Assembly (NCBI GenBank): GCA_950097015.1
Contig: CATNEN010000011.1
Location: 3,100,001 to 3,164,000 of the forward strand
Reading direction: 5' to 3'
Length of the DNA: 64,000 nucleotides
From: Macrostomum hystrix
Lineage: Eukaryota > Animalia > Platyhelminthes
Positions within the stretch are counted from its first letter, which is position 1, and every line of letters begins with the position of its first letter. Of this stretch, positions 1-64,000 are shown piece by piece. The position numbers and the translations under genes are program-made. The notes beneath the pieces were generated by a model. That model was given only the letters and a program-made list of their open reading frames with translations. It was not told the DNA's origin and did no database searches.

Positions 1-622
1 TAGTTTGCTAGAGAAAGCTAACTCCGAGATGTTGAAATGGAAGAACAAACAGGTTCTACCTTAGAGCTACCAATGACATTCAGAAGTATAGTAGTACGGA
101 GGGATGAGGCCTGGTTCTCCCATTTCTATCCCCTGGGAGCGAAATGGGGCGACATCAGTTAGTCAAATGGTTAGAGTCTAGAGACTAGACTGGAGACAAG
201 AGAAAGATTTAGACGTTGAAAAAACAAAGGGTGAGATGAGACACGGGAGAGATATGAGACACGGGAGTGATGAGATAAGTGCGAGCGCATTTTGATTTCG
301 CGACGTTGCAGATGCATCGATGGAAATTAAACGATTGCTGTTAATCAGAATATGGTCTAGTAGCTTACTGCTATCCATGTGCACTATATATCGACACTAT
401 AAGAGCTATTTGTGTCTTTATAACAGGAAGTTTTTGTCGTCCTGTTACCTTTTGCTACAGTAACAGAGACAACGCTCGATGGGTTAGCTAGAGGCCCGTT
501 TATGTGTGGACTCCGGTAAAATTTACATATAAATACGTAGTATAGCTTATTTAGCTAGTCTGTAAATCACTTTTAAATCACTCTTCCGTCAATTTCGTTT
601 TAAACTATTCCGACAAGTGAAT

Positions 623-3219
623 ATGAGTTCAAATTTGTTTTACTACTTTATTTTGGCTGCATTTGGCCTGATCGAAAAAGCTGGTAAATAAAATATTTTC
701 GTTTGAACAGAGTCTTGTGAGTGTACATAACAATTGTTTTGTTAATTATTATTATATAATTATGTTGAACGCATTTCAGAAGCATGCTGGAGTGAAAATC
801 GGTACTCGGGTAATGGAACGATCGCTTGTCCTACAGAGTCGCCAGGATTTAGTAGCAGTAGCTACCCTAACAACCTGAATGTTGGATGGACAATCCACTC
901 TTCGCGGATTAAAATTCGCTTTACAAAGCTAGACATTCAACCTAGAGTGCTGTGATAAAATACATATTTATGAGTCGATAACACTCCGGAACGCTAACTA
1001 TGAGAAATTCCGGCTTTGGGGATCGGACGCGGTTGAATCCGAGTATTGGCTGGATGGCCCGGTCCATATCATCTTCGTTACCGGTAGTGTAGTGCCCAAG
1101 ACTGGATTTCGGCTTGTTTACGAGACAAGAAATGACTCGTTTTCAGGTTAGTGGAGACTTATTGTCGAATAGAGTACGCGTTCTTGAGGCCGTGTCCTTG
1201 AGGGACCGCGTCCTAGCTTGAGGGACCGTGTCCTTGAGGGACCGCGTCCTTTAGGGGGCCGCGTCCTTGAGCGGGCCGTGTCCTTGAGGGGCCGTGTCCT
1301 TGAGGGACCGCGTCCTTTATAGGGGTCGCGTCCTTGAGGGGCCGTGTCCTTGAGGGACCGCGTCCTTTATAGGGGTCGCGTCCTTGAGGGACCGCGTCCT
1401 TTATAGGGGTCGCGTCCTTGAACGGGCCGCGTCCTTGAGCGGGCTGTGTCCTTGAGGGAGCCGCGTCCTTGAGCGGGCCGTGTCTTTCGTACAAAAATCC
1501 GACGTCGGCTGAATTTCTCTTGTCGGCTGGCAAATGGAACTTTTACATTACGCCGAAGAAATCCGATGAAACGAAAATTGTACAATTATACATGCAAAAA
1601 CAACGAAAAATCATCAAAAGACGCAAGATCAGCTTAAAACGCGAACGTCGACTGAACGTTGGTGCAATCTAAAAGTTCCTATATAATTTGCCATCGACGT
1701 CGCATTACATCAGAAAATCTGCAGACGTTGGTGACGCGATCGGATTGTTGTACGGGTCTTTTAGGGGGCCAACTTGGATTTGGGAGGTAGCGACACCTTA
1801 ATTGGATTAGTGATTTTCGCTATTTCTCGAAAGCTCAACACTGATAGTTATTCGATTTATAGAAATAATATATCTGAATGGTGCATGTACTTATAGGCGC
1901 AGTCGAATTCGTGAGGCAGCGGAGCGGTGTTCGCGTCAGCCACCCAGCGGGCATCTCAAGCTCCTATCCAACGCCGCCGAGCTACTCGTACATGAAAACA
2001 TGGAGCATTGAAGTACCTAGAGACTTTCTGCTTGACATCAAATTAACCTATATAAATACGTATTCATCTGATTATTTGACAATCTACTACGGCACTGAGC
2101 CAAACAAAGGAAATAACATGCTGTACCGTTACTCCGGTGCATACTCCTCAGTAGTCGAGTTGCAGTTTGAGCACAGTGTCACGTTGGTTTTTCGAGCTGT
2201 CAGCGGCGTTCCCGGATACACAGGTTTCAGCTTTGAGTTCAGTATGAGCAGAACTTGTAAGTATAGAGAATTCATTTATTTATAAGCATCCGTACTGTAC
2301 GCCTACAAGTCCAAATCGACAAGAAATCATCAGGGCACTTCTGACATCTTGGAACCAAATTTTAGCCCGTATTGATCAACCGGAATTAGTGAAAATCAAC
2401 TTTCACAAGCAGTCCGGTCTGTGGCCAGAAGCAGGATTGGTTCTGTTCACTGCACTATCTGAGCCTGCTTGTCCATCTGTTTGGCACAACTGTTGGCTTA
2501 AAAGTTCGAGAAATTCCGTAAAAATCTATATGCAGACATCGCTGATAAAACGGGTCTGTTTAATGTCTTTCATCAGCATGCAGTTACTCGTGCATCCAAG
2601 TAAAAAAGATCCAGGTTTGGTTCTTGTTTTTTAGACTGTGTGGCAGCCAGCTGGATTTCGGAATGCACTGCCGTGTTTGGGAACCGTCAGTTCGCTATTC
2701 TCAGTCTTCGCTGAGCCTCCGGTTATAATGGACTCGGTTGTCAAATGTCTTCTCCGCAATGGCAGCTATGTCTCTCGAGAGGTGCCAAAGCTGAAATTCA
2801 GTGAGTTTGTCAGTTTTTCATAGGGTGTAGTTAATTTCAAAGCTTTGACTTAAAAAATTAATTAGCTCTTTTATTTTTTAAGACAATCCGACGAACCAGA
2901 GCTGCCAGCGTTTTCCGCTAAGTGCGGCCGGGACTGCTGTCGCCACAATTGCTGTCATTGCTCTGGCCATTGTTGGTGGATTGCTTTTCAAAACTGTCAG
3001 ATCACAGCATCAGCAATCTGTTAGGAATCAGACCGATTCAAAGGACGCGGTTAATATGGCTATGGTGGGCAGTCCGCATGTTGCCGACTTGAATGTTGTA
3101 GTAAGTAATTTTTTGCACTTTTGCAATCGTTTGTGCATTAAAACTGTACAAAAATATCTGATTTTTTTCAGCAACATTATGCCATCGGCGTATTTGCCAA
3201 ACCAGATGCGACCCGCTGA
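623..3219 (+). CDS. G1: CUB-CUB-X-TM type I membrane protein, ~468 aa if a +1 frameshift in exon 2 is corrected (possible pseudogene or assembly error)
   Basis: Exons 623-683 (signal peptide MSSNLFYYFILAAFGLIEKA), 780-1146 (CUB1), 1897-2256 (CUB2), 2366-2553 + 2635-2800 (module X), 2883-3100 (TM AAGTAVATIAVIALAIVGGLLF), 3172-3219 (QHYAIGVFAKPDATR*). All introns are GT-AG with compatible phases. Exon 2 is 367 nt (3n+1); the CUB motif ECCDKIHIYE resumes in the +1 frame near 940-945. Confidence 0.82.
1177..1486. repeat. GC-rich minisatellite, ~16-19 bp units (tccttgagggaccgcg and variants), in G1 intron 2
   Basis: Direct inspection of tandem units. Confidence 0.9.
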
Positions 3220-4464
3220 AAATGATCCTAAATGACTTCGACTGATAAGATAGCAAAGACGCTATACTTTTTTATATTTATTTTTTACTTTGATTAATTC
3301 CTTCAATATTTACAATAGTTTTTTTGCATATTTAATATTAGAAAAACAACGAAATTCCGTTGCCCTCGAGAAAGACCAAAGGGGTATTTCGAATATCAAA
3401 AGCCTAACACTCGATAGCTCTCCAACCGAATGACCGATTTTCGTGAATTTTTCGCCCCTTACGATGAACAAAACTTTCAAAGCCGTCCGATTTCAGCATG
3501 GACGAGATGTCCAGCGATTCTTGTCAAATTCCCTGTGACAAGGACAACTGACATTGATTGGTATAAACCTCTATGGAAAATCCATATTTAGTTCAACAAA
3601 AAAATTAACAGAAGAATCAATACAATATAAGAAAAAACAGATGCCTACATGATTAAAGGTCCCATAAAGTTTTGCGAGCAAAAACCTATGTTGGTGGAGA
3701 ATTTTAGCTCTTGTTCTATGAGATACAATCTGGGAGAGAATCTGGGAGATTGATTTTATGTTTTGGGAGATACAGAAAAATTAATTAGGGTATTTGAAAT
3801 TAACATAGTGGTCTTTTAGTGTTTACTTTAAAAATGGATTACAATACAACTATATAGTGATTTATCCTTCTATTTTATTCCTGGTTTTCAAGTTATTAAA
3901 CTTTTTTAGCTTTCACTAAAATTTAACAGTATTTTAGATGCATGTTAACACAAGTAAGAAACTCAACCCTACATGTAATATTCTCAGTAAATTGATTAGT
4001 TAATTACCAAGATTTATTCTCGATTTAATAAGCTTTTGGCTGGCTTTTTGACTGAAGAAATAGTTTTTGTTACAATATTCTACTTTCCGTGGTTCGGTTT
4101 TTAACAAAAAATATTTTTAATACATAACGTGTAACAAAAGGGTATTCGAATGCGCGTTTAAATCTCGTGCATCGTCGAACCTCCGTGCAAACTGCCGAAT
4201 CAGCGCGAACTCTTATCGATATATTGACTTCATTTATTGTATTATACGAGTTGATCAATCTCGTATATATTCAATATATCATCGTTAAAGCTAATTCATA
4301 ACAATAAGAAGCAATCAATTATAAATAAAGTAACACGTTGCAATAAAAGCTTTAATCTACATCATCGCATACAAATAAATAAGCATAAATACAAATAGTT
4401 GTACATTTAAAATGAGTACCTTAGAATATTACAAACGTACAAAGGAACCTGTTCCAGCTTAAAC

Positions 4465-4830
4465 TTGCTGCTCTTGACTTACTTTCTGCCTCTCCTACGT
4501 TGAGGATGCAAAGCATTTTATTTGTGACTGCCCCGCCTTCACTCAGGACAGGCTCACCTATCTCGGCCCAAACCCGGATCTCTCCGACGTTTTCAGGCCT
4601 GAGAACATCTGCCAGCTCGTCCGTTACCTAAAAGGCCACCGGGCGAGCGACTCTCCACCTCCTGGACTCTCCGGAGGAGGACCGCGCTGTGGACGCCGGC
4701 ATCACAGGATCGCCCTGCGCGACACCGCAGCTTTAGTTGCCCGTGGTCTCCAAGGGCCAGCGGGATGGGCGGCAACGCCTCCCCACAGAGGCGCTTCAAC
4801 AGAAAATGTAAGGGCCAGAAAACAGAACCA
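4465..4830 (+). mobile_element. 3' fragment of a non-LTR retrotransposon (C-terminal zinc-knuckle region of ORF2)
   Basis: Translates FCLSYVEDAKHFICDCPAFTQDR, matching the C..E...H..C.CP.F...R pattern of LINE ORF2 C-termini; GC-rich island in AT-rich DNA. Confidence 0.5.
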
Positions 4831-5297
4831 TTCATTTTATGTCCCGGGTTTTACAGATTTTACAGATCTGTCAAGCCAGATTTCAATGATCTTGAAATCA
4901 ACACGAGCAAATCTTTCTGATTTCACAGTTTTATATAAATAGAATCGGAATTGAAGTTGAATCTGTTTACAAAGAGTTTCGAAATCCGGTAATAACGCAG
5001 ATTTTTGAGACAAAGTTTGCCAGTTTTAATGACTAATAAATTTACAAAATGACTCATCTGAAAAGCGGATTCTAGTGCAATAAAAATGGCACACAGGAAA
5101 GAGAATTACTAGCGAAAACGAATTAATCAATGCATCTAGGCTAGCTTTGCAAGCCAGATTAAACAAAAGTTCTTGGAAAAATGGGTCCATCATTTTATAA
5201 AACTAACTGACTTCCTTCACCAGCTTAACCTCCAGAGCAACAGTAGAGAAGCAAAAAGCGAGTTTAAAATAAAAAAACATAGCTGGATATTGTTAAC

Positions 5298-6706
5298 ATG
5301 GGGTTAAAACACTCAGGCTTTGTTGCTTGCGTCATAATTGCTGCGGAATTTTACTGCCAGCCGACTGCTTCAGGTAAGAATGATCAAACGTAGCTCATGA
5401 TTTCCTCTAATTATAGAACTTTATATGCTGTTGAGGTAAGGTATGAAGCCAAATACTCGTGCTTTTAAAGTAAGTCTTCTACGAAACCAACAAAATTATA
5501 AAAGGCTTAGGCAACACGAGTACGTTAGGTACATGACATTGCACTGTTTCGAAGTTAGGTATTTTTTCCCATGCGAGTGAATGAAAATTACAGACTTTGG
5601 AATATAGCTTGGTATTTAATGCTGGTTGCCAGGTGCTTTTGTATTAACAAGCCGCAGTTTTCCACTCGATCCTATCCAGAAACGCTAAGCATCGAACCGC
5701 TGCTGCCAAATTTGTGGCCGATGTCTGGTCTGGTTCAGTTCCGCACCGAGTCCCACAGGGACGACTGCGACAATCTGACTCAGGTCTGTGACCTTGAGAC
5801 GAGAAACGGCTCTCGCTACGGGCAAGCAACTAGAGTGAAATGGGTCTGTGGACTGTTGTTTATAAACGGTAGATTTACTAAAGGGGATTTCGGCCCCATC
5901 CTTTAATGATATTTACAAATATGTAATGGATTGCATAACGAATGCTATATTTCAGCACTTAAACGGACGGGAAAAGCTTACCCCCAAACAATCACAATGT
6001 TTGCTACATTCAAACTGCATGTCTGCCATATCATAATTTTTAGATAGCTTTTATCAGCACATATTTTCTTCTTTGTCGCCAGTGGAAGCCTGCATGCGTC
6101 CAATAAAATTTCAGGTGACTAGCAATGTCAGCGAAACCTGCTGCGCGATAACTTCACATTTTGTGTTTGCCGCTGAGCAATCGATTATTTCAGGTGCAAC
6201 GATCAAATGCAAATTGCTAAATGGCACATATGTACAGCGTAAACTGCCAGAGCCGAAGTTAGGTGGGTTTATAAAATATGAAATAAAAAAACTCAAGGCA
6301 ATTAACTATACAACTATGGCACTCGCAGATATGATTCTTGTGGAATACTGGGAGCGGATATTGATGCTCTCGTCATTAGCAACGACCACAGCCGCTGTAT
6401 TCGTCCTTATTTGCTTGTCTTGCAATCGCCTGTTCGTTTGCGAGTCGAACAAGCGCCTAAACAGGGTTCAGAGCTCGCAAAACAATTTCAAGATGATGCA
6501 AAACGTTTACAATGCATATTTCAATGACGATGGCGAAGTTGTAAGCCCAACTTTTGTTTCCAATCCTCCAAATCTACTATCTACTCTTTAAGCTACTGCT
6601 CAGTGAGACAATTCTGACGTTTATGACCTGTTTTCTCTTGCAGTATCACTATGCAACAGGAGTATTTGCGAACGATGCCTCAGCAACTTCGCAACGACAA
6701 GGGTAG
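5298..6706 (+). CDS. G2: minimal family member, SP-X-TM (~220 aa), no CUB domain
   Basis: Exons 5298-5373 (MGLKHSGFVACVIIAAEFYCQPTAS), ~5680-5843 + 6115-6262 (module X: LWPMSGLVQF..C..C / C..ITSHFVF..IKCKLLNGT), 6329-6540 (TM ILMLSSLATTTAAVFVLICLSC), 6644-6706 (YHYATGVFA...*). The exon 2 acceptor is uncertain (5608, 5680, or 5658 with a 1-nt indel). Confidence 0.75.
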
Positions 6707-8159
6707 ACATCGCGAGTTGAAATAATTAATTACCTGGAAACTTGGTGTAAATTAGCTTTTTCAGTATCATTTTTCCATTCAGCTCTATTTCATCAGTATC
6801 TACGAGTACGTTGTTAAATTTCTAAAAAATATTTTAATTCATTTTTACTTCTCGCTTACAGGTATACTACGCTAGATTTAACTAAACATGTGAAACATAA
6901 AGATACATTTTTAATTCATCGATCATTACACCTGCTAATTTCTATAGTATTTTACTTGTACCCATGTTACAGCGATTTACTAGCCTGTCCCGCTGTTGTG
7001 CGTGCATCTTTTTTGTAAAAGTTCTTTTAATATGATATTATCATCGTCCAATGGTTCCCCATACATATTCTGATTTATATTCAAATAAAACAAATACCTT
7101 GGCTCTGAATGCCCATACCCATGAATACTTGGTTGAGTCGAGATAAAATAAAATATTCGATAAAAATAAAAGACGCAAAAAAGTTGCCATATATTTTTAC
7201 GACGACAGTAGTACATGAAGCACGAAATATTTTAGCTTCAAGCAGAAATGTTTGCTGGGATCTAAAATACATTTATATTGCTCACGAAAAAGGACAATAA
7301 CAAAGAATCGAACGGCTTTTTACATACAGTTACAGAAATTCAAAAATTAACAATGGCTTCAGGGCAGAGGCGTTGTTGATCTAAGTGTCAGGAATTTTTC
7401 TATGAATTCAAAAATATTTTCCGTGCAGGAAAATGTCCGTGCTAATTCCTTTTCACGACCTATCTCAGCCTACGAGCATCCGATCTCAGCCACCCATAGA
7501 AATTAATGGTGGCAAAGATGGGGGTTTGGCCCATAGACTATCTCTTCGTGACAATCAAACTCAGCAGTGAGCAACCAAACTCAGCCATATGCGGTACCTG
7601 ACCAGTACCTGCGACTTTCTTTATGAATTCATCCCTAATGGGAACATGGTCGGACCAATTGCACCTAAACAGAATATGTATACTTCGTTCTCTACTTCGA
7701 CTCTATACTTCGACACTGTTCTGAATGTCTCGTAAGCCAGTTCGTGGTTTTCCAGACGAAATCGTGACATTGTTCGCCTTTGTTCTGGGCTAGAGATTAT
7801 TGTTCGCTACGTTTCCCTGAAGATATCTCTACAATAATTGTGTTTGAATTATTTTTTTGAGCTCAAATACTTCTCTTCCGTTTTAAAGAAAAATACTTTA
7901 TTCTGTCGGACGTTTAGACTCCCAAATTTATGCTTGCACATAAATTGCTAAGCTTTGTGTTGAATTTTATTTGATAGGCCTCATTAAAATTTGAGAAGGT
8001 CTGTTCTCTCGTTTCGATTCAACAAACAAAAGTGTTTATAGGTCATACGAACGATGCTCGTGAAGACCGTATAGATTTGATAGCAAAAGTTATATTTTTA
8101 TTCAAATGCAGTAAATTTTCATGTGACTTTGTTATTCAGAGCCATATATAATAATAGTT

Positions 8160-8360
8160 ATAATACTACTTTCAGGATGGCTGCAGACAATATGGCACAT
8201 CATTTGGTGACACTTTACCGGAAACCAGCAGCTGGCTGTTCATTTCGCTGACTCCTGAGCACACACGCACACAGATATCGTTTGCAGGCACAAACTCACA
8301 CAGGTGTGTACATCTGCCCTGACTTTCTCATCACCAGGCAGTGTACACTCTCAGGCGAGG
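8160..8360 (-). mobile_element. SINE family 2, 3' part
   Basis: Shares gtgacact..cagc..ttcgctgactcctgagcacac..gtgtacatctgcc..cagtgtacactctca with the copies at ~9.7, 13.4 and 30.6 kb. Confidence 0.65.
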
Positions 8361-9205
8361 TCACACCTTACCGGTCCGTGGCCCGTCTTGGGTCTTTGTT
8401 TGTTGCCGGCGAGCGCGGTCTAGAAAGGAATTCGTGGTTATGCAGCCAGCAAAGTATTGTCGAGGTACCCGATGGAATTTGTCGGGCCTTCGCGAGAATC
8501 ACAGCGCGCGAGTTAGCTTTGCATCAAGTCTTTGAATCAATTATGTAATGCGGCATTGTGTCAGGAAATTGTTCTACTAGTGCTGAGATTCGAACCCCCG
8601 ACCTTCCTCTTCTGTTCAAAATTTCGAGATACTGCTATTGCTGCATGCTCACGTACAATAATTAGTTAATTTAACCATGCAGGACTTGAAGCATTGAAAA
8701 GCCGTTAAGAAACAAATCTTATCAGGATAAATACTTGTCCTGCAGAGCACTACGCAAAAATGACTGCCTAATTGCGTAATTCAGGTCCCCTACTATATAT
8801 CTTCTTCCACGTTCTTTTCTACTTTTTACACTAAAGATCTATATAAATTGGACAATTCATTTAGCATCCACCATCAATCGCAAGAGGGTTCAAACTAGAA
8901 AATATTTTCAACGGTCTGTAAAACTTAATTGTTTATGTGAGCTTTTCCTGATGTAAGAGATTTTCAGTGGAGATAAATGTTTAACAACTAGAAGCGACGT
9001 GTGCCATTTTGAAAGATATCATTAATTCCAAGTGAAAATTTCTTCTTGTGACTGAACAATATAAAAACAGGCTTCATGTAGCCCTAATGGTGTCGAAAAA
9101 GCATACGCAGAACTTTACCTATTAGTTTTCCAGATGCGAAATAGCTTTCATTTTTTCTGAAACGTAACACTTATTGTCAATTTCTTTAACAACATTGCTC
9201 TAAAT

Positions 9206-12200
9206 ATGATTGTGTATTACTCCGTCTTAGTCTTCTATTTGTGTCTTAAAGTCACGGGTGAGTAAAACAGTAAAGTGAAATAAACTCACTCTTACCACGC
9301 AAATAACCATGCCTTTCGTCAACATTTATTCTACAGCCGCGTGTCACAGCCAAACACTGTACGCTTCATCAGGCGTGATCGCCTGTCCATCGCACAGTGG
9401 CGACTACGAGCACAACTTGGACGTTCGCTGGGCGATCCGAGTCAGTGGAACGGTCAGGATTAGGTTTTCAAAGCTAGAAGTTGAGCAGACTCATGATCCA
9501 GTCTACCTGTACGAAAATAAAACGGATTTCAAACCGAACTACGTGGCAGACTTTGAATTATTTAACTCAGAAGCGACTAACTCTGAGTTTTGGCTAAGCG
9601 GTCCCGCTGTAGTGCGCTTCAAAACTGACGCATCCGTGGCAAAAGCTGGGTTTCGGCTGCGGTACAACACGCTGTCTGTGTCCATTCCTGGTATAATACT
9701 TACTATTGTTAATGCAGTAGGGCTGCGGGCTATGGCACTACATTTGGTGACACTAGACCTGCAGCCAGCGAGGAGGCAATTCAGCCCATTTCGCTGACTC
9801 CTGAGCACACAAGCACACAAATACCGTACGCAGGCACACGCTCACACAGTTGTGTACATCTGCCGTCTTTCTCATCGTCAGGCAGTGTACACTCTCACTG
9901 TGCCTTGGAGGTTGGCCCCTTTAGGGACCTTGGTACGAGAGGAAAACACGTTAGACCGTCTGCCACTCACCCCTCCATTCCTTGTAGGCTGAGGCGCATT
10001 ACCTTAGTTCTCATTTGCTCAGTTACATAACTAACAAGTGTTGTATTTTCCCGCAGTGGCCACTGAGGTCATAAGACAGCAAAGTGGAGAGAGGCGCAGC
10101 GCAACGGTGTCAGGAAAGTATCGCAACAACTACAGAACAGCTTGGAGCATTGAAGTCCCACCCAACTCTGAACTGCAAGTACAATTCACGCAGTTTCAAA
10201 CCGAGCCAAAGTACGACCATCTAAAGATATTCCCAGGCCTTGTGCCTCACATGGAGACTAGAGAAACCCATGAAATTTCTGGTTCCCAGACGAACAGATC
10301 TTTGTTGATTCGCTTCAAGCGGAGCGTTACGCTAGCGTTTCGAACCGATGGATCCGTTGTCAATGCAGGAGTTAGTTTCGTTTTTAATATCTGTAAGTCG
10401 CAGGGCTGTGGTCACCGACGTATAATATAAGGCGACATAGTCGCTAAACATATTTTGGACCACATATGCGAAAAGTGCATGACAAGACGTGCCCATGACG
10501 AGAAGCCCTACGGGGCTTCCAAAATACAATAAATTCAAACTGCTGAGTTTAATTGCGACTGCTGACTAGCTCGAGGTTAACAAATCAAATGCACAATATA
10601 AAATTTCTGTATTCTAACTAATGACGTCATCACTCAAAAATGCAGCCAGACTCAACGACGGAATCTTGACAACTGCAGCACCAATACGACACGCGACAAC
10701 TTCACGAGACGAGACCACGAGAACTGAACTTGGTTGGTGCAGAGTTAAATTTTAAGAGAGTGACTATGATAAATGTCTCCACTATAATTACTATACTGCG
10801 CGGCTAATAATATAATTTCAGTCGAGCCAAACAACGTCCAAATCGATTTCCTAAACCCGGAGCTGTGGCCACTCACCGGAGTGATGCAGTTCCGCGCTTT
10901 GTCTATGAATTCCTGCCCCAACGTGACCCACAGATGCGAGCTGGCAATGCGAAACAGTAGCAGCTCCATTGTAGCTGTGCCCCTTAAGCGGGTCAGTCTG
11001 TTATTGGATTAGTTTTTGTATCAATAAGAAGTACATCCCTGTCAATATGGTTATTACACACAGGAAATTTCTGGCATCATTGTGCCCACGTCCGTCTGCC
11101 TAGTCTCGGTGACTTCGCAATTTTCCGTGGTCGCAGAACTCCCGCTCATTGCTCGATCCGTTCTGAAATGCCGTTTGCGTAATGGGCGCTATTCTTCCGT
11201 ACGGATGCCATTGCTAAACTGTGAGGCCAACTGCACAATCTTTAAATTACGTTAATTGGCGCAGCCATCTATAACTTCCAAAGGCTGTGTACTCAGTGCT
11301 CAGGACTAATGAGGTCGCAAAACGTACCCGAAAATTCTGCCCCTACTGATAGTGGATATCTGTTTTACAGCTATCCAGCTCTACAGCTATTTCCAAAGGG
11401 TGAAATAAAGTAATAATAGTTAGGTGTCTTGCTCTAAGGCCAAATTTAATTCCCTTGGGCTGACACTCGAGCCCCCAAACTATCTTTAAGAAGTCCGAAG
11501 CTCTAACCACTTTGCTACAAGCTCCCTCTTGTACAAACTTCCTCAGTAAAAGCTCCGTCTTGTACAAGCTCCGTCTTGTACAAGCTCCGTCTTGTACGTC
11601 TTGTCCCTTGGGCTGACACTCGAGCCCCCAAACTATCTTTAAGAAGTCCGAAGCTCTAACCACTTTGCTACAAGCTCCCTCTTGTACAAACTTCCTCAGT
11701 AAAAGCTCCGTCTTGTACAAGCTCCGTCTTGTACAAGCTCCGTCTTGTACAAGCTCCGTCTTGTACAAGCTCCGTCTTGTACAAGCTCCGTCTTGTACAA
11801 GCTCCGTCTTGTACAAGCTCCGTCTTGTACAAGCTCCGTCTTGTACAAGCTCCCTTGGCTACAAGTTCCCTTGGCTACAAGTTCCCTTGGCTGCAAGCTC
11901 CGATAAAAATGAACAATTTATTTTCCCAGCATTTTTTCAGGGGCTCACGAGGTCCAATGGAAGTTCTACAACTGGTCGGACAAATTAAGACGGCGATTCC
12001 AAGTTCTTTTCACCCCAGCTTTGAAGCAAACTACGTGGGCCAGCTGTCGGATGTACAGTGACTACGTCTCTGGCTTTACAGCTCTAAAAAAGACAGTAAG
12101 ATACTAATTTATTCTACGACTTCCACAATAATTCTCTAGTTCTACGAAAAAAATTTCTTACAGGTTTTCCGATCATATTCGAGAACGCCTTCGACGGTGT

Positions 12201-15200
12201 TCAGCTTCTTGGAACGACCGGCAGAGCGCATCACGCAGCACTGCGTCAGGAACATCACCTGTGAGTTCACCGCTGAGGGATTCAGGCGAGTCACGAAGTC
12301 GATGGAGCCACCACCAGGTTAGTAAATAAAAAATGCTACCTAAAAAGCAACTGCAAACGCGCAAGATTTTGCACATTGAGGCTTAATCTTCTCGTATATA
12401 TTTATGGATATCATTGAGGTGATTTACCATGCTAACTTTTTTCCCTGTTTCATTATAGCTGTGCCTGAGTCGGTTAAGGTCGAGCCGCTGCATCCAGAGC
12501 TGTGGTCTCTGACTGGGTTGGTCAGCTTCCGCGCAATTTCAGAGTGTACTTGTCGAAATATGCAGCACAATTGCGAATTGAGGCTAGCCAGGGGCGATAA
12601 ACTTGGCGCCATGCTAGTTGAACGGGTCAGGAAATATTTTCAGGTTTTTTTGCCTCTGATTTCTTTGAAGTAAGTTAAAAAATGTTTCGGTTGCAGAAGA
12701 CTTCAGAACCTACTTGTACTTCGCTGCTCAGCTGCTCAATTGTAGTGACTTCACAATTTTCGGTGGTTGCTCGTCAGTCTGACATTTCAGGCTCTGTTAT
12801 TGCGTGTCAAATACTCAACGGCAGTTATTTCAAATACGTTCTGCCGCCAACTAACAGTGAGTCACGGGGGAAGTAGCTACTTGTGATCCCTTAAAGATTG
12901 TTTAAACTTGACTTTTAAACCAAAAACATTCAGTAACTGGGGAAAACGGACTGGCTGTAAGTGACTGGAGTGGCAGATCGGCATCTCGCTTGAGGATCAG
13001 ACTGTCACTCAATGCCGCAACAAATTCACCATTGTCGGCCACGTGCCGTCTGCGTCACGAGTGCCGGGGTGGATCTAGCACTTTACATCTGACTTCAGTA
13101 TGCAAACTGCACGATGCTAATTGGTGCTACTTGTTACTTGCTACGTAGCTACTTGAATCTAAGGACATCTTTCTGCTCTTTTTAGGTCCCTCATCAGAAG
13201 TCGAGTCAATTACTGTCACTGTTTGAGTCCAATCGACTTGTAATCGGAGGCGCTAATGGGGTCTGCGTCCGCAACGTCACCATCTGCGAGTTTTCTAACG
13301 CAGGGATCCCTGGAGTGCAGTCGAAGTCCTTCACTTTACCTTCTGGTATGATCAGGGTGTTACCATAATAATAATAATTACAGGATGGTTGCGGGCAATG
13401 GCACAACATTCGTGACACTAGACCCGCAGCCAGCAAGGAGGCAATTCTACCCATTCCAATTACTCCTGAGCACACACGCACACAGATACCGTACGCAGGC
13501 ACACGCTCGCGCAGGTGTGTACATCTGCCCTGACTGGCAGTGTACACTCTCACAGTGCCTTGGAAGTTGGCCCTCAAGGACGTAAATAGCACGACAATCC
13601 TCCATACCTTTTCTTTACGGCTGCTCCCCAAATGGCCTCGCCGTGGAATCGAGCTCAGGGACCGTGGTAGAGAGGCAAACGCATTAACCGCTTGCTACCG
13701 ACCCCCTAATATATTTAATCTAGGTGTTTTCCATGGTTAAATATAGGGTTCATTACTTGGTTTTGAGTGCTTAAATATCTTGGAATGCGAAGCGCACGAG
13801 TTCCATAGACATTTAAGCAAGAAAACCAAGTATTGAGTAGTACTGTAAAACGATTTTTAATTCCTGAGTCTCGACCATAGACTATGCATTAAAAGCGTGC
13901 ATTAAACGTCCCGCGGTTCCTAATTGGCTAAAAGCATTTAATGCACACTTTATCGTTTATTGCACGGTTTTTAACATTGCAATCGTTTTACAGTAAAATT
14001 TGTTTTATCCTTTTATGGCATAAATTAAATGTTAATCGCAAACAGTTCAAGATGAACATGACCACCTTAACTATGCTCAGCGTACCCGGAGTCGGTGAGA
14101 ATTCAGCCAATCCAGCCCCAGCTGTGGTCGCAGACAGGGCTGGTGTACTTTAGTGCATTGTCTGAAGCGGCCTGTCCCAGTGTGAGGCATCGCTGTGAGC
14201 TACGTACGTCCAGCGGCGAGTCACTCACTGCCAGGCAGGTGAAACTGGTGAGCGCTGATGAGTTGTACAGCTTAGGCTATGTACAACAATATTATAGATT
14301 GCTGTAAAAATGTTACAATTTGTTAATTTTAGATCGTGTCAGAGCCAGCAGGACTGCAGTGTCTGAGCACAGTGGCGTCTGATTTCTTTGTCGACGCTCC
14401 ACCGTCATTAGTAGTTGGCTCAGAGATCAAGTGCCATCTGCTGAACGGCAGCTCAGCTCTGTATCAATTGTCGCATTTGAAAATCGGTGAGCTCTCTGCC
14501 CACTTTCGATGTTTTGTTTTGAACCATACTGTCTCTTAACAGACGTCACAGAACTCAATTCTGAAATGGATCGTCCAGAAAAACTACGAGCCAGCGCCTC
14601 GGAGCGACCACTGATCTGGATTTTATCCGTGACAGTCACTTTGGCTGCCATCGCACTAACCGCTGTGTTAATCCTGCTATTCAAGAGCCTGAGGTGGATT
14701 CAACTTAAAAAGGCCAATGATTCAAAGAGGGAGCCAGTGGGTTTGCTGCCGACAAACCATTTCTATGCCAATGAATCCGCCAATACAGAAACGGTATGTA
14801 AGGAAATCAACACAGCATTTGTTCGTTTTGCAGTTTCAAAGTGCTTTAAAAAATGAATTGCACTGTCTACTGCTCCTCAGTCCTGGAACAAGTGTAGAGA
14901 CCGCAGGATTGAAGGATTTGTTACTTCCTTCCTTGAAGGATTTAGCACATTTTTCAACTGAATCGAGTGGCAAATCAATTGCTCACGCAATATTCGAACT
15001 ATAGAATAGACTAGCAAAAAATGAGTCTGAATGTAATATTTTGTCGTCAGGGGGTAAGTTTCAGAGCGGTTTAATGTGTTTGCGTCACGCACCAAGGTCC
15101 CTGAGCTCGATTCCGTGGCGAGGCCACAATTTCATTTAGGGCGCAGCCGTGGAGAGAAGGCTTGGGTGCTTGTCGTGTAATTTACGTCCGTCCACTGTCA

Positions 15201-15356
15201 GAAAATGATGTCCCAGTGTTAACAGCCGTCTTTTAAATATCATTCTATTATTTTGCGCAAGAACATTAATTACTCTTCATCTTGTGACTTTATGCTGACA
15301 CAAATAAATTTCAGCTCGATGACAAAGTCGACACAACGGGTGTTTATGTTTCGTAG
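9206..15356 (+). CDS. G3: SP-CUB-CUB-X-Y-X-Y-X-TM type I membrane protein (~880 aa; ~909 aa with an optional Thr-rich exon)
   Basis: Exons 9206-9257 (SP), 9337-9690 (CUB1), 10057-10392 (CUB2), possible 10646-10732 (Thr-rich linker), 10822-10991+11064-11220 (X1), 11941-12095+12164-12317 (Y1), 12459-12625+12697-12856 (X2), 12934-13097+13186-13345 (Y2), 14081-14247+14333-14486 (X3), 14543-14793 (TM LIWILSVTVTLAAIALTAVLILLF), 15315-15356 (LDDKVDTTGVYVS*). All GT-AG, phase-consistent and open. Confidence 0.85.
9695..9990 (-). mobile_element. SINE family 2 copy in G3 intron 2
   Basis: Body homologous to 13366-13690, with a partial tRNA-like head at the right end. Confidence 0.65.
11450..11900 (-). 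repeat. Two tandem tRNA-like heads (~11452-11530, ~11604-11680) interleaved with a 15-bp tandem array (tacaagctccgtctt)
   Basis: The minus strand reads gggagcttgtagcaaagtggttagagcttcggac (A-box-like) twice; the 15-bp unit resembles the 5' end of that head. Confidence 0.7.
13366..13690 (-). mobile_element. SINE family 2, near full length (tRNA-like head, body, (TTA)n tail)
   Basis: Minus strand: agcggttaatgcg...ggtccctgagctcgattccacggcgaggcc head, shared body, and a TTA-repeat tail at ~13366-13380. Confidence 0.7.
15062..15170 (+). mobile_element. SINE family 2 head fragment in the last intron of G3
   Basis: gagcggtttaatgtgtttgc..ggtccctgagctcgattccgtggcgaggcc matches the reverse complement of 13580-13690. 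Confidence 0.6.
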
Positions 15357-15767
15357 GATAATCTGGCGCATCTTTTGGCTCTGGACAGGAATGAGGCTTG
15401 GAGAAGCCAGTTAGAATAAATATCTGACTTTTCATACTATGAACGCATGGGGTCTGTGACAATTAACAGATTTTTAACGATTTACTGACAATATATGTAA
15501 CCATATCGATACTGTTTTAATTTGTAAATTCAACTACCGCTTATATATTGCACATTTTTATTCCAGAATCATGATTTATTCAAAATTATAACAGCCATAA
15601 ATCATTATTTGCACTAGCCTTCGTAGGATTTTCATTTAAAGGATTTACGTATAAACCAGTAGACTGATTGTTTAAAAAAAACTACTGGAAAAAACTACAT
15701 ATCATATTTTACTTTTATTTTTGTGGATACTGTTGATAACTGACTTGAGTTATGGTGTGAACGACTG

Positions 15768-17735
15768 GCTTAATTGGGGTGGGGTGTGGACGATTGCTTA
15801 TTTGAGGTGGAGTGAGGACGATTGCTTATTTGAAGTGGAGTGTGGACGATTGCCTCTTTGAGGGTGGAGTGTGGACGATTGCCTCTTTGAGGGTGGAGTG
15901 TGGACGATTGCCTCTTTGAGGGTGGAGTGTGGACGATTACTTATTTGAGGTGGAGTGTGGACGATTGCTTATTTGAAGTGGAGTGTGGACGATTGCTTAT
16001 TTGAAGTGGAGTGAGGACGATTGCTTATTTGAAGTGGAGTGTGGACGATTGCCTCTTTGAGGGTGGAGTGTGGACGATTGCCTCTTTGAGGGTGGAGTGT
16101 GGACGATTACTTATTTGAGGTGGAGTGAGGACGATTGCTTATTTGAAGTGGAGTGTGGACGATTGCTTATTTGAAGTGGAGTGAGGACGATTGCTTATTT
16201 GAAGTGGAGTGTGGACGATTGCCTCTTTGAGAGTGGGGTGTGGACGATTGCCTCTTTGAGGTGGAGTGTGGACGATTGCTTATTTGAAGTGGAGTGTGGA
16301 CGATTGCCTCTTTGAGAGTGGGGTGTGGACGATTGCCTCTTTGAGGGTGGAGTGAGGACGATTGCTTATTTGGGGTGGAGTGTGGACGATTGCCTCTTTG
16401 AGGGTGGAGTGAGGACGATTGCCTCTTTGAGGGTGGAGTGTGGACGATTGCCTCTTTGAGGGTGGAGTGAGGACGATTGCCTCTTTGAGGGTGGAGTGAG
16501 GACGATTGCTTATTTGGGGTGGAGTGTGGACGATTGCCTCTTTGAGGGTGGGGTGTTGACGATTGCCTCTTTGAGGGTGGGGTGTGGACGACTGGCTTAA
16601 TTGGGGTGGAGTGTGGACGATTGCCTCTTTGAGGGTGGGGTGTGGACGATTGCCTCTTTGAGGGTGGGGTGTGGACGACTGGCTTATTTGGGGTGGAGTG
16701 TGGACGATTGCCTCTTTGAGGGTGGGGTGTGGACGATTGCCTCTTTGAGGGTGGGGTGTGGACGATTACCTCTTTGAGGGTGGAGTGAGGACGATTGCTT
16801 ATTTGAAGTGGAGTGTGGACGATTGCCTCTTTGAGGGTGGGGTGTGGACGATTACCTCTTTGAGGGTGGGGTGTGGACGATTGCCTCTTTGAGGGTGGAG
16901 TGAGGACGATTGCCTCTTTGAGGTGGGGTGTGGACGATTACCTCTTTGAGGGTGGAGTGAGGACGATTGCCTCTTTGAGGTGGAGTGTGGACGATTGCCT
17001 CTTTGAGGGTGGGGTGTGGACGATTACCTCTTTGAGGGTGGAGTGAGGACGATTGCTTATTTGAAGTGGAGTGTGGAGGATTACCTCTTTGAGGGTGGAG
17101 TGAGGACGATTGCCTCTTTGAGGTGGAGTGTGGACGATTGCCTCTTTGAGGGTGGAGTGAGGACGATTGCTTATTTGAAGTGGAGTGTGGAGGATTACCT
17201 CTTTGAGGGTGGGGTGTGGACGATTACCTCTTTGAGGGTGGGGTGTGGACGATTACTTATTTGAGAGTGGAGTGTGGACGATTGCCTCTTTGAGGGTGGG
17301 GTGTTGACGATTGCCTCTTTGAGGGTGGGGTGTGGACGACTGGCTTAATTGGGGTGGAGTGTTGACGATTGCCTCTTTGAGGGTGGGGTGTTGACGATTG
17401 CCTCTTTGAGGGTGGGGTGTGGACGACTGGCTTAATTGGGGTGGAGTGTGGACGATTGCCTCTTTGAGGGTGGGGTGTGGACGATTGCCTCTTTGAGGGT
17501 GGGGTGTGGACGACTGGCTTAATTGGGGTGGAGTGTGGACGATTGCCTCTTTGAGGGTGGGGTGTGGACGATTGCCTCTTTGAGGGTGGGGTGTGGACGA
17601 TTGCCTCTTTGAGGGTGGGGTGTGGACGATTGCTTATTTGAGGTGGAGTGTGGACGATTGCTTATTTGGGATGGAGTGTGGACGATTGCCTCTTTGAGGG
17701 TGGGGTGTGGACGATTACTTATTTGGGGTGGAGTG
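15768..17735. repeat. G-rich minisatellite, 28/29-bp units (tgtggacgattgcctctttgagggtggrg and tgtggacgattgcttatttgaagtggag), ~2 kb
   Basis: Direct inspection; roughly 68 units with interspersed variants. Confidence 0.95.
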
Positions 17736-18269
17736 TACAAATGTTCTTTAAGTTTGAGACTGAAATCACATGTTTATAACATTTATATTTCGTTTGCTAT
17801 CTAAAATATTTAACTTCGTCAATTTATTGCTTGTTTCCAGTGTATCCAGGATTTTTTACTACTCGTACATTACTCTAGTTGTTTTTCGTCCATCTATTTG
17901 TACTTTACTCTTGTCTTGCCTTGCTATCGTTTTTGGGCCTACCAAATACAGATACTATGTTTTACTATGTATTTATAGTATCTGTGGGGTCTACAAATGA
18001 AGGCCAATAGATGCATGAATTGCTATTTCTGCCTTGCTAACCTGCACATTACTTTTGAGTCTGATTCTTCAGGACTTGATTCTGTATCAACTATTAAAGG
18101 CATTACCGTTAATTGTTATGGTCAATAAATTATCGTTATTGCTAACGTAACGCTGGTCTGGTTTCAAAATGACGAAAGCGACTCGAATGGCAATTCAGAT
18201 TGAATGGCGTGTAGCGGACTTAATTGATTTTACTGTCTTTATTTATTTATGTTCACTTAAAGATAAGGG

Positions 18270-18800
18270 ATAATCCGGCGAACGCGGCGCGGTCGGTAAC
18301 AATCGCAATGGCAGCTAGAAGTTTAATAAACAATGCGCGTTCACATAATTTGGAAACAGCGAAATGGCGAAATGACTGGTGAGACAGGTGGCAACAGGCG
18401 AAACAACTAGTAAAGAGAATCGAAAGCCAGAGGCTTCTAATAGCAAAAGTTATTAGCATTTGAGTTCACAAGGACCTCCAGCGATGTCCACCAAAACTGA
18501 AGGTCCATGTAAGTAAGCTAAAATGATTTGTGAACTTCAGTTTTAAGTCCGAAAATTCTAATAAAGCATGCATTCGACAGCAGTGGTGATGCGCCGAGCA
18601 TGAGTCTTGATAAGAGACTGTTTTTACAGCTCAATCAGGGAGACATTGTTACAAGAAATGTCGTTCGACATTTCGAAACTTAACTGAAGATGAAAAATGG
18701 AGATACCTAATGGCGCAAGAAAGTAAAGAACTGACAGAAAAACTAGCGTTGTTCATAAAAAGACTTATAAGAAATTAGAGAAATTACACAGCTGCCCTGA
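18270..18800 (+). mobile_element. Decayed LINE 3' fragment (same broad group as 46170-47316)
   Basis: Ends with ..EDEKWRYLMAQESKELTEKLALFIKRL, similar to ..DDKIVYLITQKSTELTESFVDFIES at 46.9-47.0 kb. Confidence 0.45.
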
Positions 18801-19509
18801 CTAGAGTTATGCATCACTATGGCATGACAGATATAACAGACAGAAGATAATATAATGCAAACGATATATGCTATATTACTGTAACCAAAATATGTTTAAC
18901 AATGCAAATGATGTGACTTTAACTCAATATTTAACTACTTCTTTAATTTTGCGCCATGAAAAACGTTTCGCTAACCGTTTTTTCTTTCACTTCTGCTTTC
19001 ATTTTTACTTCCTTTTTATTCGTTGTTTAGTGCAACTACTCATAGTAGCGATAAAAAATCAGCATCTCTTTTGTGTGCGCACTTAATGATCAGAAAAAAA
19101 TAAAAACATGTTTCTGTACTCATTAGTTTTTTGTAAATTTTATAATTGCTTTACGACAGGGAAGATGCATTTAGAGTACGACACAAGGCAGTAAAACGCA
19201 ATAATGCTTTCTTCTCCGATAGAGCATTATCGTTGATAGTGCATAGTCATCGCCAGCATCATAGAGCTGGCAGATGAATATAATCTTTCCGCCATAGTCT
19301 GGATTGACTACACGACAAACCACAAATTATATAACCATTATATTGTATATATTATATTATATAACCACTAAGCTTTTTTGTTTTCACGGCTGAAAACTAA
19401 ATTTATGTTAAAATCACCATGAATACAATCTCAGGAACTTGGGTGTGAGCTAGACTTGGACTATAATCTGCATTCGTTTATTGGCTGTCGTCTACACGTT
19501 CACAAACAT

Positions 19510-19752
19510 TGTAGCGGGTTGCCGAGTTGGCTTCGCAAACGAGTTCGTGTTTATTTGAGTTCGCAAAAAGGGGTGAGGGCTCTGTGCCCGAGACAAAGAG
19601 CCTTATAAAGGCCAGCGCGACTTCTCCATGTCCCCAACCCCACTGAGGATCGCAAACCAATGCGACCGCGCGAGCAGGGGTGACGCATCCGCCCAGACCG
19701 TGGTGTGATGTCTGGGGCCGGCTGTCTGGGGTAGAGTGCACTCTCCGCCACA
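19510..19752 (-). repeat. 3' LTR of gypsy element 1
   Basis: 243 bp, matches 23616-23858. Confidence 0.95.
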
Positions 19753-19772
19753 GAGCTCCCCCCAGCGCTGGC

Positions 19773-22700
19773 CTACGGTGGCTGCCGGCATCGACGGCTG
19801 GGCTGCTGACGGCAAGCTGGTTGCTTTTGCGGCGGAACGCGTGGGGCCTCTGTGGTGCTGGCTGGCTCGTTGGCGGTCAGAGGAGGGGTGCATTCCGCGG
19901 GGTTCCGTGGAGGACGGCCGCGAGGCCGCAGCGCAGGCAAGGGCACTGGACACGTTGGATCAAGCGTCGCTGGCTTCAGCCGGTCCACGGAGACGTAGTC
20001 ACGCCGGGTGCCAAGATCTAGCAGGAAAACCTTGGCGCCCCGCTCCAGCACCTTGAATGGGCCATCGTACGGCCTCTGGAGCGCCGAACGGTGACCATCG
20101 CGCCTGACGAAAACGTGCGTGCAGGTATCGAGGGCGGGCGGCCAGGAGTGCGGGCGGTGGCCGTGCTGAGAGGTCGGCGGTGGGCGGAACGCCCGAACAG
20201 CGCTACGCAGGCTGGCAAGGAACTCGCCTTGGCTGCATGAGGGCTGACAGGCCTGTAAGCATTCGCCGGGCACCGTCAGCGGCGCACCGTAAACCAGCTC
20301 GGCTGACGAAACTGCGAAGTCCTCCTTAGGAGCCGTTCGAATGCCTAGAAGCACCCACGGGAGCTCAGCGGTCCAGGCTGGCCCGGTTAGCCGCGCCATC
20401 AAGGAAGCCTTGAGCTGTCTGTGGAATCGCTCGACGAGCCCGTTGGCCTGCGGGTGAAACGCTGTCGTGTGATGGAGCTGCATGCCCAGCAGGCGAGACA
20501 CGTTGGTCCAGAGCTCCGAGGTGAATTGGGCTCCGCGGTCTGATGTGATTTCGCGGGGAACGCCGAAACGGGCGATCCAGTGGGCGATGAACGAGGAAGC
20601 GCAGGTGGCTGCCGAGGTGTCAGATAAAGGGATGGCCTCGGGCCATCGGGTGAAGCGGTCGACCACAGTCAGCAGGTGCGTGAACCCCTGCGAGGGTGGC
20701 AGAGGGCCCACGAGGTCGATATGCACATGTTCGAAACGCGCTCCTGGCACCGGGATGCTGTCGGGTGTGGTGGCCACGTGTCGCTGCACCTTGGCTGTCT
20801 GGCAAGCGATGCAGGCGCGCGCCCACTGGCCGACGTCGCGGTTCAGGCCGGGCCAGACGAAGCGATCGGCTACCAAGCGGCGGGTGCTGCGGATTGACGG
20901 GTGTGCCAGGCTGTGGATCGCCTCGAACACTGATCGACGGAAAGCTGGCGGCACCAACGGGCGCGGCCGGCCGGTGGAAGTGTCGCAAAGCAGATCCAAT
21001 CCTGAGCGCATGGCCACGCGCTTCAGCTGAAGCCCGGAATCTTGCGGCATCGGTTCGCCGAGTTTCTGTGCCTGTGCCATGGCTGTGTAGTCGACTCCGG
21101 GCATCACACTTGCGATTGTGCAGCGGGACAGCGCATCGGCCACGGGATTGTCCTTTCCAGCGACGTGCCGGATGTCGGTGGTGTACTCTGACACGTAGGC
21201 GAGGTGCCGCTGCTGTCGGGCGGACCACGGCTCGGACAGTTTGGCCATGGCTGCGGCGAGTGGCTGGTGGTCGGTGAACGCGGTAAAAGGGCGGCCTTCC
21301 AGGAGGAAACGGAAATGGCGGGTGGCCAGGTAGAGCGCCAACAACTCGCGGTCGAAAGCGCTGTACTTCTGCTCTGGGGGCCGCAGTTGCTTACTGAAAA
21401 ATGCAAGCGGCTTCCACAGGCCGCCGACCCGCTGCTCGAGGACGGCTCCGACGGCCGTTTGCGAGGCGTCAACGGTGAGTGCCGTGGGCGCCTCCGGGTC
21501 AGGGTGCACCAGCATGACTGCGTCGGCCAGGGCTCGCTTTGTGTCCTCGAATGCGTCGGTCAACTCCTGCGTCCACTGCAGTAGCTTCTCCTTGCCAGCC
21601 ATTGCGCGATAGATTGGGCGAAGGAGCTGGGCGGCTCGCGGCACGAAACGGTGGTAGAAATTCACCATGCCAGTGAACTCCTGCAGGCCCTTGACTGTCG
21701 TAGGGGGCGCAAATTTGCGTATGGCTTCGACCTTGTCAGGCAATGGCACGGCTCCCTGGCTGCTGATTCTATGGCCCAGGAAGTCGATTTCGCTACGGCC
21801 GAACTGGCATTTGGCCGGGTTGAGCAACAAGCCATTGTCTGCCAGCCGCTGGAATAGGACTCTCAGGTCGGACTGGTGTTGTTCCGGGCTGCTGCTTGCT
21901 ACCAGGAAATCATCGATGTAGGCAAACACGGACGGCAGGTCCTGGCAGATGGAGTCCACGAGCCGCTGGAAAGCCTGGGCCGCGTTCTTTAGCCCGAAGG
22001 GCATTCTGAGGAATTCGAAAAGGCCGAAGGGCGTAATGACGGCCGTCTTGGGAATGTCGGCCTCTGCGACAGGGATCTGGTGGTATCCGCGCACCAGGTC
22101 GACCTTGGAGAAGATGGAGCAACCTGCCAGACGCGCGGAGAAGTCCTGGATGTGCGGTACAGGGTAACGGTCCGGCACCGTTGCGTCGTTAAGGCGCCGG
22201 AAATCGCCGCAAGGCCGCCATCCGCCAGATGACTTCGGCACCATGTGCAACGGAGAAGACCAAGGGCTGCTGGAGCGCCGCACGATTCCGAGCTGTTCGA
22301 GCGTTCGGAACTCTTCCTTGGCTGCTGCCAGTTTGTCGGGTGGCAGGCGGCGGGCGCGGGCGTGCACCGGTGGACCCTGCGTGGGTATGTGGTGCTCGAT
22401 GCCGTGGCGTGGAGTGGCTTTCTTGAAACTCGGCTCGGTGATGCTGGGGAACTCGGCCAGTATCCGGCTGTAGGTGTCGCTGGCCACGGTTGCGGCGATC
22501 TGGGGTGCTGGTCCAGTGCCGGGCAGCAGGTGCACGCTGGCCAGAGAGCTGGCATCAAGGAGGCGGCGGTTAGGCAAATCCACCAGCAATCCGTGATGGC
22601 GTAGGAAGTCTGCGCCGATCAATGGCCGTGCGACCTCAGCCAACAAAAAGGGCCAAGTACAGGTCTTGAGGCCGATGTCCAGCGTGATAGTCCGACTGCC

Positions 22701-22967
22701 GAATGTACGGATGCGCGTGCCGTTGGCGGCGAACAGAGGCGGGCCAGTGGGCTGGTGACGGGTGTCGATGCCGGTGGCTGGAAAGATGCTGACCTCCGCG
22801 CCTGTGTCCACCAGGAAACGTCGGCCTGTGTGCACGTCGGGGATGAGCAGCAGATTGTTGCCGGCCGCCGAGATGGTCAGTGGCGACCGGCCTGCCCGTT
22901 TCCCTGGAAACTGCAGGGCTGCTGGCAACGCCTCGCCTCTGCGCCGAACTTGCGGTGGAAGTGGCAT
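19773..22967 (-). CDS. pol: Pol polyprotein (protease-RT-RNase H-integrase), translated by -1 frameshift from gag
   Basis: [10 protein letters not shown] protease, FAYIDD RT, RNase H TVDAS..ERE..TDH, integrase HHCC plus [24 protein letters not shown] motif; gypsy domain order. Confidence 0.97.
22860..22904 (-). promoter_or_regulatory. -1 programmed ribosomal frameshift signal (G GGA AAC, 6-nt spacer, 10-bp hairpin)
   Basis: Heptamer at 22904-22898 in the gag frame; stem GCCGGTCGCC/GGCGGCCGGC with one G-U pair; pol lies in the -1 frame. Confidence 0.85.
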
Positions 22968-23584
22968 AGGCCGCTTGCGTCGGTAGACGGGCGCTGCGTT
23001 GGGCGCGGCAGCTTATTTCGACCGTTGCCGAAATGGCGTGCCGCGTGCACCTCCGCCTCGCCAGCCAACTGAGCGGATGCAGCCACCGGCTGGGGCCGGC
23101 TGGCCCAGAGCTGGTCAGCGAGCTGGCCGGCCGCCCGAGGGTCCGAAAAATCCGCAGACACCAGCGCCATCCGGATGTCGTTGGGAAGTTGTTGACGGAA
23201 AAGCTCCTCGAACAACAGGCACGGTTTGTGATCGCCTAGCAGCGCCAGCATCTCGTCCATCAGCTCGGATGGGCGCCGGTCTCCTAGGCCGGAAAGGTTG
23301 AGCAGTCGGCTGGCGCGCTGCTGGCGTGTCAGACTAAAGGTACCGAGCAGGCGGGCCTTCAGTCCTTCATACTTGTCGGACTCCGGAGGACTCTCCAGAA
23401 CGTCCAGCAGGCGTTCAGCGGTCTGCTGATCCAGGGCGGCGACCAGATGGTAATACTTGGTTTCCTCCTGGGTGATGCCGCGCAGGAGAAACTGGGCCTC
23501 CGCCTGGATGAACCAAGCCCGCGGTTGGGCTGCCCAGAATGTGGGCAGTTTCAGTGCTACCGAGTTTTCGGTTGTAGGGGCCAT
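22877..23584 (-). CDS. gag: Gag (235 aa) with CHCC zinc knuckle
   Basis: [16 protein letters not shown]-terminus; [18 protein letters not shown] motif. Confidence 0.93.
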
Positions 23585-23615
23585 TGGAACGAAATGGCTG
23601 CGTCGGGCTCACCAA

Positions 23616-23858
23616 TGTAGCGGGTTGCCGAGTTGGCTTCGCAAACGAGTTCGTGTTTATTTGAGTTCGCAAAAAGGGGTGAGGGCTCTGTGCCCGAGAC
23701 AAAGAGCCTTATAAAGGCCAGCGCGACTTCTCCATGTCCCCAACCCCACTGAGGATCGCAAACCAATGCGACCGCGCGAGCAGGGGTGACGCATCCGCCC
23801 AGACCGTGGTGTGATGTCTGGGGCCGGCTGTCTGGGGTAGAGTGCACTCTCCGCCACA
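23616..23858 (-). repeat. 5' LTR of gypsy element 1
   Basis: 243 bp, followed on the minus strand by the PBS. Confidence 0.95.
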
Positions 23859-24124
23859 ACATACTATTTATAGTGTATAAGATTGTTATAAACGGCATTA
23901 TTAAATATCCTTTTAGGTTTGGTACAAGAAAAGATAGTATTATATTTATGGGGTAAAGTATGTTTACATTATTAGCAAAGTAAAGCTAAATCAGTCGATA
24001 AATCTAAAATATTAAGCTTTAAATGGTGACAAACTTGAAATTCACGTTCATAGATATTAACTTTTAACCAAACACATCATAGCATGAGACTTCTGCTTTG
24101 ATGCTGTAGAAGCTACTAAGAGGT

Positions 24125-24430
24125 TTTAGCCTTGTGGTTAGAGCGTCGGACTCACGATTCGAATGTCGGAGGTTAGGTCGGAGGTTCGATTCCCGACTCC
24201 AGTGGAACAATATGTGTCCTTTAGCAAGCAAATTAACTCTGCATTGCTTCAGTTCACCCAGCTGTTAAATGAGTACAAGCATTCGCTTGGATAATTGAGG
24301 GTGTGGCGTCCCCCCCAGTCCATGGACTGAACAGCTGTACGCAGCCTTCAGATTTGCCGCGCAATAGCTGCAGCTGTGCGTCAGCTGCACATCTGGCCCG
24401 ATTGGGGCAGGTGTAATCAATTATTACTTA
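24125..24430 (+). mobile_element. tRNA-derived SINE family 1 with CORE-like central domain
   Basis: A-box TAGCCTTGTGG, B-box GGTTCGATTCC, then gtgtcctttagcaagc..ttaactctgcattgcttcagttcacccagctgttaaatgagtac, resembling CORE-SINE domains; TTA-type tail. Confidence 0.7.
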
Positions 24431-24464
24431 TACTTATACTTTGATGTGTATAGTAATAGTAATT

Positions 24465-24740
24465 GATTACATCTGTCCCGATGGGATCATATGTGCAGCC
24501 GACAGCACAGACGCAGCTATTGTGCGTACAATGGTCTTCAGTCCATGGACTGGGGGGACGCCACACCCAATTAGCCCAGCTAATGCGGGTAACCATTTAA
24601 AAGCTGGGTGAGCTAAAATCAAGAAATACATGGCTCAAGTGGCTTGCTAAATATAATGACTCAAATTTTTCCATGGAGTCGGGAATCGAACCCCGGTCTT
24701 CAAGTCGCGAGTCAGACACTCTAACCACTAGACTACAACT
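24465..24740 (-). mobile_element. SINE family 1 copy, inverted and tail-to-tail with 24125-24430
   Basis: Reverse complement has tagtctagtggttagagtg...ggttcgattcccgactcc and the shared body. Confidence 0.7.
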
Positions 24741-24879
24741 TACGCTTGAATTTGAATTTTGCTCTTAAATTTTTAAAAAAGTTCATAGACAAACGCATTT
24801 TCGTCTCCCCTATTAAATAACAAATTGTAATACACAAGCTTAGCCACAGAACAAGTGTGGTGTATACAAGAAATAGCCA

Positions 24880-25440
24880 AGGAAAATCAGCCACTTCTAT
24901 TACACGTTTAAGAAAGATTTCGCCAGCGAAAATTACCTAACAATAATCTCTAACCCAGAACAAAGGCGCACAATGTTCTGATTTTGTCTAGGAAACCACA
25001 AACTGGCCTGTGAGACATTGCAGAAATAAATACATAGAGAAAGTGGCAGGAACTGTTCAAAATTTTTAAAGCCTAACAGCTGATGACAAAATTGTGTATT
25101 TAATGACACAGGAAAGCACAGAATTAACAGAAAGTTTTGTGGAATTCATAGAAAGCATACTTAAAGCTAGATAAAAAAGCCACTGCCCTGAGGCCCATAG
25201 CGATTTTATTTCACTGTTTTTATTTTCTCTTTAAATTTAAATATTTCATTTTTTTGCTTCAATGTCTTTGTTTACAAATTTCAAATATTTTATTCACCTA
25301 AAATTAATCTTATGCATGCTACTGTTTTTTTGTCGTCGTTTTTAATATAATCGTGCAGCCTTGTAACCAACATCAAATAAACAAAAAAATCAGCGCCCAA
25401 TTTGACGTGCGCACTTCAATAACAATACAAGAAATAACAA
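24880..25440 (+). mobile_element. Internally deleted LINE 3' fragment, same family as 46170-47316
   Basis: Near-identical blocks (cacttctattacacgtttaagaaagattt..., gctgatgacaaaattgtgtattt...). Confidence 0.8.
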
Positions 25441-25892
25441 ATAAAAATAAATGCCTGCGACCGTTCAATAGGAGGGAACGGGTGGACAAGGATGCTTAAA
25501 GTGAGAATTATGTGAAACAAAAATAGATGGCTTAGAATAGAATAGAATAAAATAGAATATAAATCGCCATTCTATTCTTTCCTCCTTGTTCTTGACTGAA
25601 GCTAAGCTATAAGCTCTGCCTCTTATTAATTATAATAAGATTATGTGCTTGAAATAGTTTTCTGAACACCGCAAACTTCTAAAAATAAACTATAAGCGGG
25701 AATATTTGTTTGAGATGTACATGAGATGTACATGTATTCAACAGTCCTAACTGCCAATTAGAACTCTGCTGATTTTATGCTACTTCCTGTCCTGTTCTCG
25801 TGTTATATACAACTAGAAACAGCTAGCAAACATTTATTCTGTCTGATATAGTTTCGAAATCATTCGTCAATTTAACAAGCTAATAAGCAACA

Positions 25893-28800
25893 ATGATTCG
25901 TTACTCAATACCCATTGCAATATTGGTACTTCTTTTGACGATGCGATCAATCAGAGTGACGGGTAAGTTACTTTGTAAAATACTGTGAAGTTTATAAACT
26001 GGACTACTTTAGAGCAAACTGATCTTTTAGCAAGCTGCTACAATGCTGATATCTACGATTCATCCGGCTCGGTGGCATGTCCCGCGAATGCCAACGAATA
26101 TCAAAACAACATGGACGTTCAATGGGTGCTTCATGCGAGTGGGGTAAAATTAATCAAATTTCAAAGTTTTGTTACAGAAGCATGCTGTGACAAGGTTTCC
26201 ATCTATGAGACGACATCTGCAACATATATAAATGAGAAGTTCCGGCTGTCTGGTTCAGGCGAGAGCGTGCTGACCTCGGAGTTCTGGATTCCAGGACCAG
26301 CTGTAGTTCGCTTCAAAACTGATGGTTCAGTAACAGCGTCTGGATTTCGATTTACCTTTGAAACTAACTATTCATCTAATATTTCAGGTAAAAGAATGAA
26401 TTTATTTTATTATATTTGTGACTGCTCAAAAATCCTGATACCCTTCTGCACTACCCCTCCCGTTAGTTGCCACTGAACTGATCCGACACAGCACCGGCCA
26501 ACGTAGCAGCCACCTGAACTTCGGTTCCGACACATATCCAGACAACTACAGATTGGCTAGAAGCATACAGTGTCCGCCAGACGGCATCATTAGCATTCGA
26601 TTTTTGGCATTCATTACTGAGTCCTGCTGCGATCATCTGAAAATCTTTCCAGGATTATTTTCTTATAGCGGGAGCGAAGTTTTGTATCAATACTCTGGAA
26701 ATCGCTCTGAAATTCCTGATCTTCATTTGCCCTACAGTGTCACGCTAATGTTTTCTACCGATGGATCTGCTGTATATAGCGGATTCAAATTTGATTTTAG
26801 CGTCGACAAAATAGGTAAGCTCTCAGAAAAACTTACTTTCATCTGCGGATTATCGGATTTGCATTTAGGGTTAATATTAATTTTCTTATCGTACTTGTTT
26901 GATCATTAGAGAATTTAAGAACAAATCAGTATTAAATTTAGTTCATTGATTCTCTGTGATTTGAACTCGGTGCAGAAACCAGCTGGTTTTCAATGCTACA
27001 ACCACTGGCTAAAACTAACTTTGCATTACTATAAACATAAAATATTATGCAGGCGCGTAGCTATACACGAGCTTGTAGTTAATAGATCATAACACGAGAA
27101 TATTTAAATATTTAAAGAAGGCTTATCACTTACTTTGCTTTCGAAAATGATGTTAAATGTTCCTACTTATTTAGAAGCGGTCAATTTTAAGGCATAAGAA
27201 ACCTCAAGGTTCTGGTTTAAGAAAATACACCTTTATGGAACAAATCTCTTTCTCTAACGCTTCGCAGATACTTTACTGCACAGCTGGAATGGCATGGCGT
27301 CCGGTGGCTCGTTCTCTATCAGATTACCGAGTAAACTTGCTTCACCTATCGCCAGCTGCAAATTGCGGAATTCGTGCCTGAAACAGAGCATCGATGTGGC
27401 TGTAATGAAAATCAAGAAACCTATACAATATTAAAAAGTGTGACATGATTAACTCCGACTAAATCTCTCTCTCACTCTCCCTTTCAGCCAACAAACAAAA
27501 CCCTGTCTTCCGCGGTGGAAGTTTTTTTATTTGAGCTCTGGAAGGCACCAGAGATTTCACCGCCCTACTGCATCACTTCAGTTTCTTGCACTGTTCGCTC
27601 GGCATCCTTTTCTGCGGCTCTTGTCGAACGAAATTTCGGCTCCATTGTCTGTGAGTTTATATTAGTACTAAACCTGAAATTAATGTCAACAAAAATATGT
27701 TAAGATGCTATAAAACAGGCAGTAAAATAAAACATTTTCATAGCCAATCCACAATCAGTCGGCATTGAATTCATCAACCCGGAACTCTGGTCTCAGAGTG
27801 GACTCATTCAGTTCTATGCAACATCGCAGCCCGCGTGTCCAATTGTACGGTATCGATGCGAGCTTAGATCAACCAATGGAGAAGTTTCGCGAGCACTGCA
27901 GATCAGCTCAGTAAGCGATCATTAAACTGATTTTCATGAAACTGACCAACCAAAATGGTAAATTGGAGCGTTGGAGAAATGTGTCCTGTTTAGGGACATC
28001 AATTTCAATAGGGCAGAGATTGGAACTCGCGATGCTTCAATTAAACCATTGGAGGCGCTCTGTTCACTGGGCTGAAATTTCTCTTTGACCATACAAATGA
28101 TGCCAAGTTTTTCGTAGTATGACTATATGAGCAAGTAAAAAGACATATTTAGGTTATTTTCTTTAAGAAATTCCAGAACGCTTGCAAAACATGATGCTTT
28201 GTCTTAACAATACTGTAAATATTTAGCTCGATCACCATCGAACCTACTCCACAGACAACTCAACATTCAACTATACTATAAATATAACTATACTAAGATT
28301 TCGATTATAACTATAGGATACTAGGCCCGGCATCAGATGGTGTTCAGTGAAAACCTTGTTTCGGTTAGCCGTGCCTTTAAGGACAGCTGCTATTCCAACA
28401 GCTATTGTGGCGTGTCTGAAGCTGGATCGTAGCTATGATTTTAAATCCATAATCCTAGATGGTAAGCTTTTGAATTAAATAGAATGGAAAATGTTCTGAA
28501 TTCGGAATGTTTAGAATGAAAATTCTGAATTTTAACTCTAGATCAACGAATCACTTGGAATTTCACCAATTGGACGGGCGTTGCGTCGTCGGGATCGTTC
28601 AGTGTCACAGTCGACCCCGGGATGGGCATCGGCTCTGTTCGATGCAGCGTAAAGAACGAATGCGGCGAATACCTTCCCATCCGCAGCTTTAAACTGGTTT
28701 CCAAGAGAAACGAGGCGGTCTTTAATTCTGACCCAACAGCGGCTCCTGAAAGTTGTGTTTCCGAGGTCTTGTGCAAGTTTTCAGCACCGAACGGTTGGAC

Positions 28801-31231
28801 TCGGGACAGTTCTGTTAGAAATCTGACTGGTGAGGGATAAAGCATTATTCGTTCGTTGAGTTCAAGCCTTGTTTCCATGTACATTCTAATCGTTTATAGT
28901 AACTCCTAACATACGACTAGAAATTTCAGTATTAACCGTACCGCTGAGGTATTTCAAATACCCACTGCCTACTTCACGATACCTCCCCTACCAAATGACC
29001 GATTTTGAATCAGTGAAAGTCCGTTATTTAAATCAAAATCTTCTGACCTTTACGATGAACTAACTTTTGAAGCCATAGGAGTTAGCAAAGTTGAGATATT
29101 CAGCGTCGAAGACCCTGGTGGCAAGGACTTATAAGATTGCCCTGTATAATCAATCATCTTTGACGTATTGGTTAAAAAGTGTATAAATTAACAATATAAC
29201 TTATAGAATATAGTCAACAATAATGGCCGAGATACAAGCATCCTTGTAATTACATGATAAGATTATTAAGCAGAAAATGTTTTCCTGTATTGGTGGGTTT
29301 TGCCACCATACAATCCGAACATAATCGTTGAATATCTTGACGATGCTGATGCTTTGTGATTCTGGAAGTTGTCTCATCGGATAAAGCGGTAAAATTTCGA
29401 CCGTATTATTGACTTTTATGGCGATTGGTTGAATATTTTATGGGATACAGAAAAAATGCGCGTATTTGAAATGCCGCCGTTGTCTTTCTAACATACATGA
29501 AAGTCGTGTTTTTTCTATAAACGCCTTTAGGTAAAACGCGAAGAGCTTTTTACTAAATCTTCGTGTTTTTTCCAAACAAATTTTTAGCTCAACCAAGAGC
29601 TGTCACGATTAGTTTGATCGATGAAGCCTCTTGGTCCCCATCGGGATTTCGAACTTTTGTTGCTATATCCGACAATGTCTGCCCAACAGTGCAGCACTAC
29701 TGCGAGATTTCGTCTTCTAATGAAAGTTCTCAGCCTACGGATGTCATCAGCATTGTGAGCGCAATTTATCGTTGCTGCTGCTCAGTTGTATTTTTTCGTC
29801 AAAGTTAACTTATTACAAATTCAAGTTTTCTTAATTTTTTCAAATACTTTCGATCAGTTTTGCTAATGGGAAATAGTGCTATAGGCCTAATTTCTTTGCA
29901 ATGTCTTTATACCAATGATACCACCAAAGTTGTTAAAAGCCCTTTATTGATCTCACTGCTGCTGTCTCAATTTTAGTAGATGTTTAAACTGGCGGTCCTT
30001 AAATGGGCCGTTTAACTCTTCAATCTGGTAGCGTATGTATTGCACGAGCGGTAATTAGGCAACTGTATGCGTTTCCAGTCAATTAGGCGTCCCCGAGATT
30101 AGAGTTTAGCAGTTCCCCTTTTGTAATATTATTGGTATAAATCTGAGTATAATTCTTAGTACGATTCTTAGTAAAGTTCTTAGTATTGGTTCTTAGTATA
30201 GTTCTTAGTATAGTTCTTAGTATGGTTCTTAGAATGGTTCTTAAAATAGTTCTTAGAATGGTTCTGAGTATGTTTCTCAATATTCTCGTTTCTTAAAATA
30301 AATAACGCAATATAGTTCTTTCACAAGGCACTCATTTTATATCTTGAACAAACCCTTGCATTTCTAGCGAAGAATTCCGGCAAATTCTTCCTGTGGGACA
30401 GCAAGCTACAAACTGCGAACTATATTTTCGGTGCCAAAGAACGTCACAGTTCTTGAGAACTCTTATATTAAATGCGAAAAAACTGGCGGCGAGTTCGAAG
30501 TACAGCTGCTAAAAAGTGATGGTAATTGAAACACTTAAAACTTCCTTGTTTATCATTTTTTGCTGGAGGGCGCAGGTATATTTGCAGGTATTGGCACATC
30601 ATAGGTGAAAAAAGACCTGCAGCCAGCGAGGAGGCAATTCTGCCTATTTCGCTGGCTCCTGAGCACACACGCACACAGATATACGTACACATGCACACAT
30701 ACACAGGTATGACTTTTTCATCGTCAGACAGTGTACTTGTTAGTCCCTCACTGTGCCTTGCTAGAGGTTGGCCCTCAAGGGCGTGCATTGCACGACAAGC
30801 TGCGCCCAAGCTTTCTCTCCGCGGCTGCGCCCAAATGAATGCGGCCTCACCGCGGATTTTCAGCCCGCAGACACGCAGAGCGACTTGAAAAAATACACAG
30901 TGGTCAACGAAGCTTGCTGTTGCCTCTTTCAATCACTGGCTTCAGCTTGTTCACTGCTGTCACATCAGTCCTGGTGGTTGTGACCCTAGTCAGACGACGT
31001 CGTGCCAACACTGCAGCTGCGGTGTCATATCACAGTGGTAACAAAGCAACTGGTGGAAAAACTTCTGGTAGGGCAGTAGAGGCGAATTGTCTTCGCGCAC
31101 AGAATGAATTGGTAGGAATAACATTATTTTCATTAAAACAAAGCATTTTTTAACGATTTAAATTTCGTTCTAAAAAATGAAACGTTAATTTTTAGTACGT
31201 CTGCGACAGTTTGGAGGTCTACGTTGCGTGA
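25893..31231 (+). CDS. G4: SP-CUB-CUB-Y-X-Y-X-TM type I membrane protein (~758 aa)
   Basis: Exons 25893-25962 (SP MIRYSIPIAILVLLLTMRSIRVT), 26031-26387 (CUB1), 26467-26814 (CUB2), 27268-27401+27488-27650 (Y1), 27744-27910+28317-28461 (X1), 28542-28829 (Y2, single exon), 29588-29754+30368-30521 (X2), 30864-31111 (TM LLLPLSITGFSLFTAVTSVLVVVTLV, then RRRR), 31196-31231 (YVCDSLEVYVA*). Phase-consistent and open. Confidence 0.85.
30175..30270. repeat. 12-bp tandem repeat (tagttcttagta variants) in a G4 intron
   Basis: Direct inspection. Confidence 0.8.
30575..30785 (-). mobile_element. SINE family 2 body in a G4 intron
   Basis: gacctgcagccagcgaggaggcaattc..tcctgagcacacacgcacacagat shared with the other copies. 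Confidence 0.65.
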
Positions 31232-31439
31232 CGACGCCATCTTACAAGCATACAAACCGGAATTGTTTAAAGCTAAAATAATTGCTCTTATTACACAAGC
31301 ATGCACCTTAATCCAAAATGTTTCTATAAAAAAGTGTGCACATTTACTCATTATTATAAGAAAAGTTTGTAAGTAGTTTTATGTTTTGTATTATCACTAT
31401 TTAAATTACTCGATCGTATCAATATGAATAAATTGGAGA

Positions 31440-31790
31440 AGCAGCCTAGTGGGGTACCGCATGATCGGACTGATGAATCGATAACTGCACTGGGGGTTCG
31501 ATTCCCGATTCCACTGAAAATTACTGTATTCTTTAGTATAAAACACTTTTAACTCTGCATTGCTTCAGTTCACCCAGCTGTTAAGTGAATACCTGGAACT
31601 ACTAAATACTGAGTATATATATTAAAGTCCATGATGGATACCAGCTGGTAAATGGATAACTGATTGTAACAAAGAGTCCCCATACGAATTCCTGTAGTGA
31701 ACACGCAGTCGTATGCAGCCTTCAGATATGCCGCGCAATATCCGTGACTGGGCCTGCAGTTGTAATCAGTTATTATTAGCATTATTAATA
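31440..31790 (+). mobile_element. SINE family 1 copy
   Basis: B-box ggggttcgattccc and CORE-like ttaactctgcattgcttcagttcacccagctgttaa. Confidence 0.65.
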
Positions 31791-32675
31791 TTCAATAATA
31801 CTTTTGTATGTAGTCTTTTAAATCGCGTAGCTCTATAAATTACTGCCCATTTCCGGGCTTCGATCCTGTACTTCAATTTCAAAGTGTAGAACGTGTATAT
31901 CATGCTTCGTTTCTTTGTTTAAATCACTATACAGCATTTATTCAGTGCAAAATTGGAGTACTACGAAATTAACGTAATATTTTGCGCGTTTATGTGAATG
32001 CGGCTTAAGACAGATTTTTTTATTAGCTTTCTGCACTCGAGTGCCTTCATGGGGAGCCTTCATATAAGAATACGATTTACTGCAGACCACACGATCCGCG
32101 AAATGTATATCAATTTTACCTTGGCCCGGCTTGGCGTGGGTGACTTTTAGCAAAAAAACACGTGTCTAAAAATAAGTATTGAATAATAACACGGGGAGAT
32201 AGTAGGGAAAACAAGCTGACACTACACAGTAGCCCTTATTTTAGGCATGCGTCATGCTAAGGGTTTGCAAATGCCAATTTTTTTTGCAGCAAATATGTGA
32301 TTCAGATTTTGAGCACCTCTAGAGCGCAGTTTAACACTGCAAAAGAAAAAATTTGCTAAGGAAAAATTAGCAGATAAAATATGTGTCGAATCTTTAATGT
32401 GTTGTCATACATTTTACATGAAAACTCAACAAGCAACTCCATTGAATTAATTGGCAGTTATTAGCCAATAGTGGAGTTCCCATGCATGACAGTCATGCAT
32501 GACTGTGACCGTATACTTGATCATGAAATGAAATGTAATAATAAATGAAATTTGACATGAAATTTTATACACATCTTGACGCATGTCTCTGCTACACAAT
32601 GACACCTCAGACACACAAATTAGTCAAGTATTTTTCAGAAAGTACTCATTTAACGCGTGCTTTCTCTGCTTCTTT

Positions 32676-35487
32676 GACTGACATGTCCGTAGCCGCCTTC
32701 CAGCCGCACCGAAATTTTAAATGAGTGCCCCAGGTGTAATTTTAATAAAAATAAATCACACATGCTCTTAATTTATTGCCCCAAAACATGTTTCGCATGG
32801 TCGATGCTGTTTCTATGAAAATCTGACAGTGAAAGTTGGCTTTAGGGCGGCTGAAGGGCGGCTGGAAGGGGGCTAGAGAATATCGCTCTGTATTGGCGCA
32901 GTAAAATTGTGCCCCAAATGGAAAAAAATTTGAATGAAGTCTTAACTTTAATATGCACAATAAACTTTGGTTGATTGGCTTTTATTTATTAGAGAAGTGT
33001 GACCTTTAGTTTGAAATTCAGCATTCCAATAGGTAAAAGCGTGCCCCAACCATTTTCTTGACTAACGGCTAATGCCCCAATGCGGTAAAAAGAAGCAGGG
33101 TCAAAATTTTACTGTATATGTAAATTTCTGTACATGCCCCACAATTTCCAAATGAGTGGCGAAGTGAAATAACTTGATTGTCACTCAGACACCAGTCATT
33201 ACGACTTACAGTTGAGATTACGACTTTGCAATCGTAAAAAATAAATTCTAACTTGTTGCAAAGCTTGAGCAACGTGCTCGATCTGATGCAGACCTATATG
33301 GCTATATGTCACGTTTTAATTTTAGTTTTCCTAGTTTCTAGTTTTCAGGTTTTAATACCAGTTTTCACCGACAAGTTTTTAAACTTATCAGAATGTAACT
33401 GCCCCACAGACTGTTTAATTGGCAGCAAAAATTAAGAGCTCTTAGTCTTAGTCTTGTTACAAATATATAATTTATATCACTCATGCATAATTTATATCAC
33501 TCATGCAGGTCATGGACCAATACTAATAGACTAATGGACCAATTCATAAATTACTATCAATGTGACAATGCCCATGTTGATAGATATGTAATTGTATGTG
33601 TCCTTTAGAAATATTAAAAACTGGCATGACAATTGTCACTTTAAGATTGTAATCAAATCACTCAATATATTATATAATCTATATCTATGCCTATGTATAT
33701 TAACACTCAGTAATAATAATATTTCAAACAATAATAGCTAGCTATGGGCATGGCTATATATACAGAATTCTACATATGCACCTTCTTATGAATTATGTCA
33801 GGACATATGACTCGAATTTATTCAGGATATGATGCATGCAACTAGAGGAGCTTTATATTAAATCCAACTTTATTGTCACTTTTCTAAACAATTAACAAAG
33901 TAATAATAATACTAGGCCTAATAGCTAGACTAGCTATTGATATTAAAAAATACAAAAGTCTAGTAGCTATTTACAATCTATTTTCTATTTTCTATTTCTA
34001 TTCTATTTACAAGTTAGGCCTTGATGCCTTACAAGCTAAGTATTACCATTAGCTTCGATATAGTTAGAACGCTTCTCTTTTACTCATTCCTAGCTAACTA
34101 ACTTGGAAAAAATAAGTTCAATAGGCAAAACTTTTAGTCTTTTTTTAATTAATATACATATTGCTATGGCACATTTTTAATACACTTGTTTGAGTTACAG
34201 GTCTGGAATGTAATATATTCTTTAAATCAATAACAAAAATAATTGTATCAATCTCCAAATTATATTTGATAGATAACTCATATTCACAAAATCTGTCTCT
34301 GTGTATAATATACACTCAACATCAAGTGCTTCCATGTTAGTTTCACTCGTGCCTTTTAAGTTTTATATCTCAGTAATGTATATCATATAAACATGATAAT
34401 TCATGTTTTTCAAGTTTCTTCTCAATATCTGCTACTTCCACTCATGTCCTTTCATATCTGAGTAATGTATATCATATAAACATGATAATTCATGTTTTTC
34501 AAGTTTCTTGTCAATATCTGCTAGTTCCACTCATGTCCTTTCATATCTGAGTAATGTATATCATATAAACATGATAATTCATGTTTTTCAAGTTTCTTCT
34601 TAATATCTGCTAGTTCCACTCATGTCCTTTCATATCTGAGTAATGTATATCATATAAACATGATAATTCATGTTTTTCAAGTTTCTTCTCAATATCTGCT
34701 ACTTCCACTCATGTCCTTTCACATCTGAGTAATGTATATCATATAAACATGATAATTCATGTTTTTCAAGTTTCTTGTCAATATCTGCTAGTTCCACTCA
34801 TGTCCTTTCATATCTGAGTAATGTATATCATATAAACATGATAATTCATGTTTTTCAAGTTTCTTCTCAATATCTGCTACTTCCACTCATGTCCTTTCAT
34901 ATCTGAGTAATGTATATCATATAAACATGATAATTCATGTTTTTCAAGTTTCATCTCAATATCTGCTACTTCCACTCATGTCCTTTCATATCTGAGTAAT
35001 GTATATCATATAAACATGATAATTCATGTTTTTCAAGTTTCCTCTTAATATCTGCTAGTTCCACTCATGTCCTTTCATATCTGAGTAATGTATATCATAT
35101 AAACATGATAATTCATGTTTTTCAAGTTTCTTCTCAATATCTGCTACTTCCACTCATGTCCTTTCATATCTGAGTAATGTATATCATATAAACATGATAA
35201 TTCATGTTTTTCAAGTTTCTTCTCAATATCTGCTACTTCCACTCATGTCCTTTCATATCTGAGTAATGTATATCATATAAACATGATAATTCATGTTTTT
35301 CAAGTTTCTTCTCAATATCTGCTACTTCCACTCATGTCCTTTCACATCTGAGTAATGTATATCATATAAACATGAAAATTCATGTTTTTCAAGTTTCTTC
35401 TTAATATCTGCTAGTTCCACTCATGTCCTTTCATATCTGAGTAATGTATATCATATAAACATGATAATTCATGTTTTTCAAGTTTCT
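32676..35487 (+). repeat. Left inverted arm: ~1.69 kb unique sequence plus 89-bp tandem array
   Basis: Begins gactgacatgtccgtagccgcc; the reverse complement ends at 44295. Confidence 0.92.
34366..35487 (+). repeat. 89-bp tandem array, ~12.6 copies, each with palindrome AAACATGA-taat-TCATGTTT
   Basis: Unit starts spaced by 89 (34460, 34549 ... 35439). Confidence 0.95.
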
Positions 35488-35584
35488 ATGATGTGTATCA
35501 TATTAGCACTCAAGGATGCAAACAAAGCCTCTATGATTATTGCATTTCAGGCCTTTCAAGTGATTGTCGATATTGTCACTTACC

Positions 35585-38500
35585 ATGAATTTCACTAGCT
35601 CAGTGACCCTGGAAGACATCAAGAAGGTCATTGTATCTGGTCAGGTTGATGTTGCTGAGTTTTCCGCTGGGATTCCTACTTGGCGTAATGCGAATGGCAT
35701 ACTTCAGAGACTTGCTGATTTACTTGGTCTTGATGGCACTAACGAATCAAGTCGCAGATGGCTCTATGACAAATTCAGAAGAAGCAATATCATCGCTGAA
35801 GTTCAGGCTGTCATCACCGGATATTCTTTGAGTGAGATACCGAGCAATACAGCGTAAGTATTGCTTTTTTGATGCGCTCTTACTTTGGCTTTTCTTATAC
35901 ATAGTCATCTATAATTTCGCCTTCTTCGTTTTGATTTCAGGTCTTCCAGCAGTACAACAGCTGAAACGCAATTACACCAAAGCTTCGTTGACATTGACCA
36001 CGTTTTCGATGGTAGTGGCAATCTGAAAAAGAGCTGGCACGACTATGTTCTTCTGTCGTTCTCTTCATCACTTAAGTGCACCCTGTGTATGCGCAGGCAT
36101 AAGCACAATGCAGGCTACATATCTGCAGATGTTTACTGCAATGTTGATGGTTGCACTGGCCTATTCCGTTTGAAAGTGCTCCACTCTGGAAACAGGTTGC
36201 TCTGTTCGCTTGAAGTCAAAACGAATCCTACTAAGCATGCTACCAAGGCACGTCCTCTATGTGGGGAGCGACGTATTGAATTGGCCAAAAGAGTTTGCTC
36301 TTCAAGTGCCACGCGGGTAAGGGCAGAAATCGCAGCAGATGAGGACACTCGGTTGTTGCCATCTCCTAATGTACTACGAATTGCTGCGAGTAGGCAACGA
36401 CATCAGGACCGGCAGTCGTCTGATACTCTGCTGGATCTTATTATTCAAGGACAGAGCATGCAACCTGCTTACGCAAGGAATGTCTGTGTGCAATTTGGCG
36501 CATCGGAACCCCAATTCGTGCCTCTTTGGTTGAACAGTGCTTTTGAAGTGTTGCGTTCGATGCAAGCGAACAGTAAGCCAATCGTACTGGGCATGGATTC
36601 AACCGGAGCGCCTATTTCAAAACCCAAAGACAGTCAGCAGAAGGATGTTTACTACCACGCTGTGGTACTGCGTCATCCTCAAACTGGAGCGCAACCCGTT
36701 GCCGTTATGGAACTTTTATCGTCTTCGCAGACGGGAACAACTTTAAAGTTTGTATTTGACTCCTGGATCACGGCAGCAAGATTATCAGTAAAAAATCTTC
36801 GCGTGGCTCAGGTCACCCTCGATTTTAATTTGCCTACTTTGCGGGCTCTCCTTATGGGCATTCACGGGATGGAAATCATTCCTTTTCTGCGGCACTGCTA
36901 TGCCGTTCTATCGTTTAAATTAAGCTATCAAGAACTGCAGAAATTTACGTTGATCGGCTTCGGCCGGAGCCATATCATGCGCGAGTTTTGTGATTGGCCT
37001 GATGTGGCGAATTGCAGGAATCCGGAAGCCAGGAATGGTTGGAAGCATTTCTTCGGTGCCTTGCTACGATGCACCAGCTTGCACCAGGTACAGCAAGTGT
37101 ACAAAAGCTTTCTACGGCTTCTGCTTTGCCCATCCCGGAGGAGTGTCGACTCGTCACTCGCTCTTCTGCACGCAGCCGCTGCAGATCAACTTGAAGACGG
37201 AGTTTTCGTTCCACCCGAAAGTTTCATGTACGTAATGCCGGATACGACATTGAAGAGAGCTTCGCCATTCTTCCATCTAGCGGATGCATTGCACAATGAG
37301 GTGAAAGCTAGTGCCGAAGCACAAGTTGTTCAAAGTGAGAGTGAACTGACACCAGATCCGAATCCGTACTACTGCCCCAGTCTCGCTGGTAAACTTACCA
37401 ATGTTGTGATGCCATACCTGCCACTTTGGTGCGGTATCATGCTGGATCCCGTGAGATATGCTGCGTCCAATAGCGGTGCATTCAAAAGTGTTTCTCGTGA
37501 CGCTGAGGGATTCACGGAAGGCCACACGGAGCTCTGGATGAATATCGTTAAAAACCTGCTTCACGGGGGTCGGGACAGCTCCATGAGGAACTTCTTGGCT
37601 AACCAAAGTCGGTTCCTGCAGGGGTTGCATCGGATCTTTATGGAACTTCCAGAGACTTCCAGTCACACCGCCGACGAGCAGTCAGAGAACTCCAGTTCCA
37701 GTCACCCTGAGCAGCCAGAGACTTCTAGTCACACCGACGAGCAGTCAGAGAACTCCAGTTCCAGTCACCCTGAGCAGCCAGAGACTTCTAGTCACACCGA
37801 CGAGCAGTCAGAGAATCCCAGTTCCAGTCACCCCGATCAGCCTGAAATCGATGGCGATGCTCGTATTTCTAACTTACAGGGCTCCTGTTCTTTCAGGAAC
37901 CCTTTCACATCAATGCTAAATGACCACGAAGCGACTGAAGAAACTTCGCTGAGCTCCGAGGTAGTTAATAAAAAACGAAGGGTCACTTCAGGACGCTACA
38001 CTGCAGCTACGACGCGTGTTCTCCTTCGAGACCTAACAAATCATGCACAGGAACAATTTACTCTTCTAAAAAATGGTGGCCGCTCGACCAGTGTACCTTT
38101 TAATGGGAAACTCGTAACAGTAATGCTGCACAACACTTGTACTGTTGATGGGTTCCTCACTGGTATTGCATTTGCATATAGAGATCGCGAGACATTCCGT
38201 GAAGCCATTTTGGCGTCTCGACTTCAAGATCTTCATCGGCTAGGCCGGTACTGCAGAGAAGCTACCGCTAGCCGCACCGATCAAGAAGCCATGCATGCCC
38301 GTGCTACACTGATAGTACAAACAGAGTCATTCTGGCGCAAAGGCTTTCTGCGTTGGCGGCGAAACGGTAGCAGCATCGTTGACGGAAATCTCGAAAGCAG
38401 CGAACTGGACATAGTTCTGGAGTTACTTGGAAATAGCCATTTATTCCTGATAAGAAGCATCTGCCGCAACGATGCCTGCCGCCATCGACAACTGGAATCA

Positions 38501-39300
38501 TTTTTTTCTGGGCTTGTAATCCAACACGAGGAAGGGCCAATCGAGTCACCCTACAGCTTTATCTGCACTGTTTTCCGTGAGTCTGGCGTTCGGGAATGCT
38601 GCCACTGCAACAGTTTGCGAGATGTATTGCCACCGACGTACTCCTCAGAATTGCCTCCGCTGCTTGTTGTTGCTGTACCCGACTCTGTCGATAGAACTGT
38701 TCGAGTCTCATTGGGAGAACGAGAGGTAACTCCCTTTCGAAACAGCCCTGCTCGGTGAGTTCTTGCACTCTATATATGTACTCTACTATCGTCTGATTAC
38801 TTGTGTCACCTAGCTAATGCAGGGCTGCTGTGCTGGACCCGAAAAAGGAAGTGTCAAGTACTTGTAGTTTTTATATACACTGTCGATAAATATTATTTTA
38901 CTTATTGGTAAAAAATATCAAGGGTACCTGTAAGGCCGTAGTCCCTAAAGCGTTGAGTAGTCCGAGTAAAGCTACGAGTACAATTTTTATGCTGTCAGAC
39001 GGAGAACACATTTGCGGTTCTAGATATTGACTTTACTAGAAATAGACACAAATTTTTGTTCAATAAGTAACTTGTTTATTAAATTAAATGTATCATTATG
39101 TTACGTAAAACTAAATTTTTTATAGATACAGACTGTTCTGCTCGACATACTTTCAAGCAGAGCGTGCGCACTGGGTAGCAACTATACATTCTGACGATGG
39201 TAGCGTCCTAAACTATGACGACCTCGGGACTACCAGTGGTGCGCTGCGACGGCAACGAAATGTAGGTCGCCTAAACCTGGCGATGTACGCTTTGTTTTAA
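35585..39300 (+). CDS. NOF-like (MULE superfamily) DDE transposase with C-terminal USP/C19-like protease fold, ~1085 aa
   Basis: join(35585-35853, 35941-38754, 39126-39300), both introns phase 2 GT-AG, open throughout. Transposase motifs GMDSTG, PVAVMELL, TLDF, SH, YLPLW, TELW..VK. C-terminal HNTCTVD, CxxxxC/CCHC, LPPLLVV, YRL, AHWVA, YDD. Confidence 0.8.
37639..37840 (+). repeat. ~63-bp in-frame tandem repeat (PETSSHTDEQSENSSSSHPEQ x3) in the transposase linker
   Basis: Visible in both DNA and translation. Confidence 0.9.
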
Positions 39301-40318
39301 ATATGTTCGCTAGTGCTTGGATAAGCTACGGGTTTTCGCTTTACCAGTGCCTACTCATGTCTGATGTCATACCATGCACCCACATGAAGGCGTCTTCCCG
39401 CCGCACCCTGCTTAAATGGCAAAATGTCTGTCTCTGCGCCTTTTCTTATTCTTTTCGTCACATCACTGCTTTTACTTTCTTTTCTATATAAATGACCCAG
39501 ATATGTATCATAATTTTTGCGGCTACTAATCCTACTAATCCAGTTATCGTTTTGTTAAGTAGTTTGTCGTTGCCACTAGATCATCGGTTCCTACAATATT
39601 TTTAATATCTCTTATAAACAGGATTGATTAGTCAGGGTGCACACGAAACATTCTGCACATTAATCGATTAACCTTTTAACTGACTATGAATCCGTTGGCA
39701 TGACTTCTTAGGATAGGAAGGCTTTATTGTGCTTGATAGCGCCTGATTTTACTATCTTTTTTATTAAATAGCAATGTAGTACGCTCGTGCGCCTTGTATG
39801 TATTGTTTTACCTTGTATGCCCAAGGTGTTGATCATTATTGAACTTACCATCGGGCCTCAAATGCATAAGGCAAGTTCATAAGATAAATTCAAGTTCCGG
39901 TTCTGAATATTTTCCAATCAGATTTTGACGGTCCGACTCGTTTATTCGTTTTGTCAGTAGTCATAAACATAATATACGAGTACTATAGAATAGAATAGAA
40001 TATAATAATGGAGAGCTCACACGGTTAAACATTTCACCTTACGATCAAGTCGTCAAACATTGTACGCTCGTATATCAAAACACATCAAAGCGAAAGCTAA
40101 ATAAAAAAGTGTAGTACTATTGGTATCAGGGGTCCGCTATCTCCTGCGTAAGATCGTATGGCAACTCGTACGCATAAACATGAAGCATAAGGAGTACATC
40201 CCTTAATTGACATTGAGCTATTGAGTTAAATTCACAAGTTTCGATTGCACAAAAGCGCATTCATATGGTTCGCAAAAATCATCAAATTATTCTCGTCCCT
40301 GCAATTAGCAACATAAGT

Positions 40319-41749
40319 TTAGTTGATGAACTTTTGTCTTGGGCGCAAAGGCCTACTTGTGCGACTTATTTTGGCTGACGTATTTCCGTCTTTCTTGTCT
40401 GCGTTCACAAATTTTGCCGATCGCTTTCTCGATAAAGATAATTGCTCTCGCTGCTTCTGCTCTTGCTGCTTCTCCAGTTCTCGCTGCTTCTCCAGTTCTC
40501 GATGCTTCTCCTGCTCTTGCTGCTTCTCCAGTTCTCGCTGCTTCTCCAGTTCTCGATGCTTCTCCAGTTCTCGCTGCTTCTCCAGTTCTCGATGCTTCTC
40601 CTGCTCTTGCTGCTTCTCCAGTTCTCGCTGCTTCTCCAGTTCTCGATGCTTCTCCAGTTCTCGCTGCTTCTCCAGTTCTCGATGCTTCTCCTGCTCTTGC
40701 TGCTTCTCCAGTTCTCGCTGCTTCTCCTGCTCTTGCTGCTTCTCCAGTTCTCGCTGCTTCTCCAGTTCTCGATGCTTCTCCAGTTCTCGCTGCTTCTCCA
40801 GTTCTCGATGCTTCTCCTGCTCTTGCTGCTTCTCCAGTTCTCGCTGCTTCTCCAGTTCTCGATGCTTCTCCAGTTCTCGCTGCTTCTCCAGTTCTCGATG
40901 CTTCTCCTGCTCTTGCTGCTTCTCCAGTTCTCGCTGCTTCTCCAGTTCTCGATGCTTCTCCAGTTCTCGCTGCTTCTCCAGTTCTCGATGCTTCTCCTGC
41001 TCTTGCTGCTTCTCCAGTTCTCGCTGCTTCTCCTGCTCTTGCTGCTTCTCCAGTTCTCGCTGCTTCTCCAGTTCTCGATGCTTCTCCAGTTCTTGCTGCT
41101 TCTCCTGCTCTTGCTGCTTCTCCAGTTCTCGATGCTTCTCTAGTTCTCGCTGCTTCTCCAGTCCTCGCTGCTTCTCCATTTCTCGCTGCTTTTCCACTTC
41201 TGACTCTCCCTGCTCAAATTCTGCTCCCCTCGCAGTAGACAATTGAGCAGAATCAATCACATTTTTTACCTGATGCACACACGCAACAGATATTTTAATT
41301 ATACTACGTATTTCATCAGGAGCTACGGATACAGCCAACTCCAGATGATCAAGTGCCTTTGTTACATGCTGCTTTGCAATCACAGCTGAAAGCTGCGAAC
41401 TCTCTTCTTCCAACTTCCAACCATTATGTTTCAACCACTCCTTTCCGGCAGCAGCCGCTTTCGCTCGCTTGGAATGGTCTTGGTGACAATTCGATGATTT
41501 TTTTCTATGTCGAAAAATTGCTACACCATCACGGTAGGCCAGAGCTAAACCATTTTCCGAAATATAATTGACATTCGTTCCATGAGCCCTTCGAAGTAGA
41601 GAACCGGACAGTGGAATGTTTAGGATCTGAGCAGCTACACGAACACAAGTCGCTGTTAGTCTGATGCCGACGACCACTTCCCTGTCGGGAAAGGGTAAGG
41701 GCAGTTCTCCTTTTGGCTCAAAGACCGAAAAAGGATCGTTAATGAAAGC
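40319..41749 (-). CDS. Second element gene: unknown N-terminal domain, ~41 x 6-aa E/K/R/Q-rich repeat, basic C-terminal tail (start or upstream exon not resolved)
   Basis: 452-aa open frame extends in frame to a tttcag acceptor at 41750; 18-bp repeats encode ELEKQR/ELEKHR/EQEKQQ; tail RKRS..RPLRPRQK. Confidence 0.65.
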   Translation of the reverse strand, partial: AFINDPFSVFEPKGELPLPFPDREVVVGIRLTATCVRVAAQILNIPLSGSLLRRAHGTNVNYISENGLALAYRDGVAIFRHRKKSSNCHQDHSKRAKAAAAGKEWLKHNGWKLEEESSQLSAVIAKQHVTKALDHLELAVSVAPDEIRSIIKISVACVHQVKNVIDSAQLSTARGAEFEQGESEVEKQREMEKQRGLEKQRELEKHRELEKQQEQEKQQELEKHRELEKQRELEKQQEQEKQRELEKQQEQEKHRELEKQRELEKHRELEKQRELEKQQEQEKHRELEKQRELEKHRELEKQRELEKQQEQEKHRELEKQRELEKHRELEKQRELEKQQEQEKQRELEKQQEQEKHRELEKQRELEKHRELEKQRELEKQQEQEKHRELEKQRELEKHRELEKQRELEKQQEQEKHRELEKQRELEKQQEQKQREQLSLSRKRSAKFVNADKKDGNTSAKISRTSRPLRPRQKFIN

Positions 41750-41975
41750 CTGAAATAAATTATATAACTTTTATTACATGCAAAAACATGCATCCATAAC
41801 ATCGAAAATAACTTCAAAGCGTTGACAGAAATATAGTGACATAAAAGACAAGTGTACACTCTTATTTACTTTACTTTTTCTTACTTAAACAAACTCTACT
41901 AAGCAAATACTGGACTTGGTTAAGTGAATCCTAGCATTGAAGATAAGAAAAAACAGGAAAACCATGAATTATTAC

Positions 41976-42606
41976 GCAGATATGAAAGGACATGAGTGGA
42001 AGTAGCAGATATTAAGAAGAAACTTGAAAAACATGAATTATCATGTTTATATGATATACATTACTCAGATATGAAAGGACATGAGTGGAACTAGCAGATA
42101 TTGAGAAGAAACTTGAAAAACATGAATTATCATGTTTATATGATATACATTACTCAGATATGAAAGGACATGAGTGGAAGTAGCAGATATTAAGAAGAAA
42201 CTTGAAAAACATGAATTTTCATGTTTATATGATATACATTACTCAGATGTGAAAGGACATGAGTGAAAGTAGCAGATATTGAGAAGAAACTTGAAAAACA
42301 TGAATTATCATGTTTATATGATATACATTACTCAGATATGAAAGGACATGAGTGGAACTAGCAGATATTAAGAAGAAACTTGAAAAACATGAATTATCAT
42401 GTTTATATGATATACATTACTCAGATATGAAAGGACATGAGTGGAACTAGCAGATATTGACAAGAAACTTGAAAAACATGAATTATCATGTTTATATGAT
42501 ATACATTACTCAGATATGAAAGGACATGAGTGGAAGTAGCAGATATTGAGAAGAAACTTGAAAAACATGAATTATCATGTTTATATGATATACATTACTG
42601 AGATAT
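41976..42606 (-). repeat. 89-bp tandem array, ~7 copies, inverted relative to the left array
   Basis: Unit starts 42062, 42151 ... 42596. Confidence 0.95.
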
Positions 42607-44295
42607 AAAACTTAAAAGGCACGAGTGAAACTAACATGGAAGCACTTGATGTTGAGTGTATATTATACACAGAGACAGATTTTGTGAATATGAGTTATCT
42701 ATCAAATATAATTTGGAGATTGATACAATTATTTTTGTTATTGATTTAAAGAATATATTACATTCCAGACCTGTAACTCAAACAAGTGTATTAAAAATGT
42801 GCCATAGCAATATGTATATTAATTAAAAAAAGACTAAAAGTTTTGCCTATTGAACTTATTTTTTCCAAGTTAGTTAGCTAGGAATGAGTAAAAGAGAAGC
42901 GTTCTAACTATATCGAAGCTAATGGTAATACTTAGCTTGTAAGGCATCAAGGCCTAACTTGTAAATAGAATAGAAATAGAAAATAGAAAATAGATTGTAA
43001 ATAGCTACTAGACTTTTGTATTTTTTAATATCAATAGCTAGTCTAGCTATTAGGCCTAGTATTATTATTACTTTGTTAATTGTTTAGAAAAGTGACAATA
43101 AAGTTGGATTTAATATAAAGCTCCTCTAGTTGCATGCATCATATCCTGAATAAATTCGAGTCATATGTCCTGACATAATTCATAAGAAGGTGCATATGTA
43201 GAATTCTGTATATATAGCCATGCCCATAGCTAGCTATTATTGTTTGAAATATTATTATTACTGAGTGTTAATATACATAGGCATAGATATAGATTATATA
43301 ATATATTGAGTGATTTGATTACAATCTTAAAGTGACAATTGTCATGCCAGTTTTTAATATTTCTAAAGGACACATACAATTACATATCTATCAACATGGG
43401 CATTGTCACATTGATAGTAATTTATGAATTGGTCCATTAGTCTATTAGTATTGGTCCATGACCTGCATGAGTGATATAAATTATGCATGAGTGATATAAA
43501 TTATATATTTGTAACAAGACTAAGACTAAGAGCTCTTAATTTTTGCTGCCAATTAAACAGTCTGTGGGGCAGTTACATTCTGATAAGTTTAAAAACTTGT
43601 CGGTGAAAACTGGTATTAAAACCTGAAAACTAGAAACTAGGAAAACTAAAATTAAAACGTGACATATAGCCATATAGGTCTGCATCAGATCGAGCACGTT
43701 GCTCAAGCTTTGCAACAAGTTAGAATTTATTTTTTACGATTGCAAAGTCGTAATCTCAACTGTAAGTCGTAATGACTGGTGTCTGAGTGACAATCAAGTT
43801 ATTTCACTTCGCCACTCATTTGGAAATTGTGGGGCATGTACAGAAATTTACATATACAGTAAAATTTTGACCCTGCTTCTTTTTACCGCATTGGGGCATT
43901 AGCCGTTAGTCAAGAAAATGGTTGGGGCACGCTTTTACCTATTGGAATGCTGAATTTCAAACTAAAGGTCACACTTCTCTAATAAATAAAAGCCAATCAA
44001 CCAAAGTTTATTGTGCATATTAAAGTTAAGACTTCATTCAAATTTTTTTCCATTTGGGGCACAATTTTACTGCGCCAATACAGAGCGATATTCTCTAGCC
44101 CCCTTCCAGCCGCCCTTCAGCCGCCCTAAAGCCAACTTTCACTGTCAGATTTTCATAGAAACAGCATCGACCATGCGAAACATGTTTTGGGGCAATAAAT
44201 TAAGAGCATGTGTGATTTATTTTTATTAAAATTACATCTGGGGCACTTATTTAAAATTTCGGTGCGGCTGGAAGGCGGCTACGGACATGTCAGTC
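41976..44295 (-). repeat. Right inverted arm of the foldback element
   Basis: Reverse complement of the left arm, with fewer array units. Confidence 0.92.
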
Positions 44296-45980
44296 TTCTA
44301 CTTTTGACACGGTGCAGATGCTGGACACAGTTGTTTTGTGATTCAAGAAGTCCAAATGCGTTTTTTAGAGTTTGGAGTTTACTGAAAAATATTTTGGCAC
44401 TGTCATCAAGTTTTTTTATCGACGAAAATATCTGCTACATGAGTTTTTTCGAAGCAAAAATCATGCGAAGGTGCGGTGCAGAAAGCGAATTTTCGTATTG
44501 GTATGGTAGGCAACGAATGATTAAATGTACACAAAGTGCTCGGACGATTTAAGGGTCAGTGGTGGTACAAGTCACAAAGTATTAATCGTCAAGTGACTAG
44601 AGCCACGTACTTAAGTCAATCAGGGAACAAATATTAATCGTCAAGTTGATTGCAGTCGACGCAGACACTTTTTTCCGTTGCAGATGCTGGCGACTCCAGC
44701 AGACATTGTGCATCCAGTAAAGGCACGAGGGGCATTCGATCTGGCCAAAATGGGAGGTTTGCAACCGAACCTACACGTGACGTACGTGTACTTTTGCAAG
44801 CACAACTTATGCAGAAAACTTACCCACTGAATTGCAGCTATCTTTCGACCAGGTGGCTCCTCTTTACCGCGCAGGCATGACATGTCGTCTTCTGATCTGC
44901 ACATTCGGAGAAGCTTTTGATCACCGTCTTCATTAATGCCCTCGCCACGGAAAGCTTTCGTTGAATATTAGATAGGACTGTATGTGAGTCTAGAAGAAGG
45001 TTTCTACCAAACAGAGAGACGAAGACGCCACAGGAGTCGGAGTCAGTTTGCTGCGTGCAAATGCGATGCTCCAGCTTGAAACACTTGTTTCTTGCACGAT
45101 GAATGAATAGCGCGACGCTGTTATCGACGTTGGACAGCGTCAGCAGCTCGCTAAAACACACAGTAAGAAGAATATTAATTGTGGATTTTCATTTTTAATG
45201 TACCATAATGTACGCATTACAAGTTTTCATACTTCTTTTTCTTCTAAAGTTTCTCTTTGTATACTTCGCTTTCCTTTTACCCCACTGCTCTTCAGCTCCT
45301 TCTGGGCTCATAAAGTCACTTTTTCTCTTACGCCGGCAGAAAAATGGACGAGACTTTGTTCGGCAAGCGATGCTGGCTTTATTTATTTTGTCGTGAATGA
45401 AAGCTGCATTGCTTTTGCAGAAGTCAGCTACAGAAAGAGTTAAGTTGTAAGTAGATTTAATTGTTTTTAACCAGCTTTCTACATGAGCGTTAGGAAAAGG
45501 TGATTTAAGATTCAAACTCTGCTGCAGGCTATGCCAGCCGATGGCTGCCAGCAGAGGAAGGTATGCCAATTAGTAGCGTGAAATCAGGAAGTCAACTAAA
45601 TCAGGACGGTTAAAGCTCATTGTCCTTTTCGCAGTTACATAGTTGGATAAGCAACGAACCTTTAATGTAGTTGAAGTACGCAAAAAATACAGATCGCCTG
45701 TACAGAGCATTGCTGGGCCTGTTATCAGAGCTATCTGAGCTATCAGACAAATCTGAGTCATCGGTGCCATCCTCTGGATCAGAGCCATCCATGGATTTTG
45801 ACGAATCAATGTCATCAGCGGAATCCACCAAATGTGTATAAAATTTTCTCTGCAAAGAAGCAGAGAAAGTGCACTTTAAATGAGAATATCTGAAAAAGTA
45901 CTTGACTAATTTGTGTGTCTGAGGTGTCATTGTATGACATGAGGTAGCAGGGACATGCGTCAAGATGTGTACAAAATTTC
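44296..45980 (-). pseudogene. Decayed NOF/MULE-like transposase C-terminal half with Ulp1 (C48)-like motif and possible PHD-like finger
   Basis: Fragmented frames give YLPLL..NAHVESWLKTIKS (compare YLPLW..GHTELWMNIVKN in the intact gene), QQTDSDSCGVFV at 45053-45018, then CHAC..C..C; several stops and frameshifts. Confidence 0.65.
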
Positions 45981-48980
45981 GGGTCTATGAATTTTGCTAG
46001 CAGGCAATGTGCTAGCCGAAATGTGCTAGCTGAAATCTGCTAGCCGAAATCTGCTAGCCGAAATCTGCTAGCCGAACTTTGCTAGCAGGAACTCGTGAAC
46101 CCCCATTTCACGAACCGGACCAACTGGCGGACTAAATGCGGACGAAAATCGGATCAACGGCCCCCATATAAATTAAAGTAACGATGGAGCCAATATAGAT
46201 TTTTAAGAACAGTGGAGTAAATAGCGAGAAATGGATCTACTGAATATACTTGGGATCGGAACCTTATAGAGAGAATTAATTTTAGAATCTGCAAGTCGAT
46301 TCTGCAAGTTAGTCCAAACACAGACAGCAATGGTGCTCGGTCCGAATTAGGAAGACTACCACTATTATATAGTATTCAAAAAAGAAGCCTTCAATACTGG
46401 TCCTCAGTTCGGAGCCGACCAGACTCCATCATCGCGAAATTGGTGGCAGATACAGAATACAGCGATGTTGGCATTGGGGAAAAAATGAATAGTGAAGTAA
46501 TGCGGAATTGTCAACAGACTAGAAAAACAAAGTCCATAAAAACGCACAGAGAGAACTTTGAGTCACAGTTTCGAAGCCACTGGACTCAGAGGATGGGAAA
46601 ATCAGCCAAGCTCAGCCACTTCTATTACACGTTTAAGAAAGATTTCTCCCGAGAAAAGTACCTAACAATAATCTCTAACCCAGAACAAAGGCGCACAATG
46701 TCCCGATTTCGTCTAGGAAACCACAAACTGGCCTGTGAGACATTGCGCACTGTAAGACCGAAAATCGCCTATGAAAACAGAACATGCCCAAAATGTAGAG
46801 TCGAGGTAGAGAGCGAAACTCATATTCTCTTTAGATGCGATTGGTCCGTTTATGTTCCAATTAGAAATAAACTCATAGAGAAAGTAGCAGGTACTGTTCG
46901 AAATTTCGAAAGCCTAACAGCTGATGACAAAATTGTGTATTTAATTACACAGAAAAGCACAGAATTAACAGAAAGTTTTGTGGACTTCATAGAAAGCATA
47001 ATTAAAGCTAGATAAAAAGAGACTGCCCTGAGGCCCATAGTAGAATGCAAAAACACAATATAGCTATTCTCCTTTCGGTCAGTTTTAATTTTCTCTTTAA
47101 ATTTCAATATTTCATTTTTTGTTTTAATGCCTTTGTTTATTTCAAAAATTTGTTTTTTTCAAACATTTTATTAACCTAAAATTACGCATGCTACTGTTTT
47201 CCTATCGCCTTCTCTTTAAAAAATCGATTTGTTTAACCTCAAACATAAAATAAACAAAAAAAATCAGCACCCAATCGGCGTGCGCACCTCAATAATAATA
47301 ATAATAATAATAATATATTGTTGCATATGAAGTAATAGTGTGTATTAATGGTTTGTTAAGTACGAAACATGTGAGCAAAAGTATGACCATGTGAGCGGCG
47401 CTCTTGATTTCGCCAACTCGGAGAAAGTGGCTATACTACTTGATTATACTCTAGTGACAACTAACTATTATCAGCTGCGGATAGTTGTAATAAAATTGCA
47501 GGAGCTTTAGTGCACTGCACTGCCCAAGTACTTCAGCTATACGTGTAGCTTAGTCAGGTACAATTACAATTATTTAGCATTACTCCATCTGGACTTCTGA
47601 CCCGCATGCCTTCGGTCCATTGTAAATTACGTTTTACTGTTGCCTAGCCAGTAATTATACTCCGGAAAGCAGCAATGCAGTACCAAAAAACCTATAAATA
47701 AAGCTTTGTAATTTGAATGCGCGAACTGCAGCAAGCCGCACGAATGACTCATGCTCCTAGACTCAAATTGTTTATACATGCAACACAGTTTCTAGCATGT
47801 CTGGACGAATAAATAGGATATTCCCTTTTCGCGTATAAAACACGAGAAATTTTGTATCTTGTCTTGTAAGAAATCGGCGAGTTTCGTGCGAGATTTTCTT
47901 GGCTAGATTTTCGTGCGCTTTTTTATTTGACAAGAAGTTCTCTTCTCAAAGGTAATTCTTTAGCGAACTTCTCGGCTCGCAAGAGAATCTCTTCTTGACG
48001 AGAAAAGAAAAAATCTTTTTAATGACCCAGCCCACTGATCATTAGTAATACGTTATGTAACAGGGCTTATGACTCTACTTTTCTCTCTTGGTAGCGTATT
48101 CTTCTGGCCTCCTTTGTTACTTATTTCTCTCTCTAACTCTTTGTATTCTCCTTTAAATCTTATCTTGGTGACCCTGAAAAGGGCCGTTTTAACTCCACAA
48201 CTCTTATGTTGTGAGCTTCCCTTAAGGTAGCGCTTTTGCACTGGCACGAGCGGTTTATCCTTCTAAGGCACTAGGTCTCTTATTCTCCAGTCTCAGCCTC
48301 AACCTCTGTCTTATCTCCACACTGGACAATATCTTCTTAATATATTGAATGACACAACAATTTCACTTATTCAAAAGGTGCTACTTATAAAAAATATATA
48401 AAAAATATTTATAGTATATGGCATATAAAATATATAGCGCAGAAATATAAAAAATAATTGAGATACGAGGTCTCGTATACTGTATAGCGCAAAAATACTG
48501 AACTGTTACAGTTAGGTGCTTGCATATTCTTTCAGCCAGCTTTGTTGCATAATATTCAGCAACAAATCCCATTGGAGCTATGCCAATAAATTGCACTCAC
48601 CCTTTCTTTGAAGGCTAGTCATAGCTTACTGCTCAACCAGTAGATGCAGATTATAGACTTGAGCAAAGTTAATTTCGCAAGAAAATTTTAATCAAGCTAG
48701 CAAAATCCTCGCTAGCAAAGTTCCTGCTAGCAAACTTCGGCTAGCAAACTTAATCGGCTAGCAAACTTCGGCAAGCAAATTTCAGCTAGCTAAATCCTCG
48801 ATAGCAAAGTTCCTGCTAACAAAGTTCCTGCTAGCAAAGTTCCTGCTAACAAAGATCGGCTAGCAAAGTTCCTGCTAACAAAGATCGGCTAGCAAAGTTC
48901 CTGCTAGCAAAGTTCGGCTAGCAAAAAACAGCAAGCAAATTTCGGCTAGCAGATTTCGGCTAGCAAATCTCGTACTCCCC
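45981..48980. mobile_element. Non-autonomous MULE/foldback-like element, 3.0 kb
   Basis: Flanked by (c/t)aaaatttc 9-bp TSD (45972-45980 / 48981-48989); G-starting imperfect TIRs with inverted subterminal ~11-12-bp repeats (tgctagccgaa) at ~45995-46095 and ~48700-48966; interrupts sequence that is contiguous at 32500-32600 (inverted copy). Confidence 0.75.
46170..47316 (+). mobile_element. 5'-truncated LINE (L2/Crack/Daphne-like ORF2 C-terminus, 3' UTR, (TAA)n tail)
   Basis: SELGRLPL..YW, RFRLGNHKL, RTCPKC..ESETHILFRC..YVPIR; taa repeats at ~47290-47316. Confidence 0.8.
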
Positions 48981-49377
48981 TAAAATTTCATGTCACATGG
49001 ATCATGTATACGGTCACAGCACTTATTTTTTTAATGTCAATGGTATGACGAAAGCCGCAAAGAAGCAGAGAAAGCACATTTTAAATGAGAATATCTGAAA
49101 AAGTACTTGACTAATTAATTTGTGTGTCTAAGGTGTCATTGTATAGCAGGGACATGTGTCAAGCAGTTGTAGCAGTATCTGGTGAAATAATTGACCCATG
49201 CCTTTAGGTGATGTAACACACTAAAACTGGGGAACGAATCTCGCGCTGGCAGACCGAGACCGGTTTCTGGCTTGTTTGCCTTCGTCAGTCAGCCATAGCC
49301 ACACGCAGTCCTCTCCCACCACTCTTAGTGTGCACAGAAGTCTCTTTTAACCTTGCCATTTTCTATGGCGATGCTTT

Positions 49378-49529
49378 TGTAAGATTGTTGGCAACATGTC
49401 TGCACGCGCTATGTACGTTTGCATGCTGTACAATGGTGTACATTAATCGTTAAAATATAAGCGAGTGAGTTGACGCCTTAAGTGGCGAGAAGTTGGTCTA
49501 CGCTACAATCTCGTTTTCGGCGGCTTACA
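49378..49529 (+). repeat. 5' LTR of gypsy element 2
   Basis: Matches 56216-56367. Confidence 0.93.
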
Positions 49530-49545
49530 CTGGTGGCAGCGGTGG

Positions 49546-50390
49546 CTATGAAAAACAGTGAGAGCAGCGCTAGTGCAGAGAGCCCTGCAGTGGCAGTAGC
49601 GCAAGCCAGTTTTGTCAACATGTTTCTGCGACCGCCCCAATACCAGTATGGGCAAGATTTTGAGCTCTGGCTGGCGCGTTTCAACAACTTTGCATCGTCC
49701 TTTCCGGAGGATCAGCGCAAAAATGCTCTACTGTCATTCCTCGACGACAAAGCGTACCAAGCGGCCAGCAATCTGGCAGCTGCCCATTCCTACAGCGATT
49801 TTGAAAAGGCTTTGCTCAGTCGTTTCCGGCCATCTGCATCCTCTGCTGAGCTGCAAGCCCAGTTCTTCAGCCTCACTCAGAAGGACGGGCAGTCGGTTGC
49901 AGAGTACTCCGATGCCCTGGTCATCGCGGTGAAGCGCGCTTTTCCAAGTCTAGAGGAGCCTGCGACTGATGAGCGCAGGATGACGGAAGTGACAGCGAAG
50001 GACGAGCTGCTCAAAGGTCGATTTCTTTCTGGATTGAGAAACCCAGCTGTGCGGATGCAGACGCAGATGCAGCCGAAAGCGACGTTCACTGAGACGGTGG
50101 AAACAGCGAAGTTCGTCGAATCAGTGCAGTCACAAGGAGGCGCCGCCACTGCACTGGCTGCTGAGGCTCCCGAGGCCTTTGCTGTTGGAATTCAGCGGTC
50201 TCTGCAAGAGCTGTCGAACAAGCTCAGCCATCTGGAGTCGAAAGAACAAGATCGTCATGGAAGCGGCGACAGACGTGGAGTCGTGACGTGTTGGAGGTGA
50301 GGTAAGCCGGGCCACGTTCAAAGATTCTGCTCTCAGAATTCGGGAAACTTCAATGGAGCGGCGACCGCCGGGGTGCCGTTCCGCAAGTGA
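49546..50390 (+). pseudogene. gag: gag with a premature TGA (50298-50300) at the second Cys of the CCHC knuckle; G GGA AAC slippery site at 50342-50348
   Basis: ..VTCWR*GKPGHVQRFC; hairpin at 50355-50382 after a 6-nt spacer. Confidence 0.85.
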
Positions 50391-51287
50391 GAATCCCGGC
50401 GCAGCCAGTCCTGGAGGTGTCCTGCTCAGCCACCGGCGCCAACATGCTGGTGCAGTGCCGCATTCTGCCGATGGGTGTCCCTGCCAGCTGTTTGGTTGAC
50501 ACTGGGTGTTCACAGTCGCTGATGTCGAGTTCCCTGTTTCGTAAGCTGAATGAGAAACTTTTGCCGTTGGCGACGCCCGTGTATCTGAAGCTGGCAGACG
50601 GCAACTATTTGGCAGCCTGTGGTTGGCAGGAAGTGCAGCTGAGTTTCGGTGTTGCAACTGTTCGGCAGGAGGTGTTGATCGTCAACAATCTGGCGAAGGA
50701 TTTTTTGTTGGGTGCAGATTTCCTGAGAAGTTGTGGCTGCATCATCGACTGCAATCGTCAAACGCTCAGTGTGTGCTTCAGCAATGCTTCAGAAAATGGA
50801 ATCTTCAGCACAAGGGAGTGGTGCATTCGCCGTTGAAGTGGCGGACCGTACAACTGTACCCGCTGGTCATGAAATCGTGTTTCCTGTGAGACTGGCGACT
50901 GGATCAGCGACTGCTGTTAATGGTGAGTGCGGAATCTTTGAGCCCGACAATTCAAAGGAAATCTCAAATGTCCTGTGTGGAGCGCGCAGCCTTTCCGTAA
51001 TGCGAGGCGGACTCATCGCTGTGCACTATGTCAACACGGATACTAAGCCTCATACTTTTTACCCCGGAACTAAACTGGGGAGTTTCGAGCCGATGGAGAC
51101 GGAGTCGCTAATGCAAGTTGAGTCAGTGAAAGACCAAGAAATTGAGCATGGACCCGATGTTGTAGCGCAAGTGCATATCGATGAGAACAATCTGACAGCC
51201 AATCAAGCCCGGAGTGTCAAGGACATGCTGCATCAGTACCGGGATGTGTTCTCAAAGAGTCCGAACGACCTGGGCTGCACTACACTG

Positions 51288-52036
51288 AGCGTAAGTGGGG
51301 TTGCCTGCCGTGGACACGTTGTCTATGGGCAAAGTTGAGAGAGAAATAAAGAGAAGATAAGGGGAGGGGTATAGTCGATCTTCTAGCAGCCTCGTTCATC
51401 GTTTAGAATTGCGTAGCGAAGTGCACGAAATAAAATCAAGTGGAATGGAATTCGTTCGATGGAGAGTCCTTCTCCACCTCCAGACGTGCCTGTTCTGTTG
51501 CGTGTCTCTGCTCCTCAATCGCGTAAAAGTTATCCATGTCATCCATCTTCCGCTTGGTTCTCTTAGGAGTCGCTTGCGGAGTGCCAACTTGCTTCCTCCA
51601 ACGACGTTCACTTTCGACGCGATGTTGTCCCAACAGGCCTTCTTTTGCTTCTGCATCTCGGCTCGTTGATCCTTTGAATTTATTACGCTAAGATATCGCT
51701 TGACGCATTCCATTAACTCTTCCTTCTCAGCGGACGTAAAATTTGGAGCACGTTTGACTGACGACATCTTGACTGACTCTGCACAGTTAGAATAGGGCCT
51801 CGCTCGTCTGACTTACGAGTGGTCTTGACCACTCTTATATTTAAGAGCGCTTGTAAGATTGGTCATAGACTTACGAGGCGTTCGAGAAACAACTTTCTGC
51901 GTACTTTTACGAAGTCGCAAAGTTGCGATGGATCTTACGCAGAGCGGGCTTGCGAGCCTTTCCAGCAAGCCATAAGTATGCCTTCCCCAACTTACGTCTA
52001 TGTCCAAGCCTAAGTGACTTTCGAGAAACGCCCCCC
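51288..52036 (-). mobile_element. PIF/Harbinger-like fragment carrying a Myb/SANT-like DNA-binding protein gene; one end truncated
   Basis: MSSVKRAPNFTSAEKEELM..KKACWDNIASKVN (51767-51396, frameshifted); terminus tttcgagaaacgcccccc at 52019-52036; interrupts pol. Confidence 0.7.
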
Positions 52037-52080
52037 AGGACCACAAAATCGACACGGAGTCGGCGCAGCCCATCAGAGTA

Positions 52081-53321
52081 CACTCAGCAACATTTAAAAC
52101 GCAACACTCTAACTAGAAGAAAAATCAAATCACCCAGAAGAGTCAAAGCGCATAGTCTATGGTTCAAATCGAGCTTCAGAAACGCGTGTAGCTTCCTCTC
52201 GCAAGTAACAGGGCGATGACTATGGACTGTTTTCAGATAGAGTGATCCAGCTGAGAGAATGGTTCAACAGATGACAGACGCGGAAAGATGGCGAGCAGTC
52301 GGAATGTTGGAAGCAGGTTGTACTCTTCGAACAGTTGCGAACCACTTCGGGAGGTCGCCTTCAACAGTTTTACGTCTGCTACAGAAGAGCAGAGCCACTG
52401 GAAGCGTGGCTCACGCGAGAAAAGGTACGGTGCTTCACCAACTTCGCAGTACAACAGCGAGGGCAGATCGACGCCTGCTGAGAATAGTGCGTGGAAATCC
52501 CACACTGCCTGCCACACTCCTGCGATTGATGTGGGCAGAGAGAAGCCGCAGAGGCAACGTTCTCAGCGCGCAGACGATTCGCCGCAGGATTCACGCTGCA
52601 GGATTGCGGTCAAGAAAAATGCGGAGGAGGTCGCGTTTGAGTCCTGCACATGTCGCTAACAGGGAACTGTGGGCCATGCAGCGGGCGCACTGGCGGCAAG
52701 GACAGTGGCAGCGCGTTATCTTTACAGACGAGAGTCGGTTTCGTCTTTTTCGCAGTGATGGTCGAATTCGCGTCTGGCGTGAGCCACGGCAAGAGCTTCT
52801 GCAGCAGCACGTGCAAAGCTGCGATGGGCAGGGACCCTCCGTACACGTGTGGGCAGGGATTTCAATGCGAGGCAGGACCCAGCTGGTTTTCTTAGACGCA
52901 AACGTGAACGGCGATGAGACGCTCGTTTGCTGCAGACGCATCTGCTCCCTTTTGTTAACAACCACTTTGGTGGCGTCGCAAACTGCAAACTGCATCTTCG
53001 GTGGCCTTCAAGATCCCCTGATATGAACCTAATTGAACATGTCTGGGACTTTATCAAGCGGAGTGTTCAACGGCAGAATCCGCCGCAGACAGTCGCTGAA
53101 CTGCGAAACGCTGTTGCTAACGCGTGGCAGGAAATTCCCCAGGACTTTTTTCGACGCCTTGTTCTGGGAATGCCACGTCGAGTCAACGCCCTGTTACTTG
53201 CGAGAGGAGGCTACACGCGTTTCTGAAGCTCGATTTGAACCATAGACTATGCGCTTTGACTCTTCTGAGTGAGTTGATTTTTCTTCTAGTTAGAGTGTTG
53301 CGTTTTAAATGTTGCTGAGTG
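52081..53321 (+). mobile_element. Tc1-like transposon, 1241 bp, ~141-bp TIRs, TA TSD, defective transposase
   Basis: TA at 52079-52080 and 53322-53323; TIR cactcagcaacatttaaaacgcaacactc; ORF 52260-53226 with HTH, VIFTDESRF and WPSRSPDMNLIEHVW; frameshift near 52920; the QQDNA-type second-Asp segment is missing. Confidence 0.93.
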
Positions 53322-55917
53322 TACCTCCTCGGCGGTTATCGCCTCCGAACTAGCGAGCGGTGTCGGAGATGGTCGAGCAGATGGTGCGAGACGACATCGT
53401 AGAGCCGTCGAGTTCTCCATGGTCGAGCCCAGTCATCCTGGTGAAGAAGAAGGACGGTAGTTTGCGTTTCGTGAACGATTTCAGACTGCTCAACTCTGTG
53501 ACCGTGAAGGACAGTCATCCACTGCCTCACACCAGCGATCTGATCGACGCCTTGGCGGGATCCACGATGTTTTCGACGCTAGATTTCACCAGCGGCTACT
53601 CTCAGGTGATGTTGGACTCGGAGAGTCGTGAAAAAACTGCATTTCCTGCGCCACAGGGATTGTTCCAGTACAAGAGGCTGCCTCAAGGAGTCTGCAACGT
53701 GCCTGCCACATTCTCGAGACTGATGGAACTCGTGCTGAAGGGTCTTCGATGGGAAGTATGTCTATCGTTTCTCGATGACGTAGTCATATTTTCGAAAGGA
53801 TTCGAGGAGCATCTTCGTAGACTTCAGCTTGTGCTGCAGAAATTTAGAACCGCAAATCTGAAGTTAAAGCCGACAAAGTGCCACTTGTGCTATCAAGAAA
53901 TCTCTTTTCTTGGCTTTCGAATCTCCAAGGACGGTGTGACAACTGATCCGGACAAGGTAAAGGCAGTACAGGAGTGGCCAACGCCTGAGGACCGTTCAGA
54001 AGTGCGGCAGTTTCTGGGGCTGTGCGGCTACTATCGTCAGTTCGTCAAAAACTACAGCGAGATTGCTGCGCCATTGTACAAACTAACGCAGAAGGATGTG
54101 GCTTTCAACTGGTCTCCGGAGTGCTCAGCGGCATTCAATCAACTGAAGCAGTGCCTGATATCCAGCCCGGTCCTCATCATGCCGACATTTGCAGAAGACG
54201 CCGAGTTTGTGCTGGACACCGATGCCTCCGGCGTGGCTATCTCAGGAGTTCTGCAGGAGCGCCGTGGTGACAGGACGCAGGTTGTGGCGTACGGCAGTCG
54301 AATCCTGTCAAAGGCAGAACGAAATTACTGCACAACGAGACGAGAGTTGCTGGCAATTGTGCACTTCGTCGGTCACTATCGCAGCTATTTGCTGGGAAAG
54401 AAATTCACCCTGCGCACTGACCACGCATCGCTGATTCATCTGCTGCGTTTCCGAGATCCTGATGGTCAGCTGGCCCGGTGGCTGGACAAACTCAGCGAGT
54501 TCGACTACCAGACTGAGTACCGCAAGGGCGAAAAACATGGTAATGCAGACGCACTGAGTCGGCGACCGTGTCGAAAAGATCCCTGCCTGTGCAGCGGCTC
54601 TGCCCTCTCTGTCGAGTTCAACGATGACAGCGCAATTCGGCGAGCCCAGGCAGCGGATCGGTGCATGCAGCAGCTGGTGAACTATTTGCGAACTGGCGGA
54701 CAACCAGCAAAGGCGGAGACAGATAGCTGGAGCAATCGGCAGCGGCAGCTTCTGTCCGAGTTCCAGCGGCTGACGCTGGTAGACGGTCTGCTGTGCCGCC
54801 GGTGGGAGTCAGATGATGGCAGCGCCCTCTGTCAGCAGCTGTTGGTGCCGGAAAGTCTGCAGCACGATGTCTTCGCCGAAGCTCATGCTGGAACGAGCGG
54901 CAGCCACTGCGGTCCGCAGAAGGCCATTGAAAAGATCAGGGCGCGACTCTACTGGCCTGGAATGACAGCAGACGTGACTGACTGGTGCGCCACGTGCAGC
55001 GAATGCGCGAGACTGAAGGACTCCGGTCAGCACAGGCGGGCGCCTCTGCAGAGCATGGCGGTCGGCAGCGTTGGTCAGCGACTGGAAATGGACTTCATGG
55101 TGGGCTTGCCGAGAACTGAGCGAGGAAATTCAGTTATCCTGGTCGTCATCGACACCTTCAGCAAATGGACCGAGGCCTTCCCACTGCCATCCCAAGACGC
55201 TGAGACTACAGCCCGTACATTTGTCAACGAGTGGGTGGCTCGCTTCGGAGTTCCGCAGTCAGTGCACACGGACCAGGGCCGGAACTGGGAGTCGCAGTTA
55301 TTTAAAGAGACGATGCGGATGTTGCAGATCGACAAAACGCGGACGACAGGCTATCACCCTGAAGGAGACGGCGGCTGCGAACGGATGAACCTGACGCTGG
55401 TGCAGCTGCTGCGAGCCTGGGTGAACGAGAACCAGCGAGACTGGGACCTTCATCTGCAGATTGCACTCATGGGCTACCGCACTTCAGTGCACAAGTCAAC
55501 TGGTCAGACACCCTCGGCGATGCATCTCGGCCGGGAACTGCGGCTGCCGCTGGACTTGGCCTACGGAGGTCTGGCGCCTGACGACCGCCGCCCGTGCGAG
55601 TGGGTGGCCGAACTGCGGACCCGCATGCAGACGTCGCACGAGAGGGCGAGGCAAAGCCTGGAGACAGCGCAGCTACATCAGAAGGTGGAGTACGACAAGC
55701 GGTGCCACGGCGAAGCTTTCAGCGAGGGCGATCTGGTCTGGCTACACAATCCAGCACTCAAGCAAGGTGAGTGCCGCAAATTTCACCGCTGGTGGACTGG
55801 GCCATGGCGTATTAAAAAGAAAATTTCGGAGGTCATCTACCGCATTCAGCTCGTGACCAACGCGAGGAAGAAGCGGGTCGTGCACTTCAATCGCCTGAAG
55901 TCCTGCAAGGCGGCCTG

Positions 55918-56170
55918 TCCAGTCGGCGCTCCAGTCGGCGCCCCAGTCGGCGCCCCGGTCGGTGCCCCAGTCGGCGCCCCAGTCGGCGCCCCGGTTGGCG
56001 CTCCAGTCGGCGCCCCAGTCGGCGCTCCAGTCGGCGCTCCAGTCGGCGCCCAAGCCGGCGCCCCGGTCGGCGCCCAAGCCGGCGCCCCGGTCGGCGCTCC
56101 AGTCGGCGCCCCAGTCGGCGCTCCAGTCGGCGCTCCAGTCGGCGCCCCAGCCGGCGCCCCAGCCGGCGCT
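55918..56170 (+). repeat. 12-bp in-frame tandem repeat (GAPV)n at the end of integrase
   Basis: gtcggcgcccca/gtcggcgctcca units, about 21 copies. Confidence 0.92.
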
Positions 56171-56215
56171 CCTATCGTTGTCGAATTGCGTCGCAGTGAA
56201 AGGACTGCGACGCAT

Positions 56216-56367
56216 TGTAAGATTGTTGGCAACATGTCTGCACGCGCTATGTACGTTTGCATGCTGTACAATGATGTACATTAATCGTTAAAATATAAGC
56301 GAGTGAGTTGACGCCTTAAGTGGCGAGAATTTGGTCTACGCTACAATCTCGTTTTCGGCGGCTTACA
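56216..56367 (+). repeat. 3' LTR of gypsy element 2
   Basis: 152 bp. Confidence 0.93.
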
Positions 56368-58751
56368 CTTTTTTAGTGTTATATGAGAGTTTTGCAGCCA
56401 AGTCTTTGCTTTTCTACTGTTGTCAGTAGTCTGAATTGTAACTCTCACAGGTGAGGCAGAAATAATATCATAAGACGCATCCGAAAAAGCCTTCAGAACA
56501 CTGCACTTTAAAAGTTTCTTCAGTAGCAAATCATTGACGAAACTATTCGTCCCGCACATTTTTAAAGCATAGTTTGGCGTCAGAGTCAGACTTACACTCT
56601 GACTCGAGAGTTCGTGTTTTTGTTTTAATTTACGCTTAAAGTGAAAAATGTCTGTCGTGGAACCCACACCCCATCAATTGCCGATTACAAATTCTTATTA
56701 GGTGAGCCTGCAGTAGTGAGTGGCGAACTAGGTTGTATTTTTAGCATTAAACTCTAACAAAATTTAATTTTATACCAACCATAACTTCTACAAAAAGTTC
56801 AATAAAACATGCACGAGCTGTAAAAATAAATTAAAATAAAAAACACTTCAGAAATTTGAAATTCCATTTTTTTCAAAATCAAAATTTTCGGACCATCTCT
56901 ACCCAGGCCCTTGGCAACTTCAGCCTCCAGCTAGTTTGGCTTTAATGAGAAGGAAATGTTTAATGGGGTAACTTCTAGTGAAACAGTGTTACGTACATTG
57001 GGACTCTGCATCTATTCTGTTTTCTTGGTACTTGAACTTCAGTAACAGTTTGAAAAAAAAATTGTAACAGCTGCTTAAATAGCTAATTGGCAGCTAGACT
57101 AGGCTAGACCACAAGGTCTTGGTAACATTGGTAGCCTGTTGGTTTGCTCTTTGAGCTATAGAACAACATTTTAAACAATTTCCACTGATGATGTAAATAC
57201 CTGCTGCTTGGCACAATCCCAGAGATCTAGGGTAATTTCTTGATGTACAAGCAGCAATGTCCTGCCTCACTAGTGAATTGATTACTATCATTGAGTCCAT
57301 TGGACCGTACTAGAATATCCTTTGCTTTGCTAGAGTGTGGTACAATTCTTAATGGTGACTGGCTATGTAGGAATGAGTTTTCTTGCTAGCACAGCATTTC
57401 CAGTGAAAGGATATGTCAGTTTCCACAAGGATATAATAAGCTGTTTAAGGTTACTCGCATAGTACAAATACAAAGTTTAAATTAAGATATCATATACCAT
57501 ATAGCATATCATTTTTGCAGGTCGCATGAGTGCCATATACGAGTATATTGTCTCTGTATTGTTTTTACTGTGAAGAGTTTTGCGCGTTGATCAGACACAC
57601 GAAACTCCCACTTCTAGACAATGGGGAACAATTGCCTAGGAATTTATAACAGTCACGTGACACTTACTGCAGTTTCTTCTTCTTCCTTGATAGTGAGTAG
57701 TTTGTAGTCTTTGGTCTTCGATAGCCGGCGGTTCTTCTTCTTGTGCTGGTCGACCGTGAAGTATCGGTTCTGTTGCTTCTTGAGTCTTTGTAGTCTTGTC
57801 TTCTTTGTCTTCCTGGTAGCTGCTTGAGTTTGTCTGTTGGCCAATAAATGACGAGAGCGAATCAGATTTCTTGTCGGTTTCCTCGAGCTCGGAATTCACA
57901 ATAGAAACGTGCGCCCGAGTGAACAATTGAAATCTCTCTTGTATATCTCTAATAGGTCCTCCTGGAGGGCGTCTTCTTCGTTACCTCCGAAAGATAACGG
58001 ATAACTCAAATCAAATCAATCAATAATCCTCTAGGAATGTATCCTAGGAAACAAGGAGGCCTTTCTCAAATGTATCGACGATATGCGGCTCTCGTAAACT
58101 TAATTCAATTCAACAAAGATCGCTAGCGATAAATAACTCTGTCTAGTAAAGCGCTTACCACTTGTCTTTCCCTCAGAGATGAGTCCTCTTCTTCGTAAGG
58201 TGTTTTGAAGTCCGGTGGACCGCTCCGAGTCTGAATTTTTAGCTCGGATTTTCGCTTGTATTTATAGTAAAATTTTGGGGAAAACCGGTTCTACTACCGG
58301 GTGTTTACATTGGGCATACATGTTTGCACAGTGAGGTCAGACTTGTTTGATCAGCTGCGTTTTGGGGGTTTTTCAGGTGAACATTACCATATTTGGAATA
58401 TTGTGTAAATACAGGTGCAGAAACCGATGAGTCATGTTTGCTTCAAGCAAATACAGCTGTCGAGAACCAGTTCTCCGATTTCTTGTCACATGACTTGCTT
58501 CAAAAATAGCGCATGACTCATTCCTAAAAATAGTTTAAACATTATAGCTAAGGTTTCCTTGTGACATTACTTTAAGTAGCGCGTTAAGTAAAAACATATT
58601 TTACAACTCTCTACAACTGGTTGTAGTTATTATATAAGCTAAATAAACATGATAAACTTTTTCTAAACGTTATTAAACACAATATGAACTTTTAACCAAA
58701 CACATCATAGCATTAGACTTCTGCTTTGATGTTGTAGAAGCTACTAAGAGG

Positions 58752-59060
58752 TTGAAGCCTTGTGGTTAGAGCGTCGGACTCACGACTCGAAGGTCAGAGG
58801 TTAGTTCGGAGGTTCGATCCCGACTCCAGTGGAACAATATGTGTCCTTTAGCAAGCCAATTAACTCTTCATTGCTTCAGTTCACCCAGCTGCTAAATGCG
58901 TACACGCATTTGCTGGGATAATTGAGGGTGGGTGTGGCATCCCCCCAGTCCATGAACTGAACAGCTTTACGCAGCCTTCAGATGCGCCGCGCAATAGCTG
59001 CGGCTGTGCTGTCAGCTGCACATTTGGCCCAATTGGGGCAGGTGTAATCAATTATTAATT
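58752..59060 (+). mobile_element. SINE family 1 copy orthologous to 24125-24430 within the duplication
   Basis: Same flanks and body. Confidence 0.75.
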
Positions 59061-59870
59061 ACTTTGGAATTCTGCCACTGTGGATCAATTGAAATGCCCA
59101 TAAACTTAACTCGGACGCAAAATGCTATAGCCATTAACCGCCCGCAAAAAGGCATCGACCAATAGGAATGGCTTACTGAGGCTAAAATGTCTATGGCACC
59201 GCGAAGTGGGGGCTCTGCCCCACACCCCTGAAAGTATAGCTTGGGCAAAAACGTCTATGGTACAATAAAATTAATACCCAAGCTTTGCGGGCGGTTAATG
59301 GCTATATTAACTGCCCGCAAGAAAATTACCGAGCAATAATTCATCTATGGCCATTACCGGGCAACACTTTCTGCCCGCCGGGCAAAAAGGTCATAGTACA
59401 ATGCACCAGCTTAGCCGCAGTACAAGCGTGGTGTATACAAGAAATAACATCTAAAATTAAATGCCCGCGACTCTGACAGCAGAGGCAGCTACTTGCTCGA
59501 ATTCACGAGCGAATGGGAGGGAACGGGGGGACAAGGATGCTTAAAGTGAAAATTATGCGAAACAAAAATAGATGGCTTAGAATAGAATAGAATAAAATCG
59601 AATAGAATAGAATCACCATTCTATTCTTTCCTCCTTGTTCTTGACTGAAGCTATAAGCTCTGCCTCTTATTTATTATAATAAGATTATGTGCTTGAAATG
59701 GTTTTCTGAACACCGCAAACTTCTAAAAATAAACTATAAGCGGGAATATTTGTTTGAGATGTACATTTTTTCAACAGTCCTAACTACCAATTCGAACTCT
59801 GATGCTGATTTTATGCTACTTTATGTTAGTTTCGAAATCATTCGTCAATTTAACAAGCTAATAAGCAACA

Positions 59871-59940
59871 ATGATTTGTTACTCAATACCCATTGAAATA
59901 TTGGTACTTCTTTTGACGATGCGATCAATCAAAGTGACGG
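59871..59940 (+). other. Extra copy of the signal-peptide exon (MICYSIPIEILVLLLTMRSIKVT) with an intact gtaagt donor, ~1.1 kb upstream of G5 exon 1
   Basis: Near-identical to 61025-61094 and 25893-25962; phase 1. Confidence 0.75.
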
Positions 59941-61024
59941 GTAAGTGACTTTGGAAAAAACTGAAGTTTAAAAACTGGACTACTTTAAGCTTTTAAGCTT
60001 TGTTTGAACTTACGCTCGTTTAAGGATTGAATCATTTTTTGAAACAGTTAGTTGCGTAGACGCGTATTATCAGATATTCTAGAAAAAATAGCTCAACAAA
60101 GAAAGCTTTCAAGTTTTTTAAAGCAACCTTTTTTGGTTTAATTCGAGCACATGAACTTCTTATATTTCGGTTCTGTGAACTGTGAACATTTGCACAATCG
60201 TCAATCGATTAAAGTTGCTTAGGTCTCTCAGATAACCTACGAAAGCTTTATTCTGTGATTGGATCCTGGATGTGTATCTTTATCTTCAGACCTTTTCATA
60301 AACCACAAATACCCTGATTTAGATCTGTTAGCGATGCTAGACTGAAATTTTTAGCCCTGCTTCTTCTCATAATAAGATTATGCGCTAAAAATATATTCTC
60401 AATAAACACATGAAACCTACGTTCGCGCATAGACTTTTAATATTAAACATAGGCGGGAAAACGTGTTAGAAAACCATATTATACCGGGAAGGTTTTGTGC
60501 TCCAGCTACGTTCTGCGACAGCAACAGAAAGATAAGCGCTTCACGGGCCAGAGTCCCGTTTCTGTGTGGTATCCGGAGTCACATGAAAAGCGGCAGTGAA
60601 GCTCTGCCTCTCGCTTCCAGTGTATATAATGTCAAACAGTGCGCAAGTACAGAGGCATAATGGGGTGAGAGGGAGAAACGCTGGGAAATAACAAACACAG
60701 GGGCAGCTGTTTCTGTCCCTCACGCAAATGCTCCCCAGCAAACGCACGCATAACCTGTTCCTCGCGTTCCTGGGCCGTATCGATCCATAGGCCGCCTCGC
60801 CGTGCACGCGAGTCATGTGAGCCATGCAAATACGATGCTCTGAATTGTATTTGCTATAGGCTTACGCATGTATTTAAATATAGTCGTAACTACCAATGCG
60901 TACGTTGATATTCATTTTATGCCACTTCCTGCACTATTATATACAGCAAGAAACAGCTAGCAAGCATTTATTCCGTCTGCTAGTTTCGAAATCATTCGTT
61001 AATTTAACAAGCTGATAAGCAACA

Positions 61025-63978
61025 ATGATTCGTTACTCAATACCCACTGAAATATTGGTACTTCTTTTGACGATGCGATCAATCAAAGTGACGGGTAAGT
61101 TGCTTTGGAAAAAACGGTGAACTTTATAAACTGGACTACTTTAGAGCAAGCTGATCTTCTTTTAGCAAGCTGCTACAATGCTGATATCTACGATTCATCC
61201 GGCTCGGTGGCATGTCCCGCGAATGCCAACGAATATCAAAACAACATGGACGTTCAATGGGTGCTTCATGCGAGTGGGGTAAAATTAATCAAATTTCAAA
61301 GTTTTGTTACAGAAGCATGCTGTGACAAGGTTTCCATCTATGAGACAACATCTGCAACAAATGCAACAGAGAAGTTCCGGTTGTCTGGTTCAGGCGAGAG
61401 CGTGCTGACCTCGGAGTTCTGGATTCCAGGACCAGCTGTCGTTCGCTTTAAAACTGATCATTCAGTAACAGCGTCTGGATTTCGATTTACCTTTGAAACT
61501 AACTATTCATCTGATATTTCAGGTAAAAGAATGAATTGGATTTGATTATGTGATTTGTGACTGCTCAATAATCGTGATACCCTTCTGCACTACCCCTCCC
61601 GTCAGTTGCCACTGAACTGATCCGGCACAGCACCGGCCAACGAACCAGCCACGCGAACTTCGGTTCCGGAACATATCCAGACAACTACAGATTGGCTAGA
61701 AGCATACAGTGTCCGCCAGACGGCATCATTAGCATTCGATTTTTGGCATTCATTACTGAGTCCTGCTGCGATCAGCTGAAAATCTTTCCAGGACTATTTT
61801 CTTATAGCGGGAGCGAAGTTTTGCATCAATACTCTGGAAATCGCTCTGAAATTCCTTATCTTCATTTGCCCTACAGTGTCACGCTAATGTTTTCTACCGA
61901 TGGATCTGTTGTACATAGCGGATTCAAATTCGATTTTAGCGTCGACAAAATAGGTAAGCTCTCAGAAAAACTTACTTTCATCTGCGGATTATCGGATTTG
62001 CATTTAGGGTTAATATTAATTTTCTTATCGTACTTGTTTGATCATTAGAGAATTTAAGAACAAATCAGTATTAAACTTTTGTTCATTGATTCTCTGTGAT
62101 TTTAACTCGGTGCAGAAACCAGCTGGTTTTCAATGCTACAACCAGTGGCTAAAACTAACTTTGCATTACTATAAACATAAAATATTATGCAGGCGCGTAG
62201 CTATACACGAGCTTGTAGTTACTAGATCATAACACGAGAATATTTAAATATTTAAAGAATGCTTATCACTTACTTTGCTTTCGAAAATGATGTTAAATGT
62301 TCCTACTTATTTAGAAGCGGTCAATTTTAAGGCATAAGAAACCTCAAGGTTCTGGTTTAAGAAAATACACCTTTATGGAACAAATCTCTTTCTCTAACGC
62401 TTCGCAGATACTTTACTGCACAGCTGGAATGGCATGGCATCCGGTGGCTCGTTCTCTATCAGATTACCGAGTATACTTGCTTCACCTATCGCCAGCTGCA
62501 AATTGCGGAATTCGTGCCTGAAACAGAGCATCGATGTGGCTGTAATGAAAATCAAGAAACTTATACAATGTTAAAATATGTGTCATGATTAACTCCGACT
62601 AAATCTCTTTCTCACTCTCCCTTTCAGCCAACAAACAAAACCCTGTCTTCCGCGGTGGAAGTTTTTTTATTTGAGCTCTGGAAGGCACCAGAGATTTCAC
62701 CGCCCTACTGCATCACTTCAGTTTCTTGCACTGTTCGCTCGGCATCCTTTTCTGCGGCTCTTGTCGAACGAAACTTCGGCTCCATTGTCTGTGAGTTTAT
62801 ATTAGTACTAAACCTGAAATTAATGTCAACAAAAATATGTTAAGATGCTATAAAACAAGCAGTAAAATAAAACATTTTCATAGCCAATCCACAATCAGTC
62901 AGCATCGAACTCATCAACCCGGAACTCTGGTCTCAGAGTGGACTCATTCAGTTCTATGCAACATCGCAGCCCGCGTGTCCAAATGTACGGCATCGATGCG
63001 AGCTTAGATCAACCAATGGAGAAGTTTCGCGAGCACTGCAGATCAGCTCAGTAAGCGATCATTAAACTGATTTTCATGAAACTGACCAACCAAAATGGTA
63101 AATTGGAGCGTTGGAGAAATATGTGTCTTGTTTAGGGACATCAATTTCAATAGGGCAGAGATTGGAACTCGCGATGCTTCAATTAAACCATTGGAGGCGC
63201 TCTGTTCACTGGGCTGAAATTTCTCTTTCACAATACAAATGATACTAACTATTTGGTAAGATGACTACATGTATGAGCAAGTTAAAAGACATATTTAGCT
63301 TATTTTATTTAAGAAATTCTAGAACGCTTACAAAACACTATGCTTTATCTTAACAATACTGTAACTATATATAGCTCACTATCAAACCTATACTACTCCA
63401 CAGACAATTCAACATTCAACCTTTACGATACTATAACTATAGTAAGTTTTCGATTATAACTATAGGATACCAGGCCGGGCATCAGATGGTGTTCAGTGAA
63501 AACCTTGTTTCGGTTAGCCGTGCCTTTAAGGACAGCTGCTATTCCAACAGCTATTGTGGCGTGTCTGAAGCTGGATCGTAGCTATGATTTGAAATCCATA
63601 ATTCTAGATGGTAAGCTTTTGAATTAAATAGAATGGAAAATGTTCTGAATTCGGAATGTTTAGAATGAAAATTCTGAATTTTAACTCTAGATCAACGAAT
63701 CACTTGGAATTTCACCAATTGGACGGGCGTTGCGTCGTCGGGATCGTTCAGTGTCACAGTCGACCCCGGGATGGGCATCGGCTCTGTTCGATGCAGCGTA
63801 AAGAACGAATGCGGCGAATACCTTCCCATCCACAGCTTTAAACTAGTTTCCAAGAGAAATGAGGCGGTCTTTAATTCTGACCCAACAGCGGCTCCTGAAA
63901 GTTGTGTTTCCGAGGTCTTGTGCAAGTTTTCAGCACCGAACGGTTGGACTCGGGACAGTTCTGTTAGAAATCTGACTG
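61025..63978 (+). CDS. G5: recent paralogue of G4, SP-CUB-CUB-Y-X-Y-... (3' end beyond the window)
   Basis: Exons 61025-61094, 61166-61522, 61606-61953, 62408-62541, 62628-62790, 62884-63050, 63466-63610, 63691-63978; same structure as G4; open. Confidence 0.85.
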
Positions 63979-64000
63979 GTGAGGGATAAAGCATTATTCG

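Follow-up and report, generated by a model that had tools for sequence, protein, structure and literature searches.

A tandem array of predicted CUB-headed single-pass membrane proteins with Ig-like stalks in the flatworm Macrostomum hystrix

In a 64-kb stretch of the Macrostomum hystrix genome (the window, that is, the whole stretch of DNA that was analysed), five related genes, G1 to G5, follow one another in one row on the plus strand and are built from common phase 1-1 domain cassettes. Which proteins do these genes encode, do they belong to a known family, and what might they do? From sequence and structural models, the products are predicted to be single-pass membrane proteins in which two CUB domains are combined with a stalk of variable length that consists of two new types of Ig-like domains. 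We consider it likely that they form a family of type I single-pass membrane glycoproteins with recognisable sequence relatives in Macrostomum flatworms alone, and that architecture and working are as proposed below.

Five genes built from phase 1-1 cassettes

An earlier note on this locus had described five same-strand genes assembled from the same phase 1-1 modules, and this description is upheld by the Pfam CUB matches, by the HMMs for the stalk modules X and Y, and by the RNA joints of G3. Self-comparison of the window together with these HMMs revealed eight X modules and five clear Y modules, all of them on the plus strand; the TE-rich spacers contained none. The module numbers given in the note (one in G2, three in G1, six in G4 and seven in G3) are right provided that both CUB domains are counted. 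What had been taken for a single unit outside the CUBs, however, consists of two exons, separated by a phase-0 intron, which together encode a domain of about 100–110 aa, called XY or PQ here; the exception is PQ2 of G4 and G5, which is a single exon. It is also true, as had been remarked, that the ORF track misses most of the exons, and ORF-based tracks overlook most of these genes. Self-comparison at the BLAST level also overlooked two sets of exons: P and Q of G3, recovered through the RNA joints alone, and the Y-type ones of G4, recovered by reading of the splice sites. Signal peptides, as well as TM helices followed by basic residues, could be read straight from the sequence. The coordinates of all features are listed in Table 1.

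Table 1. Genes, exons and domains of the array, in positions of the window
Feature	Position	Strand	Remarks
G1	623..3100	+	CUB, CUB, XY (3 modules); Pfam CUB, sequence reading, splice/phase candidates
G1 signal peptide exon	623-683	+
G1 CUB-A	780-1146	+	367 nt; +1 frameshift near 944, in-frame stop at 953
G1 CUB-B	1897-2241	+
G1 X	2366-2553	+
G1 Y	2647-2800	+
G1 TM exon	2883-3100	+
G2	5571..6540	+	XY (1 module); short, without CUBs; X/Y HMM matches, splice candidates
G2 N-terminus and X	5571-5834	+	hydrophobic N-terminus fused to X
G2 Y	6115-6262	+
G2 TM exon	6329-6540	+
G3	9206..15356	+	CUB, CUB, XY, PQ, XY, PQ, XY (7 modules); complete, 16 exons, ~897 aa
G3 CUB-A exon	9337-9690	+	phase 1-1; Pfam CUB
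G3 CUB-B exon	10057-10392	+	phase 1-1; Pfam CUB
G3 linker exon	10646..10732	+	87 nt, phase 1-1, Thr-rich, 29 aa; RNA joints
G3 XY domain 1	10822..11220	+	X exon 10822-10991, Y exon 11064-11220
G3 PQ domain 1	11941..12317	+	P exon 11941-12095, Q exon 12164-12317; RNA joints
G3 other XY copies	12459-12856; 14081-14486	+
G3 PQ domain 2	12934-13345	+
G3 TM exon	14579..14793	+	juxtamembrane SERPL motif, TM helix, start of cytoplasmic tail; donor after 14793 (GT)
G3 last exon	15315-15356	+	predicted from acceptor, phase and motif
G4	25893..~31021	+	CUB, CUB, PQ, XY, PQ, XY (6 modules); sequence reading, splice candidates; open frame across 8 exons
G4 signal peptide	25893-25962	+
G4 CUB-A	26031-26387	+
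G4 CUB-B	26467-26814	+
G4 P	27268-27401	+
G4 Q	27488-27650	+
G4 X	27744-27910	+
G4 Y	28317-28461	+
G4 PQ2	28542-28829	+	single exon
G4 X2	29588-29754	+
G4 Y2	30368-30521	+
G4 TM exon	from 30864	+	donor and last exon uncertain
G5	61025..64000	+	copy of G4; 3' part beyond window end
G5 exons	61025-61094, 61166-61522, 61606-61953, 62408-62541, 62628-62790, 62884-63050, 63466-63610, 63691-63978	+

Mapping of RNA, which had been proposed as a check of the exon joins, confirmed them for G3 only, whereas the models of G1, G2, G4 and G5 were derived from homology and splice sites. RNA contigs from four public runs contain 14 GT..AG joints across G3; its exons translate into one continuous ORF, and all of the domain units in it are phase 1-1. 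The product begins with a signal peptide, CUB-A and CUB-B (E-values of the two exons in Pfam, 7e-7 and 7e-9) and a linker, continues with the five stalk domains, and closes with a TM helix and a tail that ends in TGVYVS. The Thr-rich linker exon is present in G3 and missing from G4.

Old paralogues in the array share 21–55% identity in X. G4 and G5 are the sole recent pair and the only proxy for selection in the window. Alignment of their DNA over eight exons yielded identities of 97.4% for exons and 95.3% for introns, with a dS of 0.045, a dN of 0.021 and a dN/dS of 0.48, in line with the earlier view of G5 as a recent copy of G4. Both genes retain 557 open codons over these exons. Because dN/dS is 0.48, positive selection is not indicated for G4/G5; within the CUBs the values range from 0.48 to 0.59. 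Outside the signal peptide, 13 of the 20 amino-acid changes fall into the CUBs, where several of them adjoin putative calcium-site acids (codons 122, 199, 244 and 246).

G1 as assembled is probably a pseudogene. In addition to the frameshift and the premature stop in CUB-A, two of the three putative calcium-site acids are gone from CUB-B, and the RNA runs that were searched lent the G1 stretch no support. G2, for which a terminal exon was looked for and not found, may not be a gene at all but a fragment, or else an alternative 3' part. We also considered G1 and G2 as one gene, but two units seem more likely in view of the TM exon at the end of G1 and the hydrophobic N-terminus of G2. No C-terminal exon could be placed with confidence in G1, G2 or G4; two candidate ORFs that end in VYV (8922-8951 and 31973-32008) have no suitable acceptor.

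The CUB head and the two stalk domains

CUB domains (Pfam PF00431) were found in G1, G3, G4 and G5, with E-values down to 7e-9. The exons in the window reach up to 36.5 bits at a cutoff of 21.4 bits, and the relatives in Macrostomum lignano, described below, 62–67 bits. A single CUB-A exon used as query had no match in the PDB, whereas a CUB profile of the family matched cubilin (E 5e-27) and PCPE-1 (2e-16), its best sequence relatives of solved structure, as well as the CUBs of MASP, C1r/C1s and neuropilin (E about 1e-10 for the latter), with the E..D..D positions aligned. According to the profile alignment, these acids are present in both CUB-A and CUB-B of G3, G4 and G5. We take the positions to be the calcium ligands of the C1s, MASP, cubilin and PCPE CUBs, an assignment made here by motif alignment and not from a structure.

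For XY and PQ, neither the single exons nor the full M. lignano proteins yielded a Pfam match beyond a sub-threshold one to PKD_6; for the Ig families (V-set, I-set, C1-set, C2-set) this holds up to E 5 for exons and E 0.1 for full proteins. Profiles of the two domains likewise had no match among PDB sequences. Structural models point to a common type of fold. The AlphaFold model of XY (target, an M. lignano orthologue, with fragments from the window in the alignment; pLDDT 90.9) is an Ig-like sandwich whose nearest structures are of the constant type, namely PD-L1 IgC, nectin-like domains, CD1 alpha3 and BTN IgC, with Z up to 9.0 and superposition of 86–97 of 111 residues on IgC-type domains at 2.5–3.8 A. 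The model of PQ2 of G4 (pLDDT 81.5) is an Ig-like sandwich as well, nearest to VHH, vNAR and CopC-like folds (Z 8–8.8; 89–91 of 96 residues at 2.5–3.2 A). Judged by these models, both domains would have an Ig-like beta-sandwich fold, and Z-scores of 8–9 at 4–14% identity suggest resemblance to such a sandwich, not homology to any Ig set. The possibility that XY and PQ are recent duplicates of each other was dropped, since profile-profile comparison found them unrelated (probability 0.9%). Among the generic Ig-like matches, there was also a weak fold match of PQ to ZP-N, at noise level. Another weak fold match, at rank 26 with TM 0.54, was to a PTC2 protein of Biomphalaria and lies at the level of the generic matches.

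Relatives in Macrostomum lignano and the proposed architecture

In a search of 1.84 billion representative proteins with the X-module profile, true relatives were found only in M. lignano, as expected for the lineage-specific family that had been suspected. They are PAA76314.1 (P0001), Mlig000815g2 (P0025), PAA75150.1 (P0018), PAA86082.1 (P0016) and A0A1I8HM97 (P0011), all of them unnamed "CUB domain-containing" proteins. Our literature search (Macrostomum CUB proteins, flatworm CUB/Ig-like receptors, Mlig genes) returned nothing relevant, and within this literature the family is indeed undescribed. A full-length orthologue of known function, with the same architecture conserved across animals, had been named as the finding that would speak against a new family. 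Relatives with the same architecture do exist in a public proteome, but they are unnamed, have no assigned function and come from the same genus.

As in the genes of the window, a CUB-CUB head is combined in these relatives with domains of the PQ and XY types in alternation, a juxtamembrane motif (WERPL), a TM helix and an (S/T)GVYVT end; the intron positions are shared too, as is the tandem arrangement with flanking paralogues on the same strand. Their X modules are 25–57% identical to those of the window copies. The M. lignano stalks observed contain one, two or three PQ-XY units and begin with PQ, whereas those of G3 and G1 begin with XY; P0016 has additional CUBs. P0025 and P0001 are near-identical, with one additional PQ-XY unit in P0025. 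Shuffled phase 1-1 cassettes go along with variable ectodomain length in the window, as the earlier note had supposed, and also in M. lignano. Mlig000815.g1, which has the transcript-cluster number of P0025, was classified as "Non-Specific" in positional RNA-seq, not as testis, ovary or tail, and did not respond significantly to the social environment (PMC7336406, supplement).

We propose that the membrane-distal CUB pair with its acidic triad is a likely ligand-binding head, carried by a stalk with between one and five Ig-like domains, whose two sequence-unrelated types would alternate, the constant-type-like XY always adjoining the membrane and PQ being V-type-like or CopC-like. Between the stalk and the single TM helix would lie a WERPL-like motif, and behind the helix a short tail, whose conserved C-terminal Tyr motif (T/S)GVYV(S/T) probably serves signalling or sorting. 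The family has probably diversified in two ways, namely through tandem duplication and the birth and death of genes (G5 young, G1 frameshifted, G2 truncated), and through two-exon cassettes of phase 1-1 that are duplicated or lost, whereby the length of the stalk would change and the frame stay intact. The RNA-proven exon phases, together with the M. lignano gene pair that is one PQ-XY unit apart, make the family a clean natural case of such frame-preserving cassette shuffling. For annotation, the M. lignano entries labelled merely as "CUB domain-containing protein" can be treated as one family.

Possible functions and known systems

Could the genes encode polymorphic receptors for self/non-self, immune or mate recognition, like Hydractinia Alr, the genes of the Botryllus fuhc region or snail PTC2, with CUB head and stalk length under diversifying selection? 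The lineage-restricted tandem arrays in both species, the varying domain number, the low X identity of old paralogues, the concentration of G4/G5 changes in the CUBs, several beside putative calcium-site acids, and the PTC2 fold match are all compatible with such a role. However, this match is no better than generic Ig-like ones, dN/dS of G4/G5 is below 1 both overall and in the CUBs, and Macrostomum worms are solitary, with fusion not known, so that on balance the idea appears unlikely. A similarly low probability is given to a flatworm system for the recognition of pathogens, partners or self, in which specificity would reside in a fast-changing calcium-site face of the CUBs and reach would be tuned by the Ig-like cassettes; if this were true, a counterpart of the cnidarian and tunicate recognition clusters would have evolved independently, based on two Ig-like families not seen elsewhere. 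A distinctly improbable role is that of auxiliary or clustering subunits of neuronal or ion-channel receptors, as in NETO1/2, C. elegans SOL-1/SOL-2 and LEV-10: the CUB-CUB head, the one TM helix and the short tail would fit, as would the M. lignano gene in the transcript cluster of P0025, which is not confined to gonad or tail regions, but no LDLa domain was found, and CUB auxiliary proteins are usually conserved and low-copy, not fast-diverging tandem arrays like those observed here.

CUB domains are also present in sperm and egg-binding proteins, and reproductive surface proteins that interact with sperm, egg or antrum, evolving fast under sexual selection like many reported Macrostomum reproductive genes, would agree with a fast-diverging, genus-restricted family and with the ZP-N match of PQ. 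The noise level of this match, the "Non-Specific" class of Mlig000815.g1 and its lack of a significant social-environment response speak against this role, which we regard as very unlikely. That the genes are mostly decayed remnants without present function is extremely improbable: the state of G1 and the lack of CUBs in G2 would suit such decay, but in G3 the four RNA runs show splicing at 14 canonical sites and a single ORF, which refutes it for that gene, and G4 and G5 have kept their open codons at a dN/dS below 1. Function is directly testable in M. lignano, a laboratory species for which RNAi, transgenesis and in situ methods are available.

Returning to the proposed family of CUB-headed, Ig-stalked membrane proteins, we compared its architecture with that of known systems. 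As had been anticipated, this architecture differs from those of neuropilin, cubilin, CDCP1 and tolloid: there were no matches to FA58C, MAM, Sushi, LDLa, EGF or protease domains. Neuropilin-1/2 are similar in being type I membrane proteins with two N-terminal CUBs (calcium-binding in neuropilin) and a short tail. Behind their CUBs, however, they carry a pair of FA58C (discoidin) domains and one MAM domain, neither of which was matched in any exon of the window or any full-length M. lignano relative, and the stalk here consists of Ig-like domains. Like SEZ6/CSMD and NETO/LEV-10/SOL-1, the family combines CUBs with small repeated extracellular modules in single-pass proteins. However, CUBs alternate with Sushi (CCP) domains in SEZ6/CSMD, and in NETO/LEV-10 an LDLa module stands ahead of the TM helix, whereas the CUBs of the present family form an N-terminal pair without alternation, and the exons in the window and the M. 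lignano proteins contain no match to Sushi or LDLa. Cubilin and PCPE-1, sequence relatives of the CUBs with an aligned acidic triad, are multi-CUB proteins, secreted or peripheral, that have neither an Ig-like stalk nor a TM helix. With Hydractinia Alr and other invertebrate Ig clusters, the array shares clustered, lineage-specific single-pass genes, divergent tandem Ig-like domains and Tyr-containing tails, but Alr has no sequence similarity to the family in the window and is not known to carry a CUB head. CUB-headed single-pass receptors are known already, whereas the architecture proposed here, with paired CUBs on a stalk in which two Ig-like types missed by sequence profiles alternate, is undescribed in the literature that was searched.

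Exon structure of the CUB gene array

The window consists of eukaryotic DNA with a GC content of ~40%, in which the intergenic retroelements are GC-rich. In addition to the CUB domains that were matched by Pfam in ORF pieces, self-comparison of the window resolved two distinct CUBs per gene (CUB-A and CUB-B) and, downstream of them, two kinds of short, conserved pieces: eight copies of X (~56 aa) and five clear copies of Y (~52 aa). All CUB, X and Y pieces detected by this comparison lie on the plus strand and outside the spacers.

For the stretch 9200-15000, 42-45% of the sampled words were found in four public RNA runs from a single organism. RNA contigs yielded 14 joints in the G3 stretch, all of them GT..AG after the ambiguity of the cuts had been resolved, and exposed four exons missed by homology, namely P and Q, each twice. 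The joined exons form a single open frame in the order signal peptide, CUB-A, CUB-B, Thr-rich linker, X+Y, P+Q, X+Y, P+Q, X+Y and TM-helix exon. All units start and end in phase 1, and each XY and each PQ domain contains an internal phase-0 intron. The donor of the TM exon lies directly after 14793. A last exon of 13 codons, ending in TGVYVS-stop, is predicted from a phase-0 acceptor at 15315; it is consistent with ~254 nt of RNA contig past 14793, the joint itself lying beyond the stretch compared.

G4 has 557 open codons across eight predicted exons (signal peptide, CUB-A, CUB-B, P, Q, X, Y and the single-exon PQ2), followed by X2, Y2 and a TM exon; the domain order is CUB, CUB, PQ, XY, PQ, XY. 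G1 comprises a signal-peptide exon from 623 (the start coordinate in the earlier note), CUB-A, CUB-B, a single XY and a TM exon of its own, and the predicted G2 a hydrophobic N-terminus followed only by XY and a TM exon. Given these exon orders of G1 to G4, the module counts of 1, 3, 6 and 7 in the earlier note hold when both CUBs are counted. Its same-strand array of modular CUB genes is confirmed, and refined by the exon orders and by the RNA joints, which bear out the exon joins for G3.

The CUB-A exon measures 367 nt in G1 versus 354 or 357 nt in the other genes, and an additional base near 944 brings a stop at 953 into frame. Moreover, profile alignment indicates that two calcium-site acids were lost from the G1 CUB-B, and G1 words were absent from all RNA runs examined of one organism. 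For these reasons, G1, as assembled, is probably a pseudogene.

Features of the window (positions in nt)
Feature	Position	Strand	Detail
CUB matches in ORF pieces	1878-2285, 9309-9797, 10038-10430, 25985-26476, 26553-26909, 61105-61545, 61692-62048	+	Pfam
G3 signal peptide	ATG at 9206	+	joined exons
G3 CUB-A		+	354 nt, joined exons
G3 CUB-B		+	336 nt, joined exons
G3 linker exon		+	87 nt, joined exons
G4 first PQ	27268-27650		phase-0 intron
G4 PQ2	28542-28829		one exon
G1 intron minisatellite	1188-1533		
G3 intron minisatellite	11343-12061		
Short interspersed repeat	8164-8420, 9700-9975, 13274-13661, 30526-30885		array introns/spacers
LTR-type retroelement	19773-23584	-	apparently intact
889-aa ORF	36089-38758	+	
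452-aa ORF	40319-41677	-	
Second retroelement	49482-56284	+	
Tc1/Tc3-type transposase ORF	52259-53226		

Divergence of the genes and intervening repeats

Among the old paralogues, identity is 21-55% for X and ~40% for CUB-A. G5 matches G4 exon by exon up to the window end with a dS of 0.045, in agreement with its proposed origin as a recent G4 copy. The dN of this pair is 0.021 and the overall dN/dS 0.48 (CUBs 0.48-0.59, XY 0.40, PQ ~0.15); introns diverge by 4.7% and exons by 2.6%. Outside the signal peptide, 13 of the 20 changes fall in the CUBs, some adjoining the acidic triad. This clustering is suggestive, yet dN/dS stays below 1.

The second PQ of G4 and G5 is one exon, while the phase-0 intron is retained in their first PQ, as also in both G3 PQ domains; this represents a clean within-gene intron loss, or gain.

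Long spurious ORFs arise on either strand from the minisatellites in the G1 and G3 introns, and RNA depth is zero over most of the G3 minisatellite. The short interspersed repeat is an abundant, transcribed family: its RNA-contig word depth is 270-5600 versus ~10-20 for G3 exons, and many contigs leave it into unrelated sequence. The LTR-type element carries a gag-like ORF of 235 aa (DUF7041) besides a 1064-aa pol ORF (RVT_1, RNase H, integrase); GC reaches 62% in the 20-24 kb interval versus ~40% around it. The second retroelement combines a gag ORF (Retrotrans_gag) with a pol ORF of 974 aa, which carries a long C-terminal (A/G)PVG repeat; the protease region of the element is apparently broken by the transposase ORF. 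The 889-aa and 452-aa ORFs, neither with a Pfam match, sit within one element; the latter is mainly a perfect coiled-coil repeat of ELEKQRELEKHR type.

Relatives in Macrostomum lignano and predicted folds

A profile built from eight X modules (A1) was searched against 1.84 billion representative proteins. It returned 15 matches, ten of them genuine and every one from Macrostomum lignano; the remaining matches were rejected as low-complexity repeats. When the non-CUB part of P0001 (PAA76314.1) was used as query in a word-based search, M. lignano was again the only species found. These relatives carry no protein names, and our literature search found no paper describing a CUB/XY/PQ family. The suggestion of an undescribed, lineage-specific family is thus supported. 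X identity between window and M. lignano copies is only 25-57%, so that a Macrostomum-like species other than M. lignano is the most likely source of the window.

Before the TM helix, P0018 (PAA75150.1), P0001 and P0025 (Mlig000815g2) have two CUBs followed by one, two and three PQ-XY units, respectively, and P0016 (PAA86082.1) has extra CUBs and one unit. A WE(R/L)PL motif precedes the helix in all four. In the middle unit of P0025, PQ resembles unit 2 and XY unit 1 of P0001, which looks like the product of unequal recombination between cassettes. In the 24-kb locus around the P0001 gene (NIVC01000829.1), exons break at the same places as in the window genes; the gene is flanked on the same strand by a Y module at a distance of 1.1 kb upstream and by a CUB-CUB pair at 6.5 kb downstream, so that the tandem arrangement is common to M. 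lignano and the window. Family modules at 8733-8903 and 20819-21992 of this locus, beside the annotated gene, have no gene call; some members of the family are probably missing from the M. lignano annotation or truncated in it.

XY and PQ had no Pfam match and no PDB sequence match, and profile comparison detected no relation between the two. The XY model, predicted for an M. lignano copy (part of P0001) from alignment A3 (20 rows, including window exon fragments; pLDDT 90.9), matched constant-type Ig domains (PD-L1 IgC, nectin-like, CD1 alpha3, butyrophilin IgC, antibody constant) with Z up to 9.0 over 86-97 aligned residues at 4-14% identity. Its top AlphaFold DB cluster was A0A267GCI1 ('Ig-like domain-containing protein', TM 0.71), judging by the accession pattern probably another M. 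lignano protein. The PQ model, predicted for PQ2 of G4 from alignment A4 (14 rows; pLDDT 81.5), matched VHH, vNAR, LAG-3 and CopC-like sandwiches (Z 8-8.8). Since these matches are structural, without Pfam or PDB sequence matches, the models indicate Ig-like sandwiches at the level of fold only.

Possible function of the family

The predicted architecture, with its conserved terminal Tyr motif, favours a receptor or adhesion protein at the cell surface. P0001 and P0025 end in STGVYVT, P0018 in SEVYVTLPN and P0016 in ASEVYLN. Immune, allorecognition, neuronal-auxiliary and reproductive roles are possible; the reading as a variable recognition receptor is speculation. Expression offers a single clue: in the supplement of PMC7336406, Mlig000815.g1, whose transcript-cluster number matches that of P0025, is assigned to the body-region class 'Non-Specific' and shows no significant social-environment response. 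This speaks mildly against an exclusively reproductive role.

The head would be a calcium-type CUB pair, and the count of Ig-like cassettes would determine how far it stands from the membrane. The CUB family profile (A5) matched cubilin with an E value of 5e-27, and also PCPE-1, MASP-1/3, C1r/C1s and neuropilin CUBs. The Glu, Asp, Asp of these CUBs, which we take to be calcium ligands on the ligand-binding face, align with acids retained in G3, G4, G5 and most M. lignano copies; the retained acids may likewise bind calcium.

Follow-up and report, generated by a model that had tools for sequence, protein, structure and literature searches.

The window, that is, the whole stretch of 64,000 nucleotides that was analysed, contains at positions 32677..44294 an element of 11,618 bp, with the termini ACTGACATGTCC...GGACATGTCAGT, in which two long inverted arms enclose a pair of genes pointing toward each other. 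The unique part of the left arm (32677..34360, + strand) and that of the right arm (42611..44294, − strand) are 1,684 bp each, and when the former is compared with the reverse complement of the latter, 1682/1684 positions match, with two differing sites (99.88% identity), as was to be expected from a preliminary description that spoke of near-identical arms of about 1.69 kb. On the inner side of these arms lie the tandem arrays of an 89-bp unit, at 34361..35487 on the left (+ strand, 12.7 copies, 97%) and at 41971..42610 on the right (− strand, 7.2 copies, 96%), unequal in the way already noticed there (12.6 versus 7 copies); the outer 1,684 bp of either arm hold two short 2-copy repeats only. 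Inverted-repeat detection, which includes the array units, pairs 32676-35000 with 41971-44295, 2,325 nt each. The interval between the two arrays, given earlier as some 6.5 kb with two facing genes, measures 6,483 bp and does contain them. The possibility that the 89-bp unit is a repeat of the terminal motif was considered and rejected, as only the 7-mer CATGTCC is common to both and the 8-mer is not enriched. Rfam gave no match anywhere in the window.

The two convergent genes

Gene 1 lies on the + strand and consists of three exons separated by GT-AG introns, which encode 1085 aa, exactly the transposase model that had been predicted; its ATG, at 35585, is 98 bp inside the end of the left array. 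Exon 1 (35585..35853, with the GT donor at 35854) matches the annotated protein P0001 of M. lignano. Exon 2 (35941..38754) encodes a predicted zinc finger (about 35963-36250), the DDE core (about 36263-37660, with D at 36596, D at 36821 and E at 37529), a Ser/Glu-rich 63-nt coding repeat (37649-37842) and the first part of a USP-like domain (about 38050-38754, with the Cys box NTC at 38132-38140). Exon 3 (39126..39300), brought back into frame by the AG acceptor at 39124-39125, carries the USP His box AHW (H at 39169), YDD at 39214-39222 and the stop at 39298. The stop at 38756-38758 (ORF 36089..38758) was rejected as the end of the gene because the GT-AG intron is conserved and the His box is on the third exon.

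The exons were searched one by one, and the structural model was built without the last of them; the exon-2 protein model reached an AF2 pLDDT of 90. In the structure comparison, model residues 8-103 superimpose on AtWRKY18/AtWRKY1 (Z 7.0-7.2, rmsd 2.6-2.7, 74-78 residues), and the N-terminus is thus predicted to be a WRKY-fold zinc finger, as in MULE transposases. The core that follows is of the RNase-H-like DDE type; its D-D-[C/G]xxH-E signature is intact, and it includes a large helical insertion. Numbered on the exon-2 translation, the three acidic residues are D219, D294 and E530, which 54/54, 62/62 and 50/51 alignment rows respectively retain; the histidine of xxH is kept in 62/63, and the [C/G] position is occupied by C in 42 rows and by G in 19. 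The best structural match of this core (VIA) is ISCth4, with Z 12.6 over 274 residues at 7% identity. Among viral proteins the best match is from a bracovirus (E 1.7e-9).

At the sequence level, a full HMMER scan revealed the family, phmmer finding 249 relatives of the gene 1 protein. Word-indexed protein searches with the whole ORF, the A1 profile or the core alone returned the M. lignano orthologue as sole match, low-complexity words having probably swamped the selection; the NCBIfam search gave only low-complexity noise, and the core profile had no match among PDB sequences.

The tail of the protein matches USP9X in a profile search (E 7e-4), the top Foldseek matches, for the model without the last exon, are USPs, and the VIA comparison with 48,161 chains puts USPs in all of the first 17 places and, if Pan2 pseudo-USPs are counted with them, in 30 of the first 31, with Z up to 6.9. 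The Cys box NTC, the CxxxxC and CxC pairs, the His box AHW and YDD are present in USP order, and exon 3 has a weak Peptidase_C98 match at its His box. The C-terminal domain is therefore modelled as a USP (C19) fold that retains its Cys, His and Asp motifs, the protease activity being putative. Among 45 long relatives, PHD fingers were found in 12, C48 in seven and UCH in five, and there are relatives that bear C48 or OTU at the place where gene 1 has USP; in the literature searched there was no report of a USP-fold module joined to a MULE-type transposase. As a tentative guess, this tail may be an accessory factor acting on ubiquitin-like modification or silencing in the host. Placed beside the Ulp1 and OTU modules of the relatives, it would make the recurrent link between transposases and proteases of the ubiquitin family testable in a transgenic model flatworm.

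Gene 2 runs in the opposite direction (− strand). Its main exon (40319..41749) encodes a conserved N-terminal domain of 165 aa, an 18-nt coding repeat, (ELEKQR)n, at 40446-41201, and a basic tail; the splice acceptor of this exon is 222 bp inside the end of the right array, and upstream there are candidate ATGs at 41790-41803, which would belong to a first coding exon of candidate status. No match was obtained in Pfam, PDB sequences or NCBIfam. Homologues stand convergent to the transposase at at least six other loci, and the product is 49-50% identical to that of the sister-family gene, starting from the same AFI.DP acceptor. The convergent two-gene layout of the preliminary description is found in the sister families as well, and three subfamilies have gene 2 as a conserved partner, a second gene that is new here. 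Its coiled-coil product may, if we venture a guess of low confidence, be an accessory factor in nuclear or complex assembly.

Copies, insertion sites and conservation between species

Apart from the element in the window, the same genome contains a second full copy (G000:C2:6487513-6498734), a solo arm on C24 and fragments, so that full copies number two only, and a further copy, with the same structure and the same ends, is found in M. lignano (NIVC01000212). Homology to the C2 copy, to the solo arm and to the copy in M. lignano breaks off exactly at 32677 and 44294, and the base preceding ACTGACATGTCC differs in each of three copies, which places the ends at these positions; relative to the span proposed before, 32676-44295, each end lies one base further in. 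The preliminary description had held that a lack of other copies with the same ends would mean that the arms had come about by a single inverted duplication or by an error of assembly; what we find is that other copies stop at the same bases.

The element was inserted into a host repeat, whose left inverted end (32554..32676, inverted pairs I19 and I21) has its partner in the right inverted end at 45853-45985, the interior occupying 44295-45852. Related ends of this repeat number more than 40 genome-wide, and in paralogous copies that lack the element (empty sites at L027-L029) the sequence is continuous across the insertion site. The M. lignano copy is flanked on both sides by a perfect 9-bp target duplication, CCTAGTCAG, the length that had been expected, and two sister-family copies have target duplications of 8 bp. 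In the window genome a clean duplication is seen in neither of the two full copies: the flanks of the window copy are imperfect (GCTTCTTTG vs CTTCTACTT) and in the C2 copy 7 terminal bases are altered. What we see, then, is a discrete insertion whose ends are defined and whose target duplications measure 8-9 bp.

An artefact or a one-off duplication, with no mobile element at all, could be argued from the 99.88% identity of the arms, which collapsed or mis-joined reads could produce, and from the very low copy number. However, the same ends recur on another contig and in the independent assembly of M. lignano, there with the 9-bp duplication, paralogous empty sites are present, and two arm-specific differences recur between copies. 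Because both the second copy and that of M. lignano have the same structure, this explanation is refuted, with practically nothing left to its credit, and the structure is real, neither chance nor artefact.

The copies also reveal how the arms behave. The arrays vary in copy number (12.2/8.7 in the C2 copy, 7.2/5.2 in that of M. lignano), 21 sites are specific to one copy and yet common to both of its arms, and between the two full copies the arm variants, and the array sizes with them, have changed sides with respect to the centre. Hence two observations that are new here: the two arms evolve in concert, and the centre is inverted between the two full copies. Gene conversion would carry sequence from one long inverted arm to the other, and the centre of the element would be flipped when the arms recombine; the homogenised arms and the flipped centre illustrate this behaviour of long inverted ends.

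Between the window element and the M. lignano copy the coding identity is about 99% (in exon 3 of gene 1, 170/171 nt are the same) and coding dS is 0.02-0.04, whereas the proteins of syntenic host genes are 66-86% identical between the two genomes. This difference, likewise new here, points to horizontal transfer, and the near identity is best read as a transfer between Macrostomum lineages, judged on sequence comparison; it makes the element a candidate for transposon transfer between flatworms. Both genes are under purifying selection (omega 0.08-0.31).

Such selection, with conservation and without any transfer, could also be that of a domesticated ex-transposon whose gene pair serves the host. 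The two full copies only, the damaged end of the C2 copy and the imperfect duplication of the window copy would fit this, as would an arm-less relative with an open frame of 776 aa at C38:31.55 Mb. But the non-coding parts (arms, arrays and introns) are conserved as well, at 86-97% between the two species, the copies occupy non-orthologous sites, the site of the window genome syntenic to the M. lignano copy being empty, the window copy sits within a repeat, and in M. lignano the ends and the 9-bp duplication are intact. We thus regard domestication as improbable and retain the mobile element.

Probable affiliation with Rehavkus and comparison with known systems

The element is very probably a DNA transposon of a Macrostomum flatworm that moves by cut and paste, looks autonomous, is present in few copies, has been active recently and belongs to the Rehavkus branch within the Mutator (MULE) superfamily. 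The eight catalytic blocks of the published Rehavkus alignment rows (PMC6446971, Additional file 3), namely DATGSVV, YYYA.VV, PV.EM.S..H, VtDFSfA.I.A..FN, LC.AH..K, SPFY, PLWS and tsN..E..F..K, all recur in the family consensus, the motifs being compared by eye and unscored. The Rehavkus-type long inverted ends with a subterminal minisatellite are present (1,684-bp arms and 89-bp arrays), and the arrays of the sister families have units of 111 bp and 53 bp. The alignment of the family with canonical MULE ORFs of the genome by hhalign (84% probability, E 7.7e-6) has D, D and CxxH in register and, together with the WRKY fold and the catalytic residues, upholds the earlier view of the enzyme as Mutator-related; the named Atlas neighbours are MULE in 10/10 cases.

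The rival reading, that the foldback belongs to a different superfamily (P/Galileo-like or hAT-like) and resembles Mutator only superficially, has in its favour that in the VIA comparison the transposase of the P element (Z 11.1) and Hermes (Z 9.8) come near to ISCth4, and that Galileo likewise has long, internally repetitive inverted ends. In addition, Pfam MULE (PF10551) does not match the gene 1 protein and matches two relatives below the cut-off only, and 0/44 PF10551 loci of the genome are from the family of the element. Nevertheless, the Pfam search found neither THAP nor BED/hATC in the gene 1 protein, the N-terminal fold is MULE-like, and the hhalign register, the Rehavkus blocks and the Atlas neighbours all lead to MULE, so that another superfamily is very improbable.

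The transposase would bind the ends of the element, and probably the subterminal 89-bp arrays, would pair both ends and cut the element out, and would then insert it at a target cut with a stagger of 8 to 9 bp. With moderate confidence we further propose a flatworm Rehavkus-related lineage of two genes, a WRKY-DDE transposase whose USP-fold tail is deubiquitinase-like and, in all subfamilies, a convergent, lineage-specific coiled-coil partner; this particular family would have passed very recently by horizontal transfer between distantly related Macrostomum.

The combination of foldback arms with a Mutator-type enzyme, proposed in the preliminary description, is the known Rehavkus design and its basic plan is not new: Rehavkus has already been described as having long inverted ends whose subterminal tandem repeats flank a Mutator-related transposase, and foldback elements had already been grouped with Mutator. 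Drosophila FB-NOF and other foldbacks (Tetris; Tm1 of Meloidogyne; FARE of Arabidopsis) share the long inverted ends bearing tandem repeats, the 9-bp duplications and the recombination-prone arms, and some of them are grouped with Mutator; in FB, however, the repeats extend out to the termini, whereas the outermost 1.68 kb of the present arms is unique sequence. Maize MuDR (mudrA/mudrB) is similar in its facing genes from the two ends, its Mutator-superfamily enzyme and its duplication of about 9 bp, but its ends are of about 0.2 kb and without arrays. As gene 2 has no relatives detectable outside its own element group and any kinship with mudrB is hypothetical, the MuDR-like layout is an analogy rather than a demonstrated homology.

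IS256 is a bacterial relative of Mutator, and ISCth4 (IS256 family, PDB 6xgx), although the best match of the core, has neither the WRKY nor the USP domain, is remote in sequence, and the D-to-E spacing is far longer here (236 residues). KI-MULEs and the other transposases fused to Ulp1/C48 or OTU likewise unite a MULE-type transposase with a ubiquitin-system cysteine protease, the protease module here being of predicted USP (C19) fold.

The closest likeness is to Rehavkus itself (Repbase Rehavkus-1_TC and -3_TC of Tribolium, -1_HR of Helobdella). This little-studied group, either a branch of the MULEs or their outgroup, stands at the base of the Mutator superfamily; in the literature searched it appears almost only as Repbase entries, from insects and one annelid. 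Unlike these, the gene 1 protein has a USP-fold tail and no detected PHD finger, a described Rehavkus trait (none in exon 1 or exon 2; Pfam, E up to 1), a conserved and convergent second gene accompanies it where the published table gives one ORF, the arrays are internal to 1.7 kb of unique arm sequence, and the host is a flatworm. They have in common the long inverted ends, the subterminal tandem repeats, the Mutator-related transposase with its eight catalytic blocks and, in relatives of the gene 1 protein, the PHD fingers. The element provides an example from a flatworm that is clean and apparently complete, and whose enzyme structure is well predicted.

Structure and insertion of the element

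Inverted arms were delimited by a repeat finder at 32676-35000 and 41971-44295, and Tandem Repeats Finder placed 89-bp arrays on their inner side, with 12.7 copies at 34361-35487 and 7.2 copies at 41971-42610; the unique outer parts of the arms (32677-34360 and 42611-44294, 1,684 bp each), when aligned alone, differ at 2 sites in all. The arrays enclose 6,483 bp in which each strand has one long ORF, the two being convergent. The layout proposed in the preliminary description (inverted arms, inner 89-bp arrays and convergent genes) is thus correct, although its ends were set one base too far out on each side: since three copies show three different bases preceding the common ACTGACATGTCC, the true ends are 32677 and 44294.

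In the genome searched (220 Mb, 42 contigs), of which the window is C11:3100001-3164000, a second full copy lies on another contig (C2:6487513-6498734), 98-99% identical to that of the window, with 1 base difference in total over the three exons of gene 1, and with seven changed bases at one end. In addition, C24 has a solo arm, C1 part of a copy and C38 a fragment, and the whole genome has only 5 or 6 element ends. The sole close database protein is a hypothetical protein of Macrostomum lignano, and its source contig holds the whole element, bounded by the same terminal bases and by a perfect 9-bp duplication, CCTAGTCAG, on either side. Hence the same-ended copies on which the preliminary description had made its reading depend are found twice in full, on C2 and in M. 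lignano, and the latter also bears the 9-bp target duplication that had been expected. The window copy lies inside a host repeat of about 1.8 kb (32554-32676 and 44295-45985; 130-bp inverted ends, 84-85% complementary), three paralogous copies of which are unbroken across the insertion site, and its flanks, GCTTCTTTG and CTTCTACTT, show a damaged target duplication. On account of the same-ended copies, the duplication in M. lignano and the uninterrupted paralogues, the element is a true insertion of mobile DNA, with putative current mobility in this genome.

The element entered the host repeat at the inner border of its left inverted end, to which more than 40 ends in the genome are related, and a 14-bp microsatellite (46006-46086) lies directly outside this repeat. 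The single bases directly before and after the element are complementary in all four insertions compared (G/C in the window and in the M. lignano locus, T/A at C2:1246967/1260316, C/G at C34:2151327/2165570), which hints at a preference for palindromic targets. Elsewhere in the window, the minus strand at 19773-23584 carries an LTR retrotransposon pol ORF, open for 1064 aa (reverse transcriptase, RNase H, integrase) and preceded by a DUF7041 ORF; this region makes up the window's GC-rich block.

Proposed arm exchange and transfer between species

The window and C2 copies differ at 21 sites which are, yet, identical in both arms of each copy, and left and right arms differ at only 2 sites, common to both copies; this pattern is one of concerted evolution of the arms. 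The G..G arm, which also has the longer array, stands beside gene 1 in the window and beside gene 2 in C2, and these two linked sites, together with the array sizes, give a slight indication that the centre has flipped relative to the arms, as would be expected from recombination between inverted repeats.

Relative to the M. lignano copy, identity is 98-99% over the coding parts (96% in the short tail of gene 2), where dS is 0.02-0.08 and omega 0.08-0.41, or 0.08-0.31 without the 42-codon gene-2 tail; over the arms, introns and spacer identity is 86-97%. The host flanks in M. lignano correspond to a collinear block, C38:34256538-34265687, with 69-78% nucleotide and 66-86% protein identity, and no element is present in that block. 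Because the block is both of low identity and empty, the two hosts are well diverged and the insertions non-orthologous. Horizontal transfer of the element between Macrostomum species is the simplest reading, and a somewhat favoured one, its basis being one syntenic block. In M. lignano, a GC-rich insertion of 3.1 kb with a 950-aa open frame (L032:6832-9954, from NIVC01000212) is nested in the gene-1-side array, the genes being otherwise intact.

The transposase and its putative protease tail

The M. lignano protein joins a small upstream ORF to the long ORF, and the window counterpart of this junction is a GT-AG intron (35854-35940). Relatives with an unbroken protease domain extend beyond the stop of the window ORF, and a donor at 38755 with an acceptor at 39124-39125 leads, in correct phase, to a third exon (39126-39300). 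The coding sequence of gene 1 (plus strand) is 3,258 nt, or 1085 aa, in agreement with the transposase size of about 1085 aa first predicted; the exons were searched and folded one at a time.

The protein has no match in Pfam or NCBIfam. An exhaustive HMMER search over 1.8 billion representatives yielded 249 relatives, and in the 45 long ones Pfam recognizes PHD fingers (12), Ulp1/C48 (7), UCH/USP (5) and OTU (1), as well as a MULE domain in 2, sub-threshold only. Exon 2 was modelled with AlphaFold over its first 573 residues, from an alignment of 63 relatives, and the model reached a mean pLDDT of 90; the top structural match of the core is ISCth4, an IS256-family transposase (Z 12.6 over 274 residues), followed by the P element (11.1), Hermes (9.8) and RAG1/Transib (about 8), and residues 8-103 of the model match the DNA-binding domains of plant WRKY proteins (Z 7.2, rmsd 2.6). 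In essentially all alignment rows D219, D294 and E530, numbered on the exon-2 translation, are retained, as is the His of [C/G]xxH. A profile-profile alignment to this genome's canonical MULE ORFs (84% probability, E 7.7e-6) places both aspartates and the CxxH in register, and the named ESM Atlas neighbours are all MULE clusters. Among viral proteins, the closest match is to an uncharacterised one from a bracovirus (E 1.7e-9); Phantom MULE proteins reportedly occur in bracovirus-type viruses.

As regards the C-terminal domain, its alignment retains the NTC Cys box and two cysteine pairs, with exon 3 contributing the AHW and YDD motifs, and its profile matches only USPs among PDB sequences (USP9X, E 7e-4). 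Modelled by itself, the exon-2 part (pLDDT 75, against about 90 in the core) matches USP21, USPL1, USP2 and others in Foldseek; in an unbiased search across 48,161 chains, USPs fill the top 17 rows, and 30 of the top 31 are USPs or Pan2 pseudo-USPs, with Z at most 6.9 for a model that omits the last exon. A USP fold is thus a sound prediction for this tail, with a putative protease role. Among the ubiquitin-family proteases, Ulp1 is known to occur on MULE-type transposases, and relatives of the gene 1 protein carry C48 and OTU as such modules; in the literature searched, no paper was found on a USP-type protease in this position.

The two-gene lineage and known systems

The minus-strand ORF of gene 2 starts at a splice acceptor (41749) that is the exact start of the M. 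lignano gene model, and its predicted product consists of a 165-residue domain, with no known relatives in Pfam, NCBIfam or PDB sequences, followed by an (ELEKQR)n repeat and a basic tail. Homologues of gene 2 adjoin and converge with transposase homologues at at least six loci in this genome. A sister family (C2:1246967-1260316 and C34:2151327-2165570) has the same convergent pair, unique arms of 1.37 kb, inner 111-bp arrays (20.6/10.4 and 21.4/13.6 copies), ends starting ACTGACG and 8-bp duplications; its gene 2 protein, 49-50% identical, begins at the same AFI.DP motif. A third family (C11:4.46 Mb) has inner 53-bp arrays together with a transposase and, opposed to it, an ORF that bears repeats. 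Since both families share it, the two-gene foldback layout is a trait of the lineage.

Within the third-family element, a non-LTR retrotransposon ORF (endonuclease and reverse transcriptase) is nested at L049:4078-7215, and a 29-bp array of 85 copies (C11:4478688-4481170) adjoins this element; the window has its own 29-bp satellite (15777-17736, 68 copies), strongly G-rich on the plus strand. A further transposase relative, at C38:31549970-31554997, has an open 776-aa frame and no inverted arms within 20 kb, and could represent a copy that has decayed or been domesticated.

Rehavkus elements are placed near or within the MULE superfamily, with 9-bp duplications, a PHD finger and one ORF, their known hosts being insects and one annelid. 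The eight blocks of the published Rehavkus alignment (DATGSVV, YYYA.VV, PV.EM.S..H, VtDFSfA.I.A..FN, LC.AH..K, SPFY, PLWS and tsN..E..F..K; PMC6446971) are all present, compared by eye and unscored, in the consensus of the relatives' alignments, and by the same unscored comparison the window protein has diverged versions of all eight. Because the blocks were matched by eye only, and a Pfam-type domain search of the exons found no PHD finger in the window protein, the element is filed, on sequence resemblance, as a Rehavkus-related variant rather than a strict member. The preliminary description had regarded it as combining two designs; however, foldback-type ends around a Mutator-type enzyme are already established in Rehavkus, Phantom, Tm1 and FARE, and FB has been grouped with Mutator, while the convergent gene pair of maize MuDR is similar in layout only.
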